Part shown: positions 1 to 64,000 of the stretch, piece by piece
Position numbering within the stretch: the first letter of the stretch is position 1
Layout of the letters: each line of letters starts with the position of its first letter
Origin: Candidatus Cybelea sp.
Lineage (GTDB): Bacteria; Vulcanimicrobiota; Vulcanimicrobiia; Vulcanimicrobiales; Vulcanimicrobiaceae
Direction of reading: 5' to 3'
DNA: 64,000 nt
Assembly: GCA_049578945.1 (NCBI GenBank)
Contig: JBAUMX010000101.1
Location: 8,864-72,863 of the forward strand
The notes under the pieces: model-generated
The model's input: the letters and a program-made list of their open reading frames with translations, nothing else
What the model was told of the DNA's origin: nothing
The model's database searches: none
Position numbers and translations under genes: made by a program

Positions 1-1775
1 GAGTTGGGATTCGCAACGACGTCGGCAAGCGTGCCGGCGGTGAGAATTTCACCGCCCTCCGCGCCCGCGCCGGGGCCGATGTCGACGACCACGTCGGCCG
101 TCCGCATCGTGTCTTCGTCGTGCTCGATGACGATCAGCGTGTTTCCGAGATCTCTCAACGTTTTCAAGGTCGCCAGCAGACGATCGTTGTCGCGCTGGTG
201 CAACCCGATCGACGGCTCGTCGAGAATATACAAAACGCCGACCAGGGCACTGCCGATCTGCGTCGCGAGCCGAATGCGCTGCGATTCTCCACCCGCGAGC
301 GTCGTCGCCGAACGCGAAAGCGTCAGATAGTTCAGCCCGACGTTGGTCAAGAACCCAAGCCGCGCCCGAATCTCCTTGACGATCTGGTGCGCGATCTGCT
401 CCTGGCGCGGCGAGAGCGTCAAACTTTTAAAGAAGAGCTCGAGCTGTTCGATCGACATACGCGTAAGATCGTCGACGTTGCGTGCGCCGATCGTTACCGC
501 CAGCGCCTCGGGTTTCAGGCGCGCGCCGTTGCAGGCCGGACAGGTCGAGGCCGACATAAACTTCTCGATCTCTTCCTTGACATATTCGCTCGACGTCTCG
601 CTATAGCGACGCTGAAGGTTATTAACGACGCCCTCGAACGAAGCGCGGTACTCCCAAGTCTTGCCGCCTCGCGAGGTGTACTCGAACGTCTGCTCCCGGT
701 CGGTTCCGTAGAGGATGATGTCGAGCACTTCGCCGGAGAGCTGCTCGATGGGCGTCGTCGTCTTTACGCGGTAGCGTCGCAAGACGCGCTCGAGTTGCTG
801 CATGTAATACGGATTCATCGAAGGGTAGCGCCCGGAGCCAAGGTTTCGGCTCCACGGAACGACCGCGCCGTCGGCGATCGACTTGCTGCGGTCGGGAATC
901 ACCTTCCACGGATCGATCTCGATCTTCTCACCGAGCCCGCTGCACGACGGGCACGCGCCGTACGGCGAGTTGAACGAGAAGAGCCGCGGCGCGAGCTCCT
1001 CGAACGAGAGCCCGCAGTAGACGCACGCGAACGCTTCGCTAAACGTCAGCTCTCGCTCACCAGCCAGCACGGTGACGATACCGGTCGAGAGACGCAGCGT
1101 CGTCTCGACCGAATCGGCGAGCCGGCTGCGGATCTCCGGCTTCATCACGAGGCGGTCGACGACGACCTCGATCGTGTGCTTGCGCTTCTTGTCGAGGACG
1201 ATCTTCTCTCTGAGCTCCTTGGTTTCGCCGTCGACGCGCACGCGCGTGAAGCCCTCCTTCCCGATCTCCTCGAAGAGCTTGGCGTACTCACCCTTGCGCC
1301 CGCGCACCATCGGCGCGAGCAGAACGATGCGCGTTCCTTCCGGCAGCTCCGCGATCGCATCGACGATCTGCGAGGCCGACTGCGTGCTGATCTCGCGTCC
1401 GCACTTGTAGCAGTGCGGCGTGCCTACGCGTGCGAAGAGCAACCGCAAATAATCGTAGACTTCGGTAACGGTGCCGACGGTCGAACGTGGGTTGCGTGAG
1501 GTCGACTTCTGGTCGATCGAGATCGCCGGCGAGAGTCCCTCAATGTAATCGACGTCGGGCTTCTCCATCTGCCCGAGAAACTGCCGCGCGTACGACGAGA
1601 GCGATTCGACGTAGCGGCGCTGCCCTTCGGCGTAGATCGTGTCGAAGGCAAGCGACGACTTCCCGGAACCCGACAGCCCGGTTACCACGATCAGCCGGTT
1701 TCGCGGCAGAACCAAATCGACGTTCTTGAGGTTGTGCTCGCGCGCGCCCTTGATGACGATCGAATCGAGTGTCAC
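1..1775 (-). CDS. uvrA: excinuclease ABC subunit A (UvrA), first ~590 codons; 3' end runs off the left edge
   Basis: The reverse strand from GTG at 1775..1773 reads [76 protein letters not shown]. Later come CxxC zinc-finger pairs and [16 protein letters not shown]...[12 protein letters not shown]. The frame stays open to position 3. It is absent from the ORF track because no stop lies in the window. The + ORF 120..1499 is its antisense shadow. Confidence 0.95.
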
Positions 1776-1779
1776 TTGG

Positions 1780-2511
1780 TTAAGATACACGCGCCGGGTG
1801 GAGAAGTATGCGAGCGGCGCCGGCAATCGAGCTGCAGGTCGCGTCGGGGGGCGGGGCGCCGGGCGGCAGCTCCTCGCCCCGCACGTTGAGCCAAATGGTG
1901 TAGAGCCCGGCCTCCAGGGCCCCGGAAATGTCGCGGTCGTAGCGGTCGCCGACCATCGCGCTGCGGGCCGGCGCACCCCCGAGGGTACGGCAAGCGTGGG
2001 CGAAGAGCAGCGGATCGGGCTTGACCATGCCGACCTCGTCGGAGAGAAAGATCGCATCGAAGTACTCGCTGATCTGCAGTAGCGCGATCTTCTCACGGTG
2101 CGTTTCGGAGAGGCCGTTCGTGACGATTCCCAGCTTGATGCCACGTTCGCGCAGCGCGCGAAGCAGCTCGATCGCGCCGGGAAAGAGCGTGAAGTATTTT
2201 ATTCGATAGGCGTTATACCGCTCGGCGCTCCGTTTTGCGAGCTCGGGATCGTCCCCGGCTCCGACGCTCTCGAGCGCGCTCTGCCACATGCTCGCGCGGA
2301 GGCTCGCCAACTTCACTTTCAAGTCATCGGCGGAGAGGCGGTGCCAAAAACCCTCCGCCTCCGCGATGTAGGCCGCCTTGAGCGCGAGCGCGTCGATGCC
2401 GTGCTCGGCGGCGACTTCGCGAGCGACCTCCTCGGCGGCGTTGTGATACGCGTACGTATCGTCATGCAACGTATCGTCCAAATCGAAGAGCACGATCTCG
2501 ATGCGCCGCAC
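1780..2511 (-). CDS. HAD-superfamily hydrolase (subfamily IA-like)
   Basis: 243-aa ORF with a GTG start. It has the FDLDDTL motif I (DxDxT), IVTNG, and [13 protein letters not shown] (motif IV-like). Its stop lies 4 nt before the uvrA start on the same strand. Confidence 0.85.
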
Positions 2512-2525
2512 GGCTGGTGCTTTGC

Positions 2526-3014
2526 CTAGTGCGGCTGCCCGATTTGCAATCCCTCGACCTTACCTTGGCTGTCCACGGCGAAGAAGAAATTGAGTCTCCT
2601 ACCGTTCTTGAACGTTAGCGAGTAAATAGCGTACGAGATGTTGCCCTGCGCGCCAGCCTGCTGTTGGACGAAGCTCACCGGCGTTCCAAGACCTGCGAGA
2701 ATACCTTGCGCGTTGCTGATCGTGGAGTCGGTCAGGGCGCCGTTGGCCCTAGTTGCAAGCTGCGACCGGTCGATCTTGCCGGCTTGCAGCTGCGCGAACC
2801 AACTCTTTGCACGGGCGAGCATCGCAGGGTCGGTCGTCGGAGCAGCGGTCGGCTGGCCCTGCGGCTGACCCACCGGCGCCGGCGGCGGTGGCGGCGGACC
2901 GTAGGGTCCTTGGTCGGGCATCGATGGCGGTGGGGGTGCCGCCGCAATCGTACCGGCGAGAAGTGCAGCGGGGAGAAGCATCCTAACAAAATAAAACATT
3001 CGAGACCCTTTCAT
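2526..3014 (-). CDS. secreted hypothetical protein with Pro-rich linker
   Basis: Taken from ORF 2526..3062. I prefer the internal ATG at 3014, which gives MKGSRMFYFVRMLLPAALLAGTIAAA, a signal-peptide-like N-terminus. This is followed by PPPPSMPDQGPYGPPPPPPAP and a ~110-aa C-terminal domain. No family recognised. Confidence 0.6.
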   Translation of the reverse strand: MKGSRMFYFVRMLLPAALLAGTIAAAPPPPSMPDQGPYGPPPPPPAPVGQPQGQPTAAPTTDPAMLARAKSWFAQLQAGKIDRSQLATRANGALTDSTISNAQGILAGLGTPVSFVQQQAGAQGNISYAIYSLTFKNGRRLNFFFAVDSQGKVEGLQIGQPH

Positions 3015-3022
3015 AATGCGTT

Positions 3023-3844
3023 CTAGCGAATATCCGGCAAACGCTGTGCTAAGTATACCCATCCTTCCGATGAGATGCGCACCGAACCGGAGAAGGGCGT
3101 CGAAAACTCCTCGATAACGACGAAGAGTATGCCGATCAGCCCGACCAAGATCGCGGTCATCATCAACTGCGCCGGGCGATTTTCGACCCCAAAGATGAAG
3201 CAGAATGCGACCATCGCAAGCGCGCCGGCGACAAGCGCAAACCAGAGCACCGATGGAACCGCGGGGACGGCTGCGATCAGCCGCGCGCGCCGCGCGTCGA
3301 AAAGACGCTGCATCTGTGCGATCGCGGCTTGCTGTGCCGCCAACTCTTTGAATTTAGTCGGACTAAACGTATCGACCGCGAGCGAGACCCCCTCCAGTTG
3401 GCGCGCACCAAGCTCGGGAACATCCTGGTCGTGCGCCATTGCCGGCCATTCGATTCGAATGACGGTTTCGACGTAGCTGCGCAGCCCGTCGCGCACCGCA
3501 GATCTTGGCGCCGAAGAGAAGGCGTCGACGACGTGATAGAGGTTGCCGGTCGCGTCGACTTCATTTTCCACGTTCGAAACCGCACCGTCGTATTTCTGCC
3601 AAACGACGACGACGACAAAACCGAGCACGACCGCGTACAGCACGCCGACCGCCGAGAAAAGATAGCCTGCGACGTCGTTGTGCCGCCGCAGCATCTCAGC
3701 CTTGAGCCGGCGCTGCACGAAGGCGTGAAGGACCACGAAGCAGGCGACGACGGCGGCAACGATCGCCAACTCCGCTACCAGATCCGGAATGCTCGTGATC
3801 GTACGCGTCAAAACGCCTACGGGTGCCGCCAACGCCCCCACCAT
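3023..3844 (-). CDS. DUF4239 (bestrophin-like) family membrane protein
   Basis: 273 aa with N- and C-terminal TM segments. The central segment GVLYAVVLGFVVVVVWQKYDGAVSNVENEVDATGNLYHVV...YVETVIRIEWPAM matches my memory of the DUF4239 signature. Confidence 0.7.
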   Translation of the reverse strand: MVGALAAPVGVLTRTITSIPDLVAELAIVAAVVACFVVLHAFVQRRLKAEMLRRHNDVAGYLFSAVGVLYAVVLGFVVVVVWQKYDGAVSNVENEVDATGNLYHVVDAFSSAPRSAVRDGLRSYVETVIRIEWPAMAHDQDVPELGARQLEGVSLAVDTFSPTKFKELAAQQAAIAQMQRLFDARRARLIAAVPAVPSVLWFALVAGALAMVAFCFIFGVENRPAQLMMTAILVGLIGILFVVIEEFSTPFSGSVRISSEGWVYLAQRLPDIR

Positions 3845-3856
3845 GTTAGTCGTTCC

Positions 3857-5902
3857 CTAGGTCTCGACGAGTTCCGCTAACGCCTTGTCGAAGATCTTCG
3901 GCGCCTTACCTCCGAAGAGAATGCTCTCGTTTCCACCGATCTGCTTGCGCAGTTCGATCAGTTCGTCGCGCAGGGCGGCGGCTTTTTCGAACTCGAGACC
4001 GGCGGCTGCGTCGCGCATCTTGCGCTCCAGATCGCGCGCCATTTTCGTCGCCACGTCGCGCGGGAGCCGCTCCAGCTTAAGCTTTGCAGTGTTCTCATGG
4101 GTCGCCCTAACCATGCTGAGGATGTCGTGGATCTCCTTGCGCACAGATCTAGGCTCGATGCCGTGCTCGCGGTTATACTCGAGCTGCATCTCACGACGGC
4201 GGGAGGTCTCGCCGATCGCGCGCGCCATCGATTCGGTCACGACGTCGGCGTACATGATCACCTTGCCCTCGACGTTGCGCGAGGCTCGTCCGATCGTCTG
4301 TATCAGCGACGTTCCGCTGCGCAGATAACCTTCCTTATCGGCGTCGAGGATCCCAACCAGCGAGACTTCCGGAAGGTCCAGGCCCTCGCGCAGCAGATTG
4401 ATCCCGACCAGCACGTCGAAGACGCCAGCGCGCAGGTCGCGGAGAATCGCGACCCGCTCTAGCGTGTCGATCTCGCTGTGGAGATATCGGACACGTAAGC
4501 CGTTCTCGAGCAAGAAATCGGTCAGGTCCTCGGCCATCTTTTTCGTTAACGTCGTCACCAAGACGCGCTCCTTGCGCGCGGCTCGCTGGGCGATCTCCTC
4601 CATCAGATCGTCGACCTGGTTGCGGGTCGGACGGACCTCGACTTCGGGATCGACCAGTCCGGTCGGGCGAATGATCATCTCGGCGACCTGCGCGCTGCGC
4701 TTGATCTCGTATCCGCCCGGCGTCGCCGAAACGTAGATCACCTGATTGATGTGCTCGTCGAACTCTTTATAGGTAAGCGGCCGATTGTCGAGCGCGCTCG
4801 GCAAGCGAAAACCGTGCTCGACCAGGACCTCCTTGCGCGAACGGTCCCCCGCGTACATGCCGTGAACCTGGGGAAGCGTGACGTGCGACTCGTCGACGAA
4901 AAGCAGCCAGTCTTTCGGAAAGAAGTCGATCAGACACCAAGGCGTGGAGCCGGGCTCGCGGCCTGTAAGATGGCGCGAATAGTTCTCGATGCCGTTGCAG
5001 TAGCCGACCTCGCGAAGCATGTCGAGGTCGTAGCGGGTGCGCATTTCCAGCCGTTGCGCTTCGAGAAGTTTACCGGTTCGCTTGAAATAGGAGAGGCGTT
5101 CTTCAAGCTCCGCTTCGATCGAGAGTATGGCGCGCTGCAGCTTCTCCTCCGGCGTGATGAAATGCTTGGCCGGAAAGATCAGCAGCTCGCTTTTTTGCTC
5201 GACGTACTCGCCCGTCAGCATGTTGACGACGTTGATCCTTTCGATCTCGTCACCGAAGAACTCGATGCGATGGACGAGTTCTTCGTCCACGCCGACGAAC
5301 TCCAAGGTATCGCCACGTACCCGGAAGGTTCCACGCACCAGGTTCAGATCGTTGCGGCGGTACTGCATGTCGACGAGCTTACGCAGCAAAACGTCGCGGT
5401 CGAACGTATCGCCGACGCGCACGCGCGCCGACATCTCCATGTAGTCCGAGGGCGATCCCAAGCCGAAGATGCACGAGACCGATGCCACGATCAGCGTGTC
5501 GGGACGCGTCAGAAGAGACTGCGTTGCCGAATGGCGGAGCCGTTCGATCTCGTCGTTGATAGAGCTGTCCTTCTCGATATAGGTGTCGGTCGACGGCACG
5601 TACGCTTCCGGCTGGTAGTAGTCGAAGTACGAAACGAAATATTCGACCGCATTGTTCGGGAAGAACTCGCGGAACTCGGCGCAGAGCTGCGCGGCGAGCG
5701 TCTTGTTGTGGCAGAGCACGAGGGTAGGCTTTCGCACCAGCTCGATCGCGCGCGCCATGGCCATGGTCTTGCCGCTACCGGTCACGCCGAGCAGCGTCTG
5801 AGCCCGGTCGCCGCGCAAGACGCCGCGGGCGAGCGCGTCGGTCGCCTTGGGCTGATCGCCGGCCAGCGCAAAGGGGGAGACGAGGGTGAACTCTTGAGCC
5901 AC
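3857..5902 (-). CDS. uvrB: excinuclease ABC subunit B (UvrB)
   Basis: 681 aa. It has GVTGSGKT (Walker A), [11 protein letters not shown], helicase motifs, and a C-terminal UVR domain ([17 protein letters not shown]). Confidence 0.97.
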
Positions 5903-5962
5903 TGCCTTCCCTGAAACAGCCCCCGAGGGCCGAACGCTTCAGCCAGCGAACGACCGCCTTGA

Positions 5963-6979
5963 ATGAGTCAGAACCCGCTTCTCTTTTGCGGAAACTCCAA
6001 TCCGCAGCTGGCCGAAGAGATAGCCAAGCGCCTGCGGCTCCACGTGGGCAAGGCGCTCGTTTCCGAGTTTCGCAACGAAGAGACGCGGGTCGAGATCAGC
6101 GAGAACGTCCGTGGATCCGAAGTCTTCGTCGTCCAGTCGATCTGTCGCGCTCCCAACGGCAAAGGCGTCAACGATGCCGTGATGGAGCTGCTTCTGATGA
6201 TCGACGCGTTGCGGCGAGCGTCCGCCGCGCGCATCACCGCGGTGATTCCCTACTACGGTTACGCAAAGCAGGACAAGAAGACGAAAGGGCGCGAGCCGAT
6301 CTCCGCCAAGGTGATCGCCAACGTACTCAAAGTCGGAGGCGCGCGGCGGATCGTCACGATGGACCTGCACGCCGCCCAGATCCAAGGCTTCTTCGACATT
6401 CCGGTCGACAACTTGATGGCGATGCCGGTGCTCTGCAACTACCTCAAAAAAGAAGGGCTCTGCGACGATAAGATCGTCGTCGTTTCGCCCGACGCCGGCG
6501 GCGTGCATCGCGCTGAGCTCTTCGCAAAACGCCTCAACAGTTCGCTCGCGATCGTCTTCAAGCGGCGTCCCGAACCCGACGTTGCGGAAGTCACCGATAT
6601 CGTCGGCGACGTTACCGGGAAGGTCGCGGTCGTCGTTGACGACATGATCTCAACCGGCGGCACGCTGGCCAAGGCCGCCGAAGCGATCAAGGCGCGCGGC
6701 GCGACCCGCGTCTACACGGTCGCCTCCCATGGGATCTTCGCCGGGGAAGCGGTCGAGGTGCTCGAGCAATCCGCAATCGAGAAAGTCCTCTTCACGAATA
6801 CCGTACCGTTCGACAACAGCGCGAACCATCCGAAATTCGTTCAGCTCTCGATCGCGCAGATCTTCGCCGACGCTATCAACCGCATTACGACCAACCGGTC
6901 GGTCTCCGAGCTCTTCTCAGGCGAGGAGCCTCCGCAGCCCTTTCTGAGCACTCCCCCCGAAGCGGTTGCGGTCTTCTAG
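5963..6979 (+). CDS. prs: ribose-phosphate pyrophosphokinase
   Basis: 338 aa. N-terminus LLFCGNSNPQLAEEIAKRL...EFRNEETRVEI, PRPP-binding loop VVVDDMISTGGTL. Diverges from uvrB across a 60-nt spacer. Confidence 0.95.
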   Translation: MSQNPLLFCGNSNPQLAEEIAKRLRLHVGKALVSEFRNEETRVEISENVRGSEVFVVQSICRAPNGKGVNDAVMELLLMIDALRRASAARITAVIPYYGYAKQDKKTKGREPISAKVIANVLKVGGARRIVTMDLHAAQIQGFFDIPVDNLMAMPVLCNYLKKEGLCDDKIVVVSPDAGGVHRAELFAKRLNSSLAIVFKRRPEPDVAEVTDIVGDVTGKVAVVVDDMISTGGTLAKAAEAIKARGATRVYTVASHGIFAGEAVEVLEQSAIEKVLFTNTVPFDNSANHPKFVQLSIAQIFADAINRITTNRSVSELFSGEEPPQPFLSTPPEAVAVF

Positions 6980-7002
6980 CGCATTCGTTTATAAAGGAAG
7001 CC

Positions 7003-7665
7003 GTGGCTACAAAAGACTTCAAGCTCGCCGTCGAACGGCGGCAGAAACTCGGCACGACCGGGTCGCAGGCCTTGCGCGCGGCCGGAAAACTTCCAGCGGT
7101 GCTCTACGGGCATGGCGTCGGAGCCGAGCACCTCGCGGTTGACGCTCACGCATTCGAAGAAGTCATACATCACGCCGGGCGTAACGCGATCATCACGCTC
7201 ACCGAAGGGGCTCGTAAGGGACAGACCGCGCTCGTGCGCGAGATCCAGCGACACCCCGTCTCCCGACGCGTGATTCATGCCGATCTCCAGCGCGTCTCGG
7301 CCGATGAAACGATCGACGCTCGGCTTCCGATCGTAACCGTCGGCATCGCTGAGGGCGTTCGCAACTCGGGTGCCGTGATGGACGTCATCACGCACGAGCT
7401 CGAAGTCTGGGGTCCGGCAAACCAGATCCCGGAGCATCTCGAGGTGGACGTTACCGAGCTTGGTATCCACGATCACGTCACCGCCGGTGAGATCGCGTTG
7501 CCGCCGGGTTTCGAATTGGTAACGGCGCCCGAAACTGTCGTCGTTGCGATCGAGCCGTCGCGGACGGCGCGCGAGTTCGAAGAGGCGGCGGCCCCGGCTG
7601 AGCAGGCCGCTGAGCCTGAAGTCATCGGCGCCACGGAGCCGGCTCCCACGCCAGAGGCGAAATAG
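7003..7665 (+). CDS. rplY: 50S ribosomal protein L25 / general stress protein Ctc
   Basis: 220 aa, GTG start after AAGGAAG. Reads ...GSQALRAAGKLPAVLYGHG..., with an acidic/Ala-Pro C-terminal tail typical of the long Ctc form. Confidence 0.9.
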   Translation: MATKDFKLAVERRQKLGTTGSQALRAAGKLPAVLYGHGVGAEHLAVDAHAFEEVIHHAGRNAIITLTEGARKGQTALVREIQRHPVSRRVIHADLQRVSADETIDARLPIVTVGIAEGVRNSGAVMDVITHELEVWGPANQIPEHLEVDVTELGIHDHVTAGEIALPPGFELVTAPETVVVAIEPSRTAREFEEAAAPAEQAAEPEVIGATEPAPTPEAK

Positions 7666-7688
7666 TTTTTCAGCGACCGCAAAGAAGG

Positions 7689-8249
7689 CTGGTCGTCGGG
7701 TTAGGAAATCCGGGCGCAGAATACGCCGCGACGCGGCACAACGTCGGCTTCGTGGTCATCGACGAGGTCGCTCGGCGCTACGGCCTTACGACCTGGAAGA
7801 AAAAGGACGGCGCCCAGCAGGCGACCGATGCGGCGCACGGCGTTATCTTCATCAAGCCCGTCACCTTCATGAACCTCTCCGGCACGCCGGTGCGCTTGAT
7901 CTCGGCGTGGTACCGGACACCGCCGGACGGCGTGCTCGTCGTCAGCGACGACATGGATCTACCGTTCGGAAAACTGCGTATGCGACCGGCCGGGGGACAC
8001 GGCGGCCACAACGGCCTGCGTTCGATCATCGCCACGATCGGTGAGGGGTTTCCACGCATCCGCGTTGGTCTGGGTCGCCCCGAATACGACGGCGTCGACC
8101 ACGTTCTCGGCCGCTTTCCCGAGGACGAGCGGCGCGCGTTGCCCGCGATCGTGAGCGCGGCGGCCGACGGCGTACAGCGCTGGATCGAGGAGGGCGTCGA
8201 ACCCGCGATGCAGTTCGTCAATACGTGGGAGCTCTCTCAACCGCTGTAG
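7689..8249 (+). CDS. pth: peptidyl-tRNA hydrolase; start codon uncertain (non-canonical)
   Basis: The track ORF starts at GTG 7752. The same frame is open from 7620 and encodes the conserved Pth N-terminus LVVGLGNPGAEYAATRHNVGF upstream of that GTG. No ATG/GTG/TTG exists in frame between 7620 and 7752. The candidates are CTG 7689 or ATA 7662. Confidence 0.85.
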   Translation: MVVGLGNPGAEYAATRHNVGFVVIDEVARRYGLTTWKKKDGAQQATDAAHGVIFIKPVTFMNLSGTPVRLISAWYRTPPDGVLVVSDDMDLPFGKLRMRPAGGHGGHNGLRSIIATIGEGFPRIRVGLGRPEYDGVDHVLGRFPEDERRALPAIVSAAADGVQRWIEEGVEPAMQFVNTWELSQPL

Positions 8250-9814
8250 ACAATCTCTCCTCCAAGCATCGTCATCAGACTCTCGGTGTTGGGCAGATCA
8301 CCGGCGGCGCACGTAAAAATGTCTTGCGAGAGCATGGCCAAGTCCGCGAGCTTACCGGGTTCAAGCGTACCTTTCTCGGTTTCTTGAGACTCCGCGTATG
8401 CCGAGCCGCGCGTGTATGCTTCTATAGCTTGTTCGCGTGTGATTGCTTCTTCCGGTCGCACCGGGTTGTTCGTCGCAAACATGACACCTAAGAATGGGTT
8501 GATCGGGCCGTCGGATCCCAGAGCAAGTGGAATGCCGGCTTCGATCAGCGAGCGCACCGGTAGATAGTCGTGCCGCGGCCCAAAACGCTCCGCTAAGACG
8601 GGGGCAAATGAGAGATGCGTCGGGTTCCCAACGACAACCACACCCTGCGCTAGCGCGCGTGGAATGAGGTCGGCCTTCAGACCCCACCCGTGTTCGATTC
8701 GCACGCGCCGACGAGTCAATGCGGTTACATCGGCCTCTGACTCCAGAGCGCAAAGGAACGCATCGATCGTCGCGTCTCCGACGGCATGTACCAGCAACTG
8801 GTCGTTGCCAGCAAAAGAATCTCGCAGCATCGCGAGCATCTTACTGTACGGTAAGTACATTTGGCCGCGCCATCCGGGGCGGTCCCGATAATCCGAACGA
8901 ACTGCGGCGCGCCTTTCGAGCGGCGTCCCATCGAGAAGCCACTTCGTCCCAGAAATCCGAATGCGCTCACCTAGGTGAAGCTGCGTCCGAACCTCGGCAT
9001 TTTCGTCAAGCATGCGAGCATGCAATGAAGTACCAAGAAAACGAATGACACGCGCGCGAATCGGTAGGTGCGCTGCATAGAGGTTTTGCGCATAGTCTTC
9101 GGGATTCAACGGCGACATAATCTGCATTGACGTGATGCCAAGACGCGTGGCCTGCTGCCCCATCGTTCGCGCACTCGATACGCGCTCCGGCTCAGATTCG
9201 ATCAGCGCGAAATAGCACCAATGCATCCATTGCGCATAGCCAAAAAGTTTACCCGATACTCTGTTTGATCGGGGTAGACGTTCGCAGCATCCGCCAAAGG
9301 GATCCGGTTGCTCATCCCCGATTTGCAAGGCCGCCATAGCCGCGCTATTAACTACACTACCGTGACCGAAGTATGACGTTAGATGCACGGGATGATTCGG
9401 AGCGACCTTGTCGAGATCGATTCGCGTTGCACGCGGATCGTTGACGACATTTATTCCATGCGTCCCGAGAATCCAACTGCCTTTCGGAACATTCTTCGAG
9501 ACTTCGGCTACTGCATCGACGATCTCATCCCAGCTTGGTTCCAAGTGCGAAATCGGCAGCACGGCAACGCGAGGGTTGGGCACGTGGTGAAAGTGCGCAT
9601 CGTTGATGCCGGGAATGACCGTGCGGCCTTTAAGATCGATCGTGCGCGTGCGGGTTCCCGCGAGCGCGTGGACTTGGTTTGTCGCACCGACCGCGACAAT
9701 TCTCTCGCCGGTGATCGCCAGAGCCTCGACAAAACCCAGCGAGGTACTACCCGTAAAACATTTACCGTTTAAGAGCACGATGTCGGGATTCGCGGTCAAG
9801 GCAGTCTCACGCAT
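8237..9814 (-). CDS. amidohydrolase family protein (YtcJ-like, amidohydrolase_3)
   Basis: About 525 aa. Has IPGINDAHFHH (metal-binding HxH) and a C-terminal ...GSDGP...LEPGKLADL... region. I prefer the ATG at 9814, 8 nt after GAGGAGAG, over the TTG at 9820. This start overlaps the stop of the upstream regulator. Confidence 0.85.
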   Translation of the reverse strand: MRETALTANPDIVLLNGKCFTGSTSLGFVEALAITGERIVAVGATNQVHALAGTRTRTIDLKGRTVIPGINDAHFHHVPNPRVAVLPISHLEPSWDEIVDAVAEVSKNVPKGSWILGTHGINVVNDPRATRIDLDKVAPNHPVHLTSYFGHGSVVNSAAMAALQIGDEQPDPFGGCCERLPRSNRVSGKLFGYAQWMHWCYFALIESEPERVSSARTMGQQATRLGITSMQIMSPLNPEDYAQNLYAAHLPIRARVIRFLGTSLHARMLDENAEVRTQLHLGERIRISGTKWLLDGTPLERRAAVRSDYRDRPGWRGQMYLPYSKMLAMLRDSFAGNDQLLVHAVGDATIDAFLCALESEADVTALTRRRVRIEHGWGLKADLIPRALAQGVVVVGNPTHLSFAPVLAERFGPRHDYLPVRSLIEAGIPLALGSDGPINPFLGVMFATNNPVRPEEAITREQAIEAYTRGSAYAESQETEKGTLEPGKLADLAMLSQDIFTCAAGDLPNTESLMTMLGGEIVYSG

Positions 9815-12353
9815 GAACAAATCTCTCCTCGGCCGCAGACAACGCTTCCTCGACGGCCTGATCTTCAGTCATTGCTGCACCGACCGCCATCAGCTTTGCG
9901 GTCGTATCGGCGCCCATCGCCTCGCGCACGATGTTAAGCACTCGATCGTGTTCCTGTTGTTGCCAGAGCACTACTGCCGAGCCCGTCGTCGCGAGGCGTG
10001 CATCGATGAAGCCCAAAATCCGCGCGGCTCTTGCATACGGCGATGACGCGCGCAGCGACTCGGCTCGCGGCCGCAATACGGCGATCGCCGCGAGACGCTG
10101 GAGCGCCCACACGGCGTACACGTCCCTCTGGTAATCGCGCGCCAGGATGAGCGCTTCGCGCGCCCGTACCCAGGCCTCGTCGTATCGAGCCAACGCAATA
10201 AGATACCCCGACATGCTGCTAAGCAGAACGACATCGAAGGAGTTCATCTCTTTGCATCGGCGAACCAGAGCGAGCCCTTCCTCCACGTGTTGAAGTGCTA
10301 ACTGCGGATTACCCGCGAGAAACTCGCACATGCTTAGGTCCGCCATCGCCACACCTCTAGCACGCTCAGTACCCATTGCTTCGTAGATATGCAGTGCCTC
10401 TGCAACGCAGCTGCGCGCCGAGATAATGTCGCCGTCTAGCGAAGCGAAGTACCCGCAGCAGCGCAGTATGTACGCGGCGAGACGGCGATTGTCTAATCTG
10501 CGGGCCGCCGTCAGCGCTTCTTCTTGCAACAGCTTAGCTTCGGCAAATCGGTCAAGCGATGCCAACGCATAGCCCGCAAGACTCTGCGCGCGAGCGACTC
10601 CCAGCGCGTCATCGAGGGTTCGGTAGAGCGCGATAGCGTTTTGGGCACTCTTAAGCTGCGTCTCGTAGTCACGCAGATGCCAGGCGACGGTCGCCTCCGC
10701 CAAGCTGAGACTCGCGCGCACGTCGGTCGGCGTCTGCTCGTCAATTAGCCGGCACGCAGCCTCTAGCCAACGCCGCCCTTCCAGCGGCGTAAAATATTCC
10801 CAGAGTACGCGAAGCCCACCAACGAGCCGTTGTCCTAAGACCACGTTGCCGCGCGCGGTCAGTGACCAACGCATCGCCGCCCGCCAGTTGTCCACTTCGT
10901 TTCGGCCTAGGTCGAGCCATACGCCGTCAGGCTCAGCATCGTATGCGCGCTCGAGCTGCTCCGCCAGGACCAAACATGCGACCGCATGACGGCCGGCCAC
11001 CCTTTGCCGTTCCCCGCGCGTAGCGAGCTTCTCAGCCGCATACTGCCGGAACGACTCTAGGAGCCAATAGCGCGGCTCGCTTCCGTCAAGATCTGCCGTT
11101 ACCATCGACTTGTCAACGAGCGATGAGTTGAGGTTAACGATGTCGGCCGTCGCGAGCTCTTCGCCGGCGCAGACCGCTTCCGCGCTGGCCAGCGTGCAGC
11201 CGCCGGCAAAGACCGAGAGGCGCTCAAAAAGCCGCTGCTCCCCTGCAGAAAGAGAGTCGTAACTCCAATCGATCGTCGCGCGCATGGTCTGCTGACGCGG
11301 CAGGGCCGTGCGCTCGCCGCCGGCGAGAACTCTAAAGCGATCTTCGAGCCTGGTCGTGAGCGCCGTGATCGACAGTGAGTTCACTCGAGCGGCGGCCAGT
11401 TCGATCGCTAGCGGAATGCCGTCCAAGTGCCCGCAGAGTGCGGCCACGTCACACGCATTTTCATCCGTGAGCGTAAATCGATGATCGACGGCGCGAGCGC
11501 GATCGCTAAAGAGCGCGATCGCCCCATACGTCGTAGCATCCGTTGCGCGCAGCTGAGTGGCTGCCTCGGGCGATGGGAAACTCAGTGGAGGTAGCCGGTA
11601 TGAACGTTCACCCGCAGACCGCAGTGGTGCGCGGCTGGTCGCAAGGATCCGAAGGTCCGGGCAGCCCGCTAGTAGGGCATGGACAACCGTCGCAGCCTGC
11701 GTTATGAGATGCTCGCAGTTGTCGAGCACCAGCAACGGCGACTTGTTCCTGAGATAAGCCAGCAGCGTCCCGAGCAGCGGACGGTTGGACACTTCTTGCA
11801 CGCCCAAACTCGAAGCGATCGCCGCGGCAACAAAAGATGGATCGCCTACCGGCGCTAGCGCGACGAACCAGACCCCATCGTTAGCGGTGTCATTCGGCAC
11901 AGTGGCGACGCGCAGCGCCATCTGGGTCTTGCCGACTCCTCCGCTTCCGGTGAGCGTAACCAGCCGATGCTCGCGTAGGAGTGCAGCGATCTCCTCTAGC
12001 TCACGTTCGCGCCCCACAAAACTGGCCAGCGAGAGCGGCAGGTTTGATGGAGCTGCGCCAACCCAAGGACCCACAGTAACCGGGGCTCCGCCGTCGCGCA
12101 GCAACACCCAGCGCGCAGCGGCCGCCTCAAGCTCCCTGCGCTGCTCGTCGTCAAGCGCCAGCGCACTGGCCAACAGCGCAAGCGTCGCGCGCTGTGGCGT
12201 GCGGCGATACCCTCGCTCCAACGCTCTGATTCCATGCGCGCTCATCCCGGCGCGTTCGGCGAGGCCCTCTTGTGAGAGTCCCGCGGCGAGACGAAAGCTG
12301 CGGAGGAGCATCCCGAAATCCGATGGGCCTGCAGCTTGGCCCTCGTTTTCCAC
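9807..12353 (-). CDS. STAND-type transcriptional regulator: XRE-family HTH + NB-ARC-like P-loop NTPase + TPR (paralog 1)
   Basis: N-terminal HTH: FRLAAGLSQEGLAERAGMSAHGIRALERGYRRTPQRATL. Then FVGRERELEEI, Walker A GSGGVGKTQ, Walker B-like LLVLDNCEH, and a long TPR-like C-terminus. The start is moved to GTG 12353 (VENEGQAAGPSDFG) because it aligns with MEKEGRAAGPPDFG of paralog 2 and the upstream nucleotides are also homologous. Confidence 0.88.
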   Translation of the reverse strand: MENEGQAAGPSDFGMLLRSFRLAAGLSQEGLAERAGMSAHGIRALERGYRRTPQRATLALLASALALDDEQRRELEAAAARWVLLRDGGAPVTVGPWVGAAPSNLPLSLASFVGRERELEEIAALLREHRLVTLTGSGGVGKTQMALRVATVPNDTANDGVWFVALAPVGDPSFVAAAIASSLGVQEVSNRPLLGTLLAYLRNKSPLLVLDNCEHLITQAATVVHALLAGCPDLRILATSRAPLRSAGERSYRLPPLSFPSPEAATQLRATDATTYGAIALFSDRARAVDHRFTLTDENACDVAALCGHLDGIPLAIELAAARVNSLSITALTTRLEDRFRVLAGGERTALPRQQTMRATIDWSYDSLSAGEQRLFERLSVFAGGCTLASAEAVCAGEELATADIVNLNSSLVDKSMVTADLDGSEPRYWLLESFRQYAAEKLATRGERQRVAGRHAVACLVLAEQLERAYDAEPDGVWLDLGRNEVDNWRAAMRWSLTARGNVVLGQRLVGGLRVLWEYFTPLEGRRWLEAACRLIDEQTPTDVRASLSLAEATVAWHLRDYETQLKSAQNAIALYRTLDDALGVARAQSLAGYALASLDRFAEAKLLQEEALTAARRLDNRRLAAYILRCCGYFASLDGDIISARSCVAEALHIYEAMGTERARGVAMADLSMCEFLAGNPQLALQHVEEGLALVRRCKEMNSFDVVLLSSMSGYLIALARYDEAWVRAREALILARDYQRDVYAVWALQRLAAIAVLRPRAESLRASSPYARAARILGFIDARLATTGSAVVLWQQQEHDRVLNIVREAMGADTTAKLMAVGAAMTEDQAVEEALSAAEERFVHA

Positions 12354-12393
12354 GGTATTGGGAAGTTCGGGCCAAGCTCCGCAACACCCCCAG

Positions 12394-12506
12394 AGGCCGA
12401 GCGCCGCCAAGTTGTGCGGGTGGTTGTGCCTTGCTGCCGTCTCGGTGCGCGTTATGATTGCCTTGCGGCGAGGCAGCAGTCTTGGCGCACTTGCGAAGGA
12501 GCTTTT
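12394..12506 (+). promoter_or_regulatory. conserved promoter/leader module, copy 1 (upstream of S53 peptidase 1; divergent to regulator 1)
   Basis: Core AAGTTGTGCGGGTGGTTGTG at 12409..12428. -35-like TTGCTG at 12431..12436 and -10-like TATGAT at 12453..12458. SD context TGCGAAGGAGCTTTTATG ends at the ATG at 12507. Same block structure as the copies at 15081, 19385 and 20890. Confidence 0.6.
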
Positions 12507-13709
12507 ATGCTGCGAAGCTTAAAATTGTTTGCGCCGTTCGCTGCCGCACTCATGGTCGCGGGATGCGGTGCCGGGGGTTCCGGCGTGCCGGCGACGATCG
12601 GCCAATCAACGTCGGAAGCGCACCCGATCCCGCAGTGGCAGGCGCAGAACCTTGCCCGGCGGGCCTGTCCTGATGCGGCCCCCGGTGAGATGCAGTGTCA
12701 GCTGCTGATTTTAAACAGGAGCCCTCAAGACAAAGAGCCGGGGTGGGGGGCGCGAGATATCGAGGCGGCCTATAACTTCCCTTCGTCGAGCAAGGGCGCC
12801 GGACAGATCGTCGCGATTGTCGACTACAACGATAATCCCAACGTCGGCTCGGACCTCGCGGTGTATCGCCGGCACTACGGTCTGCCGAAGGCGAAGTTCT
12901 ACAAATACAATCAGGACGGCCAACAGGGCCACTATCCCACGGGCCAGGTAGCCGACGGCCGTGAGATCGACCTGGACGTGGAGATGGTTTCGGCCGCGTG
13001 TCCGAACTGCACGATCTATCTCATCGAGTCAAACAACAGCGGCCCTCGCTCGACCGAAAAAGCCGAGAGCGAAGCGGTGACACTGGGCGCACATATCGTC
13101 AGCAACAGCGGTATATGCGAAGGCTTTACGGGTTGCGACGAGAGCAAAGCATTCAAGACTCCAGGCGTAACCTACGTTGCAGCCGCAGGCGACTCTGCCT
13201 ACGGCATCGGATCACCGATGGCGCTCGCGACCGTCGTTTCGGTCGGCGGCACGCTGCTGTCAAAAAGCGGGTCGACTTATAGCGAAATCGTCTGGCCCGA
13301 TTCGGGCGGCGGCTGCGCAACGCAGGTCGCCAAACCGTCGTGGCAGCACGACTCCGGGTGCTCCGGACGCACGACAAACGACGTTTCAGCGGTCGCTTGG
13401 AACGTCGCGATGTACGATACGTACGGCGAAGGTGGTTGGACTAGAATCGGCGGCACGAGCGTTGCGACGCCGATTGTGGCTTCTGCGTTTGCGCTCGCCG
13501 GCAATGCCACGAAACAAGAAGGCGGTAAAATCTTCTGGACGTTAAGAGAAAAGAAACTCCAGCGGTTTCTGCACGTCATCAGCAGCGGCACCAACGGTTG
13601 CCCCCACGACCTCGAGGGCAGCTACCTCTGCACCGCCGGAACCGACGAGTTCGGTAGTTATTCCGGTCCGACCGGCTGGGGCACGCCCAATGGCATCGGC
13701 GCGTTCTGA
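12507..13709 (+). CDS. S53 (sedolisin/kumamolisin-like) serine peptidase, lipoprotein (paralog 1)
   Basis: Start taken at ATG 12507 (MLRSLKLFAPFAAALMVAGC, lipobox). GQIVAIVDYNDNPNVGSDLAVYRRHYGLP matches the S53 N-terminal catalytic-domain pattern. EIDLDVE supplies the Glu/Asp pair, AAAGDSAYG the oxyanion Asp, and IGGTSVATP the nucleophile Ser. Confidence 0.8.
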   Translation: MLRSLKLFAPFAAALMVAGCGAGGSGVPATIGQSTSEAHPIPQWQAQNLARRACPDAAPGEMQCQLLILNRSPQDKEPGWGARDIEAAYNFPSSSKGAGQIVAIVDYNDNPNVGSDLAVYRRHYGLPKAKFYKYNQDGQQGHYPTGQVADGREIDLDVEMVSAACPNCTIYLIESNNSGPRSTEKAESEAVTLGAHIVSNSGICEGFTGCDESKAFKTPGVTYVAAAGDSAYGIGSPMALATVVSVGGTLLSKSGSTYSEIVWPDSGGGCATQVAKPSWQHDSGCSGRTTNDVSAVAWNVAMYDTYGEGGWTRIGGTSVATPIVASAFALAGNATKQEGGKIFWTLREKKLQRFLHVISSGTNGCPHDLEGSYLCTAGTDEFGSYSGPTGWGTPNGIGAF

Positions 13710-13742
13710 CGTGAATCTACGAATGAAAGGAAACCCGGCGCC

Positions 13743-14945
13743 ATGCACTTTTCATTAGCGACTTCGAATCGCGCCTCGCTCGGTCTCGTCGCCGCACTGC
13801 TCGCGGGGTGTTCCAACACATCGTCCGACTCCCAGGTCCTGCCATTCGGTTCGCCCGGCACAACACAATCGGCTGCTCGTCAGCGTGGCGGCCCCGACAA
13901 TGTCGTGCAGTTCGTCTACGTGGCGAACTCGGGCTCCAACAACGTCTCCGCCTATAGCATCGGGGCCGGCGGCGCCCTCACACCGTTGTCCGGCTCGCCA
14001 TTTAGAGCGGGCGCCGGTGCGTACGGCATTGCGGTCGATCCGACCGGCGCGTTCGCGTATGTAGCGAATTTTAATTCCAACAACGTTTCGGCTTACACGA
14101 TCGATTCGATCAGCGGCGTCTTGACAAAGGTAAAGGGGTCGCCGTTCGCTGCCGGCAGTGGCGCCACAAGCGTTGCGATGGATCCTACGGGCAAGTTCGC
14201 CTACGTGGCGAACTTTAGTTCTAACAACGTTTCTGCTTATACAATCGACGCGACGAGCGGCGCACTGACGCCGATTGACGGATCACCATTTAACGTGGGC
14301 GCCGCGCCTGAAACGGTAGCAATCGATCCTAGCGGCAAGTTTGCCTACGTCCCAAACGGCGGCTCCAACAATGTTTCCGCCTTTGCCCTCGACGCTGCCA
14401 GCGGTGCGTTGAAAACGATCAAAGGCTCACCGTTCAAGGCGGGCACGACCCCGGTCAGCATGACAATCGATCCGACCGGCAAGTTCGCTTATGCAGCTAA
14501 CTTTTGGTCTGACAACATTTCCGGCTATGCCATTGACCCAACCAGCGGCGCACTGAGAATGCTTCCTGGTTCGCCTCTCGTGGGTTCCCCCGAAGGTGTC
14601 GCGGTGAGCCCGACCGGCAGATTCGCCTACGTACTTAACGATGGCAGCAAAGCCAGCCCGAGCATCTCAGGCTACAGCATCGACTCGACGAGAGGCACGT
14701 TGACGCCGGTGCCGGGGTCGCCATTTCTAGACACGGGCTCATTCGCGTTAGGTGGCGTAGTCGATGCCACGAGCAGGTTTGCGTATATTGCAAACGACGG
14801 CTCGAGCAACGTTTCCGCCTATACGATCGCGCCCAACGGCGCGCTCAAGAAGGTGAAGGGGTCGCCGTTTGCCGCCGGCAGCTATCCCGCCAGCATCGCC
14901 GCGTGCCGAGTCAAGGCCGGCAAATGCATTCCGCCGCCATTGTAG
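13743..14945 (+). CDS. lactonase-like 7-bladed beta-propeller (YVTN-type repeat) lipoprotein (paralog 1)
   Basis: Signal peptide with lipobox LLAGCSN. About 7 repeats of the form (F)AYVANxxSNNVSAYxIDxxSGALTPxxGSPFxAGxxPxxxAxDPTGKF. The 33-nt junction with the S53 gene is conserved in the second cassette. Confidence 0.8.
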   Translation: MHFSLATSNRASLGLVAALLAGCSNTSSDSQVLPFGSPGTTQSAARQRGGPDNVVQFVYVANSGSNNVSAYSIGAGGALTPLSGSPFRAGAGAYGIAVDPTGAFAYVANFNSNNVSAYTIDSISGVLTKVKGSPFAAGSGATSVAMDPTGKFAYVANFSSNNVSAYTIDATSGALTPIDGSPFNVGAAPETVAIDPSGKFAYVPNGGSNNVSAFALDAASGALKTIKGSPFKAGTTPVSMTIDPTGKFAYAANFWSDNISGYAIDPTSGALRMLPGSPLVGSPEGVAVSPTGRFAYVLNDGSKASPSISGYSIDSTRGTLTPVPGSPFLDTGSFALGGVVDATSRFAYIANDGSSNVSAYTIAPNGALKKVKGSPFAAGSYPASIAACRVKAGKCIPPPL

Positions 14946-15025
14946 AGGAGCACTCACGTCGGAATGCCGTCACTTAAGCTCTAAGCGTCTGCGCTGCCGC
15001 TGCGACAGGTCGCACACTTAAACAC
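14946..15025 (+). pseudogene. decayed 5' remnant of the small-lipoprotein family seen intact-ish at 23509
   Basis: GGAGCACTC..GT..ATG followed by GCTCTAAGCGTCTGCGCTGCCGCTGCG. This is about 23/27 identical to GCTCTAAGCGTTTGCGTTGCAGCCGCC in the signal-peptide region of the 23509 gene. Here it is out of frame with its ATG (14964) and runs into a TAA after 6 codons. Confidence 0.4.
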
Positions 15026-15070
15026 GGCTTCGCGATTTCGCGAGGCCGTCGTTCTATCTGTGTTTTCACG
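15026..15070 (+). terminator. putative intrinsic terminator after propeller gene 1
   Basis: GGCTTCGCG-ATTT-CGCGAGGCC gives a 9-bp stem with one G-U pair (15026..15047). It is followed by the T-rich GTCGTTCTATCTGTGTTTTC and lies immediately upstream of leader copy 2. Confidence 0.45.
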
Positions 15071-15080
15071 ACCGAGAAGT

Positions 15081-15216
15081 CTAGCGCCGGCAAGTTGTGC
15101 GGGTGGTTGTGTCTTCCTGCGGTGCCGCTACGCCGTCATGATGGTGTGACGAAGGCAGTCGGCGGTGCGCGTTTGCGAACACGAAGGTTGCCAGCTGCAA
15201 AAAGGAGCAGTTTTAG
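15081..15216 (+). promoter_or_regulatory. conserved promoter/leader module, copy 2 (upstream of HAF-repeat lipoprotein)
   Basis: Core AAGTTGTGCGGGTGGTTGTG at 15092..15111. TTCCTG at 15114..15119 and TCATGAT at 15136..15142. SD context TGCAAAAAGGAGCAGTTTTAGATG. The leader is longer and more diverged than in copies 3 and 4. Confidence 0.55.
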
Positions 15217-16554
15217 ATGAACATCTCAAATTCGGTTTCTTATGCGTTGGGCGTATTATCGGCTGCAGCGATACTTGGCGGCTGTAGCAACGGCGAGTCG
15301 CCGTCGAACTTCGCCCCTTCAGGAGCGACGCAGCAGAGCGCTACCCAAGCGGTATCCAATGCCCAAGCCCGAGGAAGCGTCACTCAGTATTACCTCATCA
15401 ATCTCGGCGTTATTGGCGGAAAGTATTCGGCCGACCGCGGCATTAACAATAAGGGCTGGATCACCGGCTTTTCCACACTGCGGGGAAGCAAGAGTGCACA
15501 CGCCGTTCTGTGGCGAGCCGGACGCCTCACTGACCTCGGCACGCTCGGGGGCCCGAACAGTGCCTTCGGCGGCCCCGTTAAGAATACGCGCGGCGAGCTC
15601 GCGGGAGCCTCTCAAGTCTCCCAAACCGACCCGTATCTGGAAAACTTTTGCAGCTTTTCGAGTATATTCGACCAGACCCATCTCTGCCAGGGGTTTCGCT
15701 GGCAGAATGGCGTGATGACGGCGCTTCCGACGTTAGGCGGAAACAACAGCATTGCCAACGGCGTGAACAACGGCGGTCAGATCGTGGGTGCGGCCGAAAC
15801 CAGCACCAGAGGCCACCGCTGCGGTAAACCTCAACGCTTCGATTACTACGGGATGATCTGGCAGCCGAACGGCACGACGGTCACTCTGCCACCGTACCCC
15901 GGCGACACCATTTCCCTTGCGGAAGCGATCAGCAATAGCGGTGATGTCGTAGGGTACTCCGGCCGCTGCGGAAACCTCGACGACGCTTCAACGGCGCGAC
16001 ACGCATTGCTCTGGCAGAGCGGCTCGGCGATCGACCTCGGCAATCTCGGGGGCACCGTGAACAACGTCCCGCGTGCGATCAATAACCGGGGGCAGATCGT
16101 GGGAAATTCCGAAGTTGCGGGAAACGCGACCTCGCATGCCTTCCTCTGGCAAAACGGCGTGATGAGCCACCTCGGCACGCTGCCCGGCGATGTCTTTAGC
16201 GAAGCCAACGGGATAAACGACAAAGGCCAGATCGTCGGCGTGTCCTGCCCCGCGAGCGGAACCTGCCGCGGTTTCATTTGGCAAAATGGCTCGATGACCG
16301 ACCTAAACCTCCTGGTGCCACCGAAGTCACTGTATGTATTTTACGGCGAAGACATCAACGATAGCGGGCAGATCACCGCCATTGCAACAAATACGACGAA
16401 GCCGGTCTTTACGCAACGAGCGGTCGTGCTGATTCCGGGGAAAAAATCCGACGTGATCCCCGGTTCGGCTGCGCGTCCGGTCACGCTGCCCGAAAGCGTG
16501 CGAGTACAGCTCCGGCAACTCCAAGGTATAGCTCGCCCATTCGCGAGCTTGTAA
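15217..16554 (+). CDS. HAF-family extracellular repeat lipoprotein
   Basis: Lipobox ILGGCSN. Repeats of the type HA(V/L/F)LWxxGxxxDLGTLGGxxSxAxxINNxGQIVGxS, including a literal SHAFLWQNGVMSHLGTLPG. Confidence 0.8.
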   Translation: MNISNSVSYALGVLSAAAILGGCSNGESPSNFAPSGATQQSATQAVSNAQARGSVTQYYLINLGVIGGKYSADRGINNKGWITGFSTLRGSKSAHAVLWRAGRLTDLGTLGGPNSAFGGPVKNTRGELAGASQVSQTDPYLENFCSFSSIFDQTHLCQGFRWQNGVMTALPTLGGNNSIANGVNNGGQIVGAAETSTRGHRCGKPQRFDYYGMIWQPNGTTVTLPPYPGDTISLAEAISNSGDVVGYSGRCGNLDDASTARHALLWQSGSAIDLGNLGGTVNNVPRAINNRGQIVGNSEVAGNATSHAFLWQNGVMSHLGTLPGDVFSEANGINDKGQIVGVSCPASGTCRGFIWQNGSMTDLNLLVPPKSLYVFYGEDINDSGQITAIATNTTKPVFTQRAVVLIPGKKSDVIPGSAARPVTLPESVRVQLRQLQGIARPFASL

Positions 16555-16566
16555 CTCGACTGAAAT

Positions 16567-16590
16567 GCGGGCCCGCTCCAGCGGGCCCGC
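16567..16590. terminator. perfect 10-bp GC hairpin between convergent genes
   Basis: GCGGGCCCGC-TCCA-GCGGGCCCGC sits 13 nt after the HAF gene stop. There is no clean U-run on either side, so its terminator function is inferred only from position. Confidence 0.4.
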
Positions 16591-16821
16591 TGCATAAAAG
16601 CAGCAGGAGCCGCCCGCGAGCCGCCCGCGCAAAACGGCGTGAAAAAGCGGCGACGGACCGGTCCTGATCTGTTGGGGATACAGCAATGGGATGCGCGGGA
16701 CACGCTAAGGGCAACAGTCTGCTAAAGAATCAGAACCCGCACTGGAAACAGCGGCTTCGCGTCGCTAGGCCGTTGTTCTTTTGGGTTTGTTTCGCGCTCC
16801 AGCGCGCAACCACTGGCACGA

Positions 16822-19341
16822 CTATATTTCCGACGCTTCCGCGACGGCCTGATGTTCCGTCATCGCTGCGCCATCGGCCATCAGGTTCGCGACCAGCTCG
16901 GCGCCCATTGCATCGCGCAGCACGGCGAGGACCCGATCGTATTCTTGTTTTCCTAGAATCTCGCGCGCAAACCCCATTGCTGCGATTTGGGCGTCGGCGA
17001 AACCCAAGATCCGCGCGGCTCGAGCGTAAGCTTTGGGCGTGCCTTCTGCGCCGACTTGCGGCGTCAGCGCTGCCACGTATCCGAGATGCTGTAGCGCATA
17101 CATGGCGAAAGCGTCGTGGCCGCGTTCACGCGCCAGGGCGAGCGCCTCGCGTGCGCGTTCTTGAGCCTCGTCGTACCGAGCCGATGAGACGAGAAATAGC
17201 GATGCGTTATTAGTAAGTACTAAGCGGACGATTCGCGTTTCGTTGAGCGCGCCCAGAACAGCAAGCGCGTTCGTTGAATGGTGAACTGCTAGTTCTCCGT
17301 TGCCCGTCTGATATTCGACCTCAGCAAGGTCATCTTCCACCATTGCAACCATGAGTTTGTTACCAATCGCCTCACATATCACCAGCACTTCGGCAAGGTA
17401 ACCGCGGGCCGCGATGAGATCACCAGCCCTAGCACTGGCATATCCAAGGCAGCGCAATGTGAAGAGGATCAGCCGACGATTCTCAAGTCGGCGAGCGACC
17501 GCAAGCACTTCTTCGAGCCGCGGCTTTGCCTCTGCACCGCGTCCAAGAGCCGTGAGCGCATAACCCGCGATGCTCTGCGCGCGGGCGGCTCCGAGCAAGT
17601 CCCCGACGGCGCGGTAGGACGCGATAGCGCTCTCGCTATTCGAAAGCATTATTTTGGGTTCGCCGAAATCCGTAGCGTTCATAGCCTCGCTCAGACTAAG
17701 CCCGGCAAGAACGCTCGTTGGGGTTTGCTCGTCAACCAAGTCGCGCGCCGCTCCGAGCCAGCGCCGCGCTTCAACGCTCGCGAAACTTCGCCAAACCACA
17801 CTGAACTCCCCGAGGAGTCGTTGCCCCAATACAACGTCGCCACTGTCAGCAAGTGCCCATCGCAATGCAGTCCGCCAGTTGTCGAGCTCCTCGCGAGCAA
17901 TCACGCGCCAAACCCCTTCAGACTCGCTCTCATCCATGCGTTCGAGCCGCTCGGCGAGTTGAAAGTATCCGTGGGCATGACGGTGCGCTATAGAGTGCAG
18001 CTCGCCGCGCATCGCGAGTTTTTCCCGCGCGTACTGCCGAAACGACTCCAAGAGCCGATAGCGCGGCTCGATGCCGTCAAAATCTGCGATGACCATCGAC
18101 TTGTCGGCAAGAGATGAGATGTGGTTGACGATTTCGGCCGTCGCAACGTCTTCGCCGGCGCAAACCGCTTCCGCGCTGACCAGCGTACAGCCGCCCGCGA
18201 AGACCGAGAGGCGCTCGAAAACGCGCTGCTCCGACGCAGAGAGCAGATTGTAACTCCAATCGATCGTCGCGCGCATGGTCTGCTGTCGGGGCAACGCCGT
18301 GCGCTCGCCGCCGGCGAGAACTCTAAAGCGATCTTCGAGCTTCTCCGCTAGCGCTGTAATCGATAGCGCGTTTACTCGAGCGGCGGCCAGTTCAATCGCC
18401 AGCGGAATGCCGTCCAAGCGCCGGCAGAGGTCGGCCAAAGCAGGAGCAGTTTCGTCGGTGAGCGTGAACCGATGGTCGACGGCGCGAGCGCGATCGCGGA
18501 AGAGTACGATGGCTCCATACGCCGTGGCATCCGTTGCGCACAGCCGAGCAACTGCCCCGCGCGATGGTGTACTCAAGGACGGGAGTCGGTAGGTACGTTC
18601 GCCAGCGGCGCGCAGCGGTTCGCGGCTGGTCGCGAGGATCCGAAGGTGCGGGCAGCCTGCGAGGAGAGCGTAGGAAACCGTCGCAGCCTGCGTAACGACG
18701 TGCTCGCAGTTATCGAGAAGCAGCAGCATCGCCCTATTCTTGAGATGCGCTAGCAGCGTCTCAAGCGTGGAACGATTTGGCGCCTCTTGCACGTGCAGCG
18801 CCGAGGCAATCGCGGCCGGCACTAATGAGGGATCGCTGAGCGGCGAGAGTCCGACGAACGACACGGTGCAGGCATCGCTGAGCGCGGTTGCGACCTGTAG
18901 CGCGGTCTGGGTCTTGCCGACTCCTCCACTTCCCGTGAGCGTGACCAGGCGATGCTCGCGTACGAGCGTTGCGATCTCATTGAGCTCACGTTCGCGACCA
19001 ACGAAGCTGGCCAACGAGAGCGGCAGAACCGAGCTAGGCGTGTCGGACCACGGGCCTGCGAGGACCGAGGCTCTCCCTCCATCGCGCAGCAACACCCAGC
19101 GCGCAGCGGCCACCTCGAGCTCCTGGCGCTGCTCGTCGCTAAGCGCCAACGCACCAGCCAGCAGCGCGAGCGTTCCGCGTTGCGGCGTGCGGCGATATCC
19201 ACGCTCCAGCGCTCTGATTCCATGAACGCTCATCCCGGCGTGTTCGGCGAGCGCCTCTTGCGAGAGTCCCGCGACGAGCCGGAAGCTGCGCAGGAGCGCC
19301 CCGAAATCAGGCGGGCCCGCAGCGCGGCCCTCCTTTTCCAT
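16822..19341 (-). CDS. STAND-type transcriptional regulator: XRE-family HTH + NB-ARC-like P-loop NTPase + TPR (paralog 2)
   Basis: 839 aa and colinear with 9807..12353 over the full length. Identical runs include RFRVLAGGERTALPRQQTMRATIDWSY and LSVFAGGCTL. Walker A GSGGVGKTQ; LLLLDNCEH. Confidence 0.9.
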   Translation of the reverse strand: MEKEGRAAGPPDFGALLRSFRLVAGLSQEALAEHAGMSVHGIRALERGYRRTPQRGTLALLAGALALSDEQRQELEVAAARWVLLRDGGRASVLAGPWSDTPSSVLPLSLASFVGRERELNEIATLVREHRLVTLTGSGGVGKTQTALQVATALSDACTVSFVGLSPLSDPSLVPAAIASALHVQEAPNRSTLETLLAHLKNRAMLLLLDNCEHVVTQAATVSYALLAGCPHLRILATSREPLRAAGERTYRLPSLSTPSRGAVARLCATDATAYGAIVLFRDRARAVDHRFTLTDETAPALADLCRRLDGIPLAIELAAARVNALSITALAEKLEDRFRVLAGGERTALPRQQTMRATIDWSYNLLSASEQRVFERLSVFAGGCTLVSAEAVCAGEDVATAEIVNHISSLADKSMVIADFDGIEPRYRLLESFRQYAREKLAMRGELHSIAHRHAHGYFQLAERLERMDESESEGVWRVIAREELDNWRTALRWALADSGDVVLGQRLLGEFSVVWRSFASVEARRWLGAARDLVDEQTPTSVLAGLSLSEAMNATDFGEPKIMLSNSESAIASYRAVGDLLGAARAQSIAGYALTALGRGAEAKPRLEEVLAVARRLENRRLILFTLRCLGYASARAGDLIAARGYLAEVLVICEAIGNKLMVAMVEDDLAEVEYQTGNGELAVHHSTNALAVLGALNETRIVRLVLTNNASLFLVSSARYDEAQERAREALALARERGHDAFAMYALQHLGYVAALTPQVGAEGTPKAYARAARILGFADAQIAAMGFAREILGKQEYDRVLAVLRDAMGAELVANLMADGAAMTEHQAVAEASEI

Positions 19342-19384
19342 AATATTGTGAAGTTCGCGCCAAGCTTGGTGCCACCCGCTGAGG

Positions 19385-19496
19385 GCGACTGCCGGAAACT
19401 TGTGCGGGTGGTTGTGTCTTGTTGCGCTTTCGATGCGGCGTCATGATTACGTTGCGATGAGGCAACCGCCTTACCGCGCTGCAAAGGAGCATTTGT
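19385..19496 (+). promoter_or_regulatory. conserved promoter/leader module, copy 3 (upstream of GloVer-repeat lipoprotein; divergent to regulator 2)
   Basis: Core AACTTGTGCGGGTGGTTGTG at 19397..19416. TTGTTG at 19419..19424 and TCATGATT at 19441..19448. Hairpin GTTGC-GATGAG-GCAAC. SD context TGCAAAGGAGCATTTGTATG. Confidence 0.6.
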
Positions 19497-20837
19497 ATGA
19501 AGAGAATCTCACGCGTCTGTTGCGCTCTCAGCGTTTGCGCGACCGCTGCGGTCGTTACCGGTTGCGGCGGCGCGGCCCAGCTCCCAAGCCCTATGGCTCA
19601 GACGCCGTTCGGCAACACAAGCACGGTCGACCGAGTCGCTTCCTCAAGCGGCACCGCGAAGGATGCAGAGCGGACTCGTTATACGAAAACGATCCTCTAT
19701 AGCTTCCGGAGCGGAAACGACGGAATAGGCCCGTCCGGGCGTCTGCTCGACGAGGGCGGCACGTTCTACGGCGAGACCGCCGGTGGTGGAGGCTCGAGCG
19801 GGTGCTACAATCCGGGTCCCGGGTGCGGCACAATCTTCAAGTTGACGCCTTCCGGAAAAAAGTACGCGGAGACTATTCTCTATCGATTCGGGGGCCCGAA
19901 CGGAAACGACGGTCAGGTTCCGTCTGGCGGCGTTGTGTACAAAAGCGGTGCACTCTTTGGTACGACCAGTTTTGGCGGTAACTACAACCTCTACGCATGC
20001 TACAACATCGGTTGCGGAACGGTTTTTAAACTTCCGCTTTCTGGGAGCGGCTCCGAGCAGATACTCTTCGCTTTCTCCGGAACCAACGGCGCCCTTGTCT
20101 CGAGGGGCGTCATCGATAAGGGCGGCACGCTCTTCGGAACGACCAACTATGAAGGTGAGTACGGCTACGGAACGGTGTTCGACCTGACGCCATCCGGAGC
20201 AGGCTATACCGAGAACACGTTGCACGAATTCGCGGACGGAAACGACGGAGCGCTATCACCGGCCGGCGTCATCGACGTCGATGGATCGCTCTACGGCGTG
20301 ACCGGAGTGGGCGGAGCGCACAATTACGGCACGGTGTACAGACTGACGCCTTCCGCTAGCGGCTACACTGAGACTATTCTCTATAGCTTTACCGGGGGAA
20401 GCGACGGTAAGAATACGGGCGCAGGCGTCATCGATGTTAAGGGATCTCTGTATGGCACGACCGGCGGCGGCGGAGCGCACAATTTCGGGACCGTGTTCAA
20501 GCTGACGCCCTCCGGTAGCGGCTATGTTGAGAGCACACTTTACAGTTTCAAAGGAGGAAGGGACGCCGCAGGCACCTACTCGACCCTTACTGAACAGGGC
20601 GGCACGATCTACGGCACGAGCGAACACGGCGGACTTGTCAACTATGGGACGGTATTCAAGTTGACGCCTTCGGGCAGCGGCTACACCGAAAGCGTCATCT
20701 ACCGTTTCAAGGGCGGAACGGACGGCGCGGATCCATATTGGGGTGTGGTCGCCGACAAGAACGGTACGCTTTACAGCACAACGGCGACCGGCGGCCCGTT
20801 CGGCAACGGAACCGTCTTCGCGTTGACCCCGCACTAG
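19497..20837 (+). CDS. Gloeo_Verruco (GloVer) tandem-repeat lipoprotein
   Basis: Lipobox VVTGCGG. About 8 repeats of the type G(T/S)LYGTTxxGGxxxYGTVFKLTPSGSGYTExxLYSFxGGxDGxxP. Confidence 0.75.
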   Translation: MKRISRVCCALSVCATAAVVTGCGGAAQLPSPMAQTPFGNTSTVDRVASSSGTAKDAERTRYTKTILYSFRSGNDGIGPSGRLLDEGGTFYGETAGGGGSSGCYNPGPGCGTIFKLTPSGKKYAETILYRFGGPNGNDGQVPSGGVVYKSGALFGTTSFGGNYNLYACYNIGCGTVFKLPLSGSGSEQILFAFSGTNGALVSRGVIDKGGTLFGTTNYEGEYGYGTVFDLTPSGAGYTENTLHEFADGNDGALSPAGVIDVDGSLYGVTGVGGAHNYGTVYRLTPSASGYTETILYSFTGGSDGKNTGAGVIDVKGSLYGTTGGGGAHNFGTVFKLTPSGSGYVESTLYSFKGGRDAAGTYSTLTEQGGTIYGTSEHGGLVNYGTVFKLTPSGSGYTESVIYRFKGGTDGADPYWGVVADKNGTLYSTTATGGPFGNGTVFALTPH

Positions 20838-20889
20838 GAGCCCTGTTGTGTCCTAACCTCGCACTCTTGGCAGGCTCGAGCCGAGGTTC

Positions 20890-21018
20890 CAACCACCCGT
20901 ACAAAGCCGAGCGCCGGCCAAGTTGTGCGGGTGGTTGTGTCTTGTTGCGACCTCCGGACGCTGTCATGATTGAGTTGCGATGAGGCAACCGCCTTGCCGC
21001 GCTTGCGAAGGAGCTTTT
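20890..21018 (+). promoter_or_regulatory. conserved promoter/leader module, copy 4 (upstream of S53 peptidase 2), with upstream inverted partner
   Basis: Core AAGTTGTGCGGGTGGTTGTG at 20920..20939. TTGTTG at 20942..20947 and TCATGATT at 20964..20971. Same GTTGC-GATGAG-GCAAC hairpin as copy 3. SD context TGCGAAGGAGCTTTTATG. CAACCACCCGTACAA at 20890..20904 is the near-perfect reverse complement of the core. Confidence 0.6.
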
Positions 21019-22233
21019 ATGCTGCGAAGCTTTAAATTGTTCGCGACATTCGCTGCTGCACTCGGCATCGCGGGCTGCAATGCCGCCGGCTCCCCCAGTG
21101 TGCCGGGAGCGATTGGCCAATCTGCGTCGCCGACGCACTCGATCCCTCAATGGCAGGCACAGAACCTCGCGCGGCGCGCTTGTCCAGAAGCAGGTCCCGG
21201 CGACGCTCAATGCGAGGCTCTGATCATAAACAAGAGCCCTGAAAGCAGGGCGTCCGGCTGGGGTCCCCGCGATATTGAGGCCGCGTATGGCCTTCCATCG
21301 TCGAGCAAAGGCGCGGGGCAGATCGTCGCGATCATCGACTACAACGACAACCCCAACGTCGCCTCCGATCTCGCCGTGTACCGGCGCCATTACGGTCTGC
21401 CGAAGGCGAAATTCTACAAGTTCAACCAGGACGGGCAACAGGGCCACTATCCTAAGGGCCAGGTAGAAGACGGCGGTGAGATCGACCTCGACGTCGACAT
21501 GGTTTCGGCGGCTTGTCCGAACTGCACGATCTATCTGATCGAGTCCAACAACAACGGCATTCATTCACTTGAAAAAGCCGAAGCAGAGGCAGTAAAGCTG
21601 GGCGCGCACATTATCAGCAACAGCTTCATATGTTATCACTCGCAGGATTGTGGCGACCCCAACGTTTCAAGCTACTTCGACAGCCCGGGCGTAACGTATC
21701 TTGGCGCCGCGGGCGACATCGCTTATGGCGTGGGAGCGCCGAGCGCACTCGCAAGCGTCGTCTCGATCGGCGGCACCCTCCTCTCCAAGAGCGGCTCGAT
21801 CTATAGCGAGGTTGTCTGGCAAGATACCGGCGGCGGCTGCGCTACACAAATTACCAAGCCGTCGTGGCAGCACGATCCTGGCTGCTCCGGACGCACGGCC
21901 AACGACATCTCCGCCGTCGCTTGGGATGTCGCCACCTACGACACGTACGGCAGCGGCGGCTGGAATACCAACGGCGGCACAAGCAGCGCCACACCAATCA
22001 TTGCCGGCGCGTTTGCGCTTGCCGGCAACGCCGAAAAACAAAACGGCGACGAAATCCTCTGGACGTTAGCGGAAAAGAACCGTCAGCGGGATCTGCACGT
22101 CATTAGCAGCGGCAACGACGGTTGTCCTCACGACCTCAGGGGCAGCTATCTCTGCACTGCCGGAACCGATGAGTTTGGAACTTACTCAGGCCCAGCCGGC
22201 TGGGGAACTCCCAACGGAACCGGCGCCCTCTGA
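21019..22233 (+). CDS. S53 (sedolisin/kumamolisin-like) serine peptidase, lipoprotein (paralog 2)
   Basis: Start taken at ATG 21019 (MLRSFKLFATFAAALGIAGC). Long identical runs with paralog 1 (NPNV.SDLAVYRRHYGLPKAKFYK, MVSAACPNCTIYLIESNN). EIDLDVD, AAGDIAYG and NGGTSSATP are present. Confidence 0.8.
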   Translation: MLRSFKLFATFAAALGIAGCNAAGSPSVPGAIGQSASPTHSIPQWQAQNLARRACPEAGPGDAQCEALIINKSPESRASGWGPRDIEAAYGLPSSSKGAGQIVAIIDYNDNPNVASDLAVYRRHYGLPKAKFYKFNQDGQQGHYPKGQVEDGGEIDLDVDMVSAACPNCTIYLIESNNNGIHSLEKAEAEAVKLGAHIISNSFICYHSQDCGDPNVSSYFDSPGVTYLGAAGDIAYGVGAPSALASVVSIGGTLLSKSGSIYSEVVWQDTGGGCATQITKPSWQHDPGCSGRTANDISAVAWDVATYDTYGSGGWNTNGGTSSATPIIAGAFALAGNAEKQNGDEILWTLAEKNRQRDLHVISSGNDGCPHDLRGSYLCTAGTDEFGTYSGPAGWGTPNGTGAL

Positions 22234-22265
22234 ACCTCGCTACGAGTGAAAGGAAACTCGGCACC

Positions 22266-23489
22266 ATGCGCTTACCAATAGCTAGCGCCAATCGCGCATC
22301 GATCGTTCTCATGGCAGTGCTGCTCGCGAGCTGCTCCAACACATCGCCCGGCTCGCAGGCCCTGCCGCTCGGTTCGCCCGGTGCCGAGCCGTTAGCGCAT
22401 CGTCCCGGCGGCAGCGTCGACGTCGCCGTGCAGTACGCGTACGTGGCAAATTTTAGTTCCGGCAACGTCTCCGCTTTCGCGATTGCGGCCGACGGCGCGT
22501 TGACGCCGGTTGGGGGCTCGCCGTTTAAGGCGGACAAGGATTCCTATGGCCTGGCAATTGACCCTGTGGGCAGGTTCGTCTACGTTACGAACTTTGGCTC
22601 CAGCAACGTTTCTGCCTTTGCCGTCGACGCGGCTAGCGGCGCGCTGAAAAAGGTACGCGGATCCCCATTTGTGACTGGTGCGGGTCCCATCGGCCTTGCC
22701 GTCGACCCGACGGGCAAGTTCGCCTATATAAGCGACGGTAATTCCAACAACGTTTCTGCCTATGCGATTGACGCCAGCACTGGTGCGCTGACGCCGATTG
22801 CGGGATCGCCGTTTCGCGCGGGCCACAACCCCTATGGAGTGACGGTCGACGGCAAGGGCAAATTCGTTTACGTTCCCGGCGAACTGTCCAACTCGGTTGC
22901 GGCGTTCGCCATCGACGCGACGACCGGCGCGCTGACGCCAGTGAAGGGGTCGCCGTTTGCGGCGGGCATCGGACCGGAGAGCGTCACACTAGATCCCAGC
23001 GGAAAGTTCGCGTACGTCGCGAGCTGGGAGTCCCAAAATGTTTATGGCTTCGCGGTTGATGCAGCCAGCGGGGCGCTGAAGCCGTTAGCGGGATCGCCGT
23101 TTGCGGACCAGGCTTCCGGTCCTGCACAAATAGTGGTCACTCCTACGGGCAGATACGCCTATCTGACTAACTCTGCCGTGTGCGGCGGTTGCGGGGGCGG
23201 CCGCCACATTGGCGGGTATTCGATTGACTCGGCGCGAGGTACGTTGACCCCGCTGCCGGGATCACCGTTTAAGGACGTGGGCATTGGCCCCCTGGGTGAG
23301 GCCATCGATCCCAGAGGCAAGTTCGTCTACATCACAAACATCGATACGAACAACATTTCGGTCTACGCGGTCGCGAGCAGCGGCGCGCTCAAGAAGGTGA
23401 AGGGGTCGCCGTTTGCGGCCGGCACTACGCCAGCCGGCATCTCCGTGTGCCGGGTAACGGCCGGCAAATGCATCCCCGCGCCGTTATAG
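22266..23489 (+). CDS. lactonase-like 7-bladed beta-propeller lipoprotein (paralog 2)
   Basis: Lipobox LLASCSN. Same repeat type as 13743..14945. The C-terminal tail CRVTAGKCIPAPL matches CRVKAGKCIPPPL of paralog 1. Confidence 0.8.
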   Translation: MRLPIASANRASIVLMAVLLASCSNTSPGSQALPLGSPGAEPLAHRPGGSVDVAVQYAYVANFSSGNVSAFAIAADGALTPVGGSPFKADKDSYGLAIDPVGRFVYVTNFGSSNVSAFAVDAASGALKKVRGSPFVTGAGPIGLAVDPTGKFAYISDGNSNNVSAYAIDASTGALTPIAGSPFRAGHNPYGVTVDGKGKFVYVPGELSNSVAAFAIDATTGALTPVKGSPFAAGIGPESVTLDPSGKFAYVASWESQNVYGFAVDAASGALKPLAGSPFADQASGPAQIVVTPTGRYAYLTNSAVCGGCGGGRHIGGYSIDSARGTLTPLPGSPFKDVGIGPLGEAIDPRGKFVYITNIDTNNISVYAVASSGALKKVKGSPFAAGTTPAGISVCRVTAGKCIPAPL

Positions 23490-23508
23490 CTCGCACGGGA
23501 GCACTCGT

Positions 23509-24075
23509 ATGAAAACAATTGCGCAGACCCCTCACGCTCTAAGCGTTTGCGTTGCAGCCGCCATGCTCGCGAGTTGTGGCGGATCGACGTTTGGGTCGTT
23601 CCCAAATCCTGCTATGCAGATGTACGCCAGCAACGCGGGCACTTAGCCGCCGCCGAGCGACGCGAAGCCTTTCGGCCGAGTCCGCAACTCTTCCGGCACT
23701 GACAGCCTCACCGGAACGGAGAAACTAGGGCAGTGCCATTTCCATTACATCTTCCAGGGGAACATTGTTGTCGGCGAAGCATATCGTACGAATTTTCACG
23801 CTCACGGACACGCGACAGGGCCGGATAGTGGATCCTTTGTTGCCAACGGGCACTGGGGATTCAGCTACTATGAGGGTCTTGCTTTTGGGAAGTTTGTAGA
23901 ACGCTTCACCATAAAGTCAGGCGCATCGCCGGTGTCGGGAACGATTCGTGCAGGTGGGGTCGGCGGCGGCTCTTGCACGTCTTTCGGCCCCGAAATCGTG
24001 CCTTATGGGAGCGGGCAAGCGAACATTGAAACCATCCAGCAGGGCACTTTCAGCGAGACGCTCGACGGGCTGTAG
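23509..24075 (+). pseudogene. small lipoprotein gene interrupted by one in-frame TAG (codon 46)
   Basis: ATG 23509 (SD GGGAGC) gives MKTIAQTPHALSVCVAAAMLASCGGS... An in-frame TAG lies at 23644..23646. The same frame then stays open for 142 more codons to the TAG at 24073..24075. The C-terminal part (GHATGPDSGSFVANG...TFSETLDGL) is paralogous to the next gene (GKATGPYPGTFTASG...LSETLNGF). The downstream part is missing from the ORF track because it has no start codon. Confidence 0.65.
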
Positions 24076-24094
24076 GCAAAGGAGCATTTGTACG

Positions 24095-24601
24095 ATGGCA
24101 ATTTCAGCTAACCATTAAGCACGCAGTTGCGCTGCGGCCGCGCTGCTTGCGGGCTGTCGCGGCCCGGCGCAGTTCCCGGATCCGGCGGCGCAGCCGCCTA
24201 TCAACAACGCGCGCACCGCGGAGGTGCCGTCAAATTACTCAACCCGTGAGCGCGCAAGCTCCGATTCTTCCGGCAACGAAATTCTCAAGGGCAAGATCGA
24301 CACCCACTGCAAATATCATGCCGGATTGTTGACAACGTGTGAGTTTCACAAAAAAGGTTCCGGTAAGGCAACGGGGCCGTATCCGGGCACCTTTACCGCC
24401 AGCGGAAACTCTGAATACGATCCCTTGCAACGACCCTTCTACTTCTTCTATGAGTCTTTCGCGATAACTTCGGTATCGTCTACGATTACGGGATCCATAT
24501 CCTACGCATATTCCACTTACGAGTATACGAGTTCAGTTGGAAGTGGGACGGCGGAAGTTCACGTAGGCCACCACCTCAGCGAAACGCTGAACGGATTCTA
24601 G
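24095..24601 (+). pseudogene. paralogous small lipoprotein gene interrupted by one in-frame TAA (codon 8)
   Basis: ATG 24095 is preceded by GCAAAGGAGCATTTGTA, identical to the GloVer gene SD context. It reads MAISANH-TAA-ARSCAAAALLAGCRG (lipobox) and continues in frame into track ORF 24224..24601. No alternative start lies between the TAA and the lipobox Cys. Confidence 0.6.
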
Positions 24602-24631
24602 CTTGGATTAGCATAGGCAACCCGCTCTTGG

Positions 24632-25762
24632 CTACGGGCAAGCGTTGCGAATGTGGTTGATCGCGGCGACGCGCGTGCCGACGCCCGGGGTCGTGTAGAG
24701 GAAGAGCGTCGCGGTCAGCTCTGGGCAGACCTCGATCATTCGCTCGTCGGCGACCCGAACTAGGGTACGCACCGCTGCGGCCGGATCGCCAGTGGTTGAG
24801 ACCGCGTAGGCATCGGCGCTGAGATCGTACGAGCGCAACGCCGAGTTGCGCACCGGTACCGCTGCCAGATAGACGAGCGCGAGAAGCGCGCCGACGATCG
24901 TGAGACGCGAGAGCGGGTCGTCATCGCGACGGAACGGAATGCGATCTGCGATCACGACCGCGATCGCTGCAAAAACGATGATGATGCCGCCCTCAATCAG
25001 CGCGATCGAGAGCCGGTCGCCATGCGCGATGTGTCCGGCCAGATATGCGAGCCGGTACTTCATCTCGGGCGGCGTCAAACCCGTAAAGCTCTCGACGCGT
25101 AACTGCGTGCTGATGTACGACCAGGCCACGCTCGCTGCGAGAATTCCGGCGATGGCGTACAGGTACCACTGATGCGTTAGCGAGACGAGCCAGAGGATGA
25201 TCGCCACGATCAGCCCGGCAACGATCATCGCGACGACGGTGTGGAAGAGCCAATAGAGCGCCCAGACTCGCGTCAGTTCGTAGGTAAGGTCCAAAGTTCG
25301 GTCGACGCGATAGAGATAGAACGACGGAAGGATCGAAGCGAGGCGCGCGACCAGCCCGAGGGCCGCCCCAAAAAGAAAGCGCACGCTCCATTCGCTGCCG
25401 AGCCGGCGGCGAAGCGCGTCGCGCAGCCTAGCGGCCCCGCCGGAGCTCCAAAGATAGAAGAGCGCCACCACTTGGAAAAGCTGCGTTAGCACGAATCCGA
25501 AAACGGTCCAATGGGCACGTCGAATCGCGCCGGCCTGCCGCGCGGGATCGACGAGTGCCGTCGCCGGCTCGGTCAGCAGCGTCCGCGCCGACAAAGCGTC
25601 GACGCGCAGATCGAGCCCGTTCGGCCGCGCCGCCAACGCCGCCGCGCCGGTCGCGACGAACGCCAGCGTCAACGCTATTATATAAAGACGCACTTTATGA
25701 GCTCTTTGTCGGAGTTTCGCCGCTTGCCAATAGCTTTGGTTGGTATCGAGCGACAATCTCAC
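24632..25762 (-). CDS. polytopic membrane protein, M48 (Ste24/HtpX)-like but with degenerate metal-binding motifs
   Basis: 376 aa with multiple TM segments. The C-terminal region LRSYDLSADAYAVSTTGDPAAAVRTLVRVADE...LFLYTTPGVGTRVAAI is colinear with the M48 pattern SRxxExEADxxA..TGDP..L..AL.KL....P....Y.SHPP..ER. The expected HExxH site reads LAGHIAHGD. The start may instead be GTG 25693. Confidence 0.5.
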   Translation of the reverse strand: MRLSLDTNQSYWQAAKLRQRAHKVRLYIIALTLAFVATGAAALAARPNGLDLRVDALSARTLLTEPATALVDPARQAGAIRRAHWTVFGFVLTQLFQVVALFYLWSSGGAARLRDALRRRLGSEWSVRFLFGAALGLVARLASILPSFYLYRVDRTLDLTYELTRVWALYWLFHTVVAMIVAGLIVAIILWLVSLTHQWYLYAIAGILAASVAWSYISTQLRVESFTGLTPPEMKYRLAYLAGHIAHGDRLSIALIEGGIIIVFAAIAVVIADRIPFRRDDDPLSRLTIVGALLALVYLAAVPVRNSALRSYDLSADAYAVSTTGDPAAAVRTLVRVADERMIEVCPELTATLFLYTTPGVGTRVAAINHIRNACP

Positions 25763-25931
25763 CCGTAAACTGCTTCAAAAGGTCGGGCGACAGCGGCGCG
25801 TCAAAATCGTCGGCAACAAAACCTAGCCCCTCGTCATTGGCAAAAAAACGCTGTTCGATCGACGCTGGAAGATCTGCTTCGGGTTCGTCGGCGCCGTGCT
25901 TCACACCGCCAAGAATAGAACTCTTGACCAA
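25695..25931 (-). CDS. hypothetical small acidic protein
   Basis: 78-aa ORF. The segment GFVADDFDAPLSPDLLKQF resembles the DDFDAPLP tail of some antitoxin-like small proteins, but I see no partner gene. It overlaps the annotated start of the downstream membrane protein. Confidence 0.3.
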   Translation of the reverse strand: MVKSSILGGVKHGADEPEADLPASIEQRFFANDEGLGFVADDFDAPLSPDLLKQFTGEIVARYQPKLLASGETPTKSS

Positions 25932-25949
25932 GATGAGTCAAGGAAGCTA

Positions 25950-26099
25950 GTCACCCTTCGACTCCGCTCAGGGTGACACGCCCTTCGACGGGCTACTGGG
26001 ATTTTTAGGGTGGCGCCCTTCGACAAGCTCAGGGTGACAAAGATCAAGGTCGACCGGGACTGTTAGGGGTGACACGCCCTCGACAGGCCCAGTGTGACA
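25950..26099. repeat. cluster of 4 degenerate GC-rich palindromic (REP-like) units
   Basis: The units are GTCACCCTTCGACTCCGCTCAGGGTGAC (25950..25977), CGCCCTTCGACGGGCTACTGGG, GGCGCCCTTCGACAAGCTCAGGGTGAC (~26012..26038) and GGGGTGACACGCCCTCGACAGGCCCAGTGTGAC (26067..26099). Unit 1 is a GTCACCCT/AGGGTGAC hairpin. Spurious translations read PFDKLRVT / PELVEG / PSKG. Confidence 0.7.
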
Positions 26100-26103
26100 T
26101 GGA

Positions 26104-27459
26104 TCAGGGCGCCTGGGATTTTTTCGGCAGTGGGCGGGCCGGGTTGCCGGCGACGCGTTCGCCGGGGGGAACGTCTTTAGTGACGACTGAGCCCGCGCCG
26201 GTGAGCGCACCGTCGCCAACCGTGAGCGGCGCGACGAGCGAGGTGTTCGAGCCGATCGAAACGTTACGTCCGATGGTGGTCTCGTTCTTCTTCGCTCCGT
26301 CGTAGTTGCAAGTGATCGTGCCGGCGCCGACGTTGGTCCCTTCGCCGACCGTCGAGTCGCCGAGGTACGAGAGATGGCTCACCTTGACGCCGCGCGAGAG
26401 TTTCGATTTCTTGACTTCGACAAAGTTTCCGACGTGGACTCGCTCGGCGACGACCGTCTCGTCGCGCAGATGTGCGAACGGACCGATCGAGACTTCGGTG
26501 CCGACCTGTGAGTTCACGACGACGCTCTCGCGAACCGTGACCCGCTCGCCGAGGATCGCGTGCGATAGCCGGCTATTGGGGCCGATCACGCAGTGACCCC
26601 CTAGCTTCGAAAGGCGCGCAATCGTCGTATTTTGATAGATCACCGTGTCGCTGCCGATCTCGAGCTCGGGTTCGAGGTAGGTCGTATCCGGGTCGACGAT
26701 CGTGACGCCGGCGCGCATATGTTGCGCGCAGAGTCGCGCGTTCATTTCCTTACGGGCCTGCGCCAGCTCGACCCGATCGTTGATGCCGAGCACGTGAAGA
26801 TGGTCGGTCGCGACCACTGGACGAACGCGTTGTCCGGACTTCGCGAAGTACTCCACCGTGTCGGTGAGATAGTACTCGGACTGTGCGTTGTCGTCGCGCA
26901 AATGCCTGACCGCCTCGCGTAGTGCGGCTTCATCGAATGCGTAGATGCCGGCGTTCATCTCGTCGATCGCGAGTTCGTCGGGCGTGGCGTCGCGAACTTC
27001 GACGATGCGTTCGACGACCGGTCCGCGCCGAACGATCCGGCCGAAGCTCGAGGGCAGCGGCATCTTCACGGTGACGAGCGACATTACCGCATCGTCCTGT
27101 CCGCTCGCGTCGAGCGAACCGATCATCCCGCGGAATATCTCCTCCGTAACCAGCGGCATGTCGCCACAGGCGACGACGATTCGGCCCGCGGGCCGCGACT
27201 CGAGCCGATCGAGCGCGACCTGGACGGCGTGACCGGTCCCGAGCTGCTCGGCTTGCAGCACGCTGGCGACGTCGAAGCGATCGATCTGCCCTTCGAGCTC
27301 TTCGTTGACCACCACGACGATTTCGTCGATGCCGGCGCCGCGAAGCGCGCGAACGACGTACCAGAGCATCGGCCGCCCGCAGATCTCGTGCAGCACCTTC
27401 GAGCGCGCGCTCTTCATGCGCGTCCCCTTTCCGGCGGCCAGCACGATAGCGCGGATCAT
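26104..27459 (-). CDS. glmU: bifunctional UDP-N-acetylglucosamine pyrophosphorylase / glucosamine-1-phosphate N-acetyltransferase
   Basis: True start at ATG 27459 (MIRAIVLAAGKGTRMKS). C-terminal hexapeptide-repeat beta-helix (VGAGTITCNYDGAKKNETTIG). The 163-codon N-terminal extension in the track ORF is Arg-rich and overlaps gltX. Confidence 0.93.
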   Translation of the reverse strand: MIRAIVLAAGKGTRMKSARSKVLHEICGRPMLWYVVRALRGAGIDEIVVVVNEELEGQIDRFDVASVLQAEQLGTGHAVQVALDRLESRPAGRIVVACGDMPLVTEEIFRGMIGSLDASGQDDAVMSLVTVKMPLPSSFGRIVRRGPVVERIVEVRDATPDELAIDEMNAGIYAFDEAALREAVRHLRDDNAQSEYYLTDTVEYFAKSGQRVRPVVATDHLHVLGINDRVELAQARKEMNARLCAQHMRAGVTIVDPDTTYLEPELEIGSDTVIYQNTTIARLSKLGGHCVIGPNSRLSHAILGERVTVRESVVVNSQVGTEVSIGPFAHLRDETVVAERVHVGNFVEVKKSKLSRGVKVSHLSYLGDSTVGEGTNVGAGTITCNYDGAKKNETTIGRNVSIGSNTSLVAPLTVGDGALTGAGSVVTKDVPPGERVAGNPARPLPKKSQAP

Positions 27460-28907
27460 GCGCCGGCCATTTCGCGCGACATGAGTTCGAGCGCGTTGCG
27501 CAAGCGTTCGCGGACGACGTCCCGGCCGAGCAGTTCCATCGAATCGTAGAGCGGAATCGAGGTCGGGCTTCCGGTGATCGCGACGTAGAATGGGCGCGCG
27601 ACGTCGCGCATTTTCTTGCCAAGCGATTCGGCGATCCGCTCGAAGGCCGCCCCAATCGCGAACGCATTCCACGCGGGCAGTGCGTCGAGCTCCGCGAGCG
27701 CCGAGGAAAATGCTTGGCGCGTCTGATCGTCGTCGAGCTTTTTGCTTTGCAAACTCTCGGCGCGCAGCGCGATGCGCCCGGAGAACAAAAAGGCCAAAAG
27801 CGGACCCAGGTCGCTCAGGCGCTCGATGCGCGGCGCCGCCAGCTGCGCGATGCGGGTCAAGCGCTGCTGCGAGGCCCCCCACTCGCGCACCCGTTCGAGC
27901 AGCGATTCGGCGTCGTGACGTTCGCGGATGTAGCGCGCGTTGAGCCAATCCAGCTTTGCGACGTCGAAGACGGGGCCGCCGACCGGAACGTGCTCCAGCT
28001 CGAACCGTTTGACGATCGCCGCCAGATCCATCAGCTCGTCCTCGCCCTCGCGCGTCGCATTTGCCAGCAGAGCCAAAAAATTGATCAGGGCTTCGGGCAG
28101 GTAGCCCAGCGCGCGGTAGAAGAGGATTCCGGTCGGATTCTTTCGTTTGCTGAGCTTACTCTTGTCGGGGTTGCGCAGCAGCGGGAGATGCATCAACTTG
28201 GGCGGTTCCCAACCGAAATACGAGTAGAGGAGGAGGTGCTTGGGCGCGCTCGAGACCCACTCCTCGCCGCGAAAAACGTGGGTGATCCGCATCAAATGAT
28301 CGTCGACGACGTTGGCCAGATGATAGGTCGGCAGACCGTCTGATTTCACAAGCACTTGCATGTCGACGCTGCGGTAGTCGAACTCGATCGGCCCGCGGCG
28401 CAGGTCTTCGACGACGCACGTTCCTTCATCGGGCACCACCATCCGAATGACGTACGGTTCGCCGGCCGCCTCGCGCCGAGTGACTTCATCGGTCGAGTAG
28501 CTGCGACAGAGACCGTCGTAACGCGATGGTTGTGCGGCGGCGCGCTGTGCGACGCGCATCTCTTCCAGCCGTTGCGGCGTGCAGAAGCATTTGAAGGCGT
28601 GGCCGCTCGCGAGCAGTTTATCGGCGTATTCGCGATAAATTGCGAAGCGCTCGCTCTGGCGATACGGTCCGTGCGGACCTCCGACGTCGGGCCCTTCGTC
28701 CCAATCAAGGCCGCACCAGCGCAGCGTTTCGAGAATCGCGCGCTCGCTCTCGGCCGTGCTGCGGGCTTGATCGGTGTCCTCGATGCGCAGAATAAATTCG
28801 CCGCCATGCTTGCGCGTGAAGCAATAGTTGATCAGCGCGACATACGCGGTTCCCACGTGCGGGTCACCGGTCGGCGACGGCGCGACGCGCGTTCTGACGT
28901 TGGGCAT
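27456..28907 (-). CDS. gltX: glutamate--tRNA ligase
   Basis: 483 aa. Reads RVAPSPTGDPHVGTAY (HIGH-type motif) and KLSKRK (KMSKS-type). Its stop overlaps the glmU start (ATGA). Confidence 0.95.
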   Translation of the reverse strand: MPNVRTRVAPSPTGDPHVGTAYVALINYCFTRKHGGEFILRIEDTDQARSTAESERAILETLRWCGLDWDEGPDVGGPHGPYRQSERFAIYREYADKLLASGHAFKCFCTPQRLEEMRVAQRAAAQPSRYDGLCRSYSTDEVTRREAAGEPYVIRMVVPDEGTCVVEDLRRGPIEFDYRSVDMQVLVKSDGLPTYHLANVVDDHLMRITHVFRGEEWVSSAPKHLLLYSYFGWEPPKLMHLPLLRNPDKSKLSKRKNPTGILFYRALGYLPEALINFLALLANATREGEDELMDLAAIVKRFELEHVPVGGPVFDVAKLDWLNARYIRERHDAESLLERVREWGASQQRLTRIAQLAAPRIERLSDLGPLLAFLFSGRIALRAESLQSKKLDDDQTRQAFSSALAELDALPAWNAFAIGAAFERIAESLGKKMRDVARPFYVAITGSPTSIPLYDSMELLGRDVVRERLRNALELMSREMAGA

Positions 28908-28916
28908 GCTAGTGCC

Positions 28917-29333
28917 TTACCCGACCAGCGCTCGTCGCTTACCGCATTCGCGCTCGACGAAGTCGATGATCTCCTGCAGCGGCGCTCCCGGCGTAAAGAT
29001 CTCACGCACGCCGAGCTCTTTGAGACGCTTCGCATCCTCGGCGGGAATGGTACCGCCGCCGAAAAAGACGATATCGGCGGCGTCTTGGCGCGCCAGCTGC
29101 TCGACGACGAGCGGAAAGAGCGTCATGTGTGCGCCGGAGAGAATCGAAAGCCCGATGCCGTCGGCGTCCTCTTGAATCGCCGTCTGGACGATCTGCTCGG
29201 GCGTTTGGAAGAGCCCGGTATAGATGACCTCCATGCCGGCATCGCGCAAAGCCCTCGCGATGACCTTCGCCCCACGGTCGTGACCGTCGAGGCCGGCCTT
29301 AGCGATGACGATGCGCAGCGGTCGGTCGGTCAT
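28917..29333 (-). CDS. methylmalonyl-CoA mutase small subunit (cobalamin-binding domain protein)
   Basis: 138 aa. Has GLDGHDRGAKV (the DxHxxG B12-binding motif) and ...GLSILSGAH.... Confidence 0.9.
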   Translation of the reverse strand: MTDRPLRIVIAKAGLDGHDRGAKVIARALRDAGMEVIYTGLFQTPEQIVQTAIQEDADGIGLSILSGAHMTLFPLVVEQLARQDAADIVFFGGGTIPAEDAKRLKELGVREIFTPGAPLQEIIDFVERECGKRRALVG

Positions 29334-29481
29334 GTTCCACCATTCCGGCGCGACGCCGGCTCAGATGCAGCGCTTCCTCGAGCTTGCGCACCACCTGCTT
29401 GAGGGTCCGTCGCATCCGGTAGAGCTCGATATCGGTTCGGCAACGCATGCCGTGTCTATGACGCATGCTGGCGACCGGCCA

Positions 29482-31116
29482 TTACAGCACCGCTCGTTCG
29501 ACATAACGGCCATAAACTGCCGCCATCGCTTCGACGATTTCGCCTTCGGTGCAGTAGGCGTTGACGCACTCGACGAGATGCGGCATCAGATTGTCTTTCG
29601 CATCGCGGCAGGCACCTTGTAGGCGCTCGAGCGTGCGCGCGACCGCGCGCTCGTCGCGATTCTCGCGCACTCTTTGAACCGCGCGCGCCTGCGCGCGCTC
29701 CATCTCCTCGGTGACCTTCAGAAGGTCGATGTTCTCGGTCTCGTCATCGTGAACGAACGCGTTGACCCCGACGATGACGCGATCGCGAGTCTCGATCGAG
29801 CGCTGATAGCGATAGCTCGCCTCGGCGATCTCACGCTGGAAGAAGCCGGCTTCGATTGCCTCGATCACCCCGCCGTATTCGGCGATCTGCTCGAAGTACG
29901 ATTCGGCCTGGCGTTCCATCTCGTCGGTGAGCGCTTCGACGAAGTACGAGCCCCCGAGCGGGTCGACGACGTTGGTCACGTTCGTTTCGTAGGCAAGGAC
30001 CTGTTGCGTGCGCAACGCGATCTCTACGGATTTTTCGGTCGGGAGCGCCAGGACTTCGTCCATCGAGTTAGTGTGCAGCGACTGCGTGCCGCCGAGCACC
30101 GCAGCCATGGCCTCGTAGGCGACCCGCACGATGTTGTTCTCGGGCTGTTGCGCCGTCGCGCTGCAGCCGGCCGTCTGCGTGTGGAAGCGAAGCTGCCAAG
30201 AGCGCGGGTTGCGCGCGCCGTACTTCTCGCGCATGCGGCGCGCGTAGATTCGCCGGGCCGCGCGAAACTTCGCGATCTCTTCAAAGAAGTCAACGTGCGA
30301 GTTGAAGAAAAATGAAAGGCGTGGCGCGAATTCGTCGACATCCATCCCGGCGGCCATGCAAGCCTCGACGTACGCAAAGCCGTCCGCGAGCGTGAAGGCG
30401 AGTTCTTGTGCGGCCGTCGAACCGGCTTCGCGGATGTGATATCCCGAAATGGAGATCGTGTTCCACTTCGGCATCTCGCGCGTGCAGAACTCGATCATGT
30501 CGACGATGATGCGCATGTGAGGACGGGGTGGAAAGATCCACTCCTTCTGCGCGATGTACTCCTTGAGAATATCGGCCTGAATCGTTCCGCCGAGCTTCGC
30601 GCGGGCAATCCCCTTCTTCTCGGCGGCCGCGATGTACTGAGCGAGCGCGATGCAGGCCGGACCGTTGATCGTCATCGAGGTCGTTATGTCGGCCATGTCG
30701 ATGCCGTCGAAGAGAACCTCCATGTCCGCAAGCGAGTCGATCGCGACGCCGCACTTTCCGACCTCGCCGCGCGCCTGCGGCGCGTCGGAGTCGTATCCCA
30801 TCAGCGTCGGCATATCGAAGGCGACCGAGAGCCCGTGCTGTCCGTGCTCGAGCAGAAAATGGTAGCGTTCGTTGGTCTGCGCGGCGGTGCCGAAACCGGC
30901 AAACTGACGCATCGTCCAGAGCCGGTCCCGATAGCCGTTGGGGTGAATGCCACGCGTATACGGATACTCGCCGGGCGACGGAAGGTCGAGCCCGGCAACG
31001 TCTTGCGGCTCGTAAACGGCCTTGACGGGAACGTCGGAGATCGTCCGGTCGAGCGCCCCGGAGCCCGGCCCTTTACGAGCCCAACGCCCAGCCGGACGCT
31101 CGATCATCTTAGCCAT
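29482..31116 (-). CDS. methylmalonyl-CoA mutase large (catalytic, N-terminal domain) subunit
   Basis: 544 aa. [54 protein letters not shown] is typical of acyl-CoA mutase catalytic domains. Confidence 0.93.
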
Positions 31117-31175
31117 AGGGGCCGAGCTTTTCGACGCGCCGGCGGGAAACTCCCCAAAGGCGGCGTCTCGTAAGC

Positions 31176-32084
31176 CTACGGGCTCCTCAGTCCGAGCGTC
31201 GAGAGAATCCGTTCGGCCGCATCGTATGGATCGAGATCGTCGCGCGGTTGCGCTTTGAGCGCGTCGTTGAGACGCTGCTCTAAGCGGCCCAGCGCGAGCT
31301 GCCGCACTTGGTGGGTGAACGCGTCGCGACGCCGCCGTTCGATCTCGCCGGTTTCATTGAGGTAGGCGGCGTGGCGTTCGATCGCGCTTACCAACTCGTC
31401 GATCCCCTTTCCCTCTAGTGCTTGTGTCGTCACAAGCTCCGGGACCCAACCCGGCCAGTGCTGCATTTCCATCATCGAACGAATCTCGCGGCGAAGTAGG
31501 TCGGCCATCGGGTGGTCGGCCTTATTGACCACGAAGATATCGGCGATCTCCATGATGCCGGCCTTGAGGACTTGAATCGAATCGCCGCTCCCCGGCTGCA
31601 ACGCGACGACCGTCGTGTGCGCGAGCTCCGCAATCGCAACCTCGCTCTGGCCGACGCCGACCGTTTCGATCAACACCAGGTCGAAACCGAAGGCATCCAT
31701 CAGCAGCACCGCGTCGGCGGTAGCACCGGCGAGGCCGCCGAGATGCCCGCGGCTCGCCATCGACCGAATGAAGACGGCTTCGTCGGTGAAGTGTTCGGCG
31801 AGACGGATCCGATCGCCGAGCAGCGCGCCGTGCGAGAACGGCGAGCTGGGATCGACCGAAACGACGCCGACGCTTTTGCCGCGCGCGCGAGCGCTGCGAA
31901 CGAGTCCGGAGGCGAGGGTCGACTTGCCGACGCCGGGCGGCCCGGTGAGTCCGACCGTCATCGCGCGTCCGACCTTCGGATAAAGCGCGCGAATAAGCTC
32001 GCCGCCGCGTCCCGACTCTGCACGTGAGATCGCCCGCGCGAGCGCACGGGGATTGTGCGCCTCGAACTCGCGCAGCATATCCAT
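31176..32084 (-). CDS. meaB: methylmalonyl-CoA mutase-associated GTPase MeaB (ArgK)
   Basis: Start moved to ATG 32084 ([21 protein letters not shown] upstream). P-loop GPPGVGKST, then [10 protein letters not shown] and VVNKADH. Confidence 0.9.
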
Positions 32085-32151
32085 TAGGAGTTCCCTCTTG
32101 CGGCTTGCGGCAAGAGCTGACCTCCCTTGCGTCCAAGGGCAAATTCTCATC

Positions 32152-33555
32152 GTGCTTTTGCGCTGCGCGGGCGTCGTGCTCGCCTCCATCCTGGCGTATT
32201 GTTGCGTGGCGCCCGCTGCAGGCGAAACGCTGGTCGTTCCGCTTACCGGCAAACGAGTACGCGACATTCAGACCGCGCAGCTCTTTCACACGCTCTTCCA
32301 CGACTTTTTTTACAAGGCAGATGGAACGACGTACGTGCAGTCCGGCGACATTCCGGCCATGTGGCTGCGTGATTCGTCGGCTCAAACGATACCGTACATC
32401 CGCTTTGAAGCTGTATACCCGATTCTTCGCGGTCGTTTCGCGGGGGTAATCGAGCGCAACGCTCGAAATATACTCACGGACCCTTACGCAAACGCGCTCA
32501 AATCCGATTACGCTATCTGGGAGCGCAAGTGGGAGGTCGATTCGCTGGCATGGCCAGTCATCCTCGCGTCGATCTACTGGCGATCGACGCAGGACGCGAC
32601 GCTCTTTACGCCCGATCTGCATCGCGCGCTTTCGAAGATCGTCGACACGTACGAATGCGAGGAACGCCATCGTACCTGTAGCCGCTATCGGTACCCGTAT
32701 CACGTCTACACCAACGACGAGTTCAACGAGTCGACGGGGATGATTTGGGGCGCCTTTCGCCCCTCGGACGATGCGGTCGAATATCGGTTCAACATTCCGC
32801 AGAACGCCATTGCCGTCGTCGCTCTGCGCAACATCGTGCAGCTCGCGGTCGACGGCTATCGCGACCGCGCGCTCGCCCACCGGGCGCAAGTGCTCGGAGC
32901 CCGCGTCCAGGACGGAATCCAACTCTACGGCCGGCTTTTCAATCGACAGCGGCGCGTCTGGATGTATGCCTACGAAACGGACGGTCTCGGCAGATACAAC
33001 CTGATGGACGATGCCAACATTCCCAACCTTACGACCCTGCCGTATATCGACTGGTGTTCGGCCTTCGATTCTACCTATCTGGCCACGCGTGCGTTTGCGC
33101 TCAGTATGGATAATCCGTTCTATTTCGCCGGGAAGTACGCGGAGGGGTTGGGAAGCCCGCACACGCCGTACGGTTACGTCTGGCCGCTCGGAATCATCGG
33201 ACGCGCGTTGACCGCCACCTCGTCGCTCGAAGTTGCCACGGCGATCACGACCCTTGCGGAGACCGACGGCGAGGACGGTTTGATTCACGAAAGCTTCTAT
33301 CCCGGCGGATACTGGCGCTTCACGCGGCCGGAGTTTGGATGGGCGAATGCGCTGGGGGCCGAGCTATTCTTTCGCAGCCTCGCCGGCGAGACGGCGACGC
33401 AGTTTGCGTGGAAAGGCCCGATGATGCCGTTCCAGCACCGCTCCGAAACGCCGGTCCTCGTGCCGTACTTTACTCAGATCGAGAACGCCGCTGAGATCGT
33501 TGACACGCTTGGGCGCCTTCTGCACGCGACAGGCGGGACGATGCAGCATCAATAA
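32152..33555 (+). CDS. glycoside hydrolase family 125 (DUF1237, exo-alpha-1,6-mannosidase-like)
   Basis: YVQSGDIPAMWLRDSSAQ is the GH125 signature. The start is uncertain. The track start 32053 overlaps meaB. GTG 32152 gives a signal-peptide-like LLRCAGVVLASILAYCCVAPAAG. Confidence 0.8.
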   Translation: MLLRCAGVVLASILAYCCVAPAAGETLVVPLTGKRVRDIQTAQLFHTLFHDFFYKADGTTYVQSGDIPAMWLRDSSAQTIPYIRFEAVYPILRGRFAGVIERNARNILTDPYANALKSDYAIWERKWEVDSLAWPVILASIYWRSTQDATLFTPDLHRALSKIVDTYECEERHRTCSRYRYPYHVYTNDEFNESTGMIWGAFRPSDDAVEYRFNIPQNAIAVVALRNIVQLAVDGYRDRALAHRAQVLGARVQDGIQLYGRLFNRQRRVWMYAYETDGLGRYNLMDDANIPNLTTLPYIDWCSAFDSTYLATRAFALSMDNPFYFAGKYAEGLGSPHTPYGYVWPLGIIGRALTATSSLEVATAITTLAETDGEDGLIHESFYPGGYWRFTRPEFGWANALGAELFFRSLAGETATQFAWKGPMMPFQHRSETPVLVPYFTQIENAAEIVDTLGRLLHATGGTMQHQ

Positions 33556-33608
33556 TCGCCGAAGCCGACGAGGGGACAGCGTAAACCCGGTCGCCAAGGT
33601 TTAGGATC

Positions 33609-36600
33609 GTGGACCTAGGATATTATCGCTATCCATCGATAGCAGGCGACCGCATTCTCTACGTCTGCGAAGACGATCTCTGGAGCGCGCCGGTATCGGG
33701 GGGCGCGGCGACGCGTCTTACCGTCAGTTTCGGCACCTGCTCCTTTCCGCGGCTCTCCCCCGACGGCGAGTCGGTCGCGTTTATTTCGACCGACGAGGGG
33801 AACCCCGAGCTGTACGTCATGCCGGCGCGCGGCGGTGAGCCGAAACGCCTCACCTTTCTCGGCGCGTCGATCGTGTGGACGACCTGCTGGAGTGCGGACG
33901 GACGCGAGATTTACTTCGTCGGGAATCCTGCGACTTGGTATGAGGGAGAGACTCGTCCGTTCGCCATTTTACGGGACGGCGGTACGCCGCGAGAGCTCAA
34001 CCTCGGTCACGGCCGCTCGCTCTCGTTCGGCCCGCGAGGACAGCTCGCAATCGGCCGCAACGCCGCCGATCCCGCGCGCTGGAAGCGCTACCGCGGGGGG
34101 ACCTCAGGCGAAATCTGGATCGACGCGGACTGGACGGGGACCTTCGTTCGATTGCCGCTGCCCGACGGAAACCCATGCTGGCCGATGTGGATCGGAGAGC
34201 GTATTTACTTCCTGGCCGACCACGAGGGCATCGGGAACCTGTATTCCTGCGAGCTCGACGGAAGCGCAATCCAGCGCCATACGAATGAGAGCGAATACTA
34301 CGTACGCTTCCCCTCGACGGACGGAACGCGGATCGTGTACTCCGCCGGAGCGGAAATCGGATGCTACGACATTGCGAGCGATACCGCGCGCCGGATTGCG
34401 ATTGAAACGCACTCACCGATGCCGCAAACGGTACGGCGCTTTGAGAAGGCTTCGGACTCGCTCGAGCACTTCGTTCCGAATCCCGACGGAACGCAGATTG
34501 CATTCGACTCGCGCGGACAAGAGTTTACGATGCCGTTCTTCGAGGGAGCGGCAATTCGCCATGGAACGGGCGGGCGGGCGCGCACGCGGCTGACGCAATG
34601 GCTCGCGGACGGGCGTCAGCTCGTCTCCGTTACCGACGCCAACGGATACGAGCAGATCGCCATTCGCCCCGCCGATGCCTCGAGCGAGCTGAAACTCGTT
34701 TCAAACGGCGATATCGGGCGCGTTACCGATATGATCTGCTCGCCGACCGGTAACGTCGTCGTCTTCGCAAACCATCGTCACGACCTCTGCGCGCTCGATC
34801 TCGACGACGGCAAGGTACGCGTCCTCGACACCTGCCCGTCGCATCGCATCGAGGATCTCGCGTTCTCGCCCGACGGACGTTTCGTCGCCTACGTCTGGTG
34901 GCCCGCGCACGGGACGTCGATTATTCGCGTCGTCAAAGTTCGCTCGGGTAAAGTGCACGACGTAACGTCGCCGCTGCGCATCGATAAGTCGCCTGCGTGG
35001 GACCCCGAAGGAAAATACCTCTACTTCATTTCGACCCGCGATTTCAACCCCGTCTATGACGCGCTGCAGTTCGATTTGAGTTTTCCGCAAGCGAGCCGCC
35101 CGTTCGTCGTGACGCTGCGCGACGATGTCTCTTCGCCCTTCGTGCCCAAGCCGAAGCCGATCCATAGCGACCATCACGATCGCGAACGTTTCAACGGCAA
35201 GCCGCCAAAACCGAGCGATGTCGAGATCAATTTCGAAGGGATCGAGGGCAGAGTGCTCGGCTTTCCAGTCGACGAGGGCGAGTACGAACAAATCGTCGCG
35301 GTGCGCGAACGCGTGCTCTTTACTCGCTTTCCCGTCAAAGGGATCAAACCCGCGCGCCGCGAGGACCTCGACGGCGACGAACGAGGCACGCTTTTGGCGT
35401 ACGACTTCGAACAGCAGCGGCTCGCAACGATCGCTCTCGAATGCGACGAGATCCGTCTGGGCGCCGACGGTCGTACGCTCGTCTACCGTTCACGCGACCG
35501 CCTGCGCGCGATCGACGCGCTCAACGAGCTTCCGGAGGAAGGCGACGAGCAGAAACCGTCGAGCGAACCGGGGCGTAAGAGCGGTTGGATCGACCTCGAC
35601 CGCGCCAGCGTCGAGATCGTGCCGCGCGACGAATGGGCCCAGATGTATCGCGAAGCGTGGCGCTTACAAGCCGAGGCCTTTTGGGTCGAAGACATGAGCG
35701 ATATCGATTGGAAGCGCGTCTACGATCGTTATGCGGCGATCTTGCCGCGCGTTCGCACGCGTGGAGAGCTCTCGGACCTGATCTGGGAGATGCAAGGCGA
35801 GCTCGGTACGTCACACGCGTATGAGTGGGGCGGTGACTACCGCGAGCCGCCGCAGTATCAACGCGGGTTTCTCGGCGCGGATCTTCGCTGGGACGAGGAG
35901 CGCGGCGGCTACCGCATCGAGCGAATTTATCGTGGCGATTCGTGGAATCGCGAGCACGACTCGCCGCTTGCCGAGCCGGGCTTGAACGTGCGCGAGGGAG
36001 ATTGCATCGTTGCGATTGGCGGCAAGCGCCTGTCGCGCGAAGTCACGCCGGATCAGCTGCTCGTCAACGCCTCGGGCCGTAACGTCTCGATCACGCTTCG
36101 AGAGCGGAAGGGTGAAGAGCGCACGGTTCTCGCCAAGGCGCTGGACAACGAAGCCGCGCTGCGCTACCGCGCCTGGGTCTCGGAGAACCGCCGCATCGTG
36201 CACGAGCGCACCGGCGAGCGAGTCGGATATTTGCACATTCCCGACATGGGGCCGTGGGGATTCTCGGAGTTTCACCGAGGCTATCTGAGCGAATTCGATC
36301 GCAAAGGCCTGATCGTCGACGTCCGCTACAATCGTGGAGGGCACGTTTCACCCTTGCTGCTCGAGAAACTCGCGCGCAAGCGAATCGGATACGACGCGCC
36401 GCGCTACGGAGCGCCGGTCCCGTACCCGCCTGAGTCGGTCGGCGGCCCGATCGTCGCGCTCACGAACCAGTTTGCAGGCTCCGACGGCGATATCTTCAGC
36501 CACTCCTTCAAGCTCTACAAGCTCGGTCCACTGGTCGGCAAGCGCACTTGGGGAGGCGTGATCGGGATCGAGCCATACCATCATCTCGTTGACGACACGC

Positions 36601-36833
36601 TCACGACCCAGCCCGAGTTCTCCTTTTGGTTCGTCGACGTCGGCTGGGGCGTGGAAAACCACGGCACCGATCCGGATTACGACGTCGACATCGCGCCGCA
36701 CGATTACCGCGACGGGAAGGATCCGCAGTTGGAGCTGGCACTCGCACTGATGGATCGCGCAATCGAAGGTTACGTCGAGCTGCGCCCCGATCTCGCCACA
36801 CGTCCGTCGTTACCGTTACCGACACTGGCGTGA
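33609..36833 (+). CDS. tricorn protease homolog (S41 family, beta-propeller + PDZ + peptidase)
   Basis: 1074 aa. N-terminus YYRYPSIAGDRILYVCEDDLWSAPVSGGAATRLT, with repeated TolB-like propeller segments. C-terminal S41 region LTNQFAGSDGDIFSHSFK. Confidence 0.9.
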   Translation: MDLGYYRYPSIAGDRILYVCEDDLWSAPVSGGAATRLTVSFGTCSFPRLSPDGESVAFISTDEGNPELYVMPARGGEPKRLTFLGASIVWTTCWSADGREIYFVGNPATWYEGETRPFAILRDGGTPRELNLGHGRSLSFGPRGQLAIGRNAADPARWKRYRGGTSGEIWIDADWTGTFVRLPLPDGNPCWPMWIGERIYFLADHEGIGNLYSCELDGSAIQRHTNESEYYVRFPSTDGTRIVYSAGAEIGCYDIASDTARRIAIETHSPMPQTVRRFEKASDSLEHFVPNPDGTQIAFDSRGQEFTMPFFEGAAIRHGTGGRARTRLTQWLADGRQLVSVTDANGYEQIAIRPADASSELKLVSNGDIGRVTDMICSPTGNVVVFANHRHDLCALDLDDGKVRVLDTCPSHRIEDLAFSPDGRFVAYVWWPAHGTSIIRVVKVRSGKVHDVTSPLRIDKSPAWDPEGKYLYFISTRDFNPVYDALQFDLSFPQASRPFVVTLRDDVSSPFVPKPKPIHSDHHDRERFNGKPPKPSDVEINFEGIEGRVLGFPVDEGEYEQIVAVRERVLFTRFPVKGIKPARREDLDGDERGTLLAYDFEQQRLATIALECDEIRLGADGRTLVYRSRDRLRAIDALNELPEEGDEQKPSSEPGRKSGWIDLDRASVEIVPRDEWAQMYREAWRLQAEAFWVEDMSDIDWKRVYDRYAAILPRVRTRGELSDLIWEMQGELGTSHAYEWGGDYREPPQYQRGFLGADLRWDEERGGYRIERIYRGDSWNREHDSPLAEPGLNVREGDCIVAIGGKRLSREVTPDQLLVNASGRNVSITLRERKGEERTVLAKALDNEAALRYRAWVSENRRIVHERTGERVGYLHIPDMGPWGFSEFHRGYLSEFDRKGLIVDVRYNRGGHVSPLLLEKLARKRIGYDAPRYGAPVPYPPESVGGPIVALTNQFAGSDGDIFSHSFKLYKLGPLVGKRTWGGVIGIEPYHHLVDDTLTTQPEFSFWFVDVGWGVENHGTDPDYDVDIAPHDYRDGKDPQLELALALMDRAIEGYVELRPDLATRPSLPLPTLA

Positions 36834-38293
36834 CGGCGGCGCGCCGCCTCGCGCTGTTGGCGGCTTTTGCGCTGCCCGCGATCGTCTATTTCGCAAGCGC
36901 ATCCCGGGAACCGGCCTCTTGGGATACGGCCGAGCTGCAAGGCGTGCCGTACATTCTCGGCATCTCACATCCGACCGGATTCCCGTTCTACGTTTTAGTC
37001 GGCTACGTTTGGTCGCACGCCGTTGTGTTCGGGACGGTGGCGTGGCGCATGAACGCAATGAGCGGCGTAGCCATCGCGACCGCTGCGGCCGCGGCCTACG
37101 CGCTTGCGCTCGAGTTCGGAGCCAGCATTCCGGTCGCGCTGTTAGCGACGTTCTGGTTCGCGTTCACGCAAAACGTATGGGCGCACGCCGCTCGCGCCGA
37201 AGCGCAAGATCTTGCCGTTGCATGCTGCGCGCTCGCGATCTACGCGTTTACGCGTTGGCTGCGCGGCGCCGCCGACGTCTGGTTCGCAGCGGCCTTCGTG
37301 CTCTGCGGCCTTGGCATCGCGGCGCATCCAAACGCCCTTTGGATTCTGCCGGCGTTGGTCATCGGTGCGATCGTTGCAAAGCGCCGCCCGCGAATGCGGG
37401 TCGTTGCCGTATCGGCCGGACTGGCCGTCGCGTGCATCGCGCTCTATCTCTACCTTCCGCTTCGCTCGGAGTACGTTGTCGCGAATCATCTCGATCCGGC
37501 CGGGACGCTGCCCGGCGCCGGCGGCGACATCTTTTGGAACTACAACGATCCGCGAACGTTCCACGGGCTGGTTCGCGAACTAACGGGCAGCGAATTCAAG
37601 ACCCCTACGTACTTCCTCGCGTCGTTCAATCCGGTTCATCTCGAGCAGGCGCTGTGGGCGTTCGTCAGCACCTTGCACCAGCAGTACGACGCGTTGGCAA
37701 CGTTCCTCGTATTCGGCGGCCTCATCGCTGCTTGGCGCCGGGACTGGCGGACGACGCTCGTCGTCTGCCTCGCATGCACCGCCGGGCTACTCTTCTCGGT
37801 CGTGTATCCAAACGAGAGCGACGTGGGACGCTACCGGCTGCTCACCTCGTGGTTAGCCGTCCCGCTTTTCGGCGCGCTCACACCTGCTTCTAAAGGCCGG
37901 CTCGGACTCGTCTTGCACGGTCTGCTGATCGTCTATCTTGCGGGTGGGGCGAGCCTTGCGTTTGAACGGCAGCGCGGCTTCTTTCACCACACTCCCGGCG
38001 AGGGTGGCCGCTGGGTGATCCAGGCGGTGGGCCCATACGTCCCGCCGCACAGCGTCCTCGTCAGCAGCTGGCTCGATGCCACCTCCCTAGCCTACGGAGC
38101 ATACGTTGACGGGTCGCTACCCGGGCGCATCATCGTCTCGGACGATCAGTTCAACATTACGCGCTACCGTGGGTGGGCAAAGAATCACCGCGTTTTCGTT
38201 CTCATCAACCCCCACGACGTAAGCCAGATTCCGGGAGCACGCGACTTCGCCACCCTGGACCAGTACCACGAGCTCTACCTGGTCCCGCCTTGA
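36830..38293 (+). CDS. DUF2723-domain membrane glycosyltransferase-like protein
   Basis: Start taken at GTG 36830, which overlaps the tricorn stop (GTGA). WDTAELQGVPYILGISHPTGFPFYVLVGYVW matches the DUF2723 N-terminal motif. Many TM segments. The upstream 68 codons of the track ORF are Arg-rich. Confidence 0.8.
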   Translation: MTAARRLALLAAFALPAIVYFASASREPASWDTAELQGVPYILGISHPTGFPFYVLVGYVWSHAVVFGTVAWRMNAMSGVAIATAAAAAYALALEFGASIPVALLATFWFAFTQNVWAHAARAEAQDLAVACCALAIYAFTRWLRGAADVWFAAAFVLCGLGIAAHPNALWILPALVIGAIVAKRRPRMRVVAVSAGLAVACIALYLYLPLRSEYVVANHLDPAGTLPGAGGDIFWNYNDPRTFHGLVRELTGSEFKTPTYFLASFNPVHLEQALWAFVSTLHQQYDALATFLVFGGLIAAWRRDWRTTLVVCLACTAGLLFSVVYPNESDVGRYRLLTSWLAVPLFGALTPASKGRLGLVLHGLLIVYLAGGASLAFERQRGFFHHTPGEGGRWVIQAVGPYVPPHSVLVSSWLDATSLAYGAYVDGSLPGRIIVSDDQFNITRYRGWAKNHRVFVLINPHDVSQIPGARDFATLDQYHELYLVPP

Positions 38294-38334
38294 CTTTTGA
38301 TCCGCACACCTGCTATATCGGATAAATATTTATC
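38290..38334 (+). promoter_or_regulatory. putative sigma70-type promoter plus palindromic operator upstream of aceA
   Basis: TTGACT at 38290..38295, an 18-nt spacer ending in TGc, and TATATC at 38314..38319. Immediately after it comes the perfect 14-bp palindrome GATAAATATTTATC (38321..38334), in a locally AT-rich patch of a GC-rich genome. Confidence 0.5.
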
Positions 38335-38417
38335 GGGCCAAAATTAAAGACTTAACCATCCAATGTTGGCCAAGCAACAACCCAGACCGATCCAAAAGTT
38401 TGGGAAGGAGTAGACCA

Positions 38418-39683
38418 GTGAGCTGGAACGAGAGCCGATGGCAGGGTATCGAGCGACGATACACGGCAGACGCCGTGCGGCGACTGCGGGGTAGCTTCGT
38501 CGCCGAGCAGAGCTTTGCGCGCATGGGCGCAGAGCGTCTCTGGCAAGATTTACAGGCCGATGCGCCGGTAACGGCGCTCGGAACGCTGACCGGCAATCAG
38601 GCAGTGCAAGCAGCGCGTGCTGGGTTGCGGGCCCTCTACTGCAGCGGCTGGCAGGTCGCCGCCGACGCCAACGCTGCCGGCGAGATGTATCCCGATCAGA
38701 GCCTCTACCCGGTGAACAGCGTGCCCGCGCTCGTCGAGCGGCTGAACAACGCGCTTGCACGCCTCGACCAAATCGAGTCGCTCGAGGGACGCGGCGGAAC
38801 GCACTGGTATTTACCGATCGTCGCCGATGCCGAAGCCGGCTTTGGCGGCCCGCTCAACGTCTTCGAGCTGATGAAGGCGATGATCCGCGCCGGCGCAGCC
38901 GGCGTGCACTTCGAAGATCAGCTCAGCTCCGAAAAGAAGTGCGGGCATTTAGGTGGCAAGGTGCTGATTCCGACCCAGCAAGCGGTGCGCCATTTGACTG
39001 CCGCGCGTCTCGCCGCCGACGTGCTCGACGTGCCGACCGTTCTGATCGCGCGTACCGATGCGAACGCCGCGAAGCTCGTCACCAGCGACGTCGATCCGAG
39101 CGATCGCGGTTTTCTCACCGGCGAACGGACTCCCGAAGGCTTTTACGTCACGCAACCCGGGATCGACGCCTGCATCGCGCGCGGCTTGGCGTACGCGCCG
39201 TACGCCGATCTCATTTGGATGGAGACCTCGGAACCGAACCTCGAGGAAGCCGGCCGCTTTGCCGACGCGATCCACGCGCGCTATCCCGGCAAATTGCTGG
39301 CCTACAACTGCTCGCCGTCCTTTAACTGGAAGAAGAAGCTCGACAGCGCGACGATCGCAGCCTTCCAAGACCGGCTCAACGCGCAGGGGTACAAGTTCCA
39401 GTTCGTGACGCTAGCCGGCTTCCACGCGCTCAATCACAGTTTCTTTGCGCTCGCACACGACTTCAAAACGCGCGGCATGACGGCGTACGCCGAGTTTCAA
39501 GCGCAGGAGTTTGCATCCGAGCCGCTCGGCTACACGGCGACGCGCCACCAGCGCGAGGTCGGGACCGGCTACTTCGACGAAGTCGCGAGCGTGATCGGCG
39601 AAGGCAACGTCTCGACGACCGCGCTGAACGGCTCGACCGAAGCCGAGCAGTTTTATGACATCGACGTTAGAGTGTCGGCCTAG
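38418..39683 (+). CDS. aceA: isocitrate lyase
   Basis: KKCGHLGGK signature, plus [13 protein letters not shown] prefer GTG 38418, which is preceded by GGAAGGAG at 7-nt spacing, over TTG 38400. Confidence 0.95.
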
Positions 39684-39847
39684 GAGCTTGTCGGACTTGG
39701 GCCTTTTGCGGATTCGGTGCCGATTTTTGTTCGAAGACGAGGCGGCGAAGAGGGAGCGAAGCCGTAGCTTCGTGACCGATGAGCAACGAAGTATTCGGAC
39801 AAAAGGCGGCCCGAAGACGCGGAAGCGCCTAAGTCCGACAAGCTCCT
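39682..39847. repeat. 166-nt inverted-repeat element filling the aceA-aceB spacer
   Basis: AGGAGCTTGTCGGACTT (39682..39698) is the perfect reverse complement of AAGTCCGACAAGCTCCT (39831..39847). Inner pairings include GGGCC..TTTTG with CAAAAGG(CGG)CCC and a central hairpin CGAAGC-CGTA-GCTTCG. The left arm overlaps the aceA stop and the right arm ends 4 nt before the aceB GTG. Confidence 0.75.
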
Positions 39848-39851
39848 TCAG

Positions 39852-41354
39852 GTGAACGTCGCTCCGGCCGGCGCGGTCGAGCGCGACCTGCCCGCCGGAT
39901 TCATCGCATTTTATCTGCCGCTGCACCGGCGCTTCACCGCGGCGCAGCAAGCGCTCGCACAGGCGCGCAAGGAGCGGCTCGCGCGCGCGCACGCCGGCGA
40001 ACTTCCGCATTTTCTCCCGCCATCCGAGGCGACGCGTTCGTCGTGGCGGATCGAAGTGCCCGACTGGTGCGCGGATCAACGCAATCAGATGACCGGCCCC
40101 GCCGACGACGGCGAGCTCTGCGTAAAGATGCTCAACTCCGGGGCTCCGGGAGTAATGCTCGACCTTGAAGACTCGATGGCCAACACTTGGGACCATCTGA
40201 TGCTCGGGCATCGCAACATCGTCGCCGCGCTCTACGGCGAGCTGACGTACGAAGACGCAAAGCGTGGAGGCACGGTCGCGATCGCGCCGAGCCCGACCGT
40301 TGCGTGGAACCGCGTGCGCGGGCTTCATCTCGCTCAAGCCGGCGTCATCTCACACGTTCTCACGAGCGCCTCGCTCTTCGATCTCGCGCTGCTCGTCTTC
40401 AACCTGGATTACGAGCGGTTGCGCCATCCGCTCTGCATCTACATTCCCAAATCGGAGTCGGCGCAAGAGGCGCTTTGGTGGAAGGATGTCTTCGACGCGC
40501 TGATCGCGGCGAAAGGCTGGAGACACGATGCGATCAAGGCGATGGCGTTGATCGAATCGCATCCGATCGCCTACGAGTTCGAAGAGTTCCTGTATAATCT
40601 GCGCGAGTACATTCTGGGATTGAACCTCGGCCGCTGGGATTACATGGCCAGCCTGATCCACTACAATCTAGCGGATCCGCGCTGGCTGCTCCCGGATCGC
40701 AACACGATCCCATTCGACGTCGCCTTCTTTCAGCGCGTGCGCACGCTCTTGCCCGAACTGACGCACAAGCACGGCGCGCTTGCGATCGGCGGCATGACCG
40801 CGCTCTACCCCAGCCGCGAGGATCCCGAGCTCAACGCGCGCGCGCTCACGGTGCTGGAGCGCGACAAGGCCAACGAGGCGGCCTGCCTGATGGATGGCGC
40901 ATGGACCGGCCATCCCGACCAAAACGCGATCGCGGTCGCGCAGTTTCCATATCCTAATCAGCTGGAACGACGCCCGTCGCTAGAAACGAATCAACCCGAT
41001 CTCCGGCCGGTCCCCGCCGGCGTCGGCGCGACGACGCTGGACGGAACGCGGGCTGCCGTTCGTACCGTCATTCGCTATCGCAACGGCGTGCTCGAAGGGC
41101 GCGGAGCGAGCCTGCTCGACGGCTACATGGAAGATCTCGCGACCGACCGAATCTACCGCCTGATGATCGCGCAGCGCCTGCGTTATCCCGGCCTTTACAC
41201 GCCAGCGTCGGTCGGCGCCGCGTTCGATGAGGAGCTGGAACGAATTCTTGCCGAGCTTCCCGCCGACGCGAACCCAGAGACCCGCAGCCGGTATCGCCGA
41301 GCGCGCGACATCTCCGAAGCGATGATCGCCGGCGGCACGTTCGACCCCACGTAA
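39852..41354 (+). CDS. aceB: malate synthase A
   Basis: 500 aa. Has MLNSGAPGVMLDLEDSMANTW, IYIPKSES and LNLGRWDYMASLI, in the order expected for A-type malate synthase. Confidence 0.9.
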   Translation: MNVAPAGAVERDLPAGFIAFYLPLHRRFTAAQQALAQARKERLARAHAGELPHFLPPSEATRSSWRIEVPDWCADQRNQMTGPADDGELCVKMLNSGAPGVMLDLEDSMANTWDHLMLGHRNIVAALYGELTYEDAKRGGTVAIAPSPTVAWNRVRGLHLAQAGVISHVLTSASLFDLALLVFNLDYERLRHPLCIYIPKSESAQEALWWKDVFDALIAAKGWRHDAIKAMALIESHPIAYEFEEFLYNLREYILGLNLGRWDYMASLIHYNLADPRWLLPDRNTIPFDVAFFQRVRTLLPELTHKHGALAIGGMTALYPSREDPELNARALTVLERDKANEAACLMDGAWTGHPDQNAIAVAQFPYPNQLERRPSLETNQPDLRPVPAGVGATTLDGTRAAVRTVIRYRNGVLEGRGASLLDGYMEDLATDRIYRLMIAQRLRYPGLYTPASVGAAFDEELERILAELPADANPETRSRYRRARDISEAMIAGGTFDPT

Positions 41355-41361
41355 TTTCCGC

Positions 41362-42867
41362 GTGCGCATACGGGTCGCGGCGATTGCCGCCCTCGTCACG
41401 CTCGTTCTTCATCTTGCGGCAAACCCGCACTACGGTTTCTTCCGCGACGAGCTCTACTTCATCATCTGCGGCTTTCACCCGGCGTGGGGTTACGTCGATC
41501 AACCGCCGGTCGTGCCGCTGCTCGCCGCCGGCTCGCAGCTCTTTGGCCATTCGCTCTTCGCGCTGCGCGCGATTCCGGCGATCTTTGCGGCCGCCGGCGC
41601 ATACGTCACCTGCTTGCTGGCTTTCGAGTTTGGTGGAGGCACCTTTGCCGCAGTGCTCGCGGTGCTCGCGTATCTCGCGGCCGGCGTTTTAGAGAGCTTC
41701 GGTGCAAAGGTCGGTCCCGACATGCTCGGGCTATGGCTCTGGCCGCTCGCAGCGCTCTACACCCTGCGCATCGTCAAGGGAGCCGATCCCCGCTGGTGGC
41801 TCGCCGTGGGTGCCGCGACGGGAGTCGCAATCGAAAGCAAATATAGCGTGCTCTTCTTCGCCGTCGCGCTGGTGGCCGGGTTGGCGCTGACGCCCCAGCG
41901 CCGAGTGATGGGCTCGCGATGGTTTTATGCGGGAGCCGGCGTGGCGGCGATCATCGCGTTTCCGAATTTCCTCTGGCAGGCGCTGCACGGATTTCCGATG
42001 TGGCAACTGCTTCGAAACGGCGCCAACGGCAAGAACGTCGTCGCGGGCCCGCTGCTTTTACTTTTTCAGCAGCTGCTGCTAACCAATCTCTTCACCTCGC
42101 CGATCTGGATCGTAGGGCTGATTTGGCTGCTTCGGAATGCGACGGCACGGTTTCTCGGATACGCGTACCTCATCCTCATCGCGATGATGATCGCGCTGCA
42201 CGCGAAACACTATTATCCGGCCGATGTATATCCAATCCTGATGGCCGGCGGCGGCGTTGCGATCGAATCCTGGATCGGCGCGCCGCTTGCGCGCGGCGCG
42301 ATCGTCACGGCGACCGTCGCCGCCTGGTTATTCTTCGCGCCGTTCTCGTTGCCGGTGCTATCTGAGCCCGCGATGCTCGACTACTCGCGTTTTGTCGGCA
42401 GCGTGCTGCACGTCCCGCGATCCGCGCTCGCGACCGAGAAGAAGCGCACGTCCGCCCTACCCGAGGACTGGGCAGACATGCACGGCTGGCCGGAGCTGGC
42501 CGCAACGGTGGCGCGAATTTACTATTCGCTTCCGGCGCAGCAACGCAATCAGGCGGCGATCGTTGCAAGCAACTACGGTGAGGCTGCGGCGATCGACTTT
42601 TTCGGCACGCGGTACGGCTTGCCGCCGGCGCTCTCCGGCCATAATAACTACTGGCTTTGGGGTACGCACGGCTACAGCGGAAACGTCGTCATCGACGTCA
42701 ACGGCGACTGCGGGGCCGGCCGGCACCTCTTTCGAACTGCGCGTCTGGCGGCTCGATTCAATCCGCCTTGGGTCATCTCGTACGAGCAGAACATTCCGAT
42801 CATGGTCTGCACCGGCATTCGAACGCCGATCTCGGAGCTCTGGCCGAAGCTACGTCTTTATATTTAG
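41362..42867 (+). CDS. GT39/ArnT-like (GT-C fold) membrane glycosyltransferase
   Basis: 501 aa with about 11 hydrophobic segments. Has an N-terminal FRDELYF loop (DE motif) and a soluble C-terminal domain. Confidence 0.75.
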   Translation: MRIRVAAIAALVTLVLHLAANPHYGFFRDELYFIICGFHPAWGYVDQPPVVPLLAAGSQLFGHSLFALRAIPAIFAAAGAYVTCLLAFEFGGGTFAAVLAVLAYLAAGVLESFGAKVGPDMLGLWLWPLAALYTLRIVKGADPRWWLAVGAATGVAIESKYSVLFFAVALVAGLALTPQRRVMGSRWFYAGAGVAAIIAFPNFLWQALHGFPMWQLLRNGANGKNVVAGPLLLLFQQLLLTNLFTSPIWIVGLIWLLRNATARFLGYAYLILIAMMIALHAKHYYPADVYPILMAGGGVAIESWIGAPLARGAIVTATVAAWLFFAPFSLPVLSEPAMLDYSRFVGSVLHVPRSALATEKKRTSALPEDWADMHGWPELAATVARIYYSLPAQQRNQAAIVASNYGEAAAIDFFGTRYGLPPALSGHNNYWLWGTHGYSGNVVIDVNGDCGAGRHLFRTARLAARFNPPWVISYEQNIPIMVCTGIRTPISELWPKLRLYI

Positions 42868-44406
42868 CCAGCTTTCGATCGCGCTGAAGAGCGCGGGATC
42901 GAGATACGACGGCGTGAAGTACTCGCCGCCCGTCGAGGTCTCACCCGCGCCGAGCTTGATGAAGAGATGGTCGTCGCCCGGCAGCATGACGAGCGTCAGC
43001 TTTCGGTTTGCGGAACGCGCCGCCTCGACCAGACGCGGCGTGTCGGCGGCGAGCACTTGAATATCTTTCGTGCCTTGCACGATCAAAATTGGGCACGGCA
43101 CCTTTGCGATCAGTGCAGCCGGGTCGATCCCGAACGAACTGCGTAACCAGACGGCAAATGCGTCCGTTCTCTTCCCCGCCGCGACTGCGCTGATGTAAGC
43201 TCGAGCTCGTTTCTCAGCAGCCGCGCGCTGGCCGGCGGGCGCGTCGCGAGTCAACTGCTTGAAAAGGACTTGCTCGAGCGGGAGCGCCGGCGGAGCCAGC
43301 AAGACGATGCCGCGCAGGTGGCCGTCGGCGATCGCGATGGAAGGCGCGAGCTCGCCGCCTTCGCTATGCCCGAGCACGAAGATGCGGCTCGGGTCGATGC
43401 CGGGCTGCGCGCGCAAATATGCAATCACGTCGCGTGCGTCGGCGATCAAGCGAACGCGGGTCGCGAAAGTGCCCCCGCTCTTTCCGCACGAGCGTTTGTC
43501 GTAGCGCAAGACAGCATAACCGCCGTTCGACAAGGCGTTGGCCAGCTGCGCAAAGACTTTGTTTGGACCAATTGTCTCGTCGCGATCGATGCAGCCGCTG
43601 CCGTGGACGAAGACGAACGCCGGAACGGCCGCCGCCGCGGCATCCGGCATCGAGATGGTCCCGGCGAGTGTCACACCGTCGCCGGCACGAATCGAAACGT
43701 CGCGTGACGTGTATCGGGCGGCCGGTAACGGAACCGGGGTCGCGGCGCTGGGCTGCGGCAAAGGCAACACTTGCGAGCTCTGCGACTGCAGCACGATCGA
43801 GGCTTGCTGCGACGCGACGTCGAGGCGCTCGAGCACGAAGGTATGCGGATCGAATGCGAGGTTAACATCGACGCCGTCGGTGCCGTGAACGCTCAGCGAA
43901 CCGGTTCCACTGCTCGTGACACTCAGCGGCACCGCCAAGAATCCGCCGCCGCAAACGCACGCGAGCGTCAGTTTCTCGCCGCCGCCGGCGTGGAGCGTGG
44001 CAGGCGCTTGCGCCCAGGCCGCAACTAGATTGTCGCTTACCAGGAACGGCGCGTCGGGTGCTGCCGAAACCTTCTTGGTGATTTTGCCTTGCGTCACCGT
44101 TGCGTCATTTCCGACGACCGTGACGACCGCGCGTCCGGCGGTGCTATCGACCGTGTAAGAAAGCGTGGCAAACGTCGACTCTTCGAGCCTGCGAACGGAG
44201 CTCAAGCTAACTCCAGCTACGTCTGCTCGTTCTTCCATGACGATGACGGCGCCATCGCGATGAACGACGATCGTGCTGTTACCAACGGTACGGCCGCCGA
44301 GGCCGATCGCGTAGCGGTAGGTTCCGTCGGGGAGAATCGTTGCCTTCGGCGCCGAGGCCGCGACTGCGCACAGTAACAACGCGATAGCGACGAAGAACGT
44401 CCTCAC
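42850..44406 (-). CDS. secreted alpha/beta hydrolase (S9/dienelactone-hydrolase-like) with N-terminal beta-rich domain
   Basis: Signal peptide MRTFFVAIALLLCAVAASA. Hydrolase half has VFVHGSGCIDRDE...LRYDKRSCGKSGG and the nucleophile elbow GHSEGG. Confidence 0.8.
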   Translation of the reverse strand: MRTFFVAIALLLCAVAASAPKATILPDGTYRYAIGLGGRTVGNSTIVVHRDGAVIVMEERADVAGVSLSSVRRLEESTFATLSYTVDSTAGRAVVTVVGNDATVTQGKITKKVSAAPDAPFLVSDNLVAAWAQAPATLHAGGGEKLTLACVCGGGFLAVPLSVTSSGTGSLSVHGTDGVDVNLAFDPHTFVLERLDVASQQASIVLQSQSSQVLPLPQPSAATPVPLPAARYTSRDVSIRAGDGVTLAGTISMPDAAAAAVPAFVFVHGSGCIDRDETIGPNKVFAQLANALSNGGYAVLRYDKRSCGKSGGTFATRVRLIADARDVIAYLRAQPGIDPSRIFVLGHSEGGELAPSIAIADGHLRGIVLLAPPALPLEQVLFKQLTRDAPAGQRAAAEKRARAYISAVAAGKRTDAFAVWLRSSFGIDPAALIAKVPCPILIVQGTKDIQVLAADTPRLVEAARSANRKLTLVMLPGDDHLFIKLGAGETSTGGEYFTPSYLDPALFSAIESWLNIKT

Positions 44407-45230
44407 GAAGTAACCTCAATTCCGAGCGCCCGTAGGAGCTTGGGATAGACGAGTTCCGTGCATCCTTGCGGTTGGCCAGGGTCGATGATGTCGTGTAACG
44501 TCGGCAAATCCATTAGCTCGACGTACTCGACGCCGGCCGGTTTCCGGCGTGACCAGAGCTCGGAGATATGCTTGGTTACCGCGTTATTCACCGCGGGGTC
44601 GTTGCGGTTCACGAGCGTGACGATACGCTGCGTAAGCGGCGCCTGGCGGCGCGCGGCTGCATCGACTGCGTCGCCGATACGCAGCATTTGTGCAAGCGCC
44701 CGCGTCGAGAAGCGCGGATAGGCGGTTGCAGGCGGCGCGTCCGCGCGCACGCGCGGGTCCCACCAGAGGAACGCATTCGGCAGCATCAATGCGAGCCGCT
44801 GCACCAGACGGCTGACCCAATACGGAAGGTGCGGAAGCGCGAAAATCGGCGCGATTGGAACCGCGCGGTCGATCGCGCGAAACTGCGCGGCGTGTGCAGC
44901 GAGCAGGCCACCCAGCGAGATTCCAAGGACGGCCACGCGGCTTCCGAGCCCGGAGCCGATGTCGACCGCCTCGGCGGCGGCTCCGAGCAGCATCTCGGCA
45001 GTGACTTCGGCGGTTCGCGACGTAAGCCGGTCACGATGGCCGTGCCGCGGAAAGCGAGGAACGAAGACGTTCACGCCGTGCGCGTGCAGCAGCGGCGCGA
45101 ACCGCGCGTATTGCGCCGGGTTATTGGTCAGCCCGTGAAAGAGCACGACCGCGAGCGGGGTGGTGCCGCCGCACTCGAGCAACTGCGTCCGAGCCTCCGG
45201 CAAGATGTGCTCGCCGTCGCGCGCCATCAA
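44403..45230 (-). CDS. alpha/beta fold hydrolase
   Basis: 275 aa. Has LFHGLTNNPAQY...PRFPRHGH and GISLGG (GxSxG). Paralogous to 45986..46876. Confidence 0.8.
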   Translation of the reverse strand: MMARDGEHILPEARTQLLECGGTTPLAVVLFHGLTNNPAQYARFAPLLHAHGVNVFVPRFPRHGHRDRLTSRTAEVTAEMLLGAAAEAVDIGSGLGSRVAVLGISLGGLLAAHAAQFRAIDRAVPIAPIFALPHLPYWVSRLVQRLALMLPNAFLWWDPRVRADAPPATAYPRFSTRALAQMLRIGDAVDAAARRQAPLTQRIVTLVNRNDPAVNNAVTKHISELWSRRKPAGVEYVELMDLPTLHDIIDPGQPQGCTELVYPKLLRALGIEVTS

Positions 45231-45287
45231 TGCGCGGGCGCGGTCGAGCGCCTCGCTGTAAGAATATGCTTCAGACCCGCGCTCGAT

Positions 45288-45914
45288 CTAACGATCCTCG
45301 CGTACGCGTTCGTGCCAGGGACAACTGATCAGATGATCGTTGACCAGTCCGGCGGCCTGCATGAACGCGTAGCAGATCGTGGGACCGACGAAGCGAAACC
45401 CGCGTCGGATGAGATCGGCGCTCATCGCGTGCGATTCTTTCGTGGAAGCCGGTACATCCTGCATGCGCCGGCGCCGATTGACGATCGGCTTATTGCCGAC
45501 GAATCGCCAGAGGTAGCTGTCAAAACTCGCGAACTCGTCGCGCAAGCGAAGCAGCGCGCGCGCGTTGCCGATCGCCGATTCGATCTTGGCACGATTGCGG
45601 ATGACACCGGGATCGCACAAAATCTTCTCGACGCGCGCCGGCGTGATGCGAGCAACAACGCTGGGGTCGAAATCTCTAAAGACCACTCGGTAGCGCGCCC
45701 GCTTACGCAGAACGGTCTCCCAGCTCAAGCCGGCTTGCGCCCCTTCGAGTACGATCAGCTCGAAGAGGGAAGAATCGTCGTGGATCGGCACACCCCACTC
45801 CTCGTCGTGATAAGCAATCGAGGCAGGCGTTTGGGCCCAAGGGCAGCGCCGCAGGCCCAGCTCGTTGCCGCGGCGGCTGGGCTGGCGATGGCCGGTTCGT
45901 AACTCTTCGGGCAT
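45288..45914 (-). CDS. tag: DNA-3-methyladenine glycosylase I
   Basis: CPWAQTPASIAYHDEEWGVPIHDDSSLFELIVLEGAQAGLSWETVLRKR is a Tag family hallmark. Confidence 0.92.
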   Translation of the reverse strand: MPEELRTGHRQPSRRGNELGLRRCPWAQTPASIAYHDEEWGVPIHDDSSLFELIVLEGAQAGLSWETVLRKRARYRVVFRDFDPSVVARITPARVEKILCDPGVIRNRAKIESAIGNARALLRLRDEFASFDSYLWRFVGNKPIVNRRRRMQDVPASTKESHAMSADLIRRGFRFVGPTICYAFMQAAGLVNDHLISCPWHERVREDR

Positions 45915-45985
45915 TCGCTCTCCCTAGCTGCTCGCGGTCGTTTGGCCGAAGCTGCGAACTTACAACTAGCGGCTTGTGACGGCCA

Positions 45986-46876
45986 CTACGCCGTCTCTAC
46001 CGTCGCGAGCGGATCGATCGCGCCCAGTAGTTGGGGATGAACGCGATCGGCGAGCCGCCATTTTCGCAGCGGCGAAACGATGTCGTGCGAAGGCGGCAAG
46101 CCGGTGAGTATCGATAGTTCGACGCGCCCGGGATCGTGCCGCCGCCAGTTTCCGTAGAGCTTGCGGATCGCAAAATTGTTCACCGCAGCTTCGGTCCGAT
46201 TGGCGACGATGGTGACGTGCGCCGCGGCGGGGCGGCTCGCGCTCGATTCGTCGAGCAACGACCGCGCGATACGATAAGAGTGCGCGATCGCATGCGTCGC
46301 GTAGCGCGGATAACCATTCGTTGCGAGAAACTGGCGCTCGCGCAGAATCGGATTCCACCAATAAAAACGGTTCGGCACTCGCAGCAATCGCTCGGCGACC
46401 GGGCCCATGAGCCGATTTGGAATCCACGAAACGCCGAAGAACGGTGCGATCGGAACCGCGCGCTCGACCGCGAAATGCTGCGCGGTCCAGGCGGTGAGCA
46501 GGCCTCCGAGCGAAAACCCGGCGACCGTCACGCGCTCGCCGAGATCCTGCGCGATCGCGACGTAATCGGCGACCGCTTCGTAGAGCTCCTCGGCGCGCAA
46601 ACGTTCGAGCGCGGTCGAGAGCGGATCGGCATGACCGTGATGCGGCAAGCGAGGCACGAGCACGTTATAGCCGCGTTCGAAGAGCTCGCGAGCAATCCGC
46701 TCGAACTGGATCGGGCTCGCGCTCATGCCGTGAAGCAGGACGGCCGCGCGCTCGCGCCGCGCGGGCTGCACGTATGCGATCGTGCGCCCCGCAACCGAGA
46801 CGCCGGGATGGTCGCGAGCGATAAGCTGCTCGAGACGGCCGAAGCAGGTAGCCAAGGAAAATTCCTTAACAGCCAT
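45986..46876 (-). CDS. alpha/beta fold hydrolase (paralog of 44403..45230)
   Basis: 296 aa. Has LLHGMSASPIQF...PRLPHHGH and GFSLGG. Confidence 0.8.
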   Translation of the reverse strand: MAVKEFSLATCFGRLEQLIARDHPGVSVAGRTIAYVQPARRERAAVLLHGMSASPIQFERIARELFERGYNVLVPRLPHHGHADPLSTALERLRAEELYEAVADYVAIAQDLGERVTVAGFSLGGLLTAWTAQHFAVERAVPIAPFFGVSWIPNRLMGPVAERLLRVPNRFYWWNPILRERQFLATNGYPRYATHAIAHSYRIARSLLDESSASRPAAAHVTIVANRTEAAVNNFAIRKLYGNWRRHDPGRVELSILTGLPPSHDIVSPLRKWRLADRVHPQLLGAIDPLATVETA

Positions 46877-46879
46877 GGC

Positions 46880-48100
46880 GTGTATCTCCTTTCGGACCGG
46901 GCGCGGGAGCTAATCTCTGAAGAGGAGCGATACGGCGCCCGCAATTACGCTCCGCTCGACCTCGTCGTCGAACGGGCCGAGGGCGTCTGGCTGTGGGACG
47001 TTGCGGGCAAGCGGTATCTCGACTGCGTGAGCGCATACTCCGCAGTAAACGTCGGGCATTGTCATCCCCGCGTCTATGCGGCGCTCGTCGAGCAAGGGCG
47101 GCGCGTGACCTTGACGTCGCGAGCGATGCGCAACGACCGGATGCCGGGCTTTTTGGAGAAGCTTACGCGAATCTGCGGTTTTGACAAAGCCGTGCCGATG
47201 AACACCGGCGTAGAGGCCGTCGAGACGGCCCTCAAGCTAGCGCGACGTTGGGGCTACGTCACCAAGCGAATTCCGGAAGACCGTGCCGAGATCGTCGTCT
47301 TCGAAAATAACTTTCACGGACGAACGATGGCCGCAATCAGTGCGAGCACGACGTACGAATATCGCGCGCATTTTGGTCCTTTTCTGCCGGGATTCGTCGC
47401 AGTGCCGTTCGGCGATTTCGGCGCTTTGGAGCGCGCGATAAATTCGAACACGTGCGCGATCTTGATCGAACCGATTCAAGGTGAAGGCGGCGTCAACGTC
47501 CCGCCGCCGGGATACCTGCAACGCGCGCGTTCGCTCTGCCGCGAACGCAACGTGCTCTTCATCGCCGATGAGGTCCAAACCGGGTTCGGGCGCACGGGCG
47601 AGATGTTCGGCTGCGATCACGAAAACGTCAAGCCCGACGTGTTGATTGTGGGTAAGGCGCTGGGTGGGGGCTACTACCCCGTCTCCGCGGCGCTTGCGAA
47701 CGATGAGTTGATGCGGCTCTTCCAGCCGGGCGACCACGGCAGCACGTTTGGCGGGAACCCGCTCGGTTCGGCGGTTGCCGATGCGGCCCTCGACGTGATC
47801 GTCTCCGAAGACCTTCCCGCTCGAGCCGCGCGCGCGGGCGCGGCGATCGAGCGAGGGCTGCGAGCGATCGGCTCGCCTTCGATCACCCAAGTGCGCGGAC
47901 GCGGTCTGCTGATCGGAATCGCGCTGACCTTCCCGGCCCATCGGCTCTCCGAGGCACTCCTGGAGCGGGGCATCGCCGCCAAGGACACCCGGCCGGACGT
48001 GCTGCGGATCGCGCCGCCGCTGGTCATCGACGATGCCGCCGTCGCCTACTTCCTCGAGCGCTTTGAGGAAGCTATCGGCAGCGTCCACGCTCGCTCTTGA
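46880..48100 (+). CDS. rocD: ornithine--oxo-acid aminotransferase
   Basis: From GTG 46880 it reads YLLSDRARELISEEERYGARNYAPLDLVVERAEGVWLWDVAGKRYLDCVSAYSAVNVGHCHP. PLP region is DEVQTGFGRTG...VGKALGGG. The upstream 248 codons of track ORF 46136..48100 are antisense to the hydrolase gene. Confidence 0.9.
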   Translation: MYLLSDRARELISEEERYGARNYAPLDLVVERAEGVWLWDVAGKRYLDCVSAYSAVNVGHCHPRVYAALVEQGRRVTLTSRAMRNDRMPGFLEKLTRICGFDKAVPMNTGVEAVETALKLARRWGYVTKRIPEDRAEIVVFENNFHGRTMAAISASTTYEYRAHFGPFLPGFVAVPFGDFGALERAINSNTCAILIEPIQGEGGVNVPPPGYLQRARSLCRERNVLFIADEVQTGFGRTGEMFGCDHENVKPDVLIVGKALGGGYYPVSAALANDELMRLFQPGDHGSTFGGNPLGSAVADAALDVIVSEDLPARAARAGAAIERGLRAIGSPSITQVRGRGLLIGIALTFPAHRLSEALLERGIAAKDTRPDVLRIAPPLVIDDAAVAYFLERFEEAIGSVHARS

Positions 48101-48217
48101 CACTCCCCCAGCCGGGCGTGATATTGTTGGCGGGCCGAAGCAGCGGCTCGTTCCGCTCACCGGATGCTCGCGAGCGATCCGGTCTTCACTTTAGGAACTC
48201 TCGGCTGGTTCCACGGT

Positions 48218-48248
48218 GGGGCTGCTCCGGCAGCGCCTTTTTATTTTT
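48218..48248 (+). terminator. intrinsic-terminator-like hairpin + T-run directly 5' of infC (rocD terminator or infC-operon attenuator)
   Basis: GGGGCTGC-TCCG-GCAGCGCC is followed by TTTTTATTTTT. The infC SD GGAG starts right after the T-run. A second hairpin, CCGGAT..ATCCGG, lies about 50 nt upstream. Confidence 0.55.
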
Positions 48249-48260
48249 GGAGATGAACAC

Positions 48261-48824
48261 ATAGCGAAACTTTTGCGGGTCAACGATCAAATTCGCGTTC
48301 GTTCGGTTCGGGTGATCGACGAAAACGGAAACCAACTCGGGATTTTACAAACCGAAGACGCGGCGGCGCGCGCGCGAGCCGCCGGGCTCGATCTGATCGA
48401 AGTCTCGCCGAACGCCCAGCCGCCGGTCTGTAAGATCGCCGACTACGGGCGGCTGAAATACGAGCAGTCGAAGAAAGACAAGGATGCCCGTAAGAAGCAG
48501 CGCCACTTCGAACTAAAGGAAGTAAAGCTGCGGCCCAAGATCGAGACGCACGACTACGAGACAAAGGCGCGAATGGCCGAGCGGTTGTTGCTCGACGGAA
48601 GCAAGATCAAAGTCACGATCATGTTCCGCGGGCGAGAGATCACGTACACGTCGTTCGGGCGCCGGTTGCTCGACCGCATGGCGGAAGACATGGCGCCGCT
48701 TGCCATCGTCGAACGCGAAGCGCGACTCGAAGGGAAGAACATGTTCATGATCTTGGCGCCGCGCGCGGTGCCGACCGGTCCGCCGAAGTTCTCAGTTCAA
48801 GCGAAGGAGCCTACAAGTGCCTAA
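48261..48824 (+). CDS. infC: translation initiation factor IF-3; probable non-canonical ATA start
   Basis: Reads VNDQIRVRSVRVIDENGNQLGI...DLIEVSPNAQPPVCKIADYGRLKYE...IMFRGRE. The track start GTG 48216 lies inside the terminator stem. GGAG at 48249..48252 sits 8 nt before the in-frame ATA 48261. TTG 48273 is the alternative. Confidence 0.9.
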   Translation: MAKLLRVNDQIRVRSVRVIDENGNQLGILQTEDAAARARAAGLDLIEVSPNAQPPVCKIADYGRLKYEQSKKDKDARKKQRHFELKEVKLRPKIETHDYETKARMAERLLLDGSKIKVTIMFRGREITYTSFGRRLLDRMAEDMAPLAIVEREARLEGKNMFMILAPRAVPTGPPKFSVQAKEPTSA

Positions 48825-49023
48825 AATACGAACCCACCGAGGAACCGCCAAGCGCGTGAAAGTCACCGCGACCGGTAAGGTGCTGCACCGCCATCAGTTC
48901 GACGGTTGCGGTCATATTCTCAGCAAAAAGACGCGCAAACGCAAACGGAAGTTCCGTAAGGATCAACCGACGTTCAAGGGTGACCTCAAACGTCTCGCGC
49001 CAACGATCCCGTATTTGGTGTAG
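48817..49023 (+). CDS. rpmI: 50S ribosomal protein L35
   Basis: MPKIRTHRGTAKRVKVTATGKVLHRH.... Overlaps the infC end by 8 nt. Confidence 0.95.
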   Translation: MPKIRTHRGTAKRVKVTATGKVLHRHQFDGCGHILSKKTRKRKRKFRKDQPTFKGDLKRLAPTIPYLV

Positions 49024-49037
49024 GAGGGTAAGGAAGA

Positions 49038-49397
49038 ATGGCACGGATCAAACGCGGCGTCGGCGGTCTCAAGCACCGCCGGAAGGTGATGAAGCTCGTC
49101 AAGGGCTTTCGCGCGGCGCGTCGCCGTAACTATCGCGTTGCGAACGAGGCCTTGCTCAAGTCGATGGCCTACGCATTTCGCGATCGCCGCGTTCGCAAAC
49201 GCGACTTTCGCTCGCTCTGGATCAGCCGCATCAACGCGGCGGCCCGCCGCGAAGGGCTTTCGTACTCCGTTCTCATGCACGGGCTCAAGAAATCGGGCGT
49301 GACGCTCAACCGAAAGGCGCTCGCCGACCTTGCCGTGTCCGATCAAAAAACATTCGGCGTCCTGCTCAATTTGGCGAAGAAAGCCTCTCAAAAATAA
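49038..49397 (+). CDS. rplT: 50S ribosomal protein L20
   Basis: MARIKRGVGGLKHRRKVMKLVKGFRAARRRNYRVANEAL...DRRVRKRDFRSLWISRINAAAR. Confidence 0.96.
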   Translation: MARIKRGVGGLKHRRKVMKLVKGFRAARRRNYRVANEALLKSMAYAFRDRRVRKRDFRSLWISRINAAARREGLSYSVLMHGLKKSGVTLNRKALADLAVSDQKTFGVLLNLAKKASQK

Positions 49398-49455
49398 TCC
49401 ACGACGCCCTATGCCCTAGCCGAGCCGGGGGCCAAAGGTATATAATCTTCGGACC

Positions 49456-50865
49456 ATGAGGCGTTCAGGCGCCGTCTTTGCGACGGTACTACTCGCCGGT
49501 GTTCTCACGCAAACTCCGCTCTTGATAGCGCGGGGCCAAACCGCACCTACGCTCCCGCCTGCCAGCTCTGCTGAGATTGACCGGCTGGCCCTCGGTGAGG
49601 TCCATGACGGCCGCACGCCGGGGATCGCAGTCGGGGTCGTCCAGGATGGCCGGCTGGTCTACGCTCGAGGGTTTGGATTCGCGACGGTTACCCCGCACGT
49701 CTCGATGACGCCCGACACCGAGTTCTACGCCGGAGGACTCACGACGGAGTTCACCGCCGCGGCGGTTCTGCTGCTCGCGCAAGACGGCAAACTCAAACTC
49801 GACGATCCAGTCTCCAAGTACGTTCCGGGGTTCAAACTCGGCGAGAACATCACGATAAGCCAGCTGCTCACGCAAACCTCGGGACTGCCGATCTATCCGG
49901 CGCCGGGAACCTCGCCGGATTTGACGCGATCGCTCGACCTCAACAAAGTCTTATCGTCGGTCGATAAAATGAAACCGGCCGCGCGGCCAGGATCCGTTTA
50001 CACGAATAACCCGCTTAACTATTTGCTTGCGGGAACGATCGTCGAGCGTGCCAGCGGCGTTCCGCTCTCCGATTACCTCGAGCAGCACATTTTTATTCCG
50101 TTGGTGATGAACCACACGTTTCTTGCCGGCGACAGCGGTATCTCACCAACCCGCGCGACGGGCTACACGCGATCCCGCGGCAGGTTCGAAGTCGCGCCGT
50201 CTTGGGATCCTTCGTGGCTTAACGGCGACGCCGGCTTGGTCACCACAATCAACGACCTCGCCAAATGGGATGTCGAGATGCCCGTCTTGCTGCGCGTGGA
50301 CTCGGTACGATCGCTCTTTACGCCCGGAACGAACGCGGGACCGACCGAGTACGGCATGGGTTGGGTCGTCGACCGCCGCGGAGGCCGGGACTTTTACTGG
50401 TCAAACGGCGAGATTTCAGGCTACAGAGCAATGAACGCGCTGCTTCCAGACCAGCACGTGAGCGTTATCGTGCTCTCGAACGCCGACGCGCTCCACGGTC
50501 CCGCTACGATTCCCGAAGAGATCGGGAATCGCATCCTCGACGTGCTCGCGCCACCCAAGATTGCACAACTCGACAATCCGGTAATCACCAGAGCCAAGGA
50601 TTGGCTCGCGCGGCTCGCGTCGCGGAACATCGATCGCTCGGAGCTCACGCCGACCTTCAGCGCGTATCTCACCGACGAGCTCATCGCTCGCGAAGACTTT
50701 GCCGCGCTTGGGACGTTGCAAACCATCGTGCCGGTCTCAAGCTCGACGGAAAAGAACGGCGACACGCTCTACGTATTCTTGGTGCACTATCCAAGCGCGC
50801 AGTACCGGTACAATTTCGAAGTCGCGCCGAACGGGAAGGTCGACGGAATTACACTCACCGGCTAG
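49456..50865 (+). CDS. secreted beta-lactamase-fold (class C/PBP-like serine hydrolase family) protein lacking the SxxK motif
   Basis: Has a signal peptide. PDTEFYAGGLTTEFTAAAVLLLAQDGKLKLDDPVSKYVPGF aligns with the family pattern dT.F.igSvsKtfTa, but has G and T at the Ser and Lys positions. The YxN motif is retained (VYTNNPLNYLLAG). Confidence 0.7.
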   Translation: MRRSGAVFATVLLAGVLTQTPLLIARGQTAPTLPPASSAEIDRLALGEVHDGRTPGIAVGVVQDGRLVYARGFGFATVTPHVSMTPDTEFYAGGLTTEFTAAAVLLLAQDGKLKLDDPVSKYVPGFKLGENITISQLLTQTSGLPIYPAPGTSPDLTRSLDLNKVLSSVDKMKPAARPGSVYTNNPLNYLLAGTIVERASGVPLSDYLEQHIFIPLVMNHTFLAGDSGISPTRATGYTRSRGRFEVAPSWDPSWLNGDAGLVTTINDLAKWDVEMPVLLRVDSVRSLFTPGTNAGPTEYGMGWVVDRRGGRDFYWSNGEISGYRAMNALLPDQHVSVIVLSNADALHGPATIPEEIGNRILDVLAPPKIAQLDNPVITRAKDWLARLASRNIDRSELTPTFSAYLTDELIAREDFAALGTLQTIVPVSSSTEKNGDTLYVFLVHYPSAQYRYNFEVAPNGKVDGITLTG

Positions 50866-50893
50866 CGCGTGTAGGCCGCGCTAGCGGCGCAAG

Positions 50894-51169
50894 CTAATCT
50901 TCGCCGTCGGCGAGACGGCGGCCGGTCGCCTCGACGACTTTCCCGAGCATCGTTACGGCTTCCGCGCGAGTGGCGTTGCTGAACATGTAACGTAGATGCT
51001 CGTCGGCGTCTTCGACGATCAAAACCGCTCGCCGTCCTCCGCGGACCGAAGCAATGAGCGAGCTCAGATAGGTTTCGTCTTCGGGTGCGAGCACTGAGTG
51101 CTCCCCGCCGTCGCGATTGCGCTCCAGCAATCGTTTTAGTACGGCGTCAATGTCGCTTGGTATGTCCAC
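50894..51169 (-). CDS. hypothetical small acidic protein
   Basis: 91-aa ORF. GTG start preceded by GGAGG at 6-nt spacing. No family recognised. Confidence 0.5.
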   Translation of the reverse strand: MDIPSDIDAVLKRLLERNRDGGEHSVLAPEDETYLSSLIASVRGGRRAVLIVEDADEHLRYMFSNATRAEAVTMLGKVVEATGRRLADGED

Positions 51170-51232
51170 GACTTACCTCCAAGACCTATGTCCGCCACGT
51201 TGGTAGCAACGGCGACGGTGCGAGAATATCTT

Positions 51233-51769
51233 TTAAATTTTATCCTCTCCACCCTGCAGCCAGAAGAGTGCGATCACGGTTTTTGCGTCGGCCGTGCCCT
51301 CAGCGACCAACCGCCATGCCGCGCCGAATTCAAAGCATGCGATGTCGATCCGTTCGTCCTCGTCAAAGCTTGGCTCGCCCGCCGTAAGCCGGTCGGCGTG
51401 GAAGAAATGCATCACCTCCGAACAGAAGCCCGGAGACGTCCAGACCGAACCGATGGGCCGAATGCGACCGGCAGCGTAGCCGGTCTCTTCGCGCAGCTCG
51501 CGTTTCGCGCCGTCGAGCGGACTCTCGCCGGGTTCCGCGCTGCCTGCCGGTATTTCCCAGAGAAGCGAGCGAGCCGCATGGCGATATTGGCGCACGAGCA
51601 CGATCTCGCGCGGCGAGGGTGTTGCGACGATTCCAAGCGAGACACCGTGCTCCACGACGTCGAGCCGTTGCTCGGCTCCGTCACTATAGCGAACGTGGTC
51701 GGAGCGAACGTTGAAGACGCGCCCTTCAAAGAGACGCCGGGAGGCGAGGAGTTGGGGCACTTCTTCCAT
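51233..51769 (-). CDS. NUDIX hydrolase (ADP-ribose pyrophosphatase-like)
   Basis: Start moved to ATG 51769 (MEEVPQLLASRRLFEGRVFNVR). Nudix box is GSAEPGESPLDGAKRELREETGY. Confidence 0.88.
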   Translation of the reverse strand: MEEVPQLLASRRLFEGRVFNVRSDHVRYSDGAEQRLDVVEHGVSLGIVATPSPREIVLVRQYRHAARSLLWEIPAGSAEPGESPLDGAKRELREETGYAAGRIRPIGSVWTSPGFCSEVMHFFHADRLTAGEPSFDEDERIDIACFEFGAAWRLVAEGTADAKTVIALFWLQGGEDKI

Positions 51770-51817
51770 TGGCGCGAGCTTGGCGGAACGGCGGGCCCGC
51801 GCCTCGTAGCCAGTTGG

Positions 51818-52024
51818 ATGGCGTATCCAAGATCGTCCGTTGCCACCGAGATCGGTTGGCTTGCGTACTTTCTGGTCGTCTTCGTCGCCGCGGTCTACTT
51901 GTTGGTGCGAAGCCTCGTGCCGCACCACTTCAACGACAAGATCGCAATCGCGCTCGCGGCAATCTTGGCCGGTCTGGTCATGATCGGGACGCGCGCTTGG
52001 GTTGGCCAATGGCGACGCGACTAG
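51818..52024 (+). CDS. possible small two-TM membrane protein
   Basis: The C-terminal 68 codons of track ORF 51188..52024, starting at ATG 51818. They read MAYPRSSVATEIGWLAYFLVVFVAAVYLLV...IAIALAAILAGLVMIG. The ORF fills the gap between the NUDIX and TrmH genes. The upstream part of the ORF is antisense to NUDIX. Confidence 0.3.
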   Translation: MAYPRSSVATEIGWLAYFLVVFVAAVYLLVRSLVPHHFNDKIAIALAAILAGLVMIGTRAWVGQWRRD

Positions 52025-52776
52025 GAAAACGCGCCGAGCGGCTCACCGGCGTCCGAGCGTTACGTACGGTCAAGGGGCGCAGCGAGCGGCAGCTCTTCGC
52101 GTTCGAAGGATCAACGTTGCTCGCGCAAGCCGTGGCCGCCGGCTTTCCGATCGCCGAAATCTACGCAACCCAGGCAGCCTACGATTCGACGGCGATGCTG
52201 CGCGAGCTCGAAGGCCAAGAGACGCCGGTCTTTATCGTAGACGAGGCCGCGGTCGCCGGCATCTCCGACCTAGAGACGCCGAGCGGAATCGTGGCGGTCG
52301 CGCCAATTCGCCTGCATAGACCGGACGCGCTATTCAAACGCGGAAGCCCGCTTTTGGTGCTCGCGGACCTCAACGATCCGGCCAATGCCGGCACGCTCCT
52401 GCGCTCGGCCGACGCCTTTGGCTCTCCCGGCGTCCTCTTTGGCCGGCTTGGGGTAGATCCGTATCACCCAAAGGTCGTCCGTGGCTCGATGGGCGCAGCC
52501 TTCCGCATCGCCCTGAGCGTCGCCGACCCGCCGGCTGCTGCCGCTGCGGCAGCTGATGCCGGCGTCCGCCTCCTCGGTCTCGCCGCCGGCGGCGCGCCTA
52601 TTCCCGGTGAAGGCTGGCAAGCGCCACTCGCCATCGTCGTCGGCCACGAACGGCGCGGATTGGGGCGCTGGGAGAGCCTTTGCGAGTATGTGCTGGCGAT
52701 TCCAATGACCGGCGCCGCCGAGAGTTTGAGCGCCGCCGTGGCGGGTTCAATCGCCCTCTACGAAGCGACTCGATAA
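52009..52776 (+). CDS. TrmH/SpoU-family RNA 2'-O-methyltransferase
   Basis: Start at ATG 52009 (MATRLGKRAERL). Has LADLNDPANAGTLLRSADAFG, VVGHERRGL and IPMTGAAESLSAAVAGSIALYE. Confidence 0.88.
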   Translation: MATRLGKRAERLTGVRALRTVKGRSERQLFAFEGSTLLAQAVAAGFPIAEIYATQAAYDSTAMLRELEGQETPVFIVDEAAVAGISDLETPSGIVAVAPIRLHRPDALFKRGSPLLVLADLNDPANAGTLLRSADAFGSPGVLFGRLGVDPYHPKVVRGSMGAAFRIALSVADPPAAAAAAADAGVRLLGLAAGGAPIPGEGWQAPLAIVVGHERRGLGRWESLCEYVLAIPMTGAAESLSAAVAGSIALYEATR

Positions 52777-52906
52777 GTCCAATCACGCCTTGTCAAGAGA
52801 GTGGTCTGGGCCAAAAAAGTCAAGACTACCGGGGATAAAAGTCACATGGTATACTCAGGCGACGTGGGCCGCCGGGGCATACGGCTCAGAAGGAGACTGC
52901 AAGCGC

Positions 52907-53008
52907 ATGGCAACGTCCAATCTCTTCTGGAGGCTTTTCGCACAAACGGGTTCGATCGACGCGTATCTGGCTTATCGAAGGCTGCACACGGCACCAACGC
53001 CGACCTAA
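52907..53008 (+). CDS. YqzL-like small protein (33 aa)
   Basis: ATG 52907 lies 10 nt after AGGAGA. MATSNLFWRLFAQTGSIDAYLAYRRLH matches my memory of the YqzL family core (F.W..F..TG.IDAYLL(Y/F)KE). The upstream part of track ORF 52790..53008 is unlikely to be coding. Confidence 0.55.
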   Translation: MATSNLFWRLFAQTGSIDAYLAYRRLHTAPTPT

Positions 53009-53050
53009 AACGGATCCGGCCGCAGAGCGAAGTCGACAGCGGTTTTGGAG

Positions 53051-53089
53051 GCGCCCGGTAACGTAGAACGAACCGGGCGCTTTGCTTTG
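53051..53089 (+). terminator. intrinsic-terminator-like hairpin between the YqzL-like ORF and pheS
   Basis: GCGCCCGG (53051..53058) pairs with CCGGGCGC (53073..53080) across a 14-nt loop. It is followed by TTTGCTTTGG and ends 14 nt before the pheS ATG. Confidence 0.5.
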
Positions 53090-53103
53090 GAATCCTTAGA
53101 GCG

Positions 53104-54138
53104 ATGACGGAATTGGCAGAGGACCTCCGCGAGCTGCAAGAGCGCTTTGCCGCCGCCGCCGATGCTGCCGCCGACGAGCAGGCGCTTGAGAGCGTGCGCG
53201 TTACGTACCTCGGCCGAAACGGCGAGGTAACGAAAGTGCGCCGATCGATTGGAACCCTTCCGGCGCGCGAGCGCCCTGGCGCCGGCAAGGCCATCAACGA
53301 TGCCGTCGCCGTGATGGAATCGCGTTTGGAAGAGCTTCGCGCGGGGCTCGAATCGCGCGACCTTCAATCCGAGCTCACCGCCTCGATCGACGTAACCTTT
53401 CCGGCGATCCCGCCGCTCGCCGGCTCGATTCATCCCGTGCGGCGCATCATCGGAGACAGCTGCGCGTATTTTACGCGCCACGGCTTCGCGGTCGTCGTCG
53501 GTCCGGAGGCCGAGCCCGACTACTATAATTTCGACGCGCTCAACATCCCCAGCGATCATCCGGCGCGCGAGAACTTCGATTCGTTTTGGCTCACCGACAA
53601 GCTGTTGCTTCGGCCGCATACGTCCCCGATGCAAATTCGTACGATGCAGCAGCATCGGCCGCCGATCGCTATCGTCGCGCCCGGAAAATGCTACCGGCGC
53701 GACGCCGTCGACGCACGCCATCTGTTTCAATTTCATCAAGTCGAGGGGTTGCTCGTCGCCGAGGGCATTCATTTCGGGCATCTGAAAGGGATGCTCACCG
53801 GTCTGTGCCGCGAGCTCTTCGGTGAAAGGCAGAACGTGCGCTTTCGCCCGTCGTACTTTCCGTTCACCGAGCCCAGCGCCGAAGTCGATACAACCTGCCC
53901 GAAATGTCGAGGCAGTGCCGCAGCTTGTAATATGTGCGGAGGATCGGGCTGGATCGAGCTCGGCGGAGCCGGAATGGTGCACCCGAACGTCTTGCGCGAG
54001 GTCGAGTACGATCCCGATCGCTACTCCGGCTGGGCCTTCGGTTTTGGCGTCGAGCGACTCGGCCTGGCCCGCTACGAAGTCGACGATGTCCGGCGATTCA
54101 TCAACGGCGATCCCGATTTTTTGACACAGCTCGCTTGA
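53104..54138 (+). CDS. pheS: phenylalanine--tRNA ligase alpha subunit
   Basis: 344 aa. Has HPARENFDSFW, LLRPHTSPMQIR and FPFTEPSAEVD...GWIELGGAGMVHPNVL, with a CxxC..CxxC insertion. Confidence 0.96.
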   Translation: MTELAEDLRELQERFAAAADAAADEQALESVRVTYLGRNGEVTKVRRSIGTLPARERPGAGKAINDAVAVMESRLEELRAGLESRDLQSELTASIDVTFPAIPPLAGSIHPVRRIIGDSCAYFTRHGFAVVVGPEAEPDYYNFDALNIPSDHPARENFDSFWLTDKLLLRPHTSPMQIRTMQQHRPPIAIVAPGKCYRRDAVDARHLFQFHQVEGLLVAEGIHFGHLKGMLTGLCRELFGERQNVRFRPSYFPFTEPSAEVDTTCPKCRGSAAACNMCGGSGWIELGGAGMVHPNVLREVEYDPDRYSGWAFGFGVERLGLARYEVDDVRRFINGDPDFLTQLA

Positions 54139-54151
54139 CGAGGGAACCGCG

Positions 54152-56482
54152 GTGCGAGTACCTCTAAGCTGGCTGCGCGAGTACGTTGCGCTGCCTAACG
54201 ATGCAGGCGCCGTCGCGGACCGATTGGCGATGCTCGGTTTCCCCGTTGAGGGGATCGAGAAGCGACCCGCGATCAGCGGCGTCATCATCGGCAAGATCGC
54301 AACGGTCGAGAAACATCCCAACGCCGATCGGCTGCTCGTCGCGCGCGTCGACGTCGCGCGTTCCGAGCCGCTGACGATTGCAACCGCGGCCAACAACGTC
54401 GCGGCCGGCCAGACGATTGCGGTTGCCACGATCGGCGCGAAACTTCCGAAACTCACGATCGAGGCGCGCTCGATGCGCGGCGTTGCGTCGCAGGGTATGA
54501 TGATCTCGGCCGATGAGCTGGCGTTGCCGGCCGAATGGTTTGAGGACGGCATCATGCAGCTCGACGACGCAATCGCGCCGGGCGCCGACGTCGTCGAGCT
54601 CTTCGGTCTCGATTGGGACGTGCTCGACGTCGAGATCACCGCGAACCGGCCCGACTCGATGTCGATCCTCGGACTGGCGCGCGAGCTCGCAGCTTCGTAT
54701 GGCCTGCCGCTACGTGCGCCGTCGCTCGTAAATCCCGGCCAAGAGCAAGAGCCGGCGGGCAAGGCGCCGAGCGTAACGATTGGTTCGCCCGACTGCTACC
54801 GTTTCGTGGCACAGCGCTTTGACGGCGTGACCGTCGGACCGGCGCCGGCTTGGATGCGCGTTCGACTCGCGCTCGCGGGACAACGCCCGATCAACAATCT
54901 CGTCGATATCTCAAACTACGTAATGCTTGAAACCGCGCAACCCTTGCACTTCTACGACGCAAACGCAATCGCCGGCGAGCACTTAAACGTGCGCAGCGCG
55001 CGCGACGACGAGCGGATCGTCACCCTCGACGGAATCGAGCGCACGCTCTCGACGCAAGCGCTCGTGATCGCCGACGACGAGCGAGCGCTCGGCCTGGCAG
55101 GCCTGATGGGCGGCGCGGCGAGCGAAGTGACGCCTATGACCACCGCGATCGTGCTGGAGGCGGCGAACTTCAACGGCGCACGCGTTCGGCGCATGAGCTC
55201 GATGCTTGGCCTGCGCAGCGAAGCGTCGGCACGCCATGAAAAATCGCTCGCACCGGCACTGACGACGCTCGGCGCGGCGCGCGCGGCGCAGCTTCTATGC
55301 GAGCTTGGCGCAACCGCCTATTTGCCGCACGCCTTCGGCGCAGAGTTGACGGCCGCGGCGCCGATTCTCTTGCGCTCGAGCGAGGTCGAGCGATTGCTGG
55401 GCCTTGCGATTCCGGCGGAGCGAATTACGGCGCATCTTTGCGCGCTTGGTTGCGACGTCGTATCCACAACAGACGACGCGCTCTCAGTTCGTCCGCCGGA
55501 GTGGCGACGGGACCTCACGATTGCGGCCGATCTCGTCGAGGAGGTCGCGCGCGTCGAGGGGTACGAACGCATTCCCGCGCTCGTGCCCTCAGTGCCGGCG
55601 CACACCATCTCAAGTGCAGCCTTCGATCTCGAGAATCGGCTCGCGCGGTCGCTCGCGGCGCTCGGATATCGGGAAGTCATTACACATTCACTGCGCGCGG
55701 CCGGCGACGCCGAGTCGGCCAAGGTGAGAAATCCGCTTTCGGAAGAGCATCGCTTCCTGCGTGAGTCGCTCGCGCCCGGGTTGCTCGAGTACATGGCCGG
55801 TGCGGGCGCGCCGGTGCGCGTCTTTGAGCTCGGCGAGATCTTTCACGGTAACGAACAGCAGGTCGGCGAGCTAAGCTCGCTGGCATTTGGTTTCTCGGCG
55901 CAGCCCGCCGGCGAACCACCGTGGCACGATTCGTTCTTTCTGCGCCTTAAAGGCGATTGCGAGGCTTTGGTGCGTGAGGTAACCGGACGCACGATCTCCA
56001 GCCGGCCGGATACGCGGCCGGGCTTCCATCCGGGCAAGACGGCGATCGTCGCAATCGACGGCATCGAGATCGGCGTTATCGGTTGCGTCGACCCGAGGCT
56101 GGCCAAATCGCGAGATCTCAAAGGAAACGCCTATCTTTCCCTGCTCGACGTTCGCGCGCTGCCGCCGTACGCGACGCCGCGATACAGGCCGCCGTCAAAA
56201 TTTCCGTCGACCTATCGTGACCTCGCGCTCGTCGTCGAGATCGGCGTTGCCGCGCAAGAGATCGAACGTGCGGTCGCGGATGCGCTCGGTTCGATCTGCA
56301 CCGGCGTCACGGTCTTCGACGAGTACCGGGGACCGCAAATAGGGGAGGGACGCAAAAGCCTCGCAGTCCGCGCAACGTTGCAGCGCTTCGATGCAACGAT
56401 CACCGACGATGAAGCCGATGCGGCGATAGCGCGCGTGCTCGAGGCGCTGCGCGAGCGGTTCGGAGCCGTCATTCGCACGTGA
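54152..56482 (+). CDS. pheT: phenylalanine--tRNA ligase beta subunit
   Basis: 776 aa, GTG start. Begins MRVPLSWLREYV, followed by a tRNA-binding domain (HPNADRLLVARVD) and the B3/4 and B5 regions. Confidence 0.95.
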   Translation: MRVPLSWLREYVALPNDAGAVADRLAMLGFPVEGIEKRPAISGVIIGKIATVEKHPNADRLLVARVDVARSEPLTIATAANNVAAGQTIAVATIGAKLPKLTIEARSMRGVASQGMMISADELALPAEWFEDGIMQLDDAIAPGADVVELFGLDWDVLDVEITANRPDSMSILGLARELAASYGLPLRAPSLVNPGQEQEPAGKAPSVTIGSPDCYRFVAQRFDGVTVGPAPAWMRVRLALAGQRPINNLVDISNYVMLETAQPLHFYDANAIAGEHLNVRSARDDERIVTLDGIERTLSTQALVIADDERALGLAGLMGGAASEVTPMTTAIVLEAANFNGARVRRMSSMLGLRSEASARHEKSLAPALTTLGAARAAQLLCELGATAYLPHAFGAELTAAAPILLRSSEVERLLGLAIPAERITAHLCALGCDVVSTTDDALSVRPPEWRRDLTIAADLVEEVARVEGYERIPALVPSVPAHTISSAAFDLENRLARSLAALGYREVITHSLRAAGDAESAKVRNPLSEEHRFLRESLAPGLLEYMAGAGAPVRVFELGEIFHGNEQQVGELSSLAFGFSAQPAGEPPWHDSFFLRLKGDCEALVREVTGRTISSRPDTRPGFHPGKTAIVAIDGIEIGVIGCVDPRLAKSRDLKGNAYLSLLDVRALPPYATPRYRPPSKFPSTYRDLALVVEIGVAAQEIERAVADALGSICTGVTVFDEYRGPQIGEGRKSLAVRATLQRFDATITDDEADAAIARVLEALRERFGAVIRT

Positions 56483-57021
56483 TCGCCGGCATCGCGTGGC
56501 CGGACATCATTATCGCCATCGTGCTGGCCCTCGCAATCCTAAAGGGCTACTCGCGCGGCTTCGTTTCGGAGCTCGGGGGTGCCGTAGCGGTGACGGCTGC
56601 GCTCGTAACCCCGTGGTTCTACAACGGAAGCTTCGATGCACAGATCGAGAGCATCACCCACCTCGGCCCCGGATCGGCGCACGTCATCGGAATGTTTGCG
56701 ACCGGCCTTGCGACCTACATCGTGCTCTTGATCGTGGCGCGATTGCTTGGCACGATCGCGAAACTCCCATTGCTCGGATTTGGGAATGCGCTTGGAGGCG
56801 CTGCGATCGGCTTTGCGAAGGGCGCAGTCCTCTTATGGCTGGTGCTCTTCGTCGCGCTCTTCTTCCCGCTATCGAGCGATATCCGCGACGGTCTCCATCA
56901 ATCTCGGCTGGCGCCGTACCTGGTTACTTACGACGCACCGATCGACGATGCAATCCTTTCCACGATTCCATGGTTTGCGCGCCCGTTTGCGATGCCGTTT
57001 TTTAGGCGACACCACTTATAA
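56479..57021 (+). CDS. cvpA: CvpA-family membrane protein
   Basis: 180 aa with 4 TM segments. N-terminus WPDIIIAIVLALAILKGYSRGFVSELGG. The GTG start overlaps the pheT stop (GTGA). Confidence 0.8.
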   Translation: MIAGIAWPDIIIAIVLALAILKGYSRGFVSELGGAVAVTAALVTPWFYNGSFDAQIESITHLGPGSAHVIGMFATGLATYIVLLIVARLLGTIAKLPLLGFGNALGGAAIGFAKGAVLLWLVLFVALFFPLSSDIRDGLHQSRLAPYLVTYDAPIDDAILSTIPWFARPFAMPFFRRHHL

Positions 57022-58102
57022 CGCGCACCTCAAGCTCGATCGCCTCGATGGCGCCGAGCAGATCGACGTCTCCGACGTCGCCCATCGTACCGAAGCGAAC
57101 GATCTTTCCGGCCAGCTCGCCTTGACCCCCCGCGAGCACGACGCCGTGCGTTTCGCGCAACCGCTTCAGCAAGGCCCCGGCGTCGACACCCGGAGGCGGG
57201 TAGGCCGCGACGACCGTCGGCGAGTGCGCGCCCGGCCGAGAAACCAGCGTGAAGCCGAGCCGTTGCAGCGCGCTTCGAATCATTGCGGCAAAGCGAGCGT
57301 GACGAGCGAAGGCCTTCTCCATTCCCTCGGCGTGATAGCGTTCCAACGCGGTATCGAGCGCGTAAAGGATTGAGATCGGGGGAGTCCAGGGCGTCTCCCC
57401 GTTTCGCGCCATCTCGCGCGCGTGCCGCAGGTCAAAGTAGAAGCGCGGGAGGCGCGCGCCGTCGATCCGTTTTTGCGCGCGCGCGCTCAGCACGACCATC
57501 GCAACGCCCGGGGGCGCTGCAAACCCTTTTTGCGACGCGCTAACGACCGCATCGTAACCCCATTCGTCCATCCGAAACTCCGACGCGGCTAGGCCGCTCA
57601 CCGAATCGACGAGCGAGATTGCGCCGTGTGCGCGCAGAACCGTCGCCAGTGCCGCCATGTCACAAGCAACACCGGTCGACGTTTCGTTGTGCGTCAAGAG
57701 CACGCCGGCGATCTCTTTCTTCGTATCGGCCGAGAGACGCGCGCCGAGCGCGCTCGGGTCGAGCGCAGCGCCGAGCGGGGTATCGAATGGCTCGACGGCG
57801 CAGCCGTAGCGGGCGGCGATCCCAGCAAACCGTTTACCGAATGCGCCGACAGCGCACGATAGCAGCAACTCACCCGGCGAGAAGAGGTTGGTGACGACGC
57901 TCTCCATCGCACCGGTCCCGGAGCTGCCGAGCAAAAGCACCTCTTCGCTCGTACCGAAGACCGGACGGAGCGCCGCGTCGATGCATTCGAGGAGCCGTGC
58001 GAACTCTTCGCCGCGATGGTTGATCATCGGGCCGGCCGCGGCTTCGAGCACCGGCTGCGCTACCGTCACCGGTCCGGGCAGGAATAGCACTTGCCTTGGC
58101 AT
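57002..58102 (-). CDS. class V aminotransferase (alanine--glyoxylate / serine--pyruvate aminotransferase family)
   Basis: Start moved to ATG 58102 (MPRQVLFLPGPVTVAQPVLEAAAGPMINHRGEEF). PLP-lysine region SASQKGFAAPPG. Confidence 0.85.
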   Translation of the reverse strand: MPRQVLFLPGPVTVAQPVLEAAAGPMINHRGEEFARLLECIDAALRPVFGTSEEVLLLGSSGTGAMESVVTNLFSPGELLLSCAVGAFGKRFAGIAARYGCAVEPFDTPLGAALDPSALGARLSADTKKEIAGVLLTHNETSTGVACDMAALATVLRAHGAISLVDSVSGLAASEFRMDEWGYDAVVSASQKGFAAPPGVAMVVLSARAQKRIDGARLPRFYFDLRHAREMARNGETPWTPPISILYALDTALERYHAEGMEKAFARHARFAAMIRSALQRLGFTLVSRPGAHSPTVVAAYPPPGVDAGALLKRLRETHGVVLAGGQGELAGKIVRFGTMGDVGDVDLLGAIEAIELEVRVISGVA

Positions 58103-58116
58103 TGAATTACACTTCG

Positions 58117-59151
58117 ATGGACGTTGCAGGCATCCGCTTGACAGAGCTTTCGAGTTGCGCCGGTTGCGCCGCAAAACTCGGCGCGGCGGAGCTGCAGCGC
58201 GTTATGGAGCGAGTCACGCCCGCAACCAACGAGCGCGTGCTCGTCGGATACGGCAGCAGCGATGACGCAGGCGTCTTTCTGCTCAACGGCGATAGCGCGC
58301 TCGTCTCGACCGTCGATTTCTTTACGCCGATCGTAGACGATCCGTTCGACTTCGGCCGCATCGCCGCGACAAACGCGCTCTCCGACGTCTATGCGATGGG
58401 CGGGCGTCCGCTCTTCGCGCTCAACATCGTCGCTTTCCCCGAAGATCTCGACCTCGACATCTTGACGCAAATCTTGGAAGGCGGTACGAGCGTGGCGCGC
58501 GCCGCCGGCATCGCCGTTATCGGCGGCCACACGATCAAAGACGCGGAGCCGAAGTACGGCATGGCGGTAACGGGCATCGTCGATCCCAAACGCATCGTTA
58601 CGAATGCGGGCGCGCGTCCGGGCGACGTGCTGGTGCTGACCAAACCGCTTGGCACGGGAATTCTCACGACCGCACTCAAGCGCGGCGCAATTTCGCCTCG
58701 CGATCTCGACGAAGCCGTGCGCGCGATGACGGTGCTCAACGATAACGCCGCGCAAGCGATGCTCGCAGCGCAGGCGCACGCCGCAACCGACATCACGGGG
58801 TTCGGTCTGCTCGGCCACGGCGGCGGCATGGCGCGCGCCTCGGGCGTGCGGTTCGTCATCGATGCGTACGCCGTGCCGTTTATGGAACGAGTGCTCGAGC
58901 TCATCGACGCAGGCGTCGCTCCCGGCGGGACGCGCCACAACGCGGAGACCCACGCGAGCTTTACCCAGTTTGCAAACTCCGTGCCCGACGCCGTACGCGT
59001 CGGCCTCTCCGATGCTCAAACCTCAGGCGGATTACTTATAAGCATCGCCCGCGAGCGTCTTCCGATGCTCGTGGGCGAGCTTCAAGAGCGCGGCGCCCTG
59101 GCGGCCGTCATTGGCGACGTCCGCGAAGGCGCCGGCGTCGAGGTGCGCTAA
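58117..59151 (+). CDS. selD: selenide, water dikinase (selenophosphate synthetase), Cys-type
   Basis: From ATG 58117 it reads MDVAGIRLTELSSCAGCAAKLG, with Cys at K-3 as in the Cys-type enzyme. Then DDAGVF, STVDFFTPIVDDPFDFGRIAATNALSDVYAMGG and VIGGHTI. Confidence 0.92.
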   Translation: MDVAGIRLTELSSCAGCAAKLGAAELQRVMERVTPATNERVLVGYGSSDDAGVFLLNGDSALVSTVDFFTPIVDDPFDFGRIAATNALSDVYAMGGRPLFALNIVAFPEDLDLDILTQILEGGTSVARAAGIAVIGGHTIKDAEPKYGMAVTGIVDPKRIVTNAGARPGDVLVLTKPLGTGILTTALKRGAISPRDLDEAVRAMTVLNDNAAQAMLAAQAHAATDITGFGLLGHGGGMARASGVRFVIDAYAVPFMERVLELIDAGVAPGGTRHNAETHASFTQFANSVPDAVRVGLSDAQTSGGLLISIARERLPMLVGELQERGALAAVIGDVREGAGVEVR

Positions 59152-59156
59152 GGCGC

Positions 59157-60143
59157 TTAGGGCCGCACGGGGACGAGCACCATCAGCATCCCGTCGGTGT
59201 TGCCCGAGCTGTCGGTGTAGAAGCCGACCATGTCTCTTCGATCGTTTAACCCGTTGATCGTCGTCGTTCCGACGCCGTTGGGATCGTCGAACGAGGAGAA
59301 GCTGCTGGTCGCCGCGTTCATCAGAAAACCGTGCGTGGCGCCGTAGCTATCGACGTACGCCCCGGCGATATCGCCGTGGTTGTTGATGCCGAACGGCATC
59401 GTGACCGTCGAACCGGGATAGCTAAGATTCGTGTAGCCGCTCCCGACCTTGACAAACCCAATGGTTTCGCTGCCGCTCGTGTAGAAACCGACGACTTCGC
59501 CGGCGTTGTTGATCGAGGTCGCGGTAACGTTGGACGCGCCCGGCGGTGCGATCGAGGTGTATTGTTTGGTTACGCGATCCACCTGGAAGCCGAAGTTCGT
59601 GCCGCTTAGCGTATAGAAGCCGACGGCCTGGCCTGAGTTGTTAATTCCGAGAAGCTGGGTTACGGAACTGCCTGGCCAAGCATAGTCGCTAAACTGGCCG
59701 TTCCAGTGGATGAATCCGCGATTGACCTTCTTGCGGTCGATCCAGAAGCCCGCGGTGTCGTCGAGATTGTTGATCGCGGTGACCTGCGTCTGCCTCGAAT
59801 GGGGGAAGTTTTCGGCCGTGAAGTCGTGCGCTTTAAAGGGAGGCGAGACCCGATAGCCCATGTTCGGATGGTTGTGAGCGCCACTGCCGTAATAGCCAAC
59901 GATCTGCTTGGAACGGCTGATTCCGAGCAGCTGATTGAAGGTCAGATCGGCGACGTTGTTTATCGTTCTGAATTTGTAGGTCAATTTAGTGGCCGGGCTG
60001 CCGAGGGACGACGGCGTGATCCCGTTTAGTGCCGTTGCAGGTGTCGTCGACCCGCCGCTGCAAGCGGCGGCGATCGTCGCCAGCAGCACGGGCGCGGTTC
60101 CACGCGCTAGAAATCGAAAAGTCCCTTGACGCAAAGTCATCAT
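59157..60143 (-). CDS. repeat lipoprotein related to the HAF-type extracellular repeat family
   Basis: Lipobox TIAAACSG. Repeats include (G)INNxGxxVGFY, as in GINNSGQAVGFY, SINNAGEVVGFY, GINNHGDIAGAY, GLNDRRDMVGFY, and THGFLM. Confidence 0.65.
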   Translation of the reverse strand: MMTLRQGTFRFLARGTAPVLLATIAAACSGGSTTPATALNGITPSSLGSPATKLTYKFRTINNVADLTFNQLLGISRSKQIVGYYGSGAHNHPNMGYRVSPPFKAHDFTAENFPHSRQTQVTAINNLDDTAGFWIDRKKVNRGFIHWNGQFSDYAWPGSSVTQLLGINNSGQAVGFYTLSGTNFGFQVDRVTKQYTSIAPPGASNVTATSINNAGEVVGFYTSGSETIGFVKVGSGYTNLSYPGSTVTMPFGINNHGDIAGAYVDSYGATHGFLMNAATSSFSSFDDPNGVGTTTINGLNDRRDMVGFYTDSSGNTDGMLMVLVPVRP

Positions 60144-60287
60144 GGGAAGCTCCTTTTAGAACCTTTAGAACCTTAAGTTTTTGCAGTCTTACTCGACGGT
60201 GGGACGATGGGGTGAGGCAGTGCGCCGAGGGACCCTCCAACCGTACCACTGCCCCGCTAGCAGGTCAAGGAGAAATGCGGAGAGGGT

Positions 60288-61196
60288 TTACCTCCCGTCG
60301 GGGGCCGCGGAGCGAACGGACGACGTCAGCGGCGCGGAGGCAAGTTCGCTCTCGATCGTCTCGGCGAAGAGCCGCGTCGCCGAGGCGTCTACCCCGAGAT
60401 AGAGGCCGGGTTCGATCAGCTCCACCTCACTGACGCAGACGTTGTGCGAATCGTCGCGTAAGAGGTCGACGCGCGCGTAGAGCGGCCGCCCCGGCACGGC
60501 GCGCAGCGCTTGCCTAGCGGTTTCAATCTCGCAAGCATCCGCTTCAACGCGCGACGACCGCGCATCGCCGACGGCGAGCACCGTATCGAAGGGCTTCTTA
60601 ACGACCGCGTGCGAGTACCGGCCCGCGAAGAATACCAAAGCCCGTTCACCATAGCCGACGACGGCATCGAGGTAGGGCTGCACTAGCACGTCGTGCACCC
60701 GCGTCATTCGGTCGAGGTGAGCCTGGCCGGCTGCGTGGCCGGCGGCCGCTCCGCGGATGAGCCGCACCTCGTGCGATGCAGCACCGTATGCCGGCTTGAG
60801 AACGAGATCGGACCAGCCGTTGCCGCGCGCGAGCTCCACCAGGTTTTGCTTGGAGCCGCGTGCGATCCAGGTCGTGGGCACGACCCGCACGCCGCGTCGC
60901 TCGAGTTCGCGCAAATACGATTTGTGGGAGTTCCACCGGATCAGAAGCGGTTCGTTCTTCACATTCGTGAGCGTTTCGGCGCGCTCCAGCCATGCAAAAA
61001 ACTCTGAGTACCGGTGATGGTAATCCCAGGTGGAGCGTAGCAAGCAGAGCCGGCTCGCGCCCCACTGCGCCGAGGGATCGCTCCAGATTGCGATCGAGAC
61101 GCTCAATCCGCGATTGCGCAGCTCGTCGAGCAGTAAACGGTCGTCGGGATCGAGCGCCGGCACCCCCTCGCAAGTCACGAGCGTGCAATCAATCAT
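60288..61196 (-). CDS. ATP-grasp domain protein (RimK/glutathione-synthetase-like)
   Basis: 302 aa. Has DLVLKPAYGAASHEVRLI, VLVQPYL and ARVDLL...VSEVELIEPGLY, a typical ATP-grasp arrangement. Confidence 0.7.
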   Translation of the reverse strand: MIDCTLVTCEGVPALDPDDRLLLDELRNRGLSVSIAIWSDPSAQWGASRLCLLRSTWDYHHRYSEFFAWLERAETLTNVKNEPLLIRWNSHKSYLRELERRGVRVVPTTWIARGSKQNLVELARGNGWSDLVLKPAYGAASHEVRLIRGAAAGHAAGQAHLDRMTRVHDVLVQPYLDAVVGYGERALVFFAGRYSHAVVKKPFDTVLAVGDARSSRVEADACEIETARQALRAVPGRPLYARVDLLRDDSHNVCVSEVELIEPGLYLGVDASATRLFAETIESELASAPLTSSVRSAAPDGR

Positions 61197-61221
61197 CGCG
61201 GCGGGGAACTCGCGGGCTGCA

Positions 61222-61695
61222 ATGAAGATCGCCTTCGTGATTCTTCATACGCTCGATCGCGTCGATTGCTCGATTCTTCGCGAGCTGCAGCGAAGCGGAC
61301 GCGAATCGTTCGCGGAGATCGGCAAGCGCGTCGGCCTCTCGGCAACCAGCGTCGCGGAGCGAATTCGTCGTCTCGAAACGGCCGGCATCATCGAAGGTTA
61401 TCAGGCGCGACTCTCCGCAGCGAAGCTGGGATATCCGGTAACGGCCTTCATCTTGGCGCGCCCGAACGGTCCGGATGCGCGCTTCGTCAGCATCGTCGGC
61501 AAACGGTCCGAGGTCCGTGCCTGCTACCGCGTGACGGGGGACTTCTCGTTCATCGCGCAGGCCGTCGTGCGCGACGTGCAACATCTCGAAGAGCTGCTGA
61601 ACTATCTCGAGCCCGCATCGGTCCACATCGTCACGCTCGTCGTGCTCTCCACTTCGTTCGAAGGCATTCCGGTCAGCGTCGGCGACGGTCAGTGA
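61222..61695 (+). CDS. Lrp/AsnC-family transcriptional regulator
   Basis: From ATG 61222: LDRVDCSILRELQRSGRESFAEIGKRVGLSATSVAERIRRLETAGIIEGY, followed by a RAM-like C-terminal domain. Confidence 0.88.
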   Translation: MKIAFVILHTLDRVDCSILRELQRSGRESFAEIGKRVGLSATSVAERIRRLETAGIIEGYQARLSAAKLGYPVTAFILARPNGPDARFVSIVGKRSEVRACYRVTGDFSFIAQAVVRDVQHLEELLNYLEPASVHIVTLVVLSTSFEGIPVSVGDGQ

Positions 61696-61880
61696 CCGCC
61701 GGCGATCGCCCTACCCCACAATACCACGCGTAGCGGTCGTCGCTACAGCGGCGCGCCTGCCGAATACGACAGTTGCGCCGTGCAAAACGAGGAATTTAGA
61801 GCCTCCTTCCGAGGTTAAGAGTCCTCAAAGGTCAGGCGTCGCGCCGTGATGCGACGAGCCCGCCGAAGCGGGCGATGCGT

Positions 61881-64000
61881 TTATCGCTTGACCGGGCGTT
61901 TGCGCTCGGCGCGCCGCTTGACCGCGCCGTTGCGGCGCTTCGCTTGAGCTGTCCGCAAGCGCAAGGGCACGACGTTGTTCGTCTTGGCCTGATCGCCGAG
62001 CGGAACCGGCGATATCATTCGCTTGCCAAGCGCGTGATAGAACACCTCGGAAAGCTCCTCGACGGAAACGAACGTCATGCTGTCGCGCACTTCCTTCGGA
62101 ATGTCGTCGAGGTCCATCTCGTTGCGGTGCGGGAAGAGAATCTTGCTGATTCCGGCGCGTTTTGCACCGAGCACCTTTTCCTTTAAGCCGCCGATCGGCA
62201 GAACTTGCCCGGTCAACGTGATCTCGCCGGTCATCGCGAGATTCGGATCGACCTTGATGCCGGTAAGCATCGACGCGATCGACGTTGCGAGCGCGATGCC
62301 TGCGGACGGACCGTCCTTCGGCGTCGCACCGGCCGGCACGTGGATGTGAATGTCGTGCTTCGCGAAGTAATCCGCCGGCAAACCGAGCTCATCCGAGCGC
62401 GAGCGCAGGAACGATACGGCAGCCTGCGCGCTCTCCTTCATAACGTCGCCGAGCTGACCGGTCAGCACGAGCTTGCCGGTTCCCGGCATTCCCTGCGTTT
62501 CGATAAAGAGAATGTCGCCGCCGACGGGCGTATAGGCCATGCCGGTCGCGACCCCGACCGATGCAACGCGCTTGCGCACCTCGTTGAAGAACCGTGGCCT
62601 GCTCAAGTACTCGGCGAGATTCGTAGGCTTAATCCGTCCCTTGAACCGCGAATTCTCGGCGATTTTGCGCGCGATTTTTCGGAAGACGGTTGCGATTTCA
62701 CGCTCCAAATTCCGCACGCCGGCTTCGCGCGTGTAATCGTTGATAATGGCCCGAATCGCCAGGTCGCTGATCTGCGCCTGAGTTTCGCGCAAGCCGTTGT
62801 TCTCGCGCTGTTTCTTAACAAGATAGCGCTTAGCGATCTGAAGCTTCTCCAACTCGGTGTAGCCGTGGAGCGTGATGATCTCCATCCGGTCACGCAGCGG
62901 TGGTGAGATCGTATCGAGCGTGTTGGCGGTGCAGATGAAGAGCACGGCCGACAGGTCGAAGGGCAGATCGAGATAGTGATCGCGAAAGTGAACGTTCTGC
63001 TCGGGATCGAGCACCTCGAGGAGCGCCGATTGCGGATCGCCGCGAAAATCCGAGCCGACCTTATCGATCTCGTCGATCATCATCACCGGATTGCGCGTTC
63101 CCGCATCGCGGATCGCGCGGACGATCGAGCCCGGCATCGCTCCGATGTAGGTGCGCCGATGGCCGCGGATCTCGGCTTCATCGTGTACGCCGCCAACCGA
63201 GAGGCGGACGAACTTGCGGCCCATCGCTCGGGCGATCGATTGACCGAGCGAGGTCTTGCCGACGCCCGGCGGTCCGACAAAGCAGAGAATTGGCCCGCTT
63301 AGTTTCTTCTTGAGCTTTCCAACCGCGAGGTACTCGCTGATTCGGTCCTTGATCTTGTCGAGATCGTAGTGGTCCTCGTCGAGGATTGCCCGAGCCGCCT
63401 TGATGTCGATGTGGTCGGTCGTCTCGGTGCTCCAAGGCAGTGTGACAAGCCAATCGAGGTAGGTGCGTATGACGCCATACTCGGGACTCGCCTGCGGAAC
63501 GCGCGCCAACCGTTCGAGCTCGCGGTCAGCGGCCTTCTTTACGTCTTCGGGCATCGCGGAAGCGTCGATCTTCGTGCGTAACTCGTTGGTCTCGGCCTGT
63601 TGAGGATCGACTTCACCCAGCTCCTCTTGAATCGCACGCAGCTGCTGACGCAGATAGAACTCGCGTTGATTCTTCTCCATCTCGCGCTGGATGTCGCTTT
63701 GGATCTTGTGACCGAGCTCGACGACTTCGAGCTCCTTCGTCAACAGCAGCGTGAGCTTGCGCATCCGCTTGCCGGTGTCGCGCTCTTCAAGCAGCGCTTG
63801 GCGATCGGCCGTCTCGAGACGCATCGTTGACGCGACAAAGTACGTCAGCACCACCGGATCGGTGATGTTGGCAACCTCCATCTCCATCTCGCGCGGCGCC
63901 TGCGGCAAGTACGAGAGCAGCTTTTGAAAGAGTCCGCCGAGGTTGCGCTGCATCGCGACAAGCTCTTCGTTCTCAACGGTCGTATCCGGCAGCTCGGTAT
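61881..64000 (-). CDS. lon: Lon protease (endopeptidase La), 5' end beyond the right edge
   Basis: Walker A GPPGVGKTS; proteolytic site PKDGPSAG. The frame stays open upstream of the track Met at 63953 (..ELPDTTVENEELVAMQRNL), so the gene continues past 64000. Confidence 0.95.
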   Translation of the reverse strand, partial: TELPDTTVENEELVAMQRNLGGLFQKLLSYLPQAPREMEMEVANITDPVVLTYFVASTMRLETADRQALLEERDTGKRMRKLTLLLTKELEVVELGHKIQSDIQREMEKNQREFYLRQQLRAIQEELGEVDPQQAETNELRTKIDASAMPEDVKKAADRELERLARVPQASPEYGVIRTYLDWLVTLPWSTETTDHIDIKAARAILDEDHYDLDKIKDRISEYLAVGKLKKKLSGPILCFVGPPGVGKTSLGQSIARAMGRKFVRLSVGGVHDEAEIRGHRRTYIGAMPGSIVRAIRDAGTRNPVMMIDEIDKVGSDFRGDPQSALLEVLDPEQNVHFRDHYLDLPFDLSAVLFICTANTLDTISPPLRDRMEIITLHGYTELEKLQIAKRYLVKKQRENNGLRETQAQISDLAIRAIINDYTREAGVRNLEREIATVFRKIARKIAENSRFKGRIKPTNLAEYLSRPRFFNEVRKRVASVGVATGMAYTPVGGDILFIETQGMPGTGKLVLTGQLGDVMKESAQAAVSFLRSRSDELGLPADYFAKHDIHIHVPAGATPKDGPSAGIALATSIASMLTGIKVDPNLAMTGEITLTGQVLPIGGLKEKVLGAKRAGISKILFPHRNEMDLDDIPKEVRDSMTFVSVEELSEVFYHALGKRMISPVPLGDQAKTNNVVPLRLRTAQAKRRNGAVKRRAERKRPVKR

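Follow-up and report, generated by a model that had tools for sequence, protein, structure and literature searches.

Divergent STAND-type regulators and lipoprotein genes suggest a candidate protein- or peptide-scavenging regulon in Candidatus Cybelea

Two neighbouring cassettes in the genome of Candidatus Cybelea (Eremiobacterota), an uncultured soil bacterium, place a predicted multidomain regulator back to back with genes for exported lipoproteins, which raises the question of whether the regulators control these neighbours and to what end. A reading made from the sequence alone had proposed the arrangement as a candidate undescribed system. The window analysed here is the whole stretch of 64,000 nucleotides (64 kb) around the cassettes, and comparison with relatives identifies in it an Eremiobacterota-specific module, present in two paralogous copies of ancient origin (Table 1). 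The open reading frames (ORFs) were found where the sequence-only reading had placed them.

Table 1. Features of the two cassettes and their immediate neighbour, in positions of the 64-kb window
Feature	Position	Strand	Description
Amidohydrolase	8237..9814	-	Amidohydro_3, Pfam 222.8 bits; start ATG overlaps REG1 stop
REG1	9807..12353	-	XRE-type HTH, then NOD, then TPR
Box 1	12409..12428	+	AAGTTGTGCGGGTGGTTGTG, 5' of S53-1
Predicted S53-1 promoter	12431..12458	+	Candidate -35 and -10 elements
S53-1	12504..13709	+	Lipoprotein; sedolisin-family peptidase homologue without canonical pro-domain
Propeller 1	13743..14945	+	Lipoprotein; Lactonase-type 7-bladed beta-propeller; 33 nt past S53-1
Putative small-lipoprotein signal-peptide remnant	14978..15004	+	ALSVCAAAA; weak match (tblastn E = 0.06)
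Terminator-like hairpin	15024..15049	+	11 bp with 8 GC pairs; closes S53-1/propeller-1 unit
Box 2	15092..15111	+	Exact copy, 5' of HAF
HAF-repeat lipoprotein	15217..16554	+	TIGR02913, 166 bits; movable accessory
REG2	16822..19341	-	REG1 paralog, 64% identity
Box 3	19397..19416	+	1 mismatch, 5' of GloVer
GloVer-repeat lipoprotein	19497..20837	+	TIGR03803, 184.7 bits; movable accessory
Box 4	20920..20939	+	Exact copy, 5' of S53-2
S53-2	21019..22233	+	Lipoprotein; sedolisin-family peptidase homologue
Propeller 2	22266..23489	+	Lactonase-type
Small lipoprotein a	23509..24075	+	188 codons; one in-frame TAG at 23644-23646
Small lipoprotein b	24095..24601	+	168 codons; one in-frame TAA at 24116-24118

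The cassettes lie between housekeeping genes, with UvrB, Prs, L25 and Pth on one side and GlmU, GltX and MCM on the other. A tRNA search found none in the flanks, as the earlier reading had supposed, an Rfam search of the 9-26 kb part of the window found no known RNAs, and neither phase-variation repeats nor invertible elements were seen at the locus. The proposed paralogy of the cassettes was borne out, with identities of 64% between the regulators, 75% between the S53 genes and 56% between the propellers, and both strings quoted for the paralogous S53-propeller junction were located (at 13721 and 22244). The duplication is old, with both copies retained, because both cassettes have orthologues in L001. 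REG1 had also been described as translationally fused to the amidohydrolase; the two are in fact separate ORFs whose stop and start codons overlap (ATGCGTGA), an overlap that indicates translational coupling. The amidohydrolase is a neighbour of REG1 kept only in orthologous loci, with the same adjacency in L002. The REG1 start is probably the GTG at 12353, and the S53 genes probably start at 12504 and 21019.

Synteny in related genomes, suggested beforehand as a check, was indeed detected: a regulator facing an S53–propeller pair recurs in at least eight species, with several paralogous copies per genome, and identity among the syntenic regulators falls to about 50%. On this comparative basis, the conserved core is a minus-strand regulator divergent from plus-strand genes for an S53 peptidase homologue, a propeller and one or more small lipoproteins. 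Within the battery first described, of S53 with three scaffolds, HAF and GloVer are movable accessories, which shift position or are absent in orthologous loci; the position of HAF differs in L001 and L003, and GloVer lies 3' of the propeller in relatives. Even the S53–propeller pairing is not obligatory, as some S53 arrays have no propeller beside them and L084 has a propeller but no S53. The regulator family is greatly expanded in Eremiobacterota, and at other loci too its members stand opposite lipoprotein genes of the S53, propeller or GloVer type. An OppA-type binding protein typically lies next to these paralogous regulators (SBP_bac_5 genes adjoin REG in L004, L008, L017, L084-86, L090 and L092), a neighbour absent from both window cassettes. 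In L085, a REG paralog stands beside a CarboxypepD_reg–Plug outer-membrane protein and an SBP.

A shared 20-bp box (AAGTTGTGCGGGTGGTTGTG), a direct repeat of the form GTTGTG-N6-GTTGTG, ties the four plus-strand units together. Scanning of the 64 kb returned four matches where none is expected by chance, all of them on the plus strand and in this locus, about 95 nt before the start codons of S53-1, HAF, GloVer and S53-2. For S53-1, we infer a promoter with a -35 element TTGCTG, a 16-nt spacer and a -10 element TATGAT/TCATGAT; none of the proposed promoters was returned by a generic sigma-70 scan. Box 1 would lie at about -56 to -37 of this promoter, abutting the poorly conserved -35; the box and the -10 are invariant, and the -35 is variable. 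We regard the box as a candidate, operator-like binding site of the regulators. In relatives it precedes S53, HAF and glycine-rich lipoprotein genes, and both exact matches in metagenomes sit within the same REG–S53–propeller module. The motif was present at 11 of 14 REG-adjacent S53 genes versus 5 of 125 others (Fisher p = 2e-10, a statistic that ignores phylogeny); the box-bearing loci form one S53 subclade, and co-inheritance could explain part of the association. Box variants track differences in helix 3 of the REG HTH. Within the window, REG1 and REG2 probably cross-regulate all four promoters, because their recognition helices are nearly identical and the boxes are identical. Almost no covariation was detected in a predicted 5' leader hairpin.

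The regulators had been read as HTH-NB-ARC-TPR proteins, of which the STAND-type HTH–NOD–TPR architecture stands, but the NB-ARC model itself remains below threshold (16.7 bits, Pfam cut-off 23.5). Both proteins contain a DNA-binding HTH_31 domain (46.3 bits in REG1 and 41.1 in REG2, cut-off 27). The NOD, which occupies about 350 aa between HTH and TPR, matches AAA_22 at 29.6 bits (cut-off 27) and, in REG1, barely passes nSTAND1 (27.3 versus 27.1 bits), and its Walker A (GSGGVGKT) and Walker B (LLVLDNCEH) motifs mark it as a P-loop NTPase. A C-terminal repeat sensor is identified by TPR_12, which matches both regulators (34.1 versus 30.1 bits in REG2). While a single-sequence PDB search was uninformative, the family profile matched the AfsR structures 8k60/8jke (E = 2e-14), its HTH part the XRE controller proteins C.AhdI/C.BclI, and its TPR part the TPR domains of LGN/Pins and AfsR and, weakly, those of Rap/NprR. 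A protein already in the database, from a MAG of Ca. Cybelea, has exactly the sequence of REG2. The best reading of this domain content is that the REG proteins are XRE-HTH–NOD–TPR STAND activators of the AfsR/GutR/MalT kind.

Because a STAND regulator with a divergent target operon is already known from these three proteins, the locus is better described as a variant than as an undescribed system; no description of the module itself was found in the literature searched, the coverage of which was incomplete. AfsR of Streptomyces coelicolor, like REG, combines a NOD with a C-terminal TPR, and its residues 286-615 align with the REG NOD region (E = 2e-14). AfsR recognises a pair of direct repeats that overlap a poor -35 (PMC10936776), an arrangement resembling the direct-repeat box beside a non-conserved -35 in the window. 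However, the DNA-binding module of AfsR is of SARP/OmpR type whereas that of REG is an XRE-type HTH, the repeat period is 12 bp here and 11 in AfsR, the box is centred at about -46 rather than -29.5, the targets are lipoprotein genes rather than antibiotic regulators, and full-length REG scores far under the AfsR family cut-off (52 versus 1430 bits). GutR of Bacillus subtilis and MalT of E. coli, both ligand-activated STAND transcription factors, follow the same logic as REG: each joins a DNA-binding domain to a NOD and a repeat sensor, and each activates a neighbouring catabolic operon in response to inducer and ATP (as cited in PMC13581612; for MalT see PMC4381067). They respond to sugars or polyols and act on catabolic genes of cytoplasmic or transport function, and no close sequence relationship between REG and either protein was detected. 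GutR has an N-terminal HTH, like REG; the HTH of MalT, unlike that of REG, is C-terminal and of LuxR type.

Among the predicted targets, Pfam alone reported only Peptidase_S8 for the S53 genes, and a single-sequence PDB search with S53-2 gave weak subtilase matches only; a family profile was needed, and it matched kumamolisin-As (E = 2e-19) and sedolisin (E = 1e-11), starting at mature residue 4. The top 16 Foldseek matches of the S53-2 AF2 model were all S53 structures, although the model is weak (pLDDT 61 overall and below 50 in the N- and C-terminal parts), the short N-terminal segment not being reliably modelled. Glu154, Asp158, Asp233 and Ser322 (S53-2 numbering) are invariant in 40 homologues and align with E78, D82, D164 and S278 of kumamolisin-As. 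By these alignments the genes encode true homologues of sedolisin and kumamolisin (MEROPS S53) in their catalytic domain, with the triad and oxyanion-hole Asp present and peptidase activity predicted. They differ from those secreted, soluble enzymes in their predicted lipid anchor, in a conserved N-terminal Cys pair (C55/C65, invariant in 40 homologues), in extra conserved cysteines and in having no pro-domain: Pfam found no Pro-kuma_activ (PF09286) match in S53-1 or S53-2, the profile aligns with pro-kumamolisin 1t1e from residue 186 of the latter onwards (query residue 73), and about 58 residues lie between the lipobox Cys and the catalytic domain, versus about 190 in a canonical pro-domain. 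An N-terminus of about 55 residues had been singled out before; it is short, but it is no mark of this locus, because a very large family shares it, with 1403 clusters (E<1e-30), many with a catalytic domain from residue 70-150. Many further cysteines are conserved in the family and the lipobox Cys is invariant, and the conserved cysteines and lipoboxes fit export. Fusions to lectin, Ig, FG-GAP-propeller and similar binding domains occur in the wider family; among 10 long homologues, no fusion of S53 to a Lactonase-type propeller (a Rosetta-stone case) was found, and there was one to an FG-GAP propeller.

HMM searches confirmed all of the family assignments made beforehand (S53, Lactonase, HAF and GloVer), with the propellers at 128.8 and 138 bits for PF10282 (cut-off 21.7), HAF at 166 for TIGR02913 (22.65) and GloVer at 184.7 for TIGR03803 (44). 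The HAF, GloVer and Lactonase-type matches imply no enzymatic function. Lipoprotein signal peptides, claimed for every plus-strand product, were likewise present: the lipoboxes (VAGC, LAGC, LGGC, VTGC, IAGC and LASC, then LASC and LAGC with the small lipoproteins included) fit [LVI][ASTVI][GAS]C, and acylation is predicted. The two small lipoprotein genes of cassette B, called decayed in the sequence-only reading, are full length with a single in-frame stop each. The small lipoproteins are beta-rich and 155-200 aa long; a homology search returned 6 proteins only, Pfam gave no matches and the AF2 model was unusable (pLDDT 41). The idea that a small lipoprotein serves S53 as an in-trans pro-domain was unsupported, both copies being disrupted while S53 is intact.

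Our main reading, to which we assign a probability of roughly 0.6, is that the one-component STAND regulators govern a regulon of surface lipoproteins that probably serves to scavenge protein or peptides; the regulon we regard as real and lineage-wide. The TPR sensor would bind a ligand, upon which the NOD would exchange ADP for ATP and oligomerise, as expected from MalT, GutR and AfsR. Head-to-tail HTH domains could then bind GTTGTG-N6-GTTGTG beside the weak -35, activating the promoters of S53-1/propeller-1, HAF, GloVer and S53-2/propeller-2/small lipoproteins. The predicted products are all lipid-anchored extracytoplasmic proteins: a serine-carboxyl peptidase of sedolisin type, a propeller of seven blades, and repeat or binding proteins. 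Most likely they would degrade protein at the cell surface and capture peptides in acidic soil or peat, and the TPR sensor may in turn respond to peptides or to another product. The binding-domain fusions of S53 and the SBP_bac_5 neighbours hint at such scavenging. We counted against the main reading the direct-repeat box, the conservation of the whole intergenic region, the sub-threshold NB-ARC match, the lack of SBP_bac_5 at the window, the non-obligatory S53–propeller pairing and the stops in both small lipoprotein genes.

The same layout might also arise from adjacency without control, in which case the box would serve some other factor (an alternative sigma or global regulator) or be part of a duplicated promoter cassette, and REG would act elsewhere or only on itself. 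The entire intergenic region of about 160 bp is conserved (79%), the box not being the sole constrained element, XRE HTH proteins usually bind inverted and not direct repeats, the association statistics are confounded by shared ancestry, and no regulator diverges from HAF or S53-2, although each has the box. We nevertheless consider this explanation unlikely, as box variant and REG HTH change together from one paralogous module to another, also inside a single genome (JBAVSO: L001, L009, L014 and L018), even REG paralogs at 55-60% identity from other genomes stand opposite S53, propeller or GloVer genes that have related boxes, and the only four box copies in 64 kb are at this locus. Control by REG could still apply if the products formed a variable surface coat or adhesion repertoire, generated by cassette shuffling, with S53 as a maturation or shedding protease. 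Differing passenger domains behind one shared lipoprotein leader, unit order shuffled between close relatives, copies inactivated by nonsense mutation or truncated, and repeat proteins without known enzymatic role (HAF and GloVer) would all be consistent with a coat. The strict conservation of S53 catalytic residues across hundreds of paralogs, tandem S53 arrays that resemble enzyme diversification, OppA-type neighbours that suggest uptake and the lack of phase-variation or invertible elements at the locus nonetheless make it quite improbable.

Two further explanations concern what REG would sense or defend against. In an RRNPP-like circuit, S53 would process a small exported protein or lipoprotein, an Opp-like system would bring it back into the cell, and the REG TPR would sense it there. 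We judge this very unlikely: RRNPP proteins have no NOD between HTH and TPR, no short pro-peptide gene was found at the locus, the small proteins are long, beta-rich lipoproteins instead of short pro-peptides, and both of their genes are disrupted here beside intact REG and S53, notwithstanding the weak TPR resemblance to Rap/NprR, the small exported proteins encoded 3' of the propeller and the SBP_bac_5 genes next to REG paralogs. An anti-phage or conflict system of Avs/NLR-like STAND type, with proteases as effectors, could be imagined since many STAND NTPases with TPR sensors are defence proteins, whereas those that are transcription factors fall in non-defence clades (PMC13581612). One related module does lie near a relaxase or IS110. 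However, PADLOC returned generic HTH matches for REG and none for the other genes, the N-terminal module of REG is a DNA-binding HTH and not a toxic effector, the supposed effectors bear lipoprotein signal peptides and are predicted to be exported, and the flanks are housekeeping genes, all of which render a defence role extremely improbable.

Control of a scavenging regulon by REG, our preferred reading, has a conceptual parallel in the Sus-like loci of Bacteroidota, in which a sensor-regulator stands beside surface lipoproteins (an enzyme and binding proteins) and which are multiplied and diversified within a genome. The likeness is an analogy only: a sensor-regulator with enzyme and binding lipoproteins is common to both, but the window has no SusC/SusD pair and a different type of regulator, and its presumed substrate is protein or peptide instead of glycan. 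As a tentative and rather doubtful extension, Eremiobacterota might carry multiplied "protein-utilisation loci", in which a lipid-anchored sedolisin lacking the pro-domain would act at the surface together with a propeller and accessory binding lipoproteins, the OppA-type protein encoded beside the regulator would take up the released peptides, and a peptide would be what the TPR senses. Each pair of STAND regulator and box would then form an insulated, product-induced feed-forward circuit for its own proteinaceous substrate.

Acidic peat and soils are rich in Eremiobacterota, of which to our knowledge almost none have been cultured. The locus provides for this phylum a testable regulon, consisting of a regulator family, a 20-bp operator candidate and target promoters, and links it to acid-type (S53) peptidases, an expanded family whose members are predicted to be lipid-anchored and have no classical pro-domain. 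If the main reading is true, the XRE-HTH class would join the small set of characterised STAND transcription factors, the box and regulator together could be used to predict regulons in metagenomes, and the arrangement would point to a protein- or peptide-scavenging strategy.

The ORF map agrees with the gene layout proposed in the sequence-only reading, in which minus-strand regulators (REG1 and REG2, of cassettes A and B) face plus-strand lipoprotein genes for S53 peptidases, propellers and HAF or GloVer repeats. Most of its family assignments were upheld by Pfam and NCBIfam models; for the regulators, described as NB-ARC-type, HTH_31, AAA_22/nSTAND1 and TPR_12 were matched while the NB-ARC model itself stayed sub-threshold, so that "STAND/NOD" is the safer name. 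The cassettes are paralogous, with identities of 64% (REG), 75% (S53) and 56% (propeller), the quoted S53–propeller junction strings were located at 13721 and 22244, and a lipobox was seen in every plus-strand product. REG1 and the amidohydrolase, claimed as a fusion, have instead a start/stop overlap, ATGCGTGA, which indicates translational coupling. Housekeeping genes occupy both flanks (UvrB, Prs, L25 and Pth; GlmU, GltX and methylmalonyl-CoA mutase), GC content is unremarkable, and no tRNA gene was found at the locus. A membrane protein with a weak Peptidase_M48 match (24632-25762, minus strand) forms a conserved downstream limit in L001 and L002, two relatives' loci; it may be catalytically inactive because HIAHG replaces HExxH. 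Weak HAF-like similarity at 59184-59738 (minus strand; 26% over 206 aa) possibly marks a further HAF-repeat protein.

Features of the two cassettes and of related loci (L numbers, each in its own numbering)
Feature	Sequence	Position	Strand	Basis or remark
Amidohydro_3 gene	window	8237-9814	-	ORF map
REG1	window	9807-12353	-	ORF map; HTH_31, AAA_22/nSTAND1, TPR_12
Box upstream of S53-1	window	12409	+	motif scan
S53-1	window	12504-13709	+	ORF map
Propeller 1	window	13743-14945	+	ORF map; Lactonase-type, 129 bits
Box upstream of HAF	window	15092	+	motif scan
HAF	window	15217-16554	+	ORF map; HAF_rpt, 166 bits
REG2	window	16822-19341	-	ORF map; HTH_31, AAA_22/nSTAND1, TPR_12
Box upstream of GloVer	window	19397	+	motif scan
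GloVer	window	19497-20837	+	ORF map; Gloeo_Verruco, 185 bits
Box upstream of S53-2	window	20920	+	motif scan
S53-2	window	21019-22233	+	ORF map
Propeller 2	window	22266-23489	+	ORF map; Lactonase-type, 138 bits
Small lipoprotein genes, two	window	23509-24075, 24095-24601	+	ORF map
Shared-leader genes	window	19497-19580, 23509-23590, 24095-24180		
Shared-leader gene	L008	12454-14321		
Shared-leader gene	L014	5668-6648		
Shared-leader gene	L020	13034-13960		
SBP_bac_5 at REG 3' end	L084	8557-10194		
SBP_bac_5 at REG 3' end	L085	8523-10109		
SBP_bac_5 at REG 3' end	L086	8520-10013		
SBP_bac_5 at REG 3' end	L090	7499-9091		
SBP_bac_5 at REG 3' end	L092	7496-8983		
SBP_bac_5 at REG 3' end	L004	18362-19981		
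SBP_bac_5 at REG 3' end	L008	5673-7268		co-directional with REG
SBP_bac_5 at REG 3' end	L017	5732-7333		co-directional with REG

An S53 profile of 40 sequences matched kumamolisin-As at E = 2e-19 and sedolisin at E = 1e-11, the match starting at mature residue 4, with Glu154, Asp158, Asp233 and Ser322 invariant and aligned with the S53 catalytic residues; the top 16 Foldseek matches of a modest AF2 model were S53 structures only. As had been noticed, the canonical pro-domain is missing, and the stretch between lipobox Cys and catalytic domain measures ~58 residues and contains an invariant Cys pair. This short N-terminus is no peculiarity of the locus: it is widespread in a large family (1403 clusters of 50% identity at E<1e-30 in an exhaustive homologue search), in many clusters of which the catalytic domain begins at residue 70-150. 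Binding domains often lie C-terminal to it (FG-GAP propeller, ricin lectin, TIG, CarboxypepD_reg, fn3, GDSL).

One to three small lipoproteins usually lie 3' of the propeller, with the leader MKTISRxxYALSVCAAAAMLAGCGG; continued by SxQxPNP, it is common to unrelated passengers, namely GloVer repeats, small beta-rich proteins and ALK_LTK_GRD glycine-rich proteins, which suggests domain or cassette shuffling behind one export signal. The two small genes called decayed are both full length with exactly one in-frame stop each (TAG 23644-23646; TAA 24116-24118, at a conserved Tyr codon). The stops may reflect either recent loss of function or faulty assembly, and sequencing error may account for both because related MAGs are partly long-read assemblies. 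Only a leader remnant persists 3' of propeller 1; after it, 15024-15049 forms a good terminator-like hairpin.

The best matches all came from MAGs labelled Candidatus Cybelea, Tumulicola or Eremiobacterota, and a Ca. Cybelea protein encoded on a 494-kb contig matches REG2 at 100% identity. When the window proteins were mapped onto 78 S53-anchored loci from species-representative genomes, the suggested synteny was borne out: within the S53 subclade of at least 66% identity, the module REG(-) <-> S53(+)–propeller(+) turned up in seven further species (L001 twice, L002/L003, L008, L014 twice, L015, L016, L017, L018 and L020), with up to six modules per MAG and REG identity down to about 50%. A propeller follows 10 of the 14 REG-adjacent S53 genes versus 5/125 others, a comparison that is not independent of phylogeny. 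Orthologues of both cassettes occur in L001 (REG1 82%, REG2 86%, S53-2 88%, S53-1 78%), so the duplication is older than speciation, with both copies kept. The S53 family is massively expanded in the phylum, and most genes of 50-60% identity form tandem arrays of 3-6 copies without regulator or propeller. Such lipoprotein arrays (L030, L040, L042, L044, L048, L050, L052, L058, L062, L071, L078, L080, L081) are a large lineage-specific expansion in many Eremiobacterota genomes.

HAF and GloVer are mobile in position among loci: in L001 HAF lies between REG1 and S53-1, GloVer is 3' of the propeller in L001, L002, L003 and L016, and a glycine-rich ALK_LTK_GRD lipoprotein replaces them at some loci. 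In L002, from a close relative, the REG2 orthologue is shortened to 541 aa (7931-9556; intact in the near-identical contig L003, 5684-8200) and a frameshift divides another copy of S53 (13843-15040), reflecting either decay or long-read indel errors. A MobA/VirD2 relaxase or IS110 transposase adjoins the module in some relatives (L008 14847-17315; L004 14278-15429), unlike the window copy with its housekeeping flanks.

More than 8000 REG relatives scored at E<=1e-10, of which the top 120 source-named were all labelled Eremiobacterota. The REG profile matches AfsR structures and LGN-type TPR domains, its N-terminus matches XRE controller proteins, and the NOD aligned to AfsR residues 286-615 (NCBIfam). 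Neighbourhoods of eight paralogs (55-62% identity) in other genomes placed six divergent from lipoprotein-like S53, Lactonase/NHL-type propeller or GloVer genes, and five beside a convergent SBP_bac_5 (OppA/DppA-type) gene abutting the regulator 3' end, usually with overlapping stop codons. This neighbour also adjoins REG in L004, L008 and L017 and is absent from the window cassettes; no permease genes were found near it at the examined loci. A 1353-aa CarboxypepD_reg + Plug protein, TonB-dependent-receptor-like, adjoins the SBP_bac_5/REG pair in L085 (10114-14175), a hint that the phylum may have an outer membrane and take up substrates by a Sus-like arrangement.

One motif was common to the three intergenic regions compared. 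This 20-bp box, AAGTTGTGCGGGTGGTTGTG, a candidate direct-repeat operator, occurs four times in 64 kb at <=1 mismatch (0 expected by chance), always on the plus strand and about 95 nt upstream of the starts of S53-1, HAF, GloVer and S53-2. In the aligned predicted promoters GTTGTG-N6-GTTGTG is invariant and the -35 region non-conserved; a predicted -10, TCATGAT/TATGAT, is conserved some 24 nt downstream of the box, whose own position is thereby estimated as about -56 to -37. Activator-dependent promoters typically combine a conserved site with a weak -35. The box holds the equivalent position in L001, L002/3, L011, L013-L016, L018, L020 and L024, and more distant modules carry the variants CTTGTGAGGATAAGTTGTC (L008, L017, L014a), GTTGTATGGGTGGTTGTA (L067, L090) and AGTGTGCGGATAGYRTGTC (L072, L086), which covary with REG HTH helix 3 (e.g., MSAHGIRALERGYRR versus VSSNGISALERGRRR). 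A loose motif precedes 11 of the 14 S53 genes beside REG against 5 of the other 125 (Fisher p = 2e-10, ignoring phylogeny), these five belonging to the same S53 subclade. When metagenome contigs were scanned for the box, two exact matches emerged, both within REG<->S53–propeller modules. A conserved 5' leader of ~45 nt separates the predicted -10 from the Shine-Dalgarno (12459-12503, 19444-19496, 20966-21018); it has a predicted hairpin (13 pairs; covariation almost nil) and gave no Rfam match.

The best-supported reading of these sequence data is that REG acts as a STAND-type one-component transcription activator (XRE-HTH–NOD–TPR) of the lipoprotein genes. It would bind the box abutting the -35 at four promoters and thereby induce a group of extracytoplasmic, lipid-anchored proteins. 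The data show the regulator's domain architecture, the conserved synteny, and the box with its position and its linkage to the regulator; binding, activation, ligand and physiological role are what we infer here. The closest characterised analogue, AfsR, likewise recognises a pair of direct repeats that overlap a poor -35 (PMC10936776), and GutR and MalT have logic in common with the proposed activator. Rivals to this reading are mere adjacency of REG and the lipoprotein genes without control, a variable surface-coat repertoire, an RRNPP-like peptide circuit, and a defence system, for which PADLOC gives no signature.

Protein or peptide scavenging is tentatively favoured as the regulon's role, at a little under even odds, because of the sedolisin-type peptidases, the OppA-type neighbours and the TPR sensors, a class that typically binds peptides.

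No prior description of the module was found in the literature searched, of which coverage was incomplete. The pairing of a STAND transcription factor with a target operon transcribed divergently from it is already known; new are the XRE-type DNA-binding module, the candidate operator, and a putative lipoprotein S53/propeller regulon expanded in an uncultured phylum.

Follow-up and report, generated by a model that had tools for sequence, protein, structure and literature searches.

The 64,000-nt window (the whole stretch of DNA analysed) comes from a Candidatus Cybelea MAG (Eremiobacterota/Vulcanimicrobiota), an uncultured soil bacterium. The same promoter stands in front of four lipoprotein genes or operons in this window, and the relevant features are:

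9807-12353, minus strand: regulator 1 (848 aa), with an N-terminal XRE-type HTH, a STAND P-loop NTPase and a C-terminal TPR sensor
12409-12437, plus strand: block A of copy 1, within the divergent spacer (153 nt) shared with regulator 1; GTTGTG units at 12411-12416 and 12423-12428
12431-12436, plus strand: copy 1 -35-like TTGCTG
12453-12458, plus strand: copy 1 -10-like TATGAT, 16 nt past the -35-like hexamer
12465-12506, plus strand: copy 1 leader, with a predicted 5' hairpin (12465-12488) and the Shine-Dalgarno sequence AAGGAG (12496-12501)
12507-14945, plus strand: target operon 1, PepA (12507-13709) and PropA (13743-14945)
15024-15049: terminator-like hairpin preceding copy 2
15092-15142, plus strand: copy 2 module, with block A (15092-15120), 17-mer core (15095-15111), -35-like TTCCTG (15114-15119) and -10-like CATGAT (15137-15142)
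15217-16554, plus strand: target 2, HAF-repeat lipoprotein (NCBIfam TIGR02913, E 1e-49)
16822-19341, minus strand: regulator 2 (839 aa), paralogous to regulator 1
19397-19447, plus strand: copy 3 module, in the 155-nt spacer facing regulator 2, with block A (19397-19425), core (19400-19416), -35-like TTGTTG (19419-19424) and -10-like CATGAT (19442-19447)
19454-19477: predicted leader hairpin of copy 3
19497-20837, plus strand: target 3, GloVer-repeat lipoprotein (NCBIfam TIGR03803, E 1.5e-55)
20889-20903, minus strand: inverted copy of the block A core (14/15 match), 19 nt upstream of the copy 4 17-mer core
20920-20970, plus strand: copy 4 module, with block A (20920-20948), 17-mer core (20923-20939), -35-like TTGTTG (20942-20947) and -10-like CATGAT (20965-20970)
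20977-21000: predicted leader hairpin of copy 4
21019-23489, plus strand: target operon 4, PepB (21019-22233) and PropB (22266-23489), paralogues of PepA and PropA
23509-24601, plus strand: a pair of small lipoprotein genes just after PropB, their reading frames interrupted

Domain searches bore out the HTH-STAND assignment of both regulators, finding HTH_31, a STAND NTPase and TPR repeats; Walker A and B motifs are present as well. Regulator 1 matches the Pfam families HTH_31 (E 5e-12), AAA_22, nSTAND1, NB-ARC and TPR_12, carries Walker A GSGGVGKT at residue 136, and its NTPase region gives a weak match to the NCBIfam AfsR model (E 3e-14). N-terminal alignment with orthologues places its start at GTG 12353, whereas the longest ORF opens with a TTG; the divergent spacers of copies 1 and 3 then measure 153 and 155 nt. 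Regulator 2 is 80-84% identical to regulator 1 in the HTH and 34-58% in the TPR sensor. Among solved structures, its AlphaFold model (pLDDT 82.8) comes closest to the STAND-TPR protein 6mfv (E 1e-11), the next structural matches being Apaf-1 and plant NLRs, with Rap structures matching the TPR part. The family is expanded, with several copies per genome. Several paralogous regulators adjoin OppA-type (SBP_bac_5) genes.

As for the targets, PepA is an S53-like peptidase lipoprotein and PropA a lipoprotein with a 7-bladed lactonase-type beta-propeller. The HAF, GloVer and S53 assignments hold (the S53 proteins are closest to kumamolisin, E 2.7e-13), and the translations of all target proteins contain a lipobox. 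The four genes had been described as non-homologous; PepA and PepB are in fact paralogues (75% identical), belonging to a regulator-peptidase-propeller segment that has been duplicated. Copies 1 and 4 stand before the paralogous peptidase operons, and copies 1 and 3 lie in paralogous regulator spacers. Copies 3 and 4, said to be almost identical over about 100 nt, proved to be 85% identical over 84 nt. The two interrupted small lipoprotein genes have the same Shine-Dalgarno context as the targets and probably form one transcription unit with PropB; the piece of the initiation context reported before the decayed gene lies at 24076-24106 (31 nt, 84% alike). In another species these small lipoproteins have an intact 198-aa homologue, with a block A promoter of its own.

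We found block A to start at 12409, 15092, 19397 and 20920, as annotated initially, and likewise confirmed its direct repeat GTTGTG-N6-GTTGTG and the 20-nt core AAGTTGTGCGGGTGGTTGTG, identical in three copies (that at 19397 reads AAC). A search of the window for the 17-mer TTGTGCGGGTGGTTGTG with 0 mismatches returned exactly four sites, all on the plus strand (12412, 15095, 19400 and 20923), all intergenic and co-oriented with the downstream lipoprotein gene. With up to 3 mismatches there were 6 matches against 0.10 expected, a number reached in 0 of 100 shuffles. The two GTTGTG units are spaced 12 bp, and the whole site of 20-24 nt lies directly upstream of the -35, roughly at -55 to -37 relative to the predicted start. 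Within single spacers the direct repeat marginally beats shuffled sequence (p 0.013 to 0.3), and it was not returned as the top pair in the spacers of copy 3 and of the distant locus L134. The core is 17/17 identical in the four copies, the surrounding duplicated regulator and peptidase DNA is 63-84% identical, and the sequence between -35 and -10 varies freely. An invariant core amid diverged duplicated DNA we count as a sign of selection. Part of the similarity, which the earlier view held not to be a by-product of CDS duplication, is nevertheless duplication-derived. The usual binding sites of XRE-type HTH proteins are inverted repeats. At the place equivalent to the inverted core of copy 4, most other copies have just an 8-nt inverted half-site, CACCCGCA, ~22 nt upstream of block A, and for both of these reasons the actual geometry of the site may depart from the one proposed here.

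Block B was confirmed as TATGAT in copy 1 and CATGAT in copies 2-4, the last with TGT directly 5' of it (extended -10-like). The distance from the end of the 17-mer to this hexamer is 24, 25, 25 and 25 nt in copies 1-4. The stretch between the two blocks is indeed constant to within 1 nt, but by the initial annotation's own definition it measures 14-15 nt and not 15-16 nt. The promoter combines a good -10, (C/T)ATGAT, with a poor -35, TTnnnG, 16-17 nt apart. The proposed -35/-10 arrangement is retained, but the -35 is weak, TT alone being kept across species. The start site of copy 1 is predicted near 12465. Among 115 chance matches from unrelated taxa just 2 have ATGAT at the corresponding place. 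One orthologous locus, L128, has no leader: its peptidase ATG follows the hexamer CACAAT by 7 nt, just where the transcript would start; this placement favours block B as the -10.

The module recurs in at least 8 related species or metagenomic contigs (the close group), with its orientation and the 25-nt distance to the -10 preserved, usually in a ~155-nt divergent spacer beside a gene for an XRE-HTH/STAND-NTPase/TPR regulator. The 25-nt gap is found in 16 of 17 close-group sites, counted after three sites that stood one base off had been re-registered, and is 24 nt in copy 1. A regulator gene is faced directly by 11 of the 17 sites and is one to three genes away from most of the others, with no regulator within the 8 kb fetched for the exact copies L016 and L029. 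All 17 close-group copies are intergenic and in one orientation, a result that goes against a repeat scattered on both strands and inside genes. Since most of these sites were retrieved by an exact 17-mer match, the identity of their cores is partly by construction; the unbiased sample consists of L128, L136 and the diverged L112 and L022 copies. In three diverged copies and the protein-derived L128, the GTTGTG hexamers are free of substitutions, which fall in the spacer separating them or on the base immediately 5' of the distal one. In sister species the genes are rearranged (Reg1|HAF-PepA-PropA; Reg2|PepB-PropB-GloVer), and block A still faces each regulator. At L127 the regulator protein is just 60% identical, with block A and its flanks unchanged.

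The distant loci L128-L138 were retrieved through the regulator protein and not through the motif. The same divergent-spacer architecture is present at 10 of ~12 regulator genes: 2-3 direct TGTG-type repeats, a weak TTnnnG -35, 17±1 nt and a -10. The repeat sequence is specific to the paralogue and varies together with a hypervariable residue opening the HTH recognition helix, a correlation based on ~10 phylogenetically non-independent loci. Regulators of the H type (recognition helix MS-x-H-G) go with GTTGTG units (the window, L128 and L136), although the H-type regulator L135 is non-divergent and has no block A within 4 kb. Those of the Q type have GTTGTA as the proximal unit: at L133 both units have changed together, and at L138 they are mixed, GTTGTG plus GTTGTA. 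With N- and D-type regulators (L129-L132) the units are other TGTG/TGTC forms; at L132 a private variant, AAGTGTGC-N5-AAGTGTGC, recurs upstream of a second gene nearby. In the AlphaFold model the variable residue is the first of helix 3 (residues 39-47), the position that makes base contacts in the lambda and 434 repressors.

These comparisons demonstrate how the site is built, that it is conserved, where and in what phase it lies, and that it is linked to the regulator family. They also back, at the level of sequence, the previously proposed combination of a promoter, an abutting regulator site and HTH-STAND binders; what had to be given up was the strength of the -35, the non-homology of the targets and full independence from duplication. 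The likely reading is that these are sigma-70-type factor-dependent promoters with a direct-repeat site bound by the neighbouring STAND regulators, probable activators. Regulator binding, activation in preference to repression, the start site and the signal are what we infer on these grounds.

STAND regulators known to date respond to ligands and activate transcription from sites next to, or overlapping, a poor -35. MalT of Escherichia coli is a STAND activator driven to oligomerise by inducer and ATP, and MalT-dependent promoters lack a good -35 and have short asymmetric repeats immediately upstream, as do the promoters described here. Unlike the window regulators, MalT has a C-terminal LuxR-type HTH, a different sensor, no N-terminal XRE domain and an unrelated box. 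GutR of Bacillus subtilis (~830 aa) has an N-terminal HTH, a STAND NTPase and C-terminal TPRs, activates a divergently transcribed operon, and binds its ligand, glucitol, which promotes ATP binding and activation. The window regulators are like it in size, HTH-STAND-TPR order and divergent operon; GutR is single-copy whereas the window family has several regulators per genome, and the GutR site and glucitol ligand are without an identified counterpart here. PMC13581612, referring to Poon et al. 2001, names GutR among STAND regulators with no role in immunity. Like AfsR, a SARP-NOD-TPR activator of Streptomyces coelicolor, the window regulators join a DNA-binding domain to a STAND/NB-ARC NTPase and, after it, a TPR sensor. 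AfsR binds two direct repeats at -40 to -19, the afs box, by side-by-side protomers (PMC10936776). Shared with its targets are a poor -35, a usable -10 and two direct repeats about one helical turn apart, beside or over the -35. The differences are an XRE/Cro-type HTH (HTH_31) versus an OmpR-type winged helix plus BTA domain, a repeat spacing of 12 bp versus 11, a site centred near -45, upstream of the -35, versus -29.5, inside the -35/-10 spacer, and lipoprotein genes as targets versus antibiotic regulators. RNPP regulators (PlcR, NprR, Rgg) combine an N-terminal XRE-type HTH with a TPR domain that senses peptides; secreted proteases and surface proteins are under their control. The window regulators resemble them in the XRE-type HTH, in the TPRs (a generic similarity) and in the OppA-type genes beside several paralogues, but RNPP proteins have no NTPase domain and act as dimers on palindromic boxes; for the window system no signalling-peptide gene was identified.

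The position of the site by itself fits an activator and a repressor alike. It is conceivable, if unlikely, that the same regulators on the same site repress, or mainly autoregulate their own divergent genes, block A and the CACCCGCA half-site forming a palindromic operator from which ligand frees the protein. XRE/Cro-type HTHs are typically dimeric repressors on inverted repeats, the inverted half-site is present in most close-group copies (with 14/15 matching in copy 4), a perfect 8-nt inverted repeat at L131 takes in the first unit, and two window copies and most orthologue sites lie in spacers shared with regulator genes. However, the site stops upstream of the -35 and does not cover the -10 or the start, a poor unconserved -35 is typical of activator-dependent promoters, and several distant paralogues lack the half-site yet keep direct repeats. 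Copies 2 and 4 are not adjacent to a regulator gene, and the comparable STAND proteins, MalT and GutR as well as AfsR (PMC10936776), are activators.

Quite improbable is a different binder, be it a global transcription factor or an alternative (ECF-type) sigma with GGTTGTG for a -35, the regulators being mere neighbours. Exported or lipid-anchored proteins are common ECF regulon content, and the exact copies L016 and L029 of one species are >3 kb from any regulator homologue. Nonetheless, the 25 nt from GGTTGTG to the sole conserved downstream hexamer is too long for a sigma -35/-10 pair, and the hexamer, having A at position 2 and T at position 6, resembles that of sigma-70. Repeats also differ between paralogous regulators within one genome (those of L130 and L132, on the same 3.2-Mb contig) and track the recognition helix, which a single global factor would not bring about.

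Still less probable is a cis-regulatory RNA in the transcribed leader (riboswitch, attenuator or protein-binding hairpin), with block A secondary. Conservation of the close-group leader roughly equals that of block A, also before unrelated genes (copies 3, 4 and L029), and copies 1, 3 and 4 have a predicted hairpin near the 5' end. The shared initiation context TGC(A/G)AAGGAGC...ATG proposed for all copies was recovered in these three but not in copy 2, which, like all HAF genes, has another, longer leader (74 nt versus 48-49 nt). The Rfam scan suggested by the initial annotation gave no match even at E up to 1, and covariation analysis found a compensatory change in 1 of 14 predicted pairs (covariation term -0.17 kcal/mol). 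Folding z-scores are -0.6 to -2.4, the Shine-Dalgarno sequence is not sequestered, and leaders of distant paralogues are unrelated. Since the leader's conservation does not extend past the close group, and since one orthologue (L128) appears leaderless, it is not essential to the regulatory device; with its 5' hairpin and Shine-Dalgarno it looks inherited or recombined, not an RNA switch.

Least probable of all is a non-functional or selfish repeat, left by duplication and gene conversion or REP/MITE-like: the segmental duplication, the inverted core at copy 4 and a gene order that differs between species, breaking at the shared leader, are set against a core invariant beside diverged coding DNA and a variable spacer, a fixed distance to -10 and start codon in all 17 close-group copies, no terminal inverted repeats or target duplications, just four copies in 64 kb and 2 real matches in a JGI metagenome scan, and an architecture that persists in paralogues whose sequence is past alignment.

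Returning to the neighbouring STAND regulators as activators, the proteins encoded at 9807-12353 and 16822-19341 would most likely contact the site through their N-terminal XRE-type HTH domains. Their HTHs are near-identical and their TPR sensors diverged; therefore, the same DNA site may be read in response to different signals. Ligand and ATP would activate the regulator, which would form a head-to-tail oligomer beside the -35 and bring in RNA polymerase in the manner of a class-II activator, switching on a small regulon of surface lipoproteins (S53 peptidases, beta-propellers, HAF-repeat, GloVer-repeat and small lipoproteins). The leader would be common through descent and recombination between promoter-gene cassettes, serving mRNA stabilisation at most. 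Most likely, then, the window system would represent a tidy, ordinary local regulon of a little-studied phylum.

The module that recurs in front of four transcription units of the window would be, to judge from its sequence, a factor-dependent promoter common to the units of a lipoprotein regulon, and its upstream part is very probably an operator read by the adjacent XRE-STAND-TPR regulators 1 and 2. The finding of the initial annotation is real and its interpretation essentially right. Inspection of all four places confirmed that block A, the upstream site with two GTTGTG units, starts at 12409, 15092, 19397 and 20920 (copies 1-4), and that block B, the -10-like hexamer, is TATGAT at 12453 and CATGAT at 15137, 19442 and 20965. 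In a search of the window, the 17-mer TTGTGCGGGTGGTTGTG was found without mismatches at 12412, 15095, 19400 and 20923, always on the plus strand; allowing up to 3 mismatches gave six matches against 0.10 expected, a number reached by none of 100 dinucleotide-preserving shuffles. A profile derived from 11 copies recovered only the four known ones in the 64-kb window. The gap from the end of the 17-mer to the block B hexamer is 24 nt in copy 1 and 25 nt in copies 2-4.

The source is a Candidatus Cybelea MAG (Eremiobacterota = Vulcanimicrobiota), which Danish soil metagenomes have yielded repeatedly. The downstream genes do encode two kumamolisin-like S53 peptidases (PepA behind copy 1, PepB behind copy 4), a HAF-repeat protein (copy 2) and a GloVer-repeat protein (copy 3), and all downstream target proteins carry the expected lipobox. 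Each S53 peptidase gene is followed by a gene for a 7-bladed lactonase-type propeller (PropA, PropB). The four genes had been called non-homologous, but two of the four are paralogues, and the regulator-peptidase-propeller unit is segmentally duplicated in the window at 63-84% DNA identity. Both propeller genes contain internal tandem repeats (13909-14870 and 22432-23414) with a 144-nt period that corresponds to the blades, and the GloVer gene has one (19826-20724) with a 159-nt period. Directly past PropB lie two small lipoprotein genes (23509-24601), both with interrupted frames (the first runs for 46 codons to a stop at about 23645, the second reads MAISANH-stop at 24095), which could reflect either real decay or long-read homopolymer errors. 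The decayed gene at 24095 bears the common Shine-Dalgarno context, as described, and so does its interrupted neighbour; in a related locus (L029) an intact 198-aa homologue has its own block A promoter.

Copies 1 and 3 face the two regulator genes across divergent spacers. These had been put at about 155 nt, and since alignment with regulator 2 and with orthologues of both places the start of regulator 1 at the GTG at 12353, they measure 153 and 155 nt.

Regulator genes of the window
9807-12353, minus strand: regulator 1, 848 aa; N-terminal XRE-type HTH (HTH_31), P-loop NTPase, TPR repeats
16822-19341, minus strand: regulator 2, 839 aa; N-terminal XRE-type HTH (HTH_31), P-loop NTPase, TPR repeats

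The regulator 1 gene shares 14 nt with an Amidohydro_3 gene (8237-9820). The DNA-binding domain matches HTH_31 and HTH_3 over residues 12-94, and in the AlphaFold model of regulator 2 (mean pLDDT 82.8) residues 13-86 fold into a Cro/C1-type bundle of five helices. Matches of the NTPase region to Pfam AAA_22, nSTAND1 and NB-ARC are weak but consistent, and it carries GSGGVGKT as Walker A and LLVLDN/LLLLDN as Walker B. The sensor part matches TPR_12 and TPR_10 and is modelled as an all-helical repeat from about residue 448 to 838 that resembles TPR proteins. A PDB sequence search with the regulator returned only TPR noise and a fold search was required; the top match of the regulator 2 model was a solved STAND-TPR protein (6mfv, E 1.2e-11, 735 columns), followed by Apaf-1 and then the plant NLRs ZAR1 and NRC. 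Three structural traits of the STAND class, namely a STAND/NB-ARC NTPase, a C-terminal repeat sensor and a fused DNA-binding domain, are present. PADLOC matched only the HTH of the regulators (control-protein and CapH-like models) and none of its STAND models for defence, which speaks against an Avs-like role. Regulators 1 and 2 are 80-84% identical in the HTH and 34-58% in the TPR part, a pattern that would fit one DNA specificity serving two different inputs. A promoter and a Shine-Dalgarno sequence for the regulator genes themselves were sought in the divergent spacers and neither was found; a conserved block GGCCCGAACTT, i.e. GGC(C/G)CGAACTT, lies 9 nt before the regulator GTG/ATG in all orthologues (window 12354-12380 and 19342-19368, minus strand), and the regulator transcripts may be leaderless or nearly so.

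The same arrangement was found in related genomes. Among species-representative genomes the 17-mer has at least seven matches in at least five Eremiobacterota species, counts that are lower bounds, the matches listed including about 115 chance ones in unrelated taxa. All seven Eremiobacterota matches listed share one layout, in which a -10-like hexamer follows at 25 nt and is succeeded by leader, Shine-Dalgarno sequence and start codon. Exact ATGAT occupies the block B place in five of them (the other two have CATCAT and TATGTT), and it is found in the corresponding interval of 2 of the 115 listed matches outside Eremiobacterota. Elsewhere the 17-mer is repeated four times with a period of 33 nt in a Myxococcota MAG (L058, 3394-3509) and stands twice, 96 nt apart, in Rappaport israeli (L030, 1-113); it also turns up in numerous Kitasatospora, Kribbella and Thermomonas/Lysobacteraceae genomes, presumably inside unrelated tandem repeats or conserved coding segments. 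JGI metagenomes, scanned with a 20-mer, gave two real loci, both with a regulator gene facing a peptidase-propeller pair, and one chance match. A profile search of the related loci added three diverged copies, with one (L112:5392), two (L022:7488) and one (L022:5884) changes, all within the CG(G/A)GT(G/T) between the GTTGTG units; both hexamers are intact in the last. In the close group of 17 sites, which comprises the window copies and their near relatives, 11 face a regulator gene, the protein-derived locus L128 counted in. In one species two exact copies, separated by 80 kb and not close to any regulator, each precede a lipoprotein gene (a 198-aa homologue of the genes at 23509-24601 and a 70-aa ORF).

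As for promoter anatomy, the -10-like hexamer keeps its place in all 17 close-group sites; it reads TATGAT, CATGAT or nearly so, and its second and sixth bases are A and T in every site, as in sigma-70-type -10 elements. The -35 element proposed in the initial annotation lies 16-17 nt upstream of the -10, within an overall spacing of 16-18 nt, but only its TT is kept across species (TTGCTG, TTCCTG, TTGTTG, TTACCG, TTTCGG and others), which would fit a factor-dependent promoter. A generic promoter scan, which demands 9/12 matches, listed none of the four window promoters because the -35 is too weak; it flagged a terminator-like hairpin at 15024-15049. If transcription starts 7 nt after the -10, the GTTGTG units lie at about -55 to -37, 12 bp apart and centred near -45, and the repeats end about 25 nt before the -10 hexamer. 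In Ca. Cybelea GCA_035939175 (L128, 5002-5010) there is no leader, and the peptidase orthologue (N-terminus MHASFKFFAPLAVALAMGGC) has its ATG 7 nt behind the hexamer CACAAT, exactly where the predicted transcript would begin, which suggests a leaderless mRNA. The called regulator ORF of this locus runs across the spacer, an extension made by the gene caller. When single spacers were compared with shuffled sequence, the direct repeat was barely above it (p from 0.013 to 0.9), and the argument for the repeat therefore rests on its recurrence across loci rather than on single spacers.

This recurrence could be followed through the regulator protein, in a sample of the contexts of ten family members that is not biased by the motif. 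The family is very large, with at least 8000 candidates at E <= 1e-20 (the best 8000 were scored) and several members per genome; the best 120 of these are 55-100% identical, and the few named organisms among them are Cybelea, Tumulicola or Eremiobacteraeota MAGs. Ten of about 12 regulator genes in the protein-derived loci are divergent from a target gene and have the promoter architecture in the spacer: two or three direct TGTG-type units 12-13 bp apart, the last abutting TTACNG/TTTCNG, then 17±1 nt and a -10 (CATGAT, CATAGT, GACAAT or GATTAT). The sequence of the unit is paralogue-specific and varies with the recognition helix. H-type regulators, with the helix MS-x-H-G, have GTTGTG units (TTTGTGCGGGTTGTTGTGCCTT in L128, three units in L136), and Q-type regulators have GTTGTA as the proximal unit, both units being changed together in L133 (GTTGTA-N6-GTTGTA) and only one in L138 (GTTGTG-N7-GTTGTA). 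The D-type locus L130 has TTGTCCGA and TTGTCGG, and the N-type locus L132 has AAGTGTGC-N5-AAGTGTGC, a variant that also precedes a second propeller gene close by, one not facing the regulator. Because L130 and L132 belong to the same genome, species effects do not account for the unit differences. The residue that follows MS-x varies among H, N, Q, D and E in 56 family members, in nearly invariant surroundings; in the AlphaFold model, where it is His39 of regulator 2, it starts helix 3 (residues 39-47), the position that contacts bases in the lambda and 434 repressors. The correlation between helix residue and repeat sequence comes from about ten related loci. There are two exceptions to the common layout: the H-type regulator of L135 lacks the divergent arrangement and any block A within 4 kb, and P0115 of L134 is the second gene of a tandem pair. 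Regulator genes of the family can likewise be tandem or separated by a few kb (L134, 1340-4004; L129, 1-600), and the first regulator of the L134 pair is called as a 5'-truncated, possibly frameshifted 590-aa product. In L136 a SARP-like BTAD/AAA_16 regulator adjoins the HAF target gene. Taken together, the 11 of 17 sites facing regulators and the unit sequence that follows the recognition helix support regulators 1 and 2 as the candidate binders, as first proposed.

In four distant paralogous loci an SBP_bac_5 gene (OppA/DppA-type peptide-binding) immediately follows the regulator, a hint that the TPR sensors may respond to peptides.

SBP_bac_5-associated loci
L129, 7557-9194
L130, 7523-9133
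L132, 6523-8109
L133, 6544-8109

The reading of block A and its regulators as a repressor or autoregulatory system is a less probable alternative that has some basis. XRE proteins usually bind palindromes; copies 1 and 3 and most orthologues have an inverted half-site CACCCGCA some 22 nt upstream of block A, and in copy 4 the block A core recurs inverted, with 14/15 matches, at 20889-20903 on the minus strand. These inverted elements might serve as a second site for a regulator or as an autoregulatory operator, or they might form a hairpin in the upstream or divergent transcript. However, the position of the site and the weak -35 point to activation. An alternative sigma factor or a global factor might also read block A, but the 25 nt between GGTTGTG and the hexamer and the paralogue-specific repeat variants speak against this, and an ECF-type promoter with GGTTGTG as its -35 was rejected on the spacing. 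Block A is unlikely to be a REP/MITE element or a pure duplication remnant, as its phasing is fixed and its copy number in the window low, the four window copies all lie in one orientation upstream of genes with 17 of 17 close-group copies equally placed, and the core is invariant (an identity partly built in across the close group because most of its sites were retrieved by exact 17-mer match) against 63-84% identity of the surrounding duplicated DNA and a freely varying -35/-10 spacer.

Duplication has nevertheless left its mark. Copies 3 and 4 had been described as almost identical, but they measure 85% identity over 84 nt. They do precede unrelated genes, as was argued against a by-product of duplication, but part of their likeness is historical. 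Gene order is permuted between species: JBAVSO010000146 has Reg1|HAF-PepA-PropA and Reg2|PepB-PropB-GloVer, and the window has Reg1|PepA-PropA, HAF, Reg2|GloVer and then PepB-PropB. In L085 and L126 GloVer follows PropB after a 52-nt spacer without promoter that ends in GCTTGCAAAGGAGCATTCGCATG. The window order therefore arose by a move of GloVer to the front together with a duplication of promoter and leader, which is why copies 3 and 4 are so alike before unrelated genes; the rearrangement junction lies within the common TTGCRAAGGAGC segment.

The close-group leader is conserved as strongly as block A. The shared initiation context TGC(A/G)AAGGAGC...ATG holds for copies 1, 3 and 4 but not for copy 2, whose 74-nt leader differs. 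A 5'-proximal hairpin (GCGAYGAGGC-loop-GCCTTGCCGC) is predicted, with compensatory change in only 1 of 14 pairs, folding z-scores of -0.6 to -2.4 and the Shine-Dalgarno unpaired. Rfam gave no match in the whole window at gathering score or in 12300-21100 at E up to 1. HAF genes have another leader, distant paralogues unrelated ones and L128 none. For these reasons a regulatory device or known cis-regulatory RNA was set aside, and we regard the leader as sequence that was inherited or recombined and whose hairpin at most stabilises the mRNA.

With its poor -35, the site in fixed phase immediately before it and a STAND regulator, the system would match, by analogy, the logic of MalT, GutR and AfsR. 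The afs box of AfsR, at -40 to -19, consists of two direct repeats of 11 bp that overlap the -35 and spacer; two SARP protomers bind there and compensate for a poor -35 (PMC10936776). The regulators studied here have no Trans_reg_C or BTAD match and their N-terminus is HTH_31; with this different DNA-binding domain, a 12-bp repeat period and a site at -55 to -37 centred near -45, they are AfsR analogues, not SARPs. The RNPP family (PlcR/NprR/Rgg) joins its XRE HTH directly to the TPR and has a palindromic box, whereas here an NTPase and winged-helix module of about 330 residues separates the two and the conserved site is a direct repeat. Nothing relevant on XRE-NB-ARC-TPR or Eremiobacterota regulators came up in the literature searched. 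The system is known in kind, a local transcription factor with its operator in the manner of STAND-type activators with repeats beside a weak -35, and no new mechanism; what makes it more interesting is how large the regulator family is, together with the apparent recognition code and the shuffling of promoter cassettes.

One may go further, although we consider the full combination rather doubtful, and see the window as one node in an expansion of XRE-STAND-TPR one-component receptors with private operators, own target sets and portable cassettes. There would be thousands of such receptors in Eremiobacterota, lineage-specific and several per genome, each with a private direct-repeat operator read mainly via the hypervariable H/N/Q/D/E that opens the recognition helix. 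Surface lipoproteins and proteases would form a separate target set for each receptor, and the OppA-type neighbours make imported peptides a possible signal. Promoter-leader modules would double as portable recombination cassettes shifting lipoprotein genes between regulators, a movement that the permuted gene orders between sister species suggest.

Eremiobacterota (Vulcanimicrobiota) are widespread in soil and peat but, to our knowledge, have hardly any genetics as a phylum, and the sigma-70-like -10, weak -35 and upstream direct repeat provide a first testable promoter-and-regulon model for it. An abundant unstudied family combining XRE HTH, STAND NTPase and TPR is now tied to likely DNA sites and targets. 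Since many of its paralogues keep the architecture while repeat and one helix residue change in concert, the family could be used as a natural data set from which to read a DNA-recognition code, and the same paralogue set could show how STAND oligomers engage RNA polymerase.
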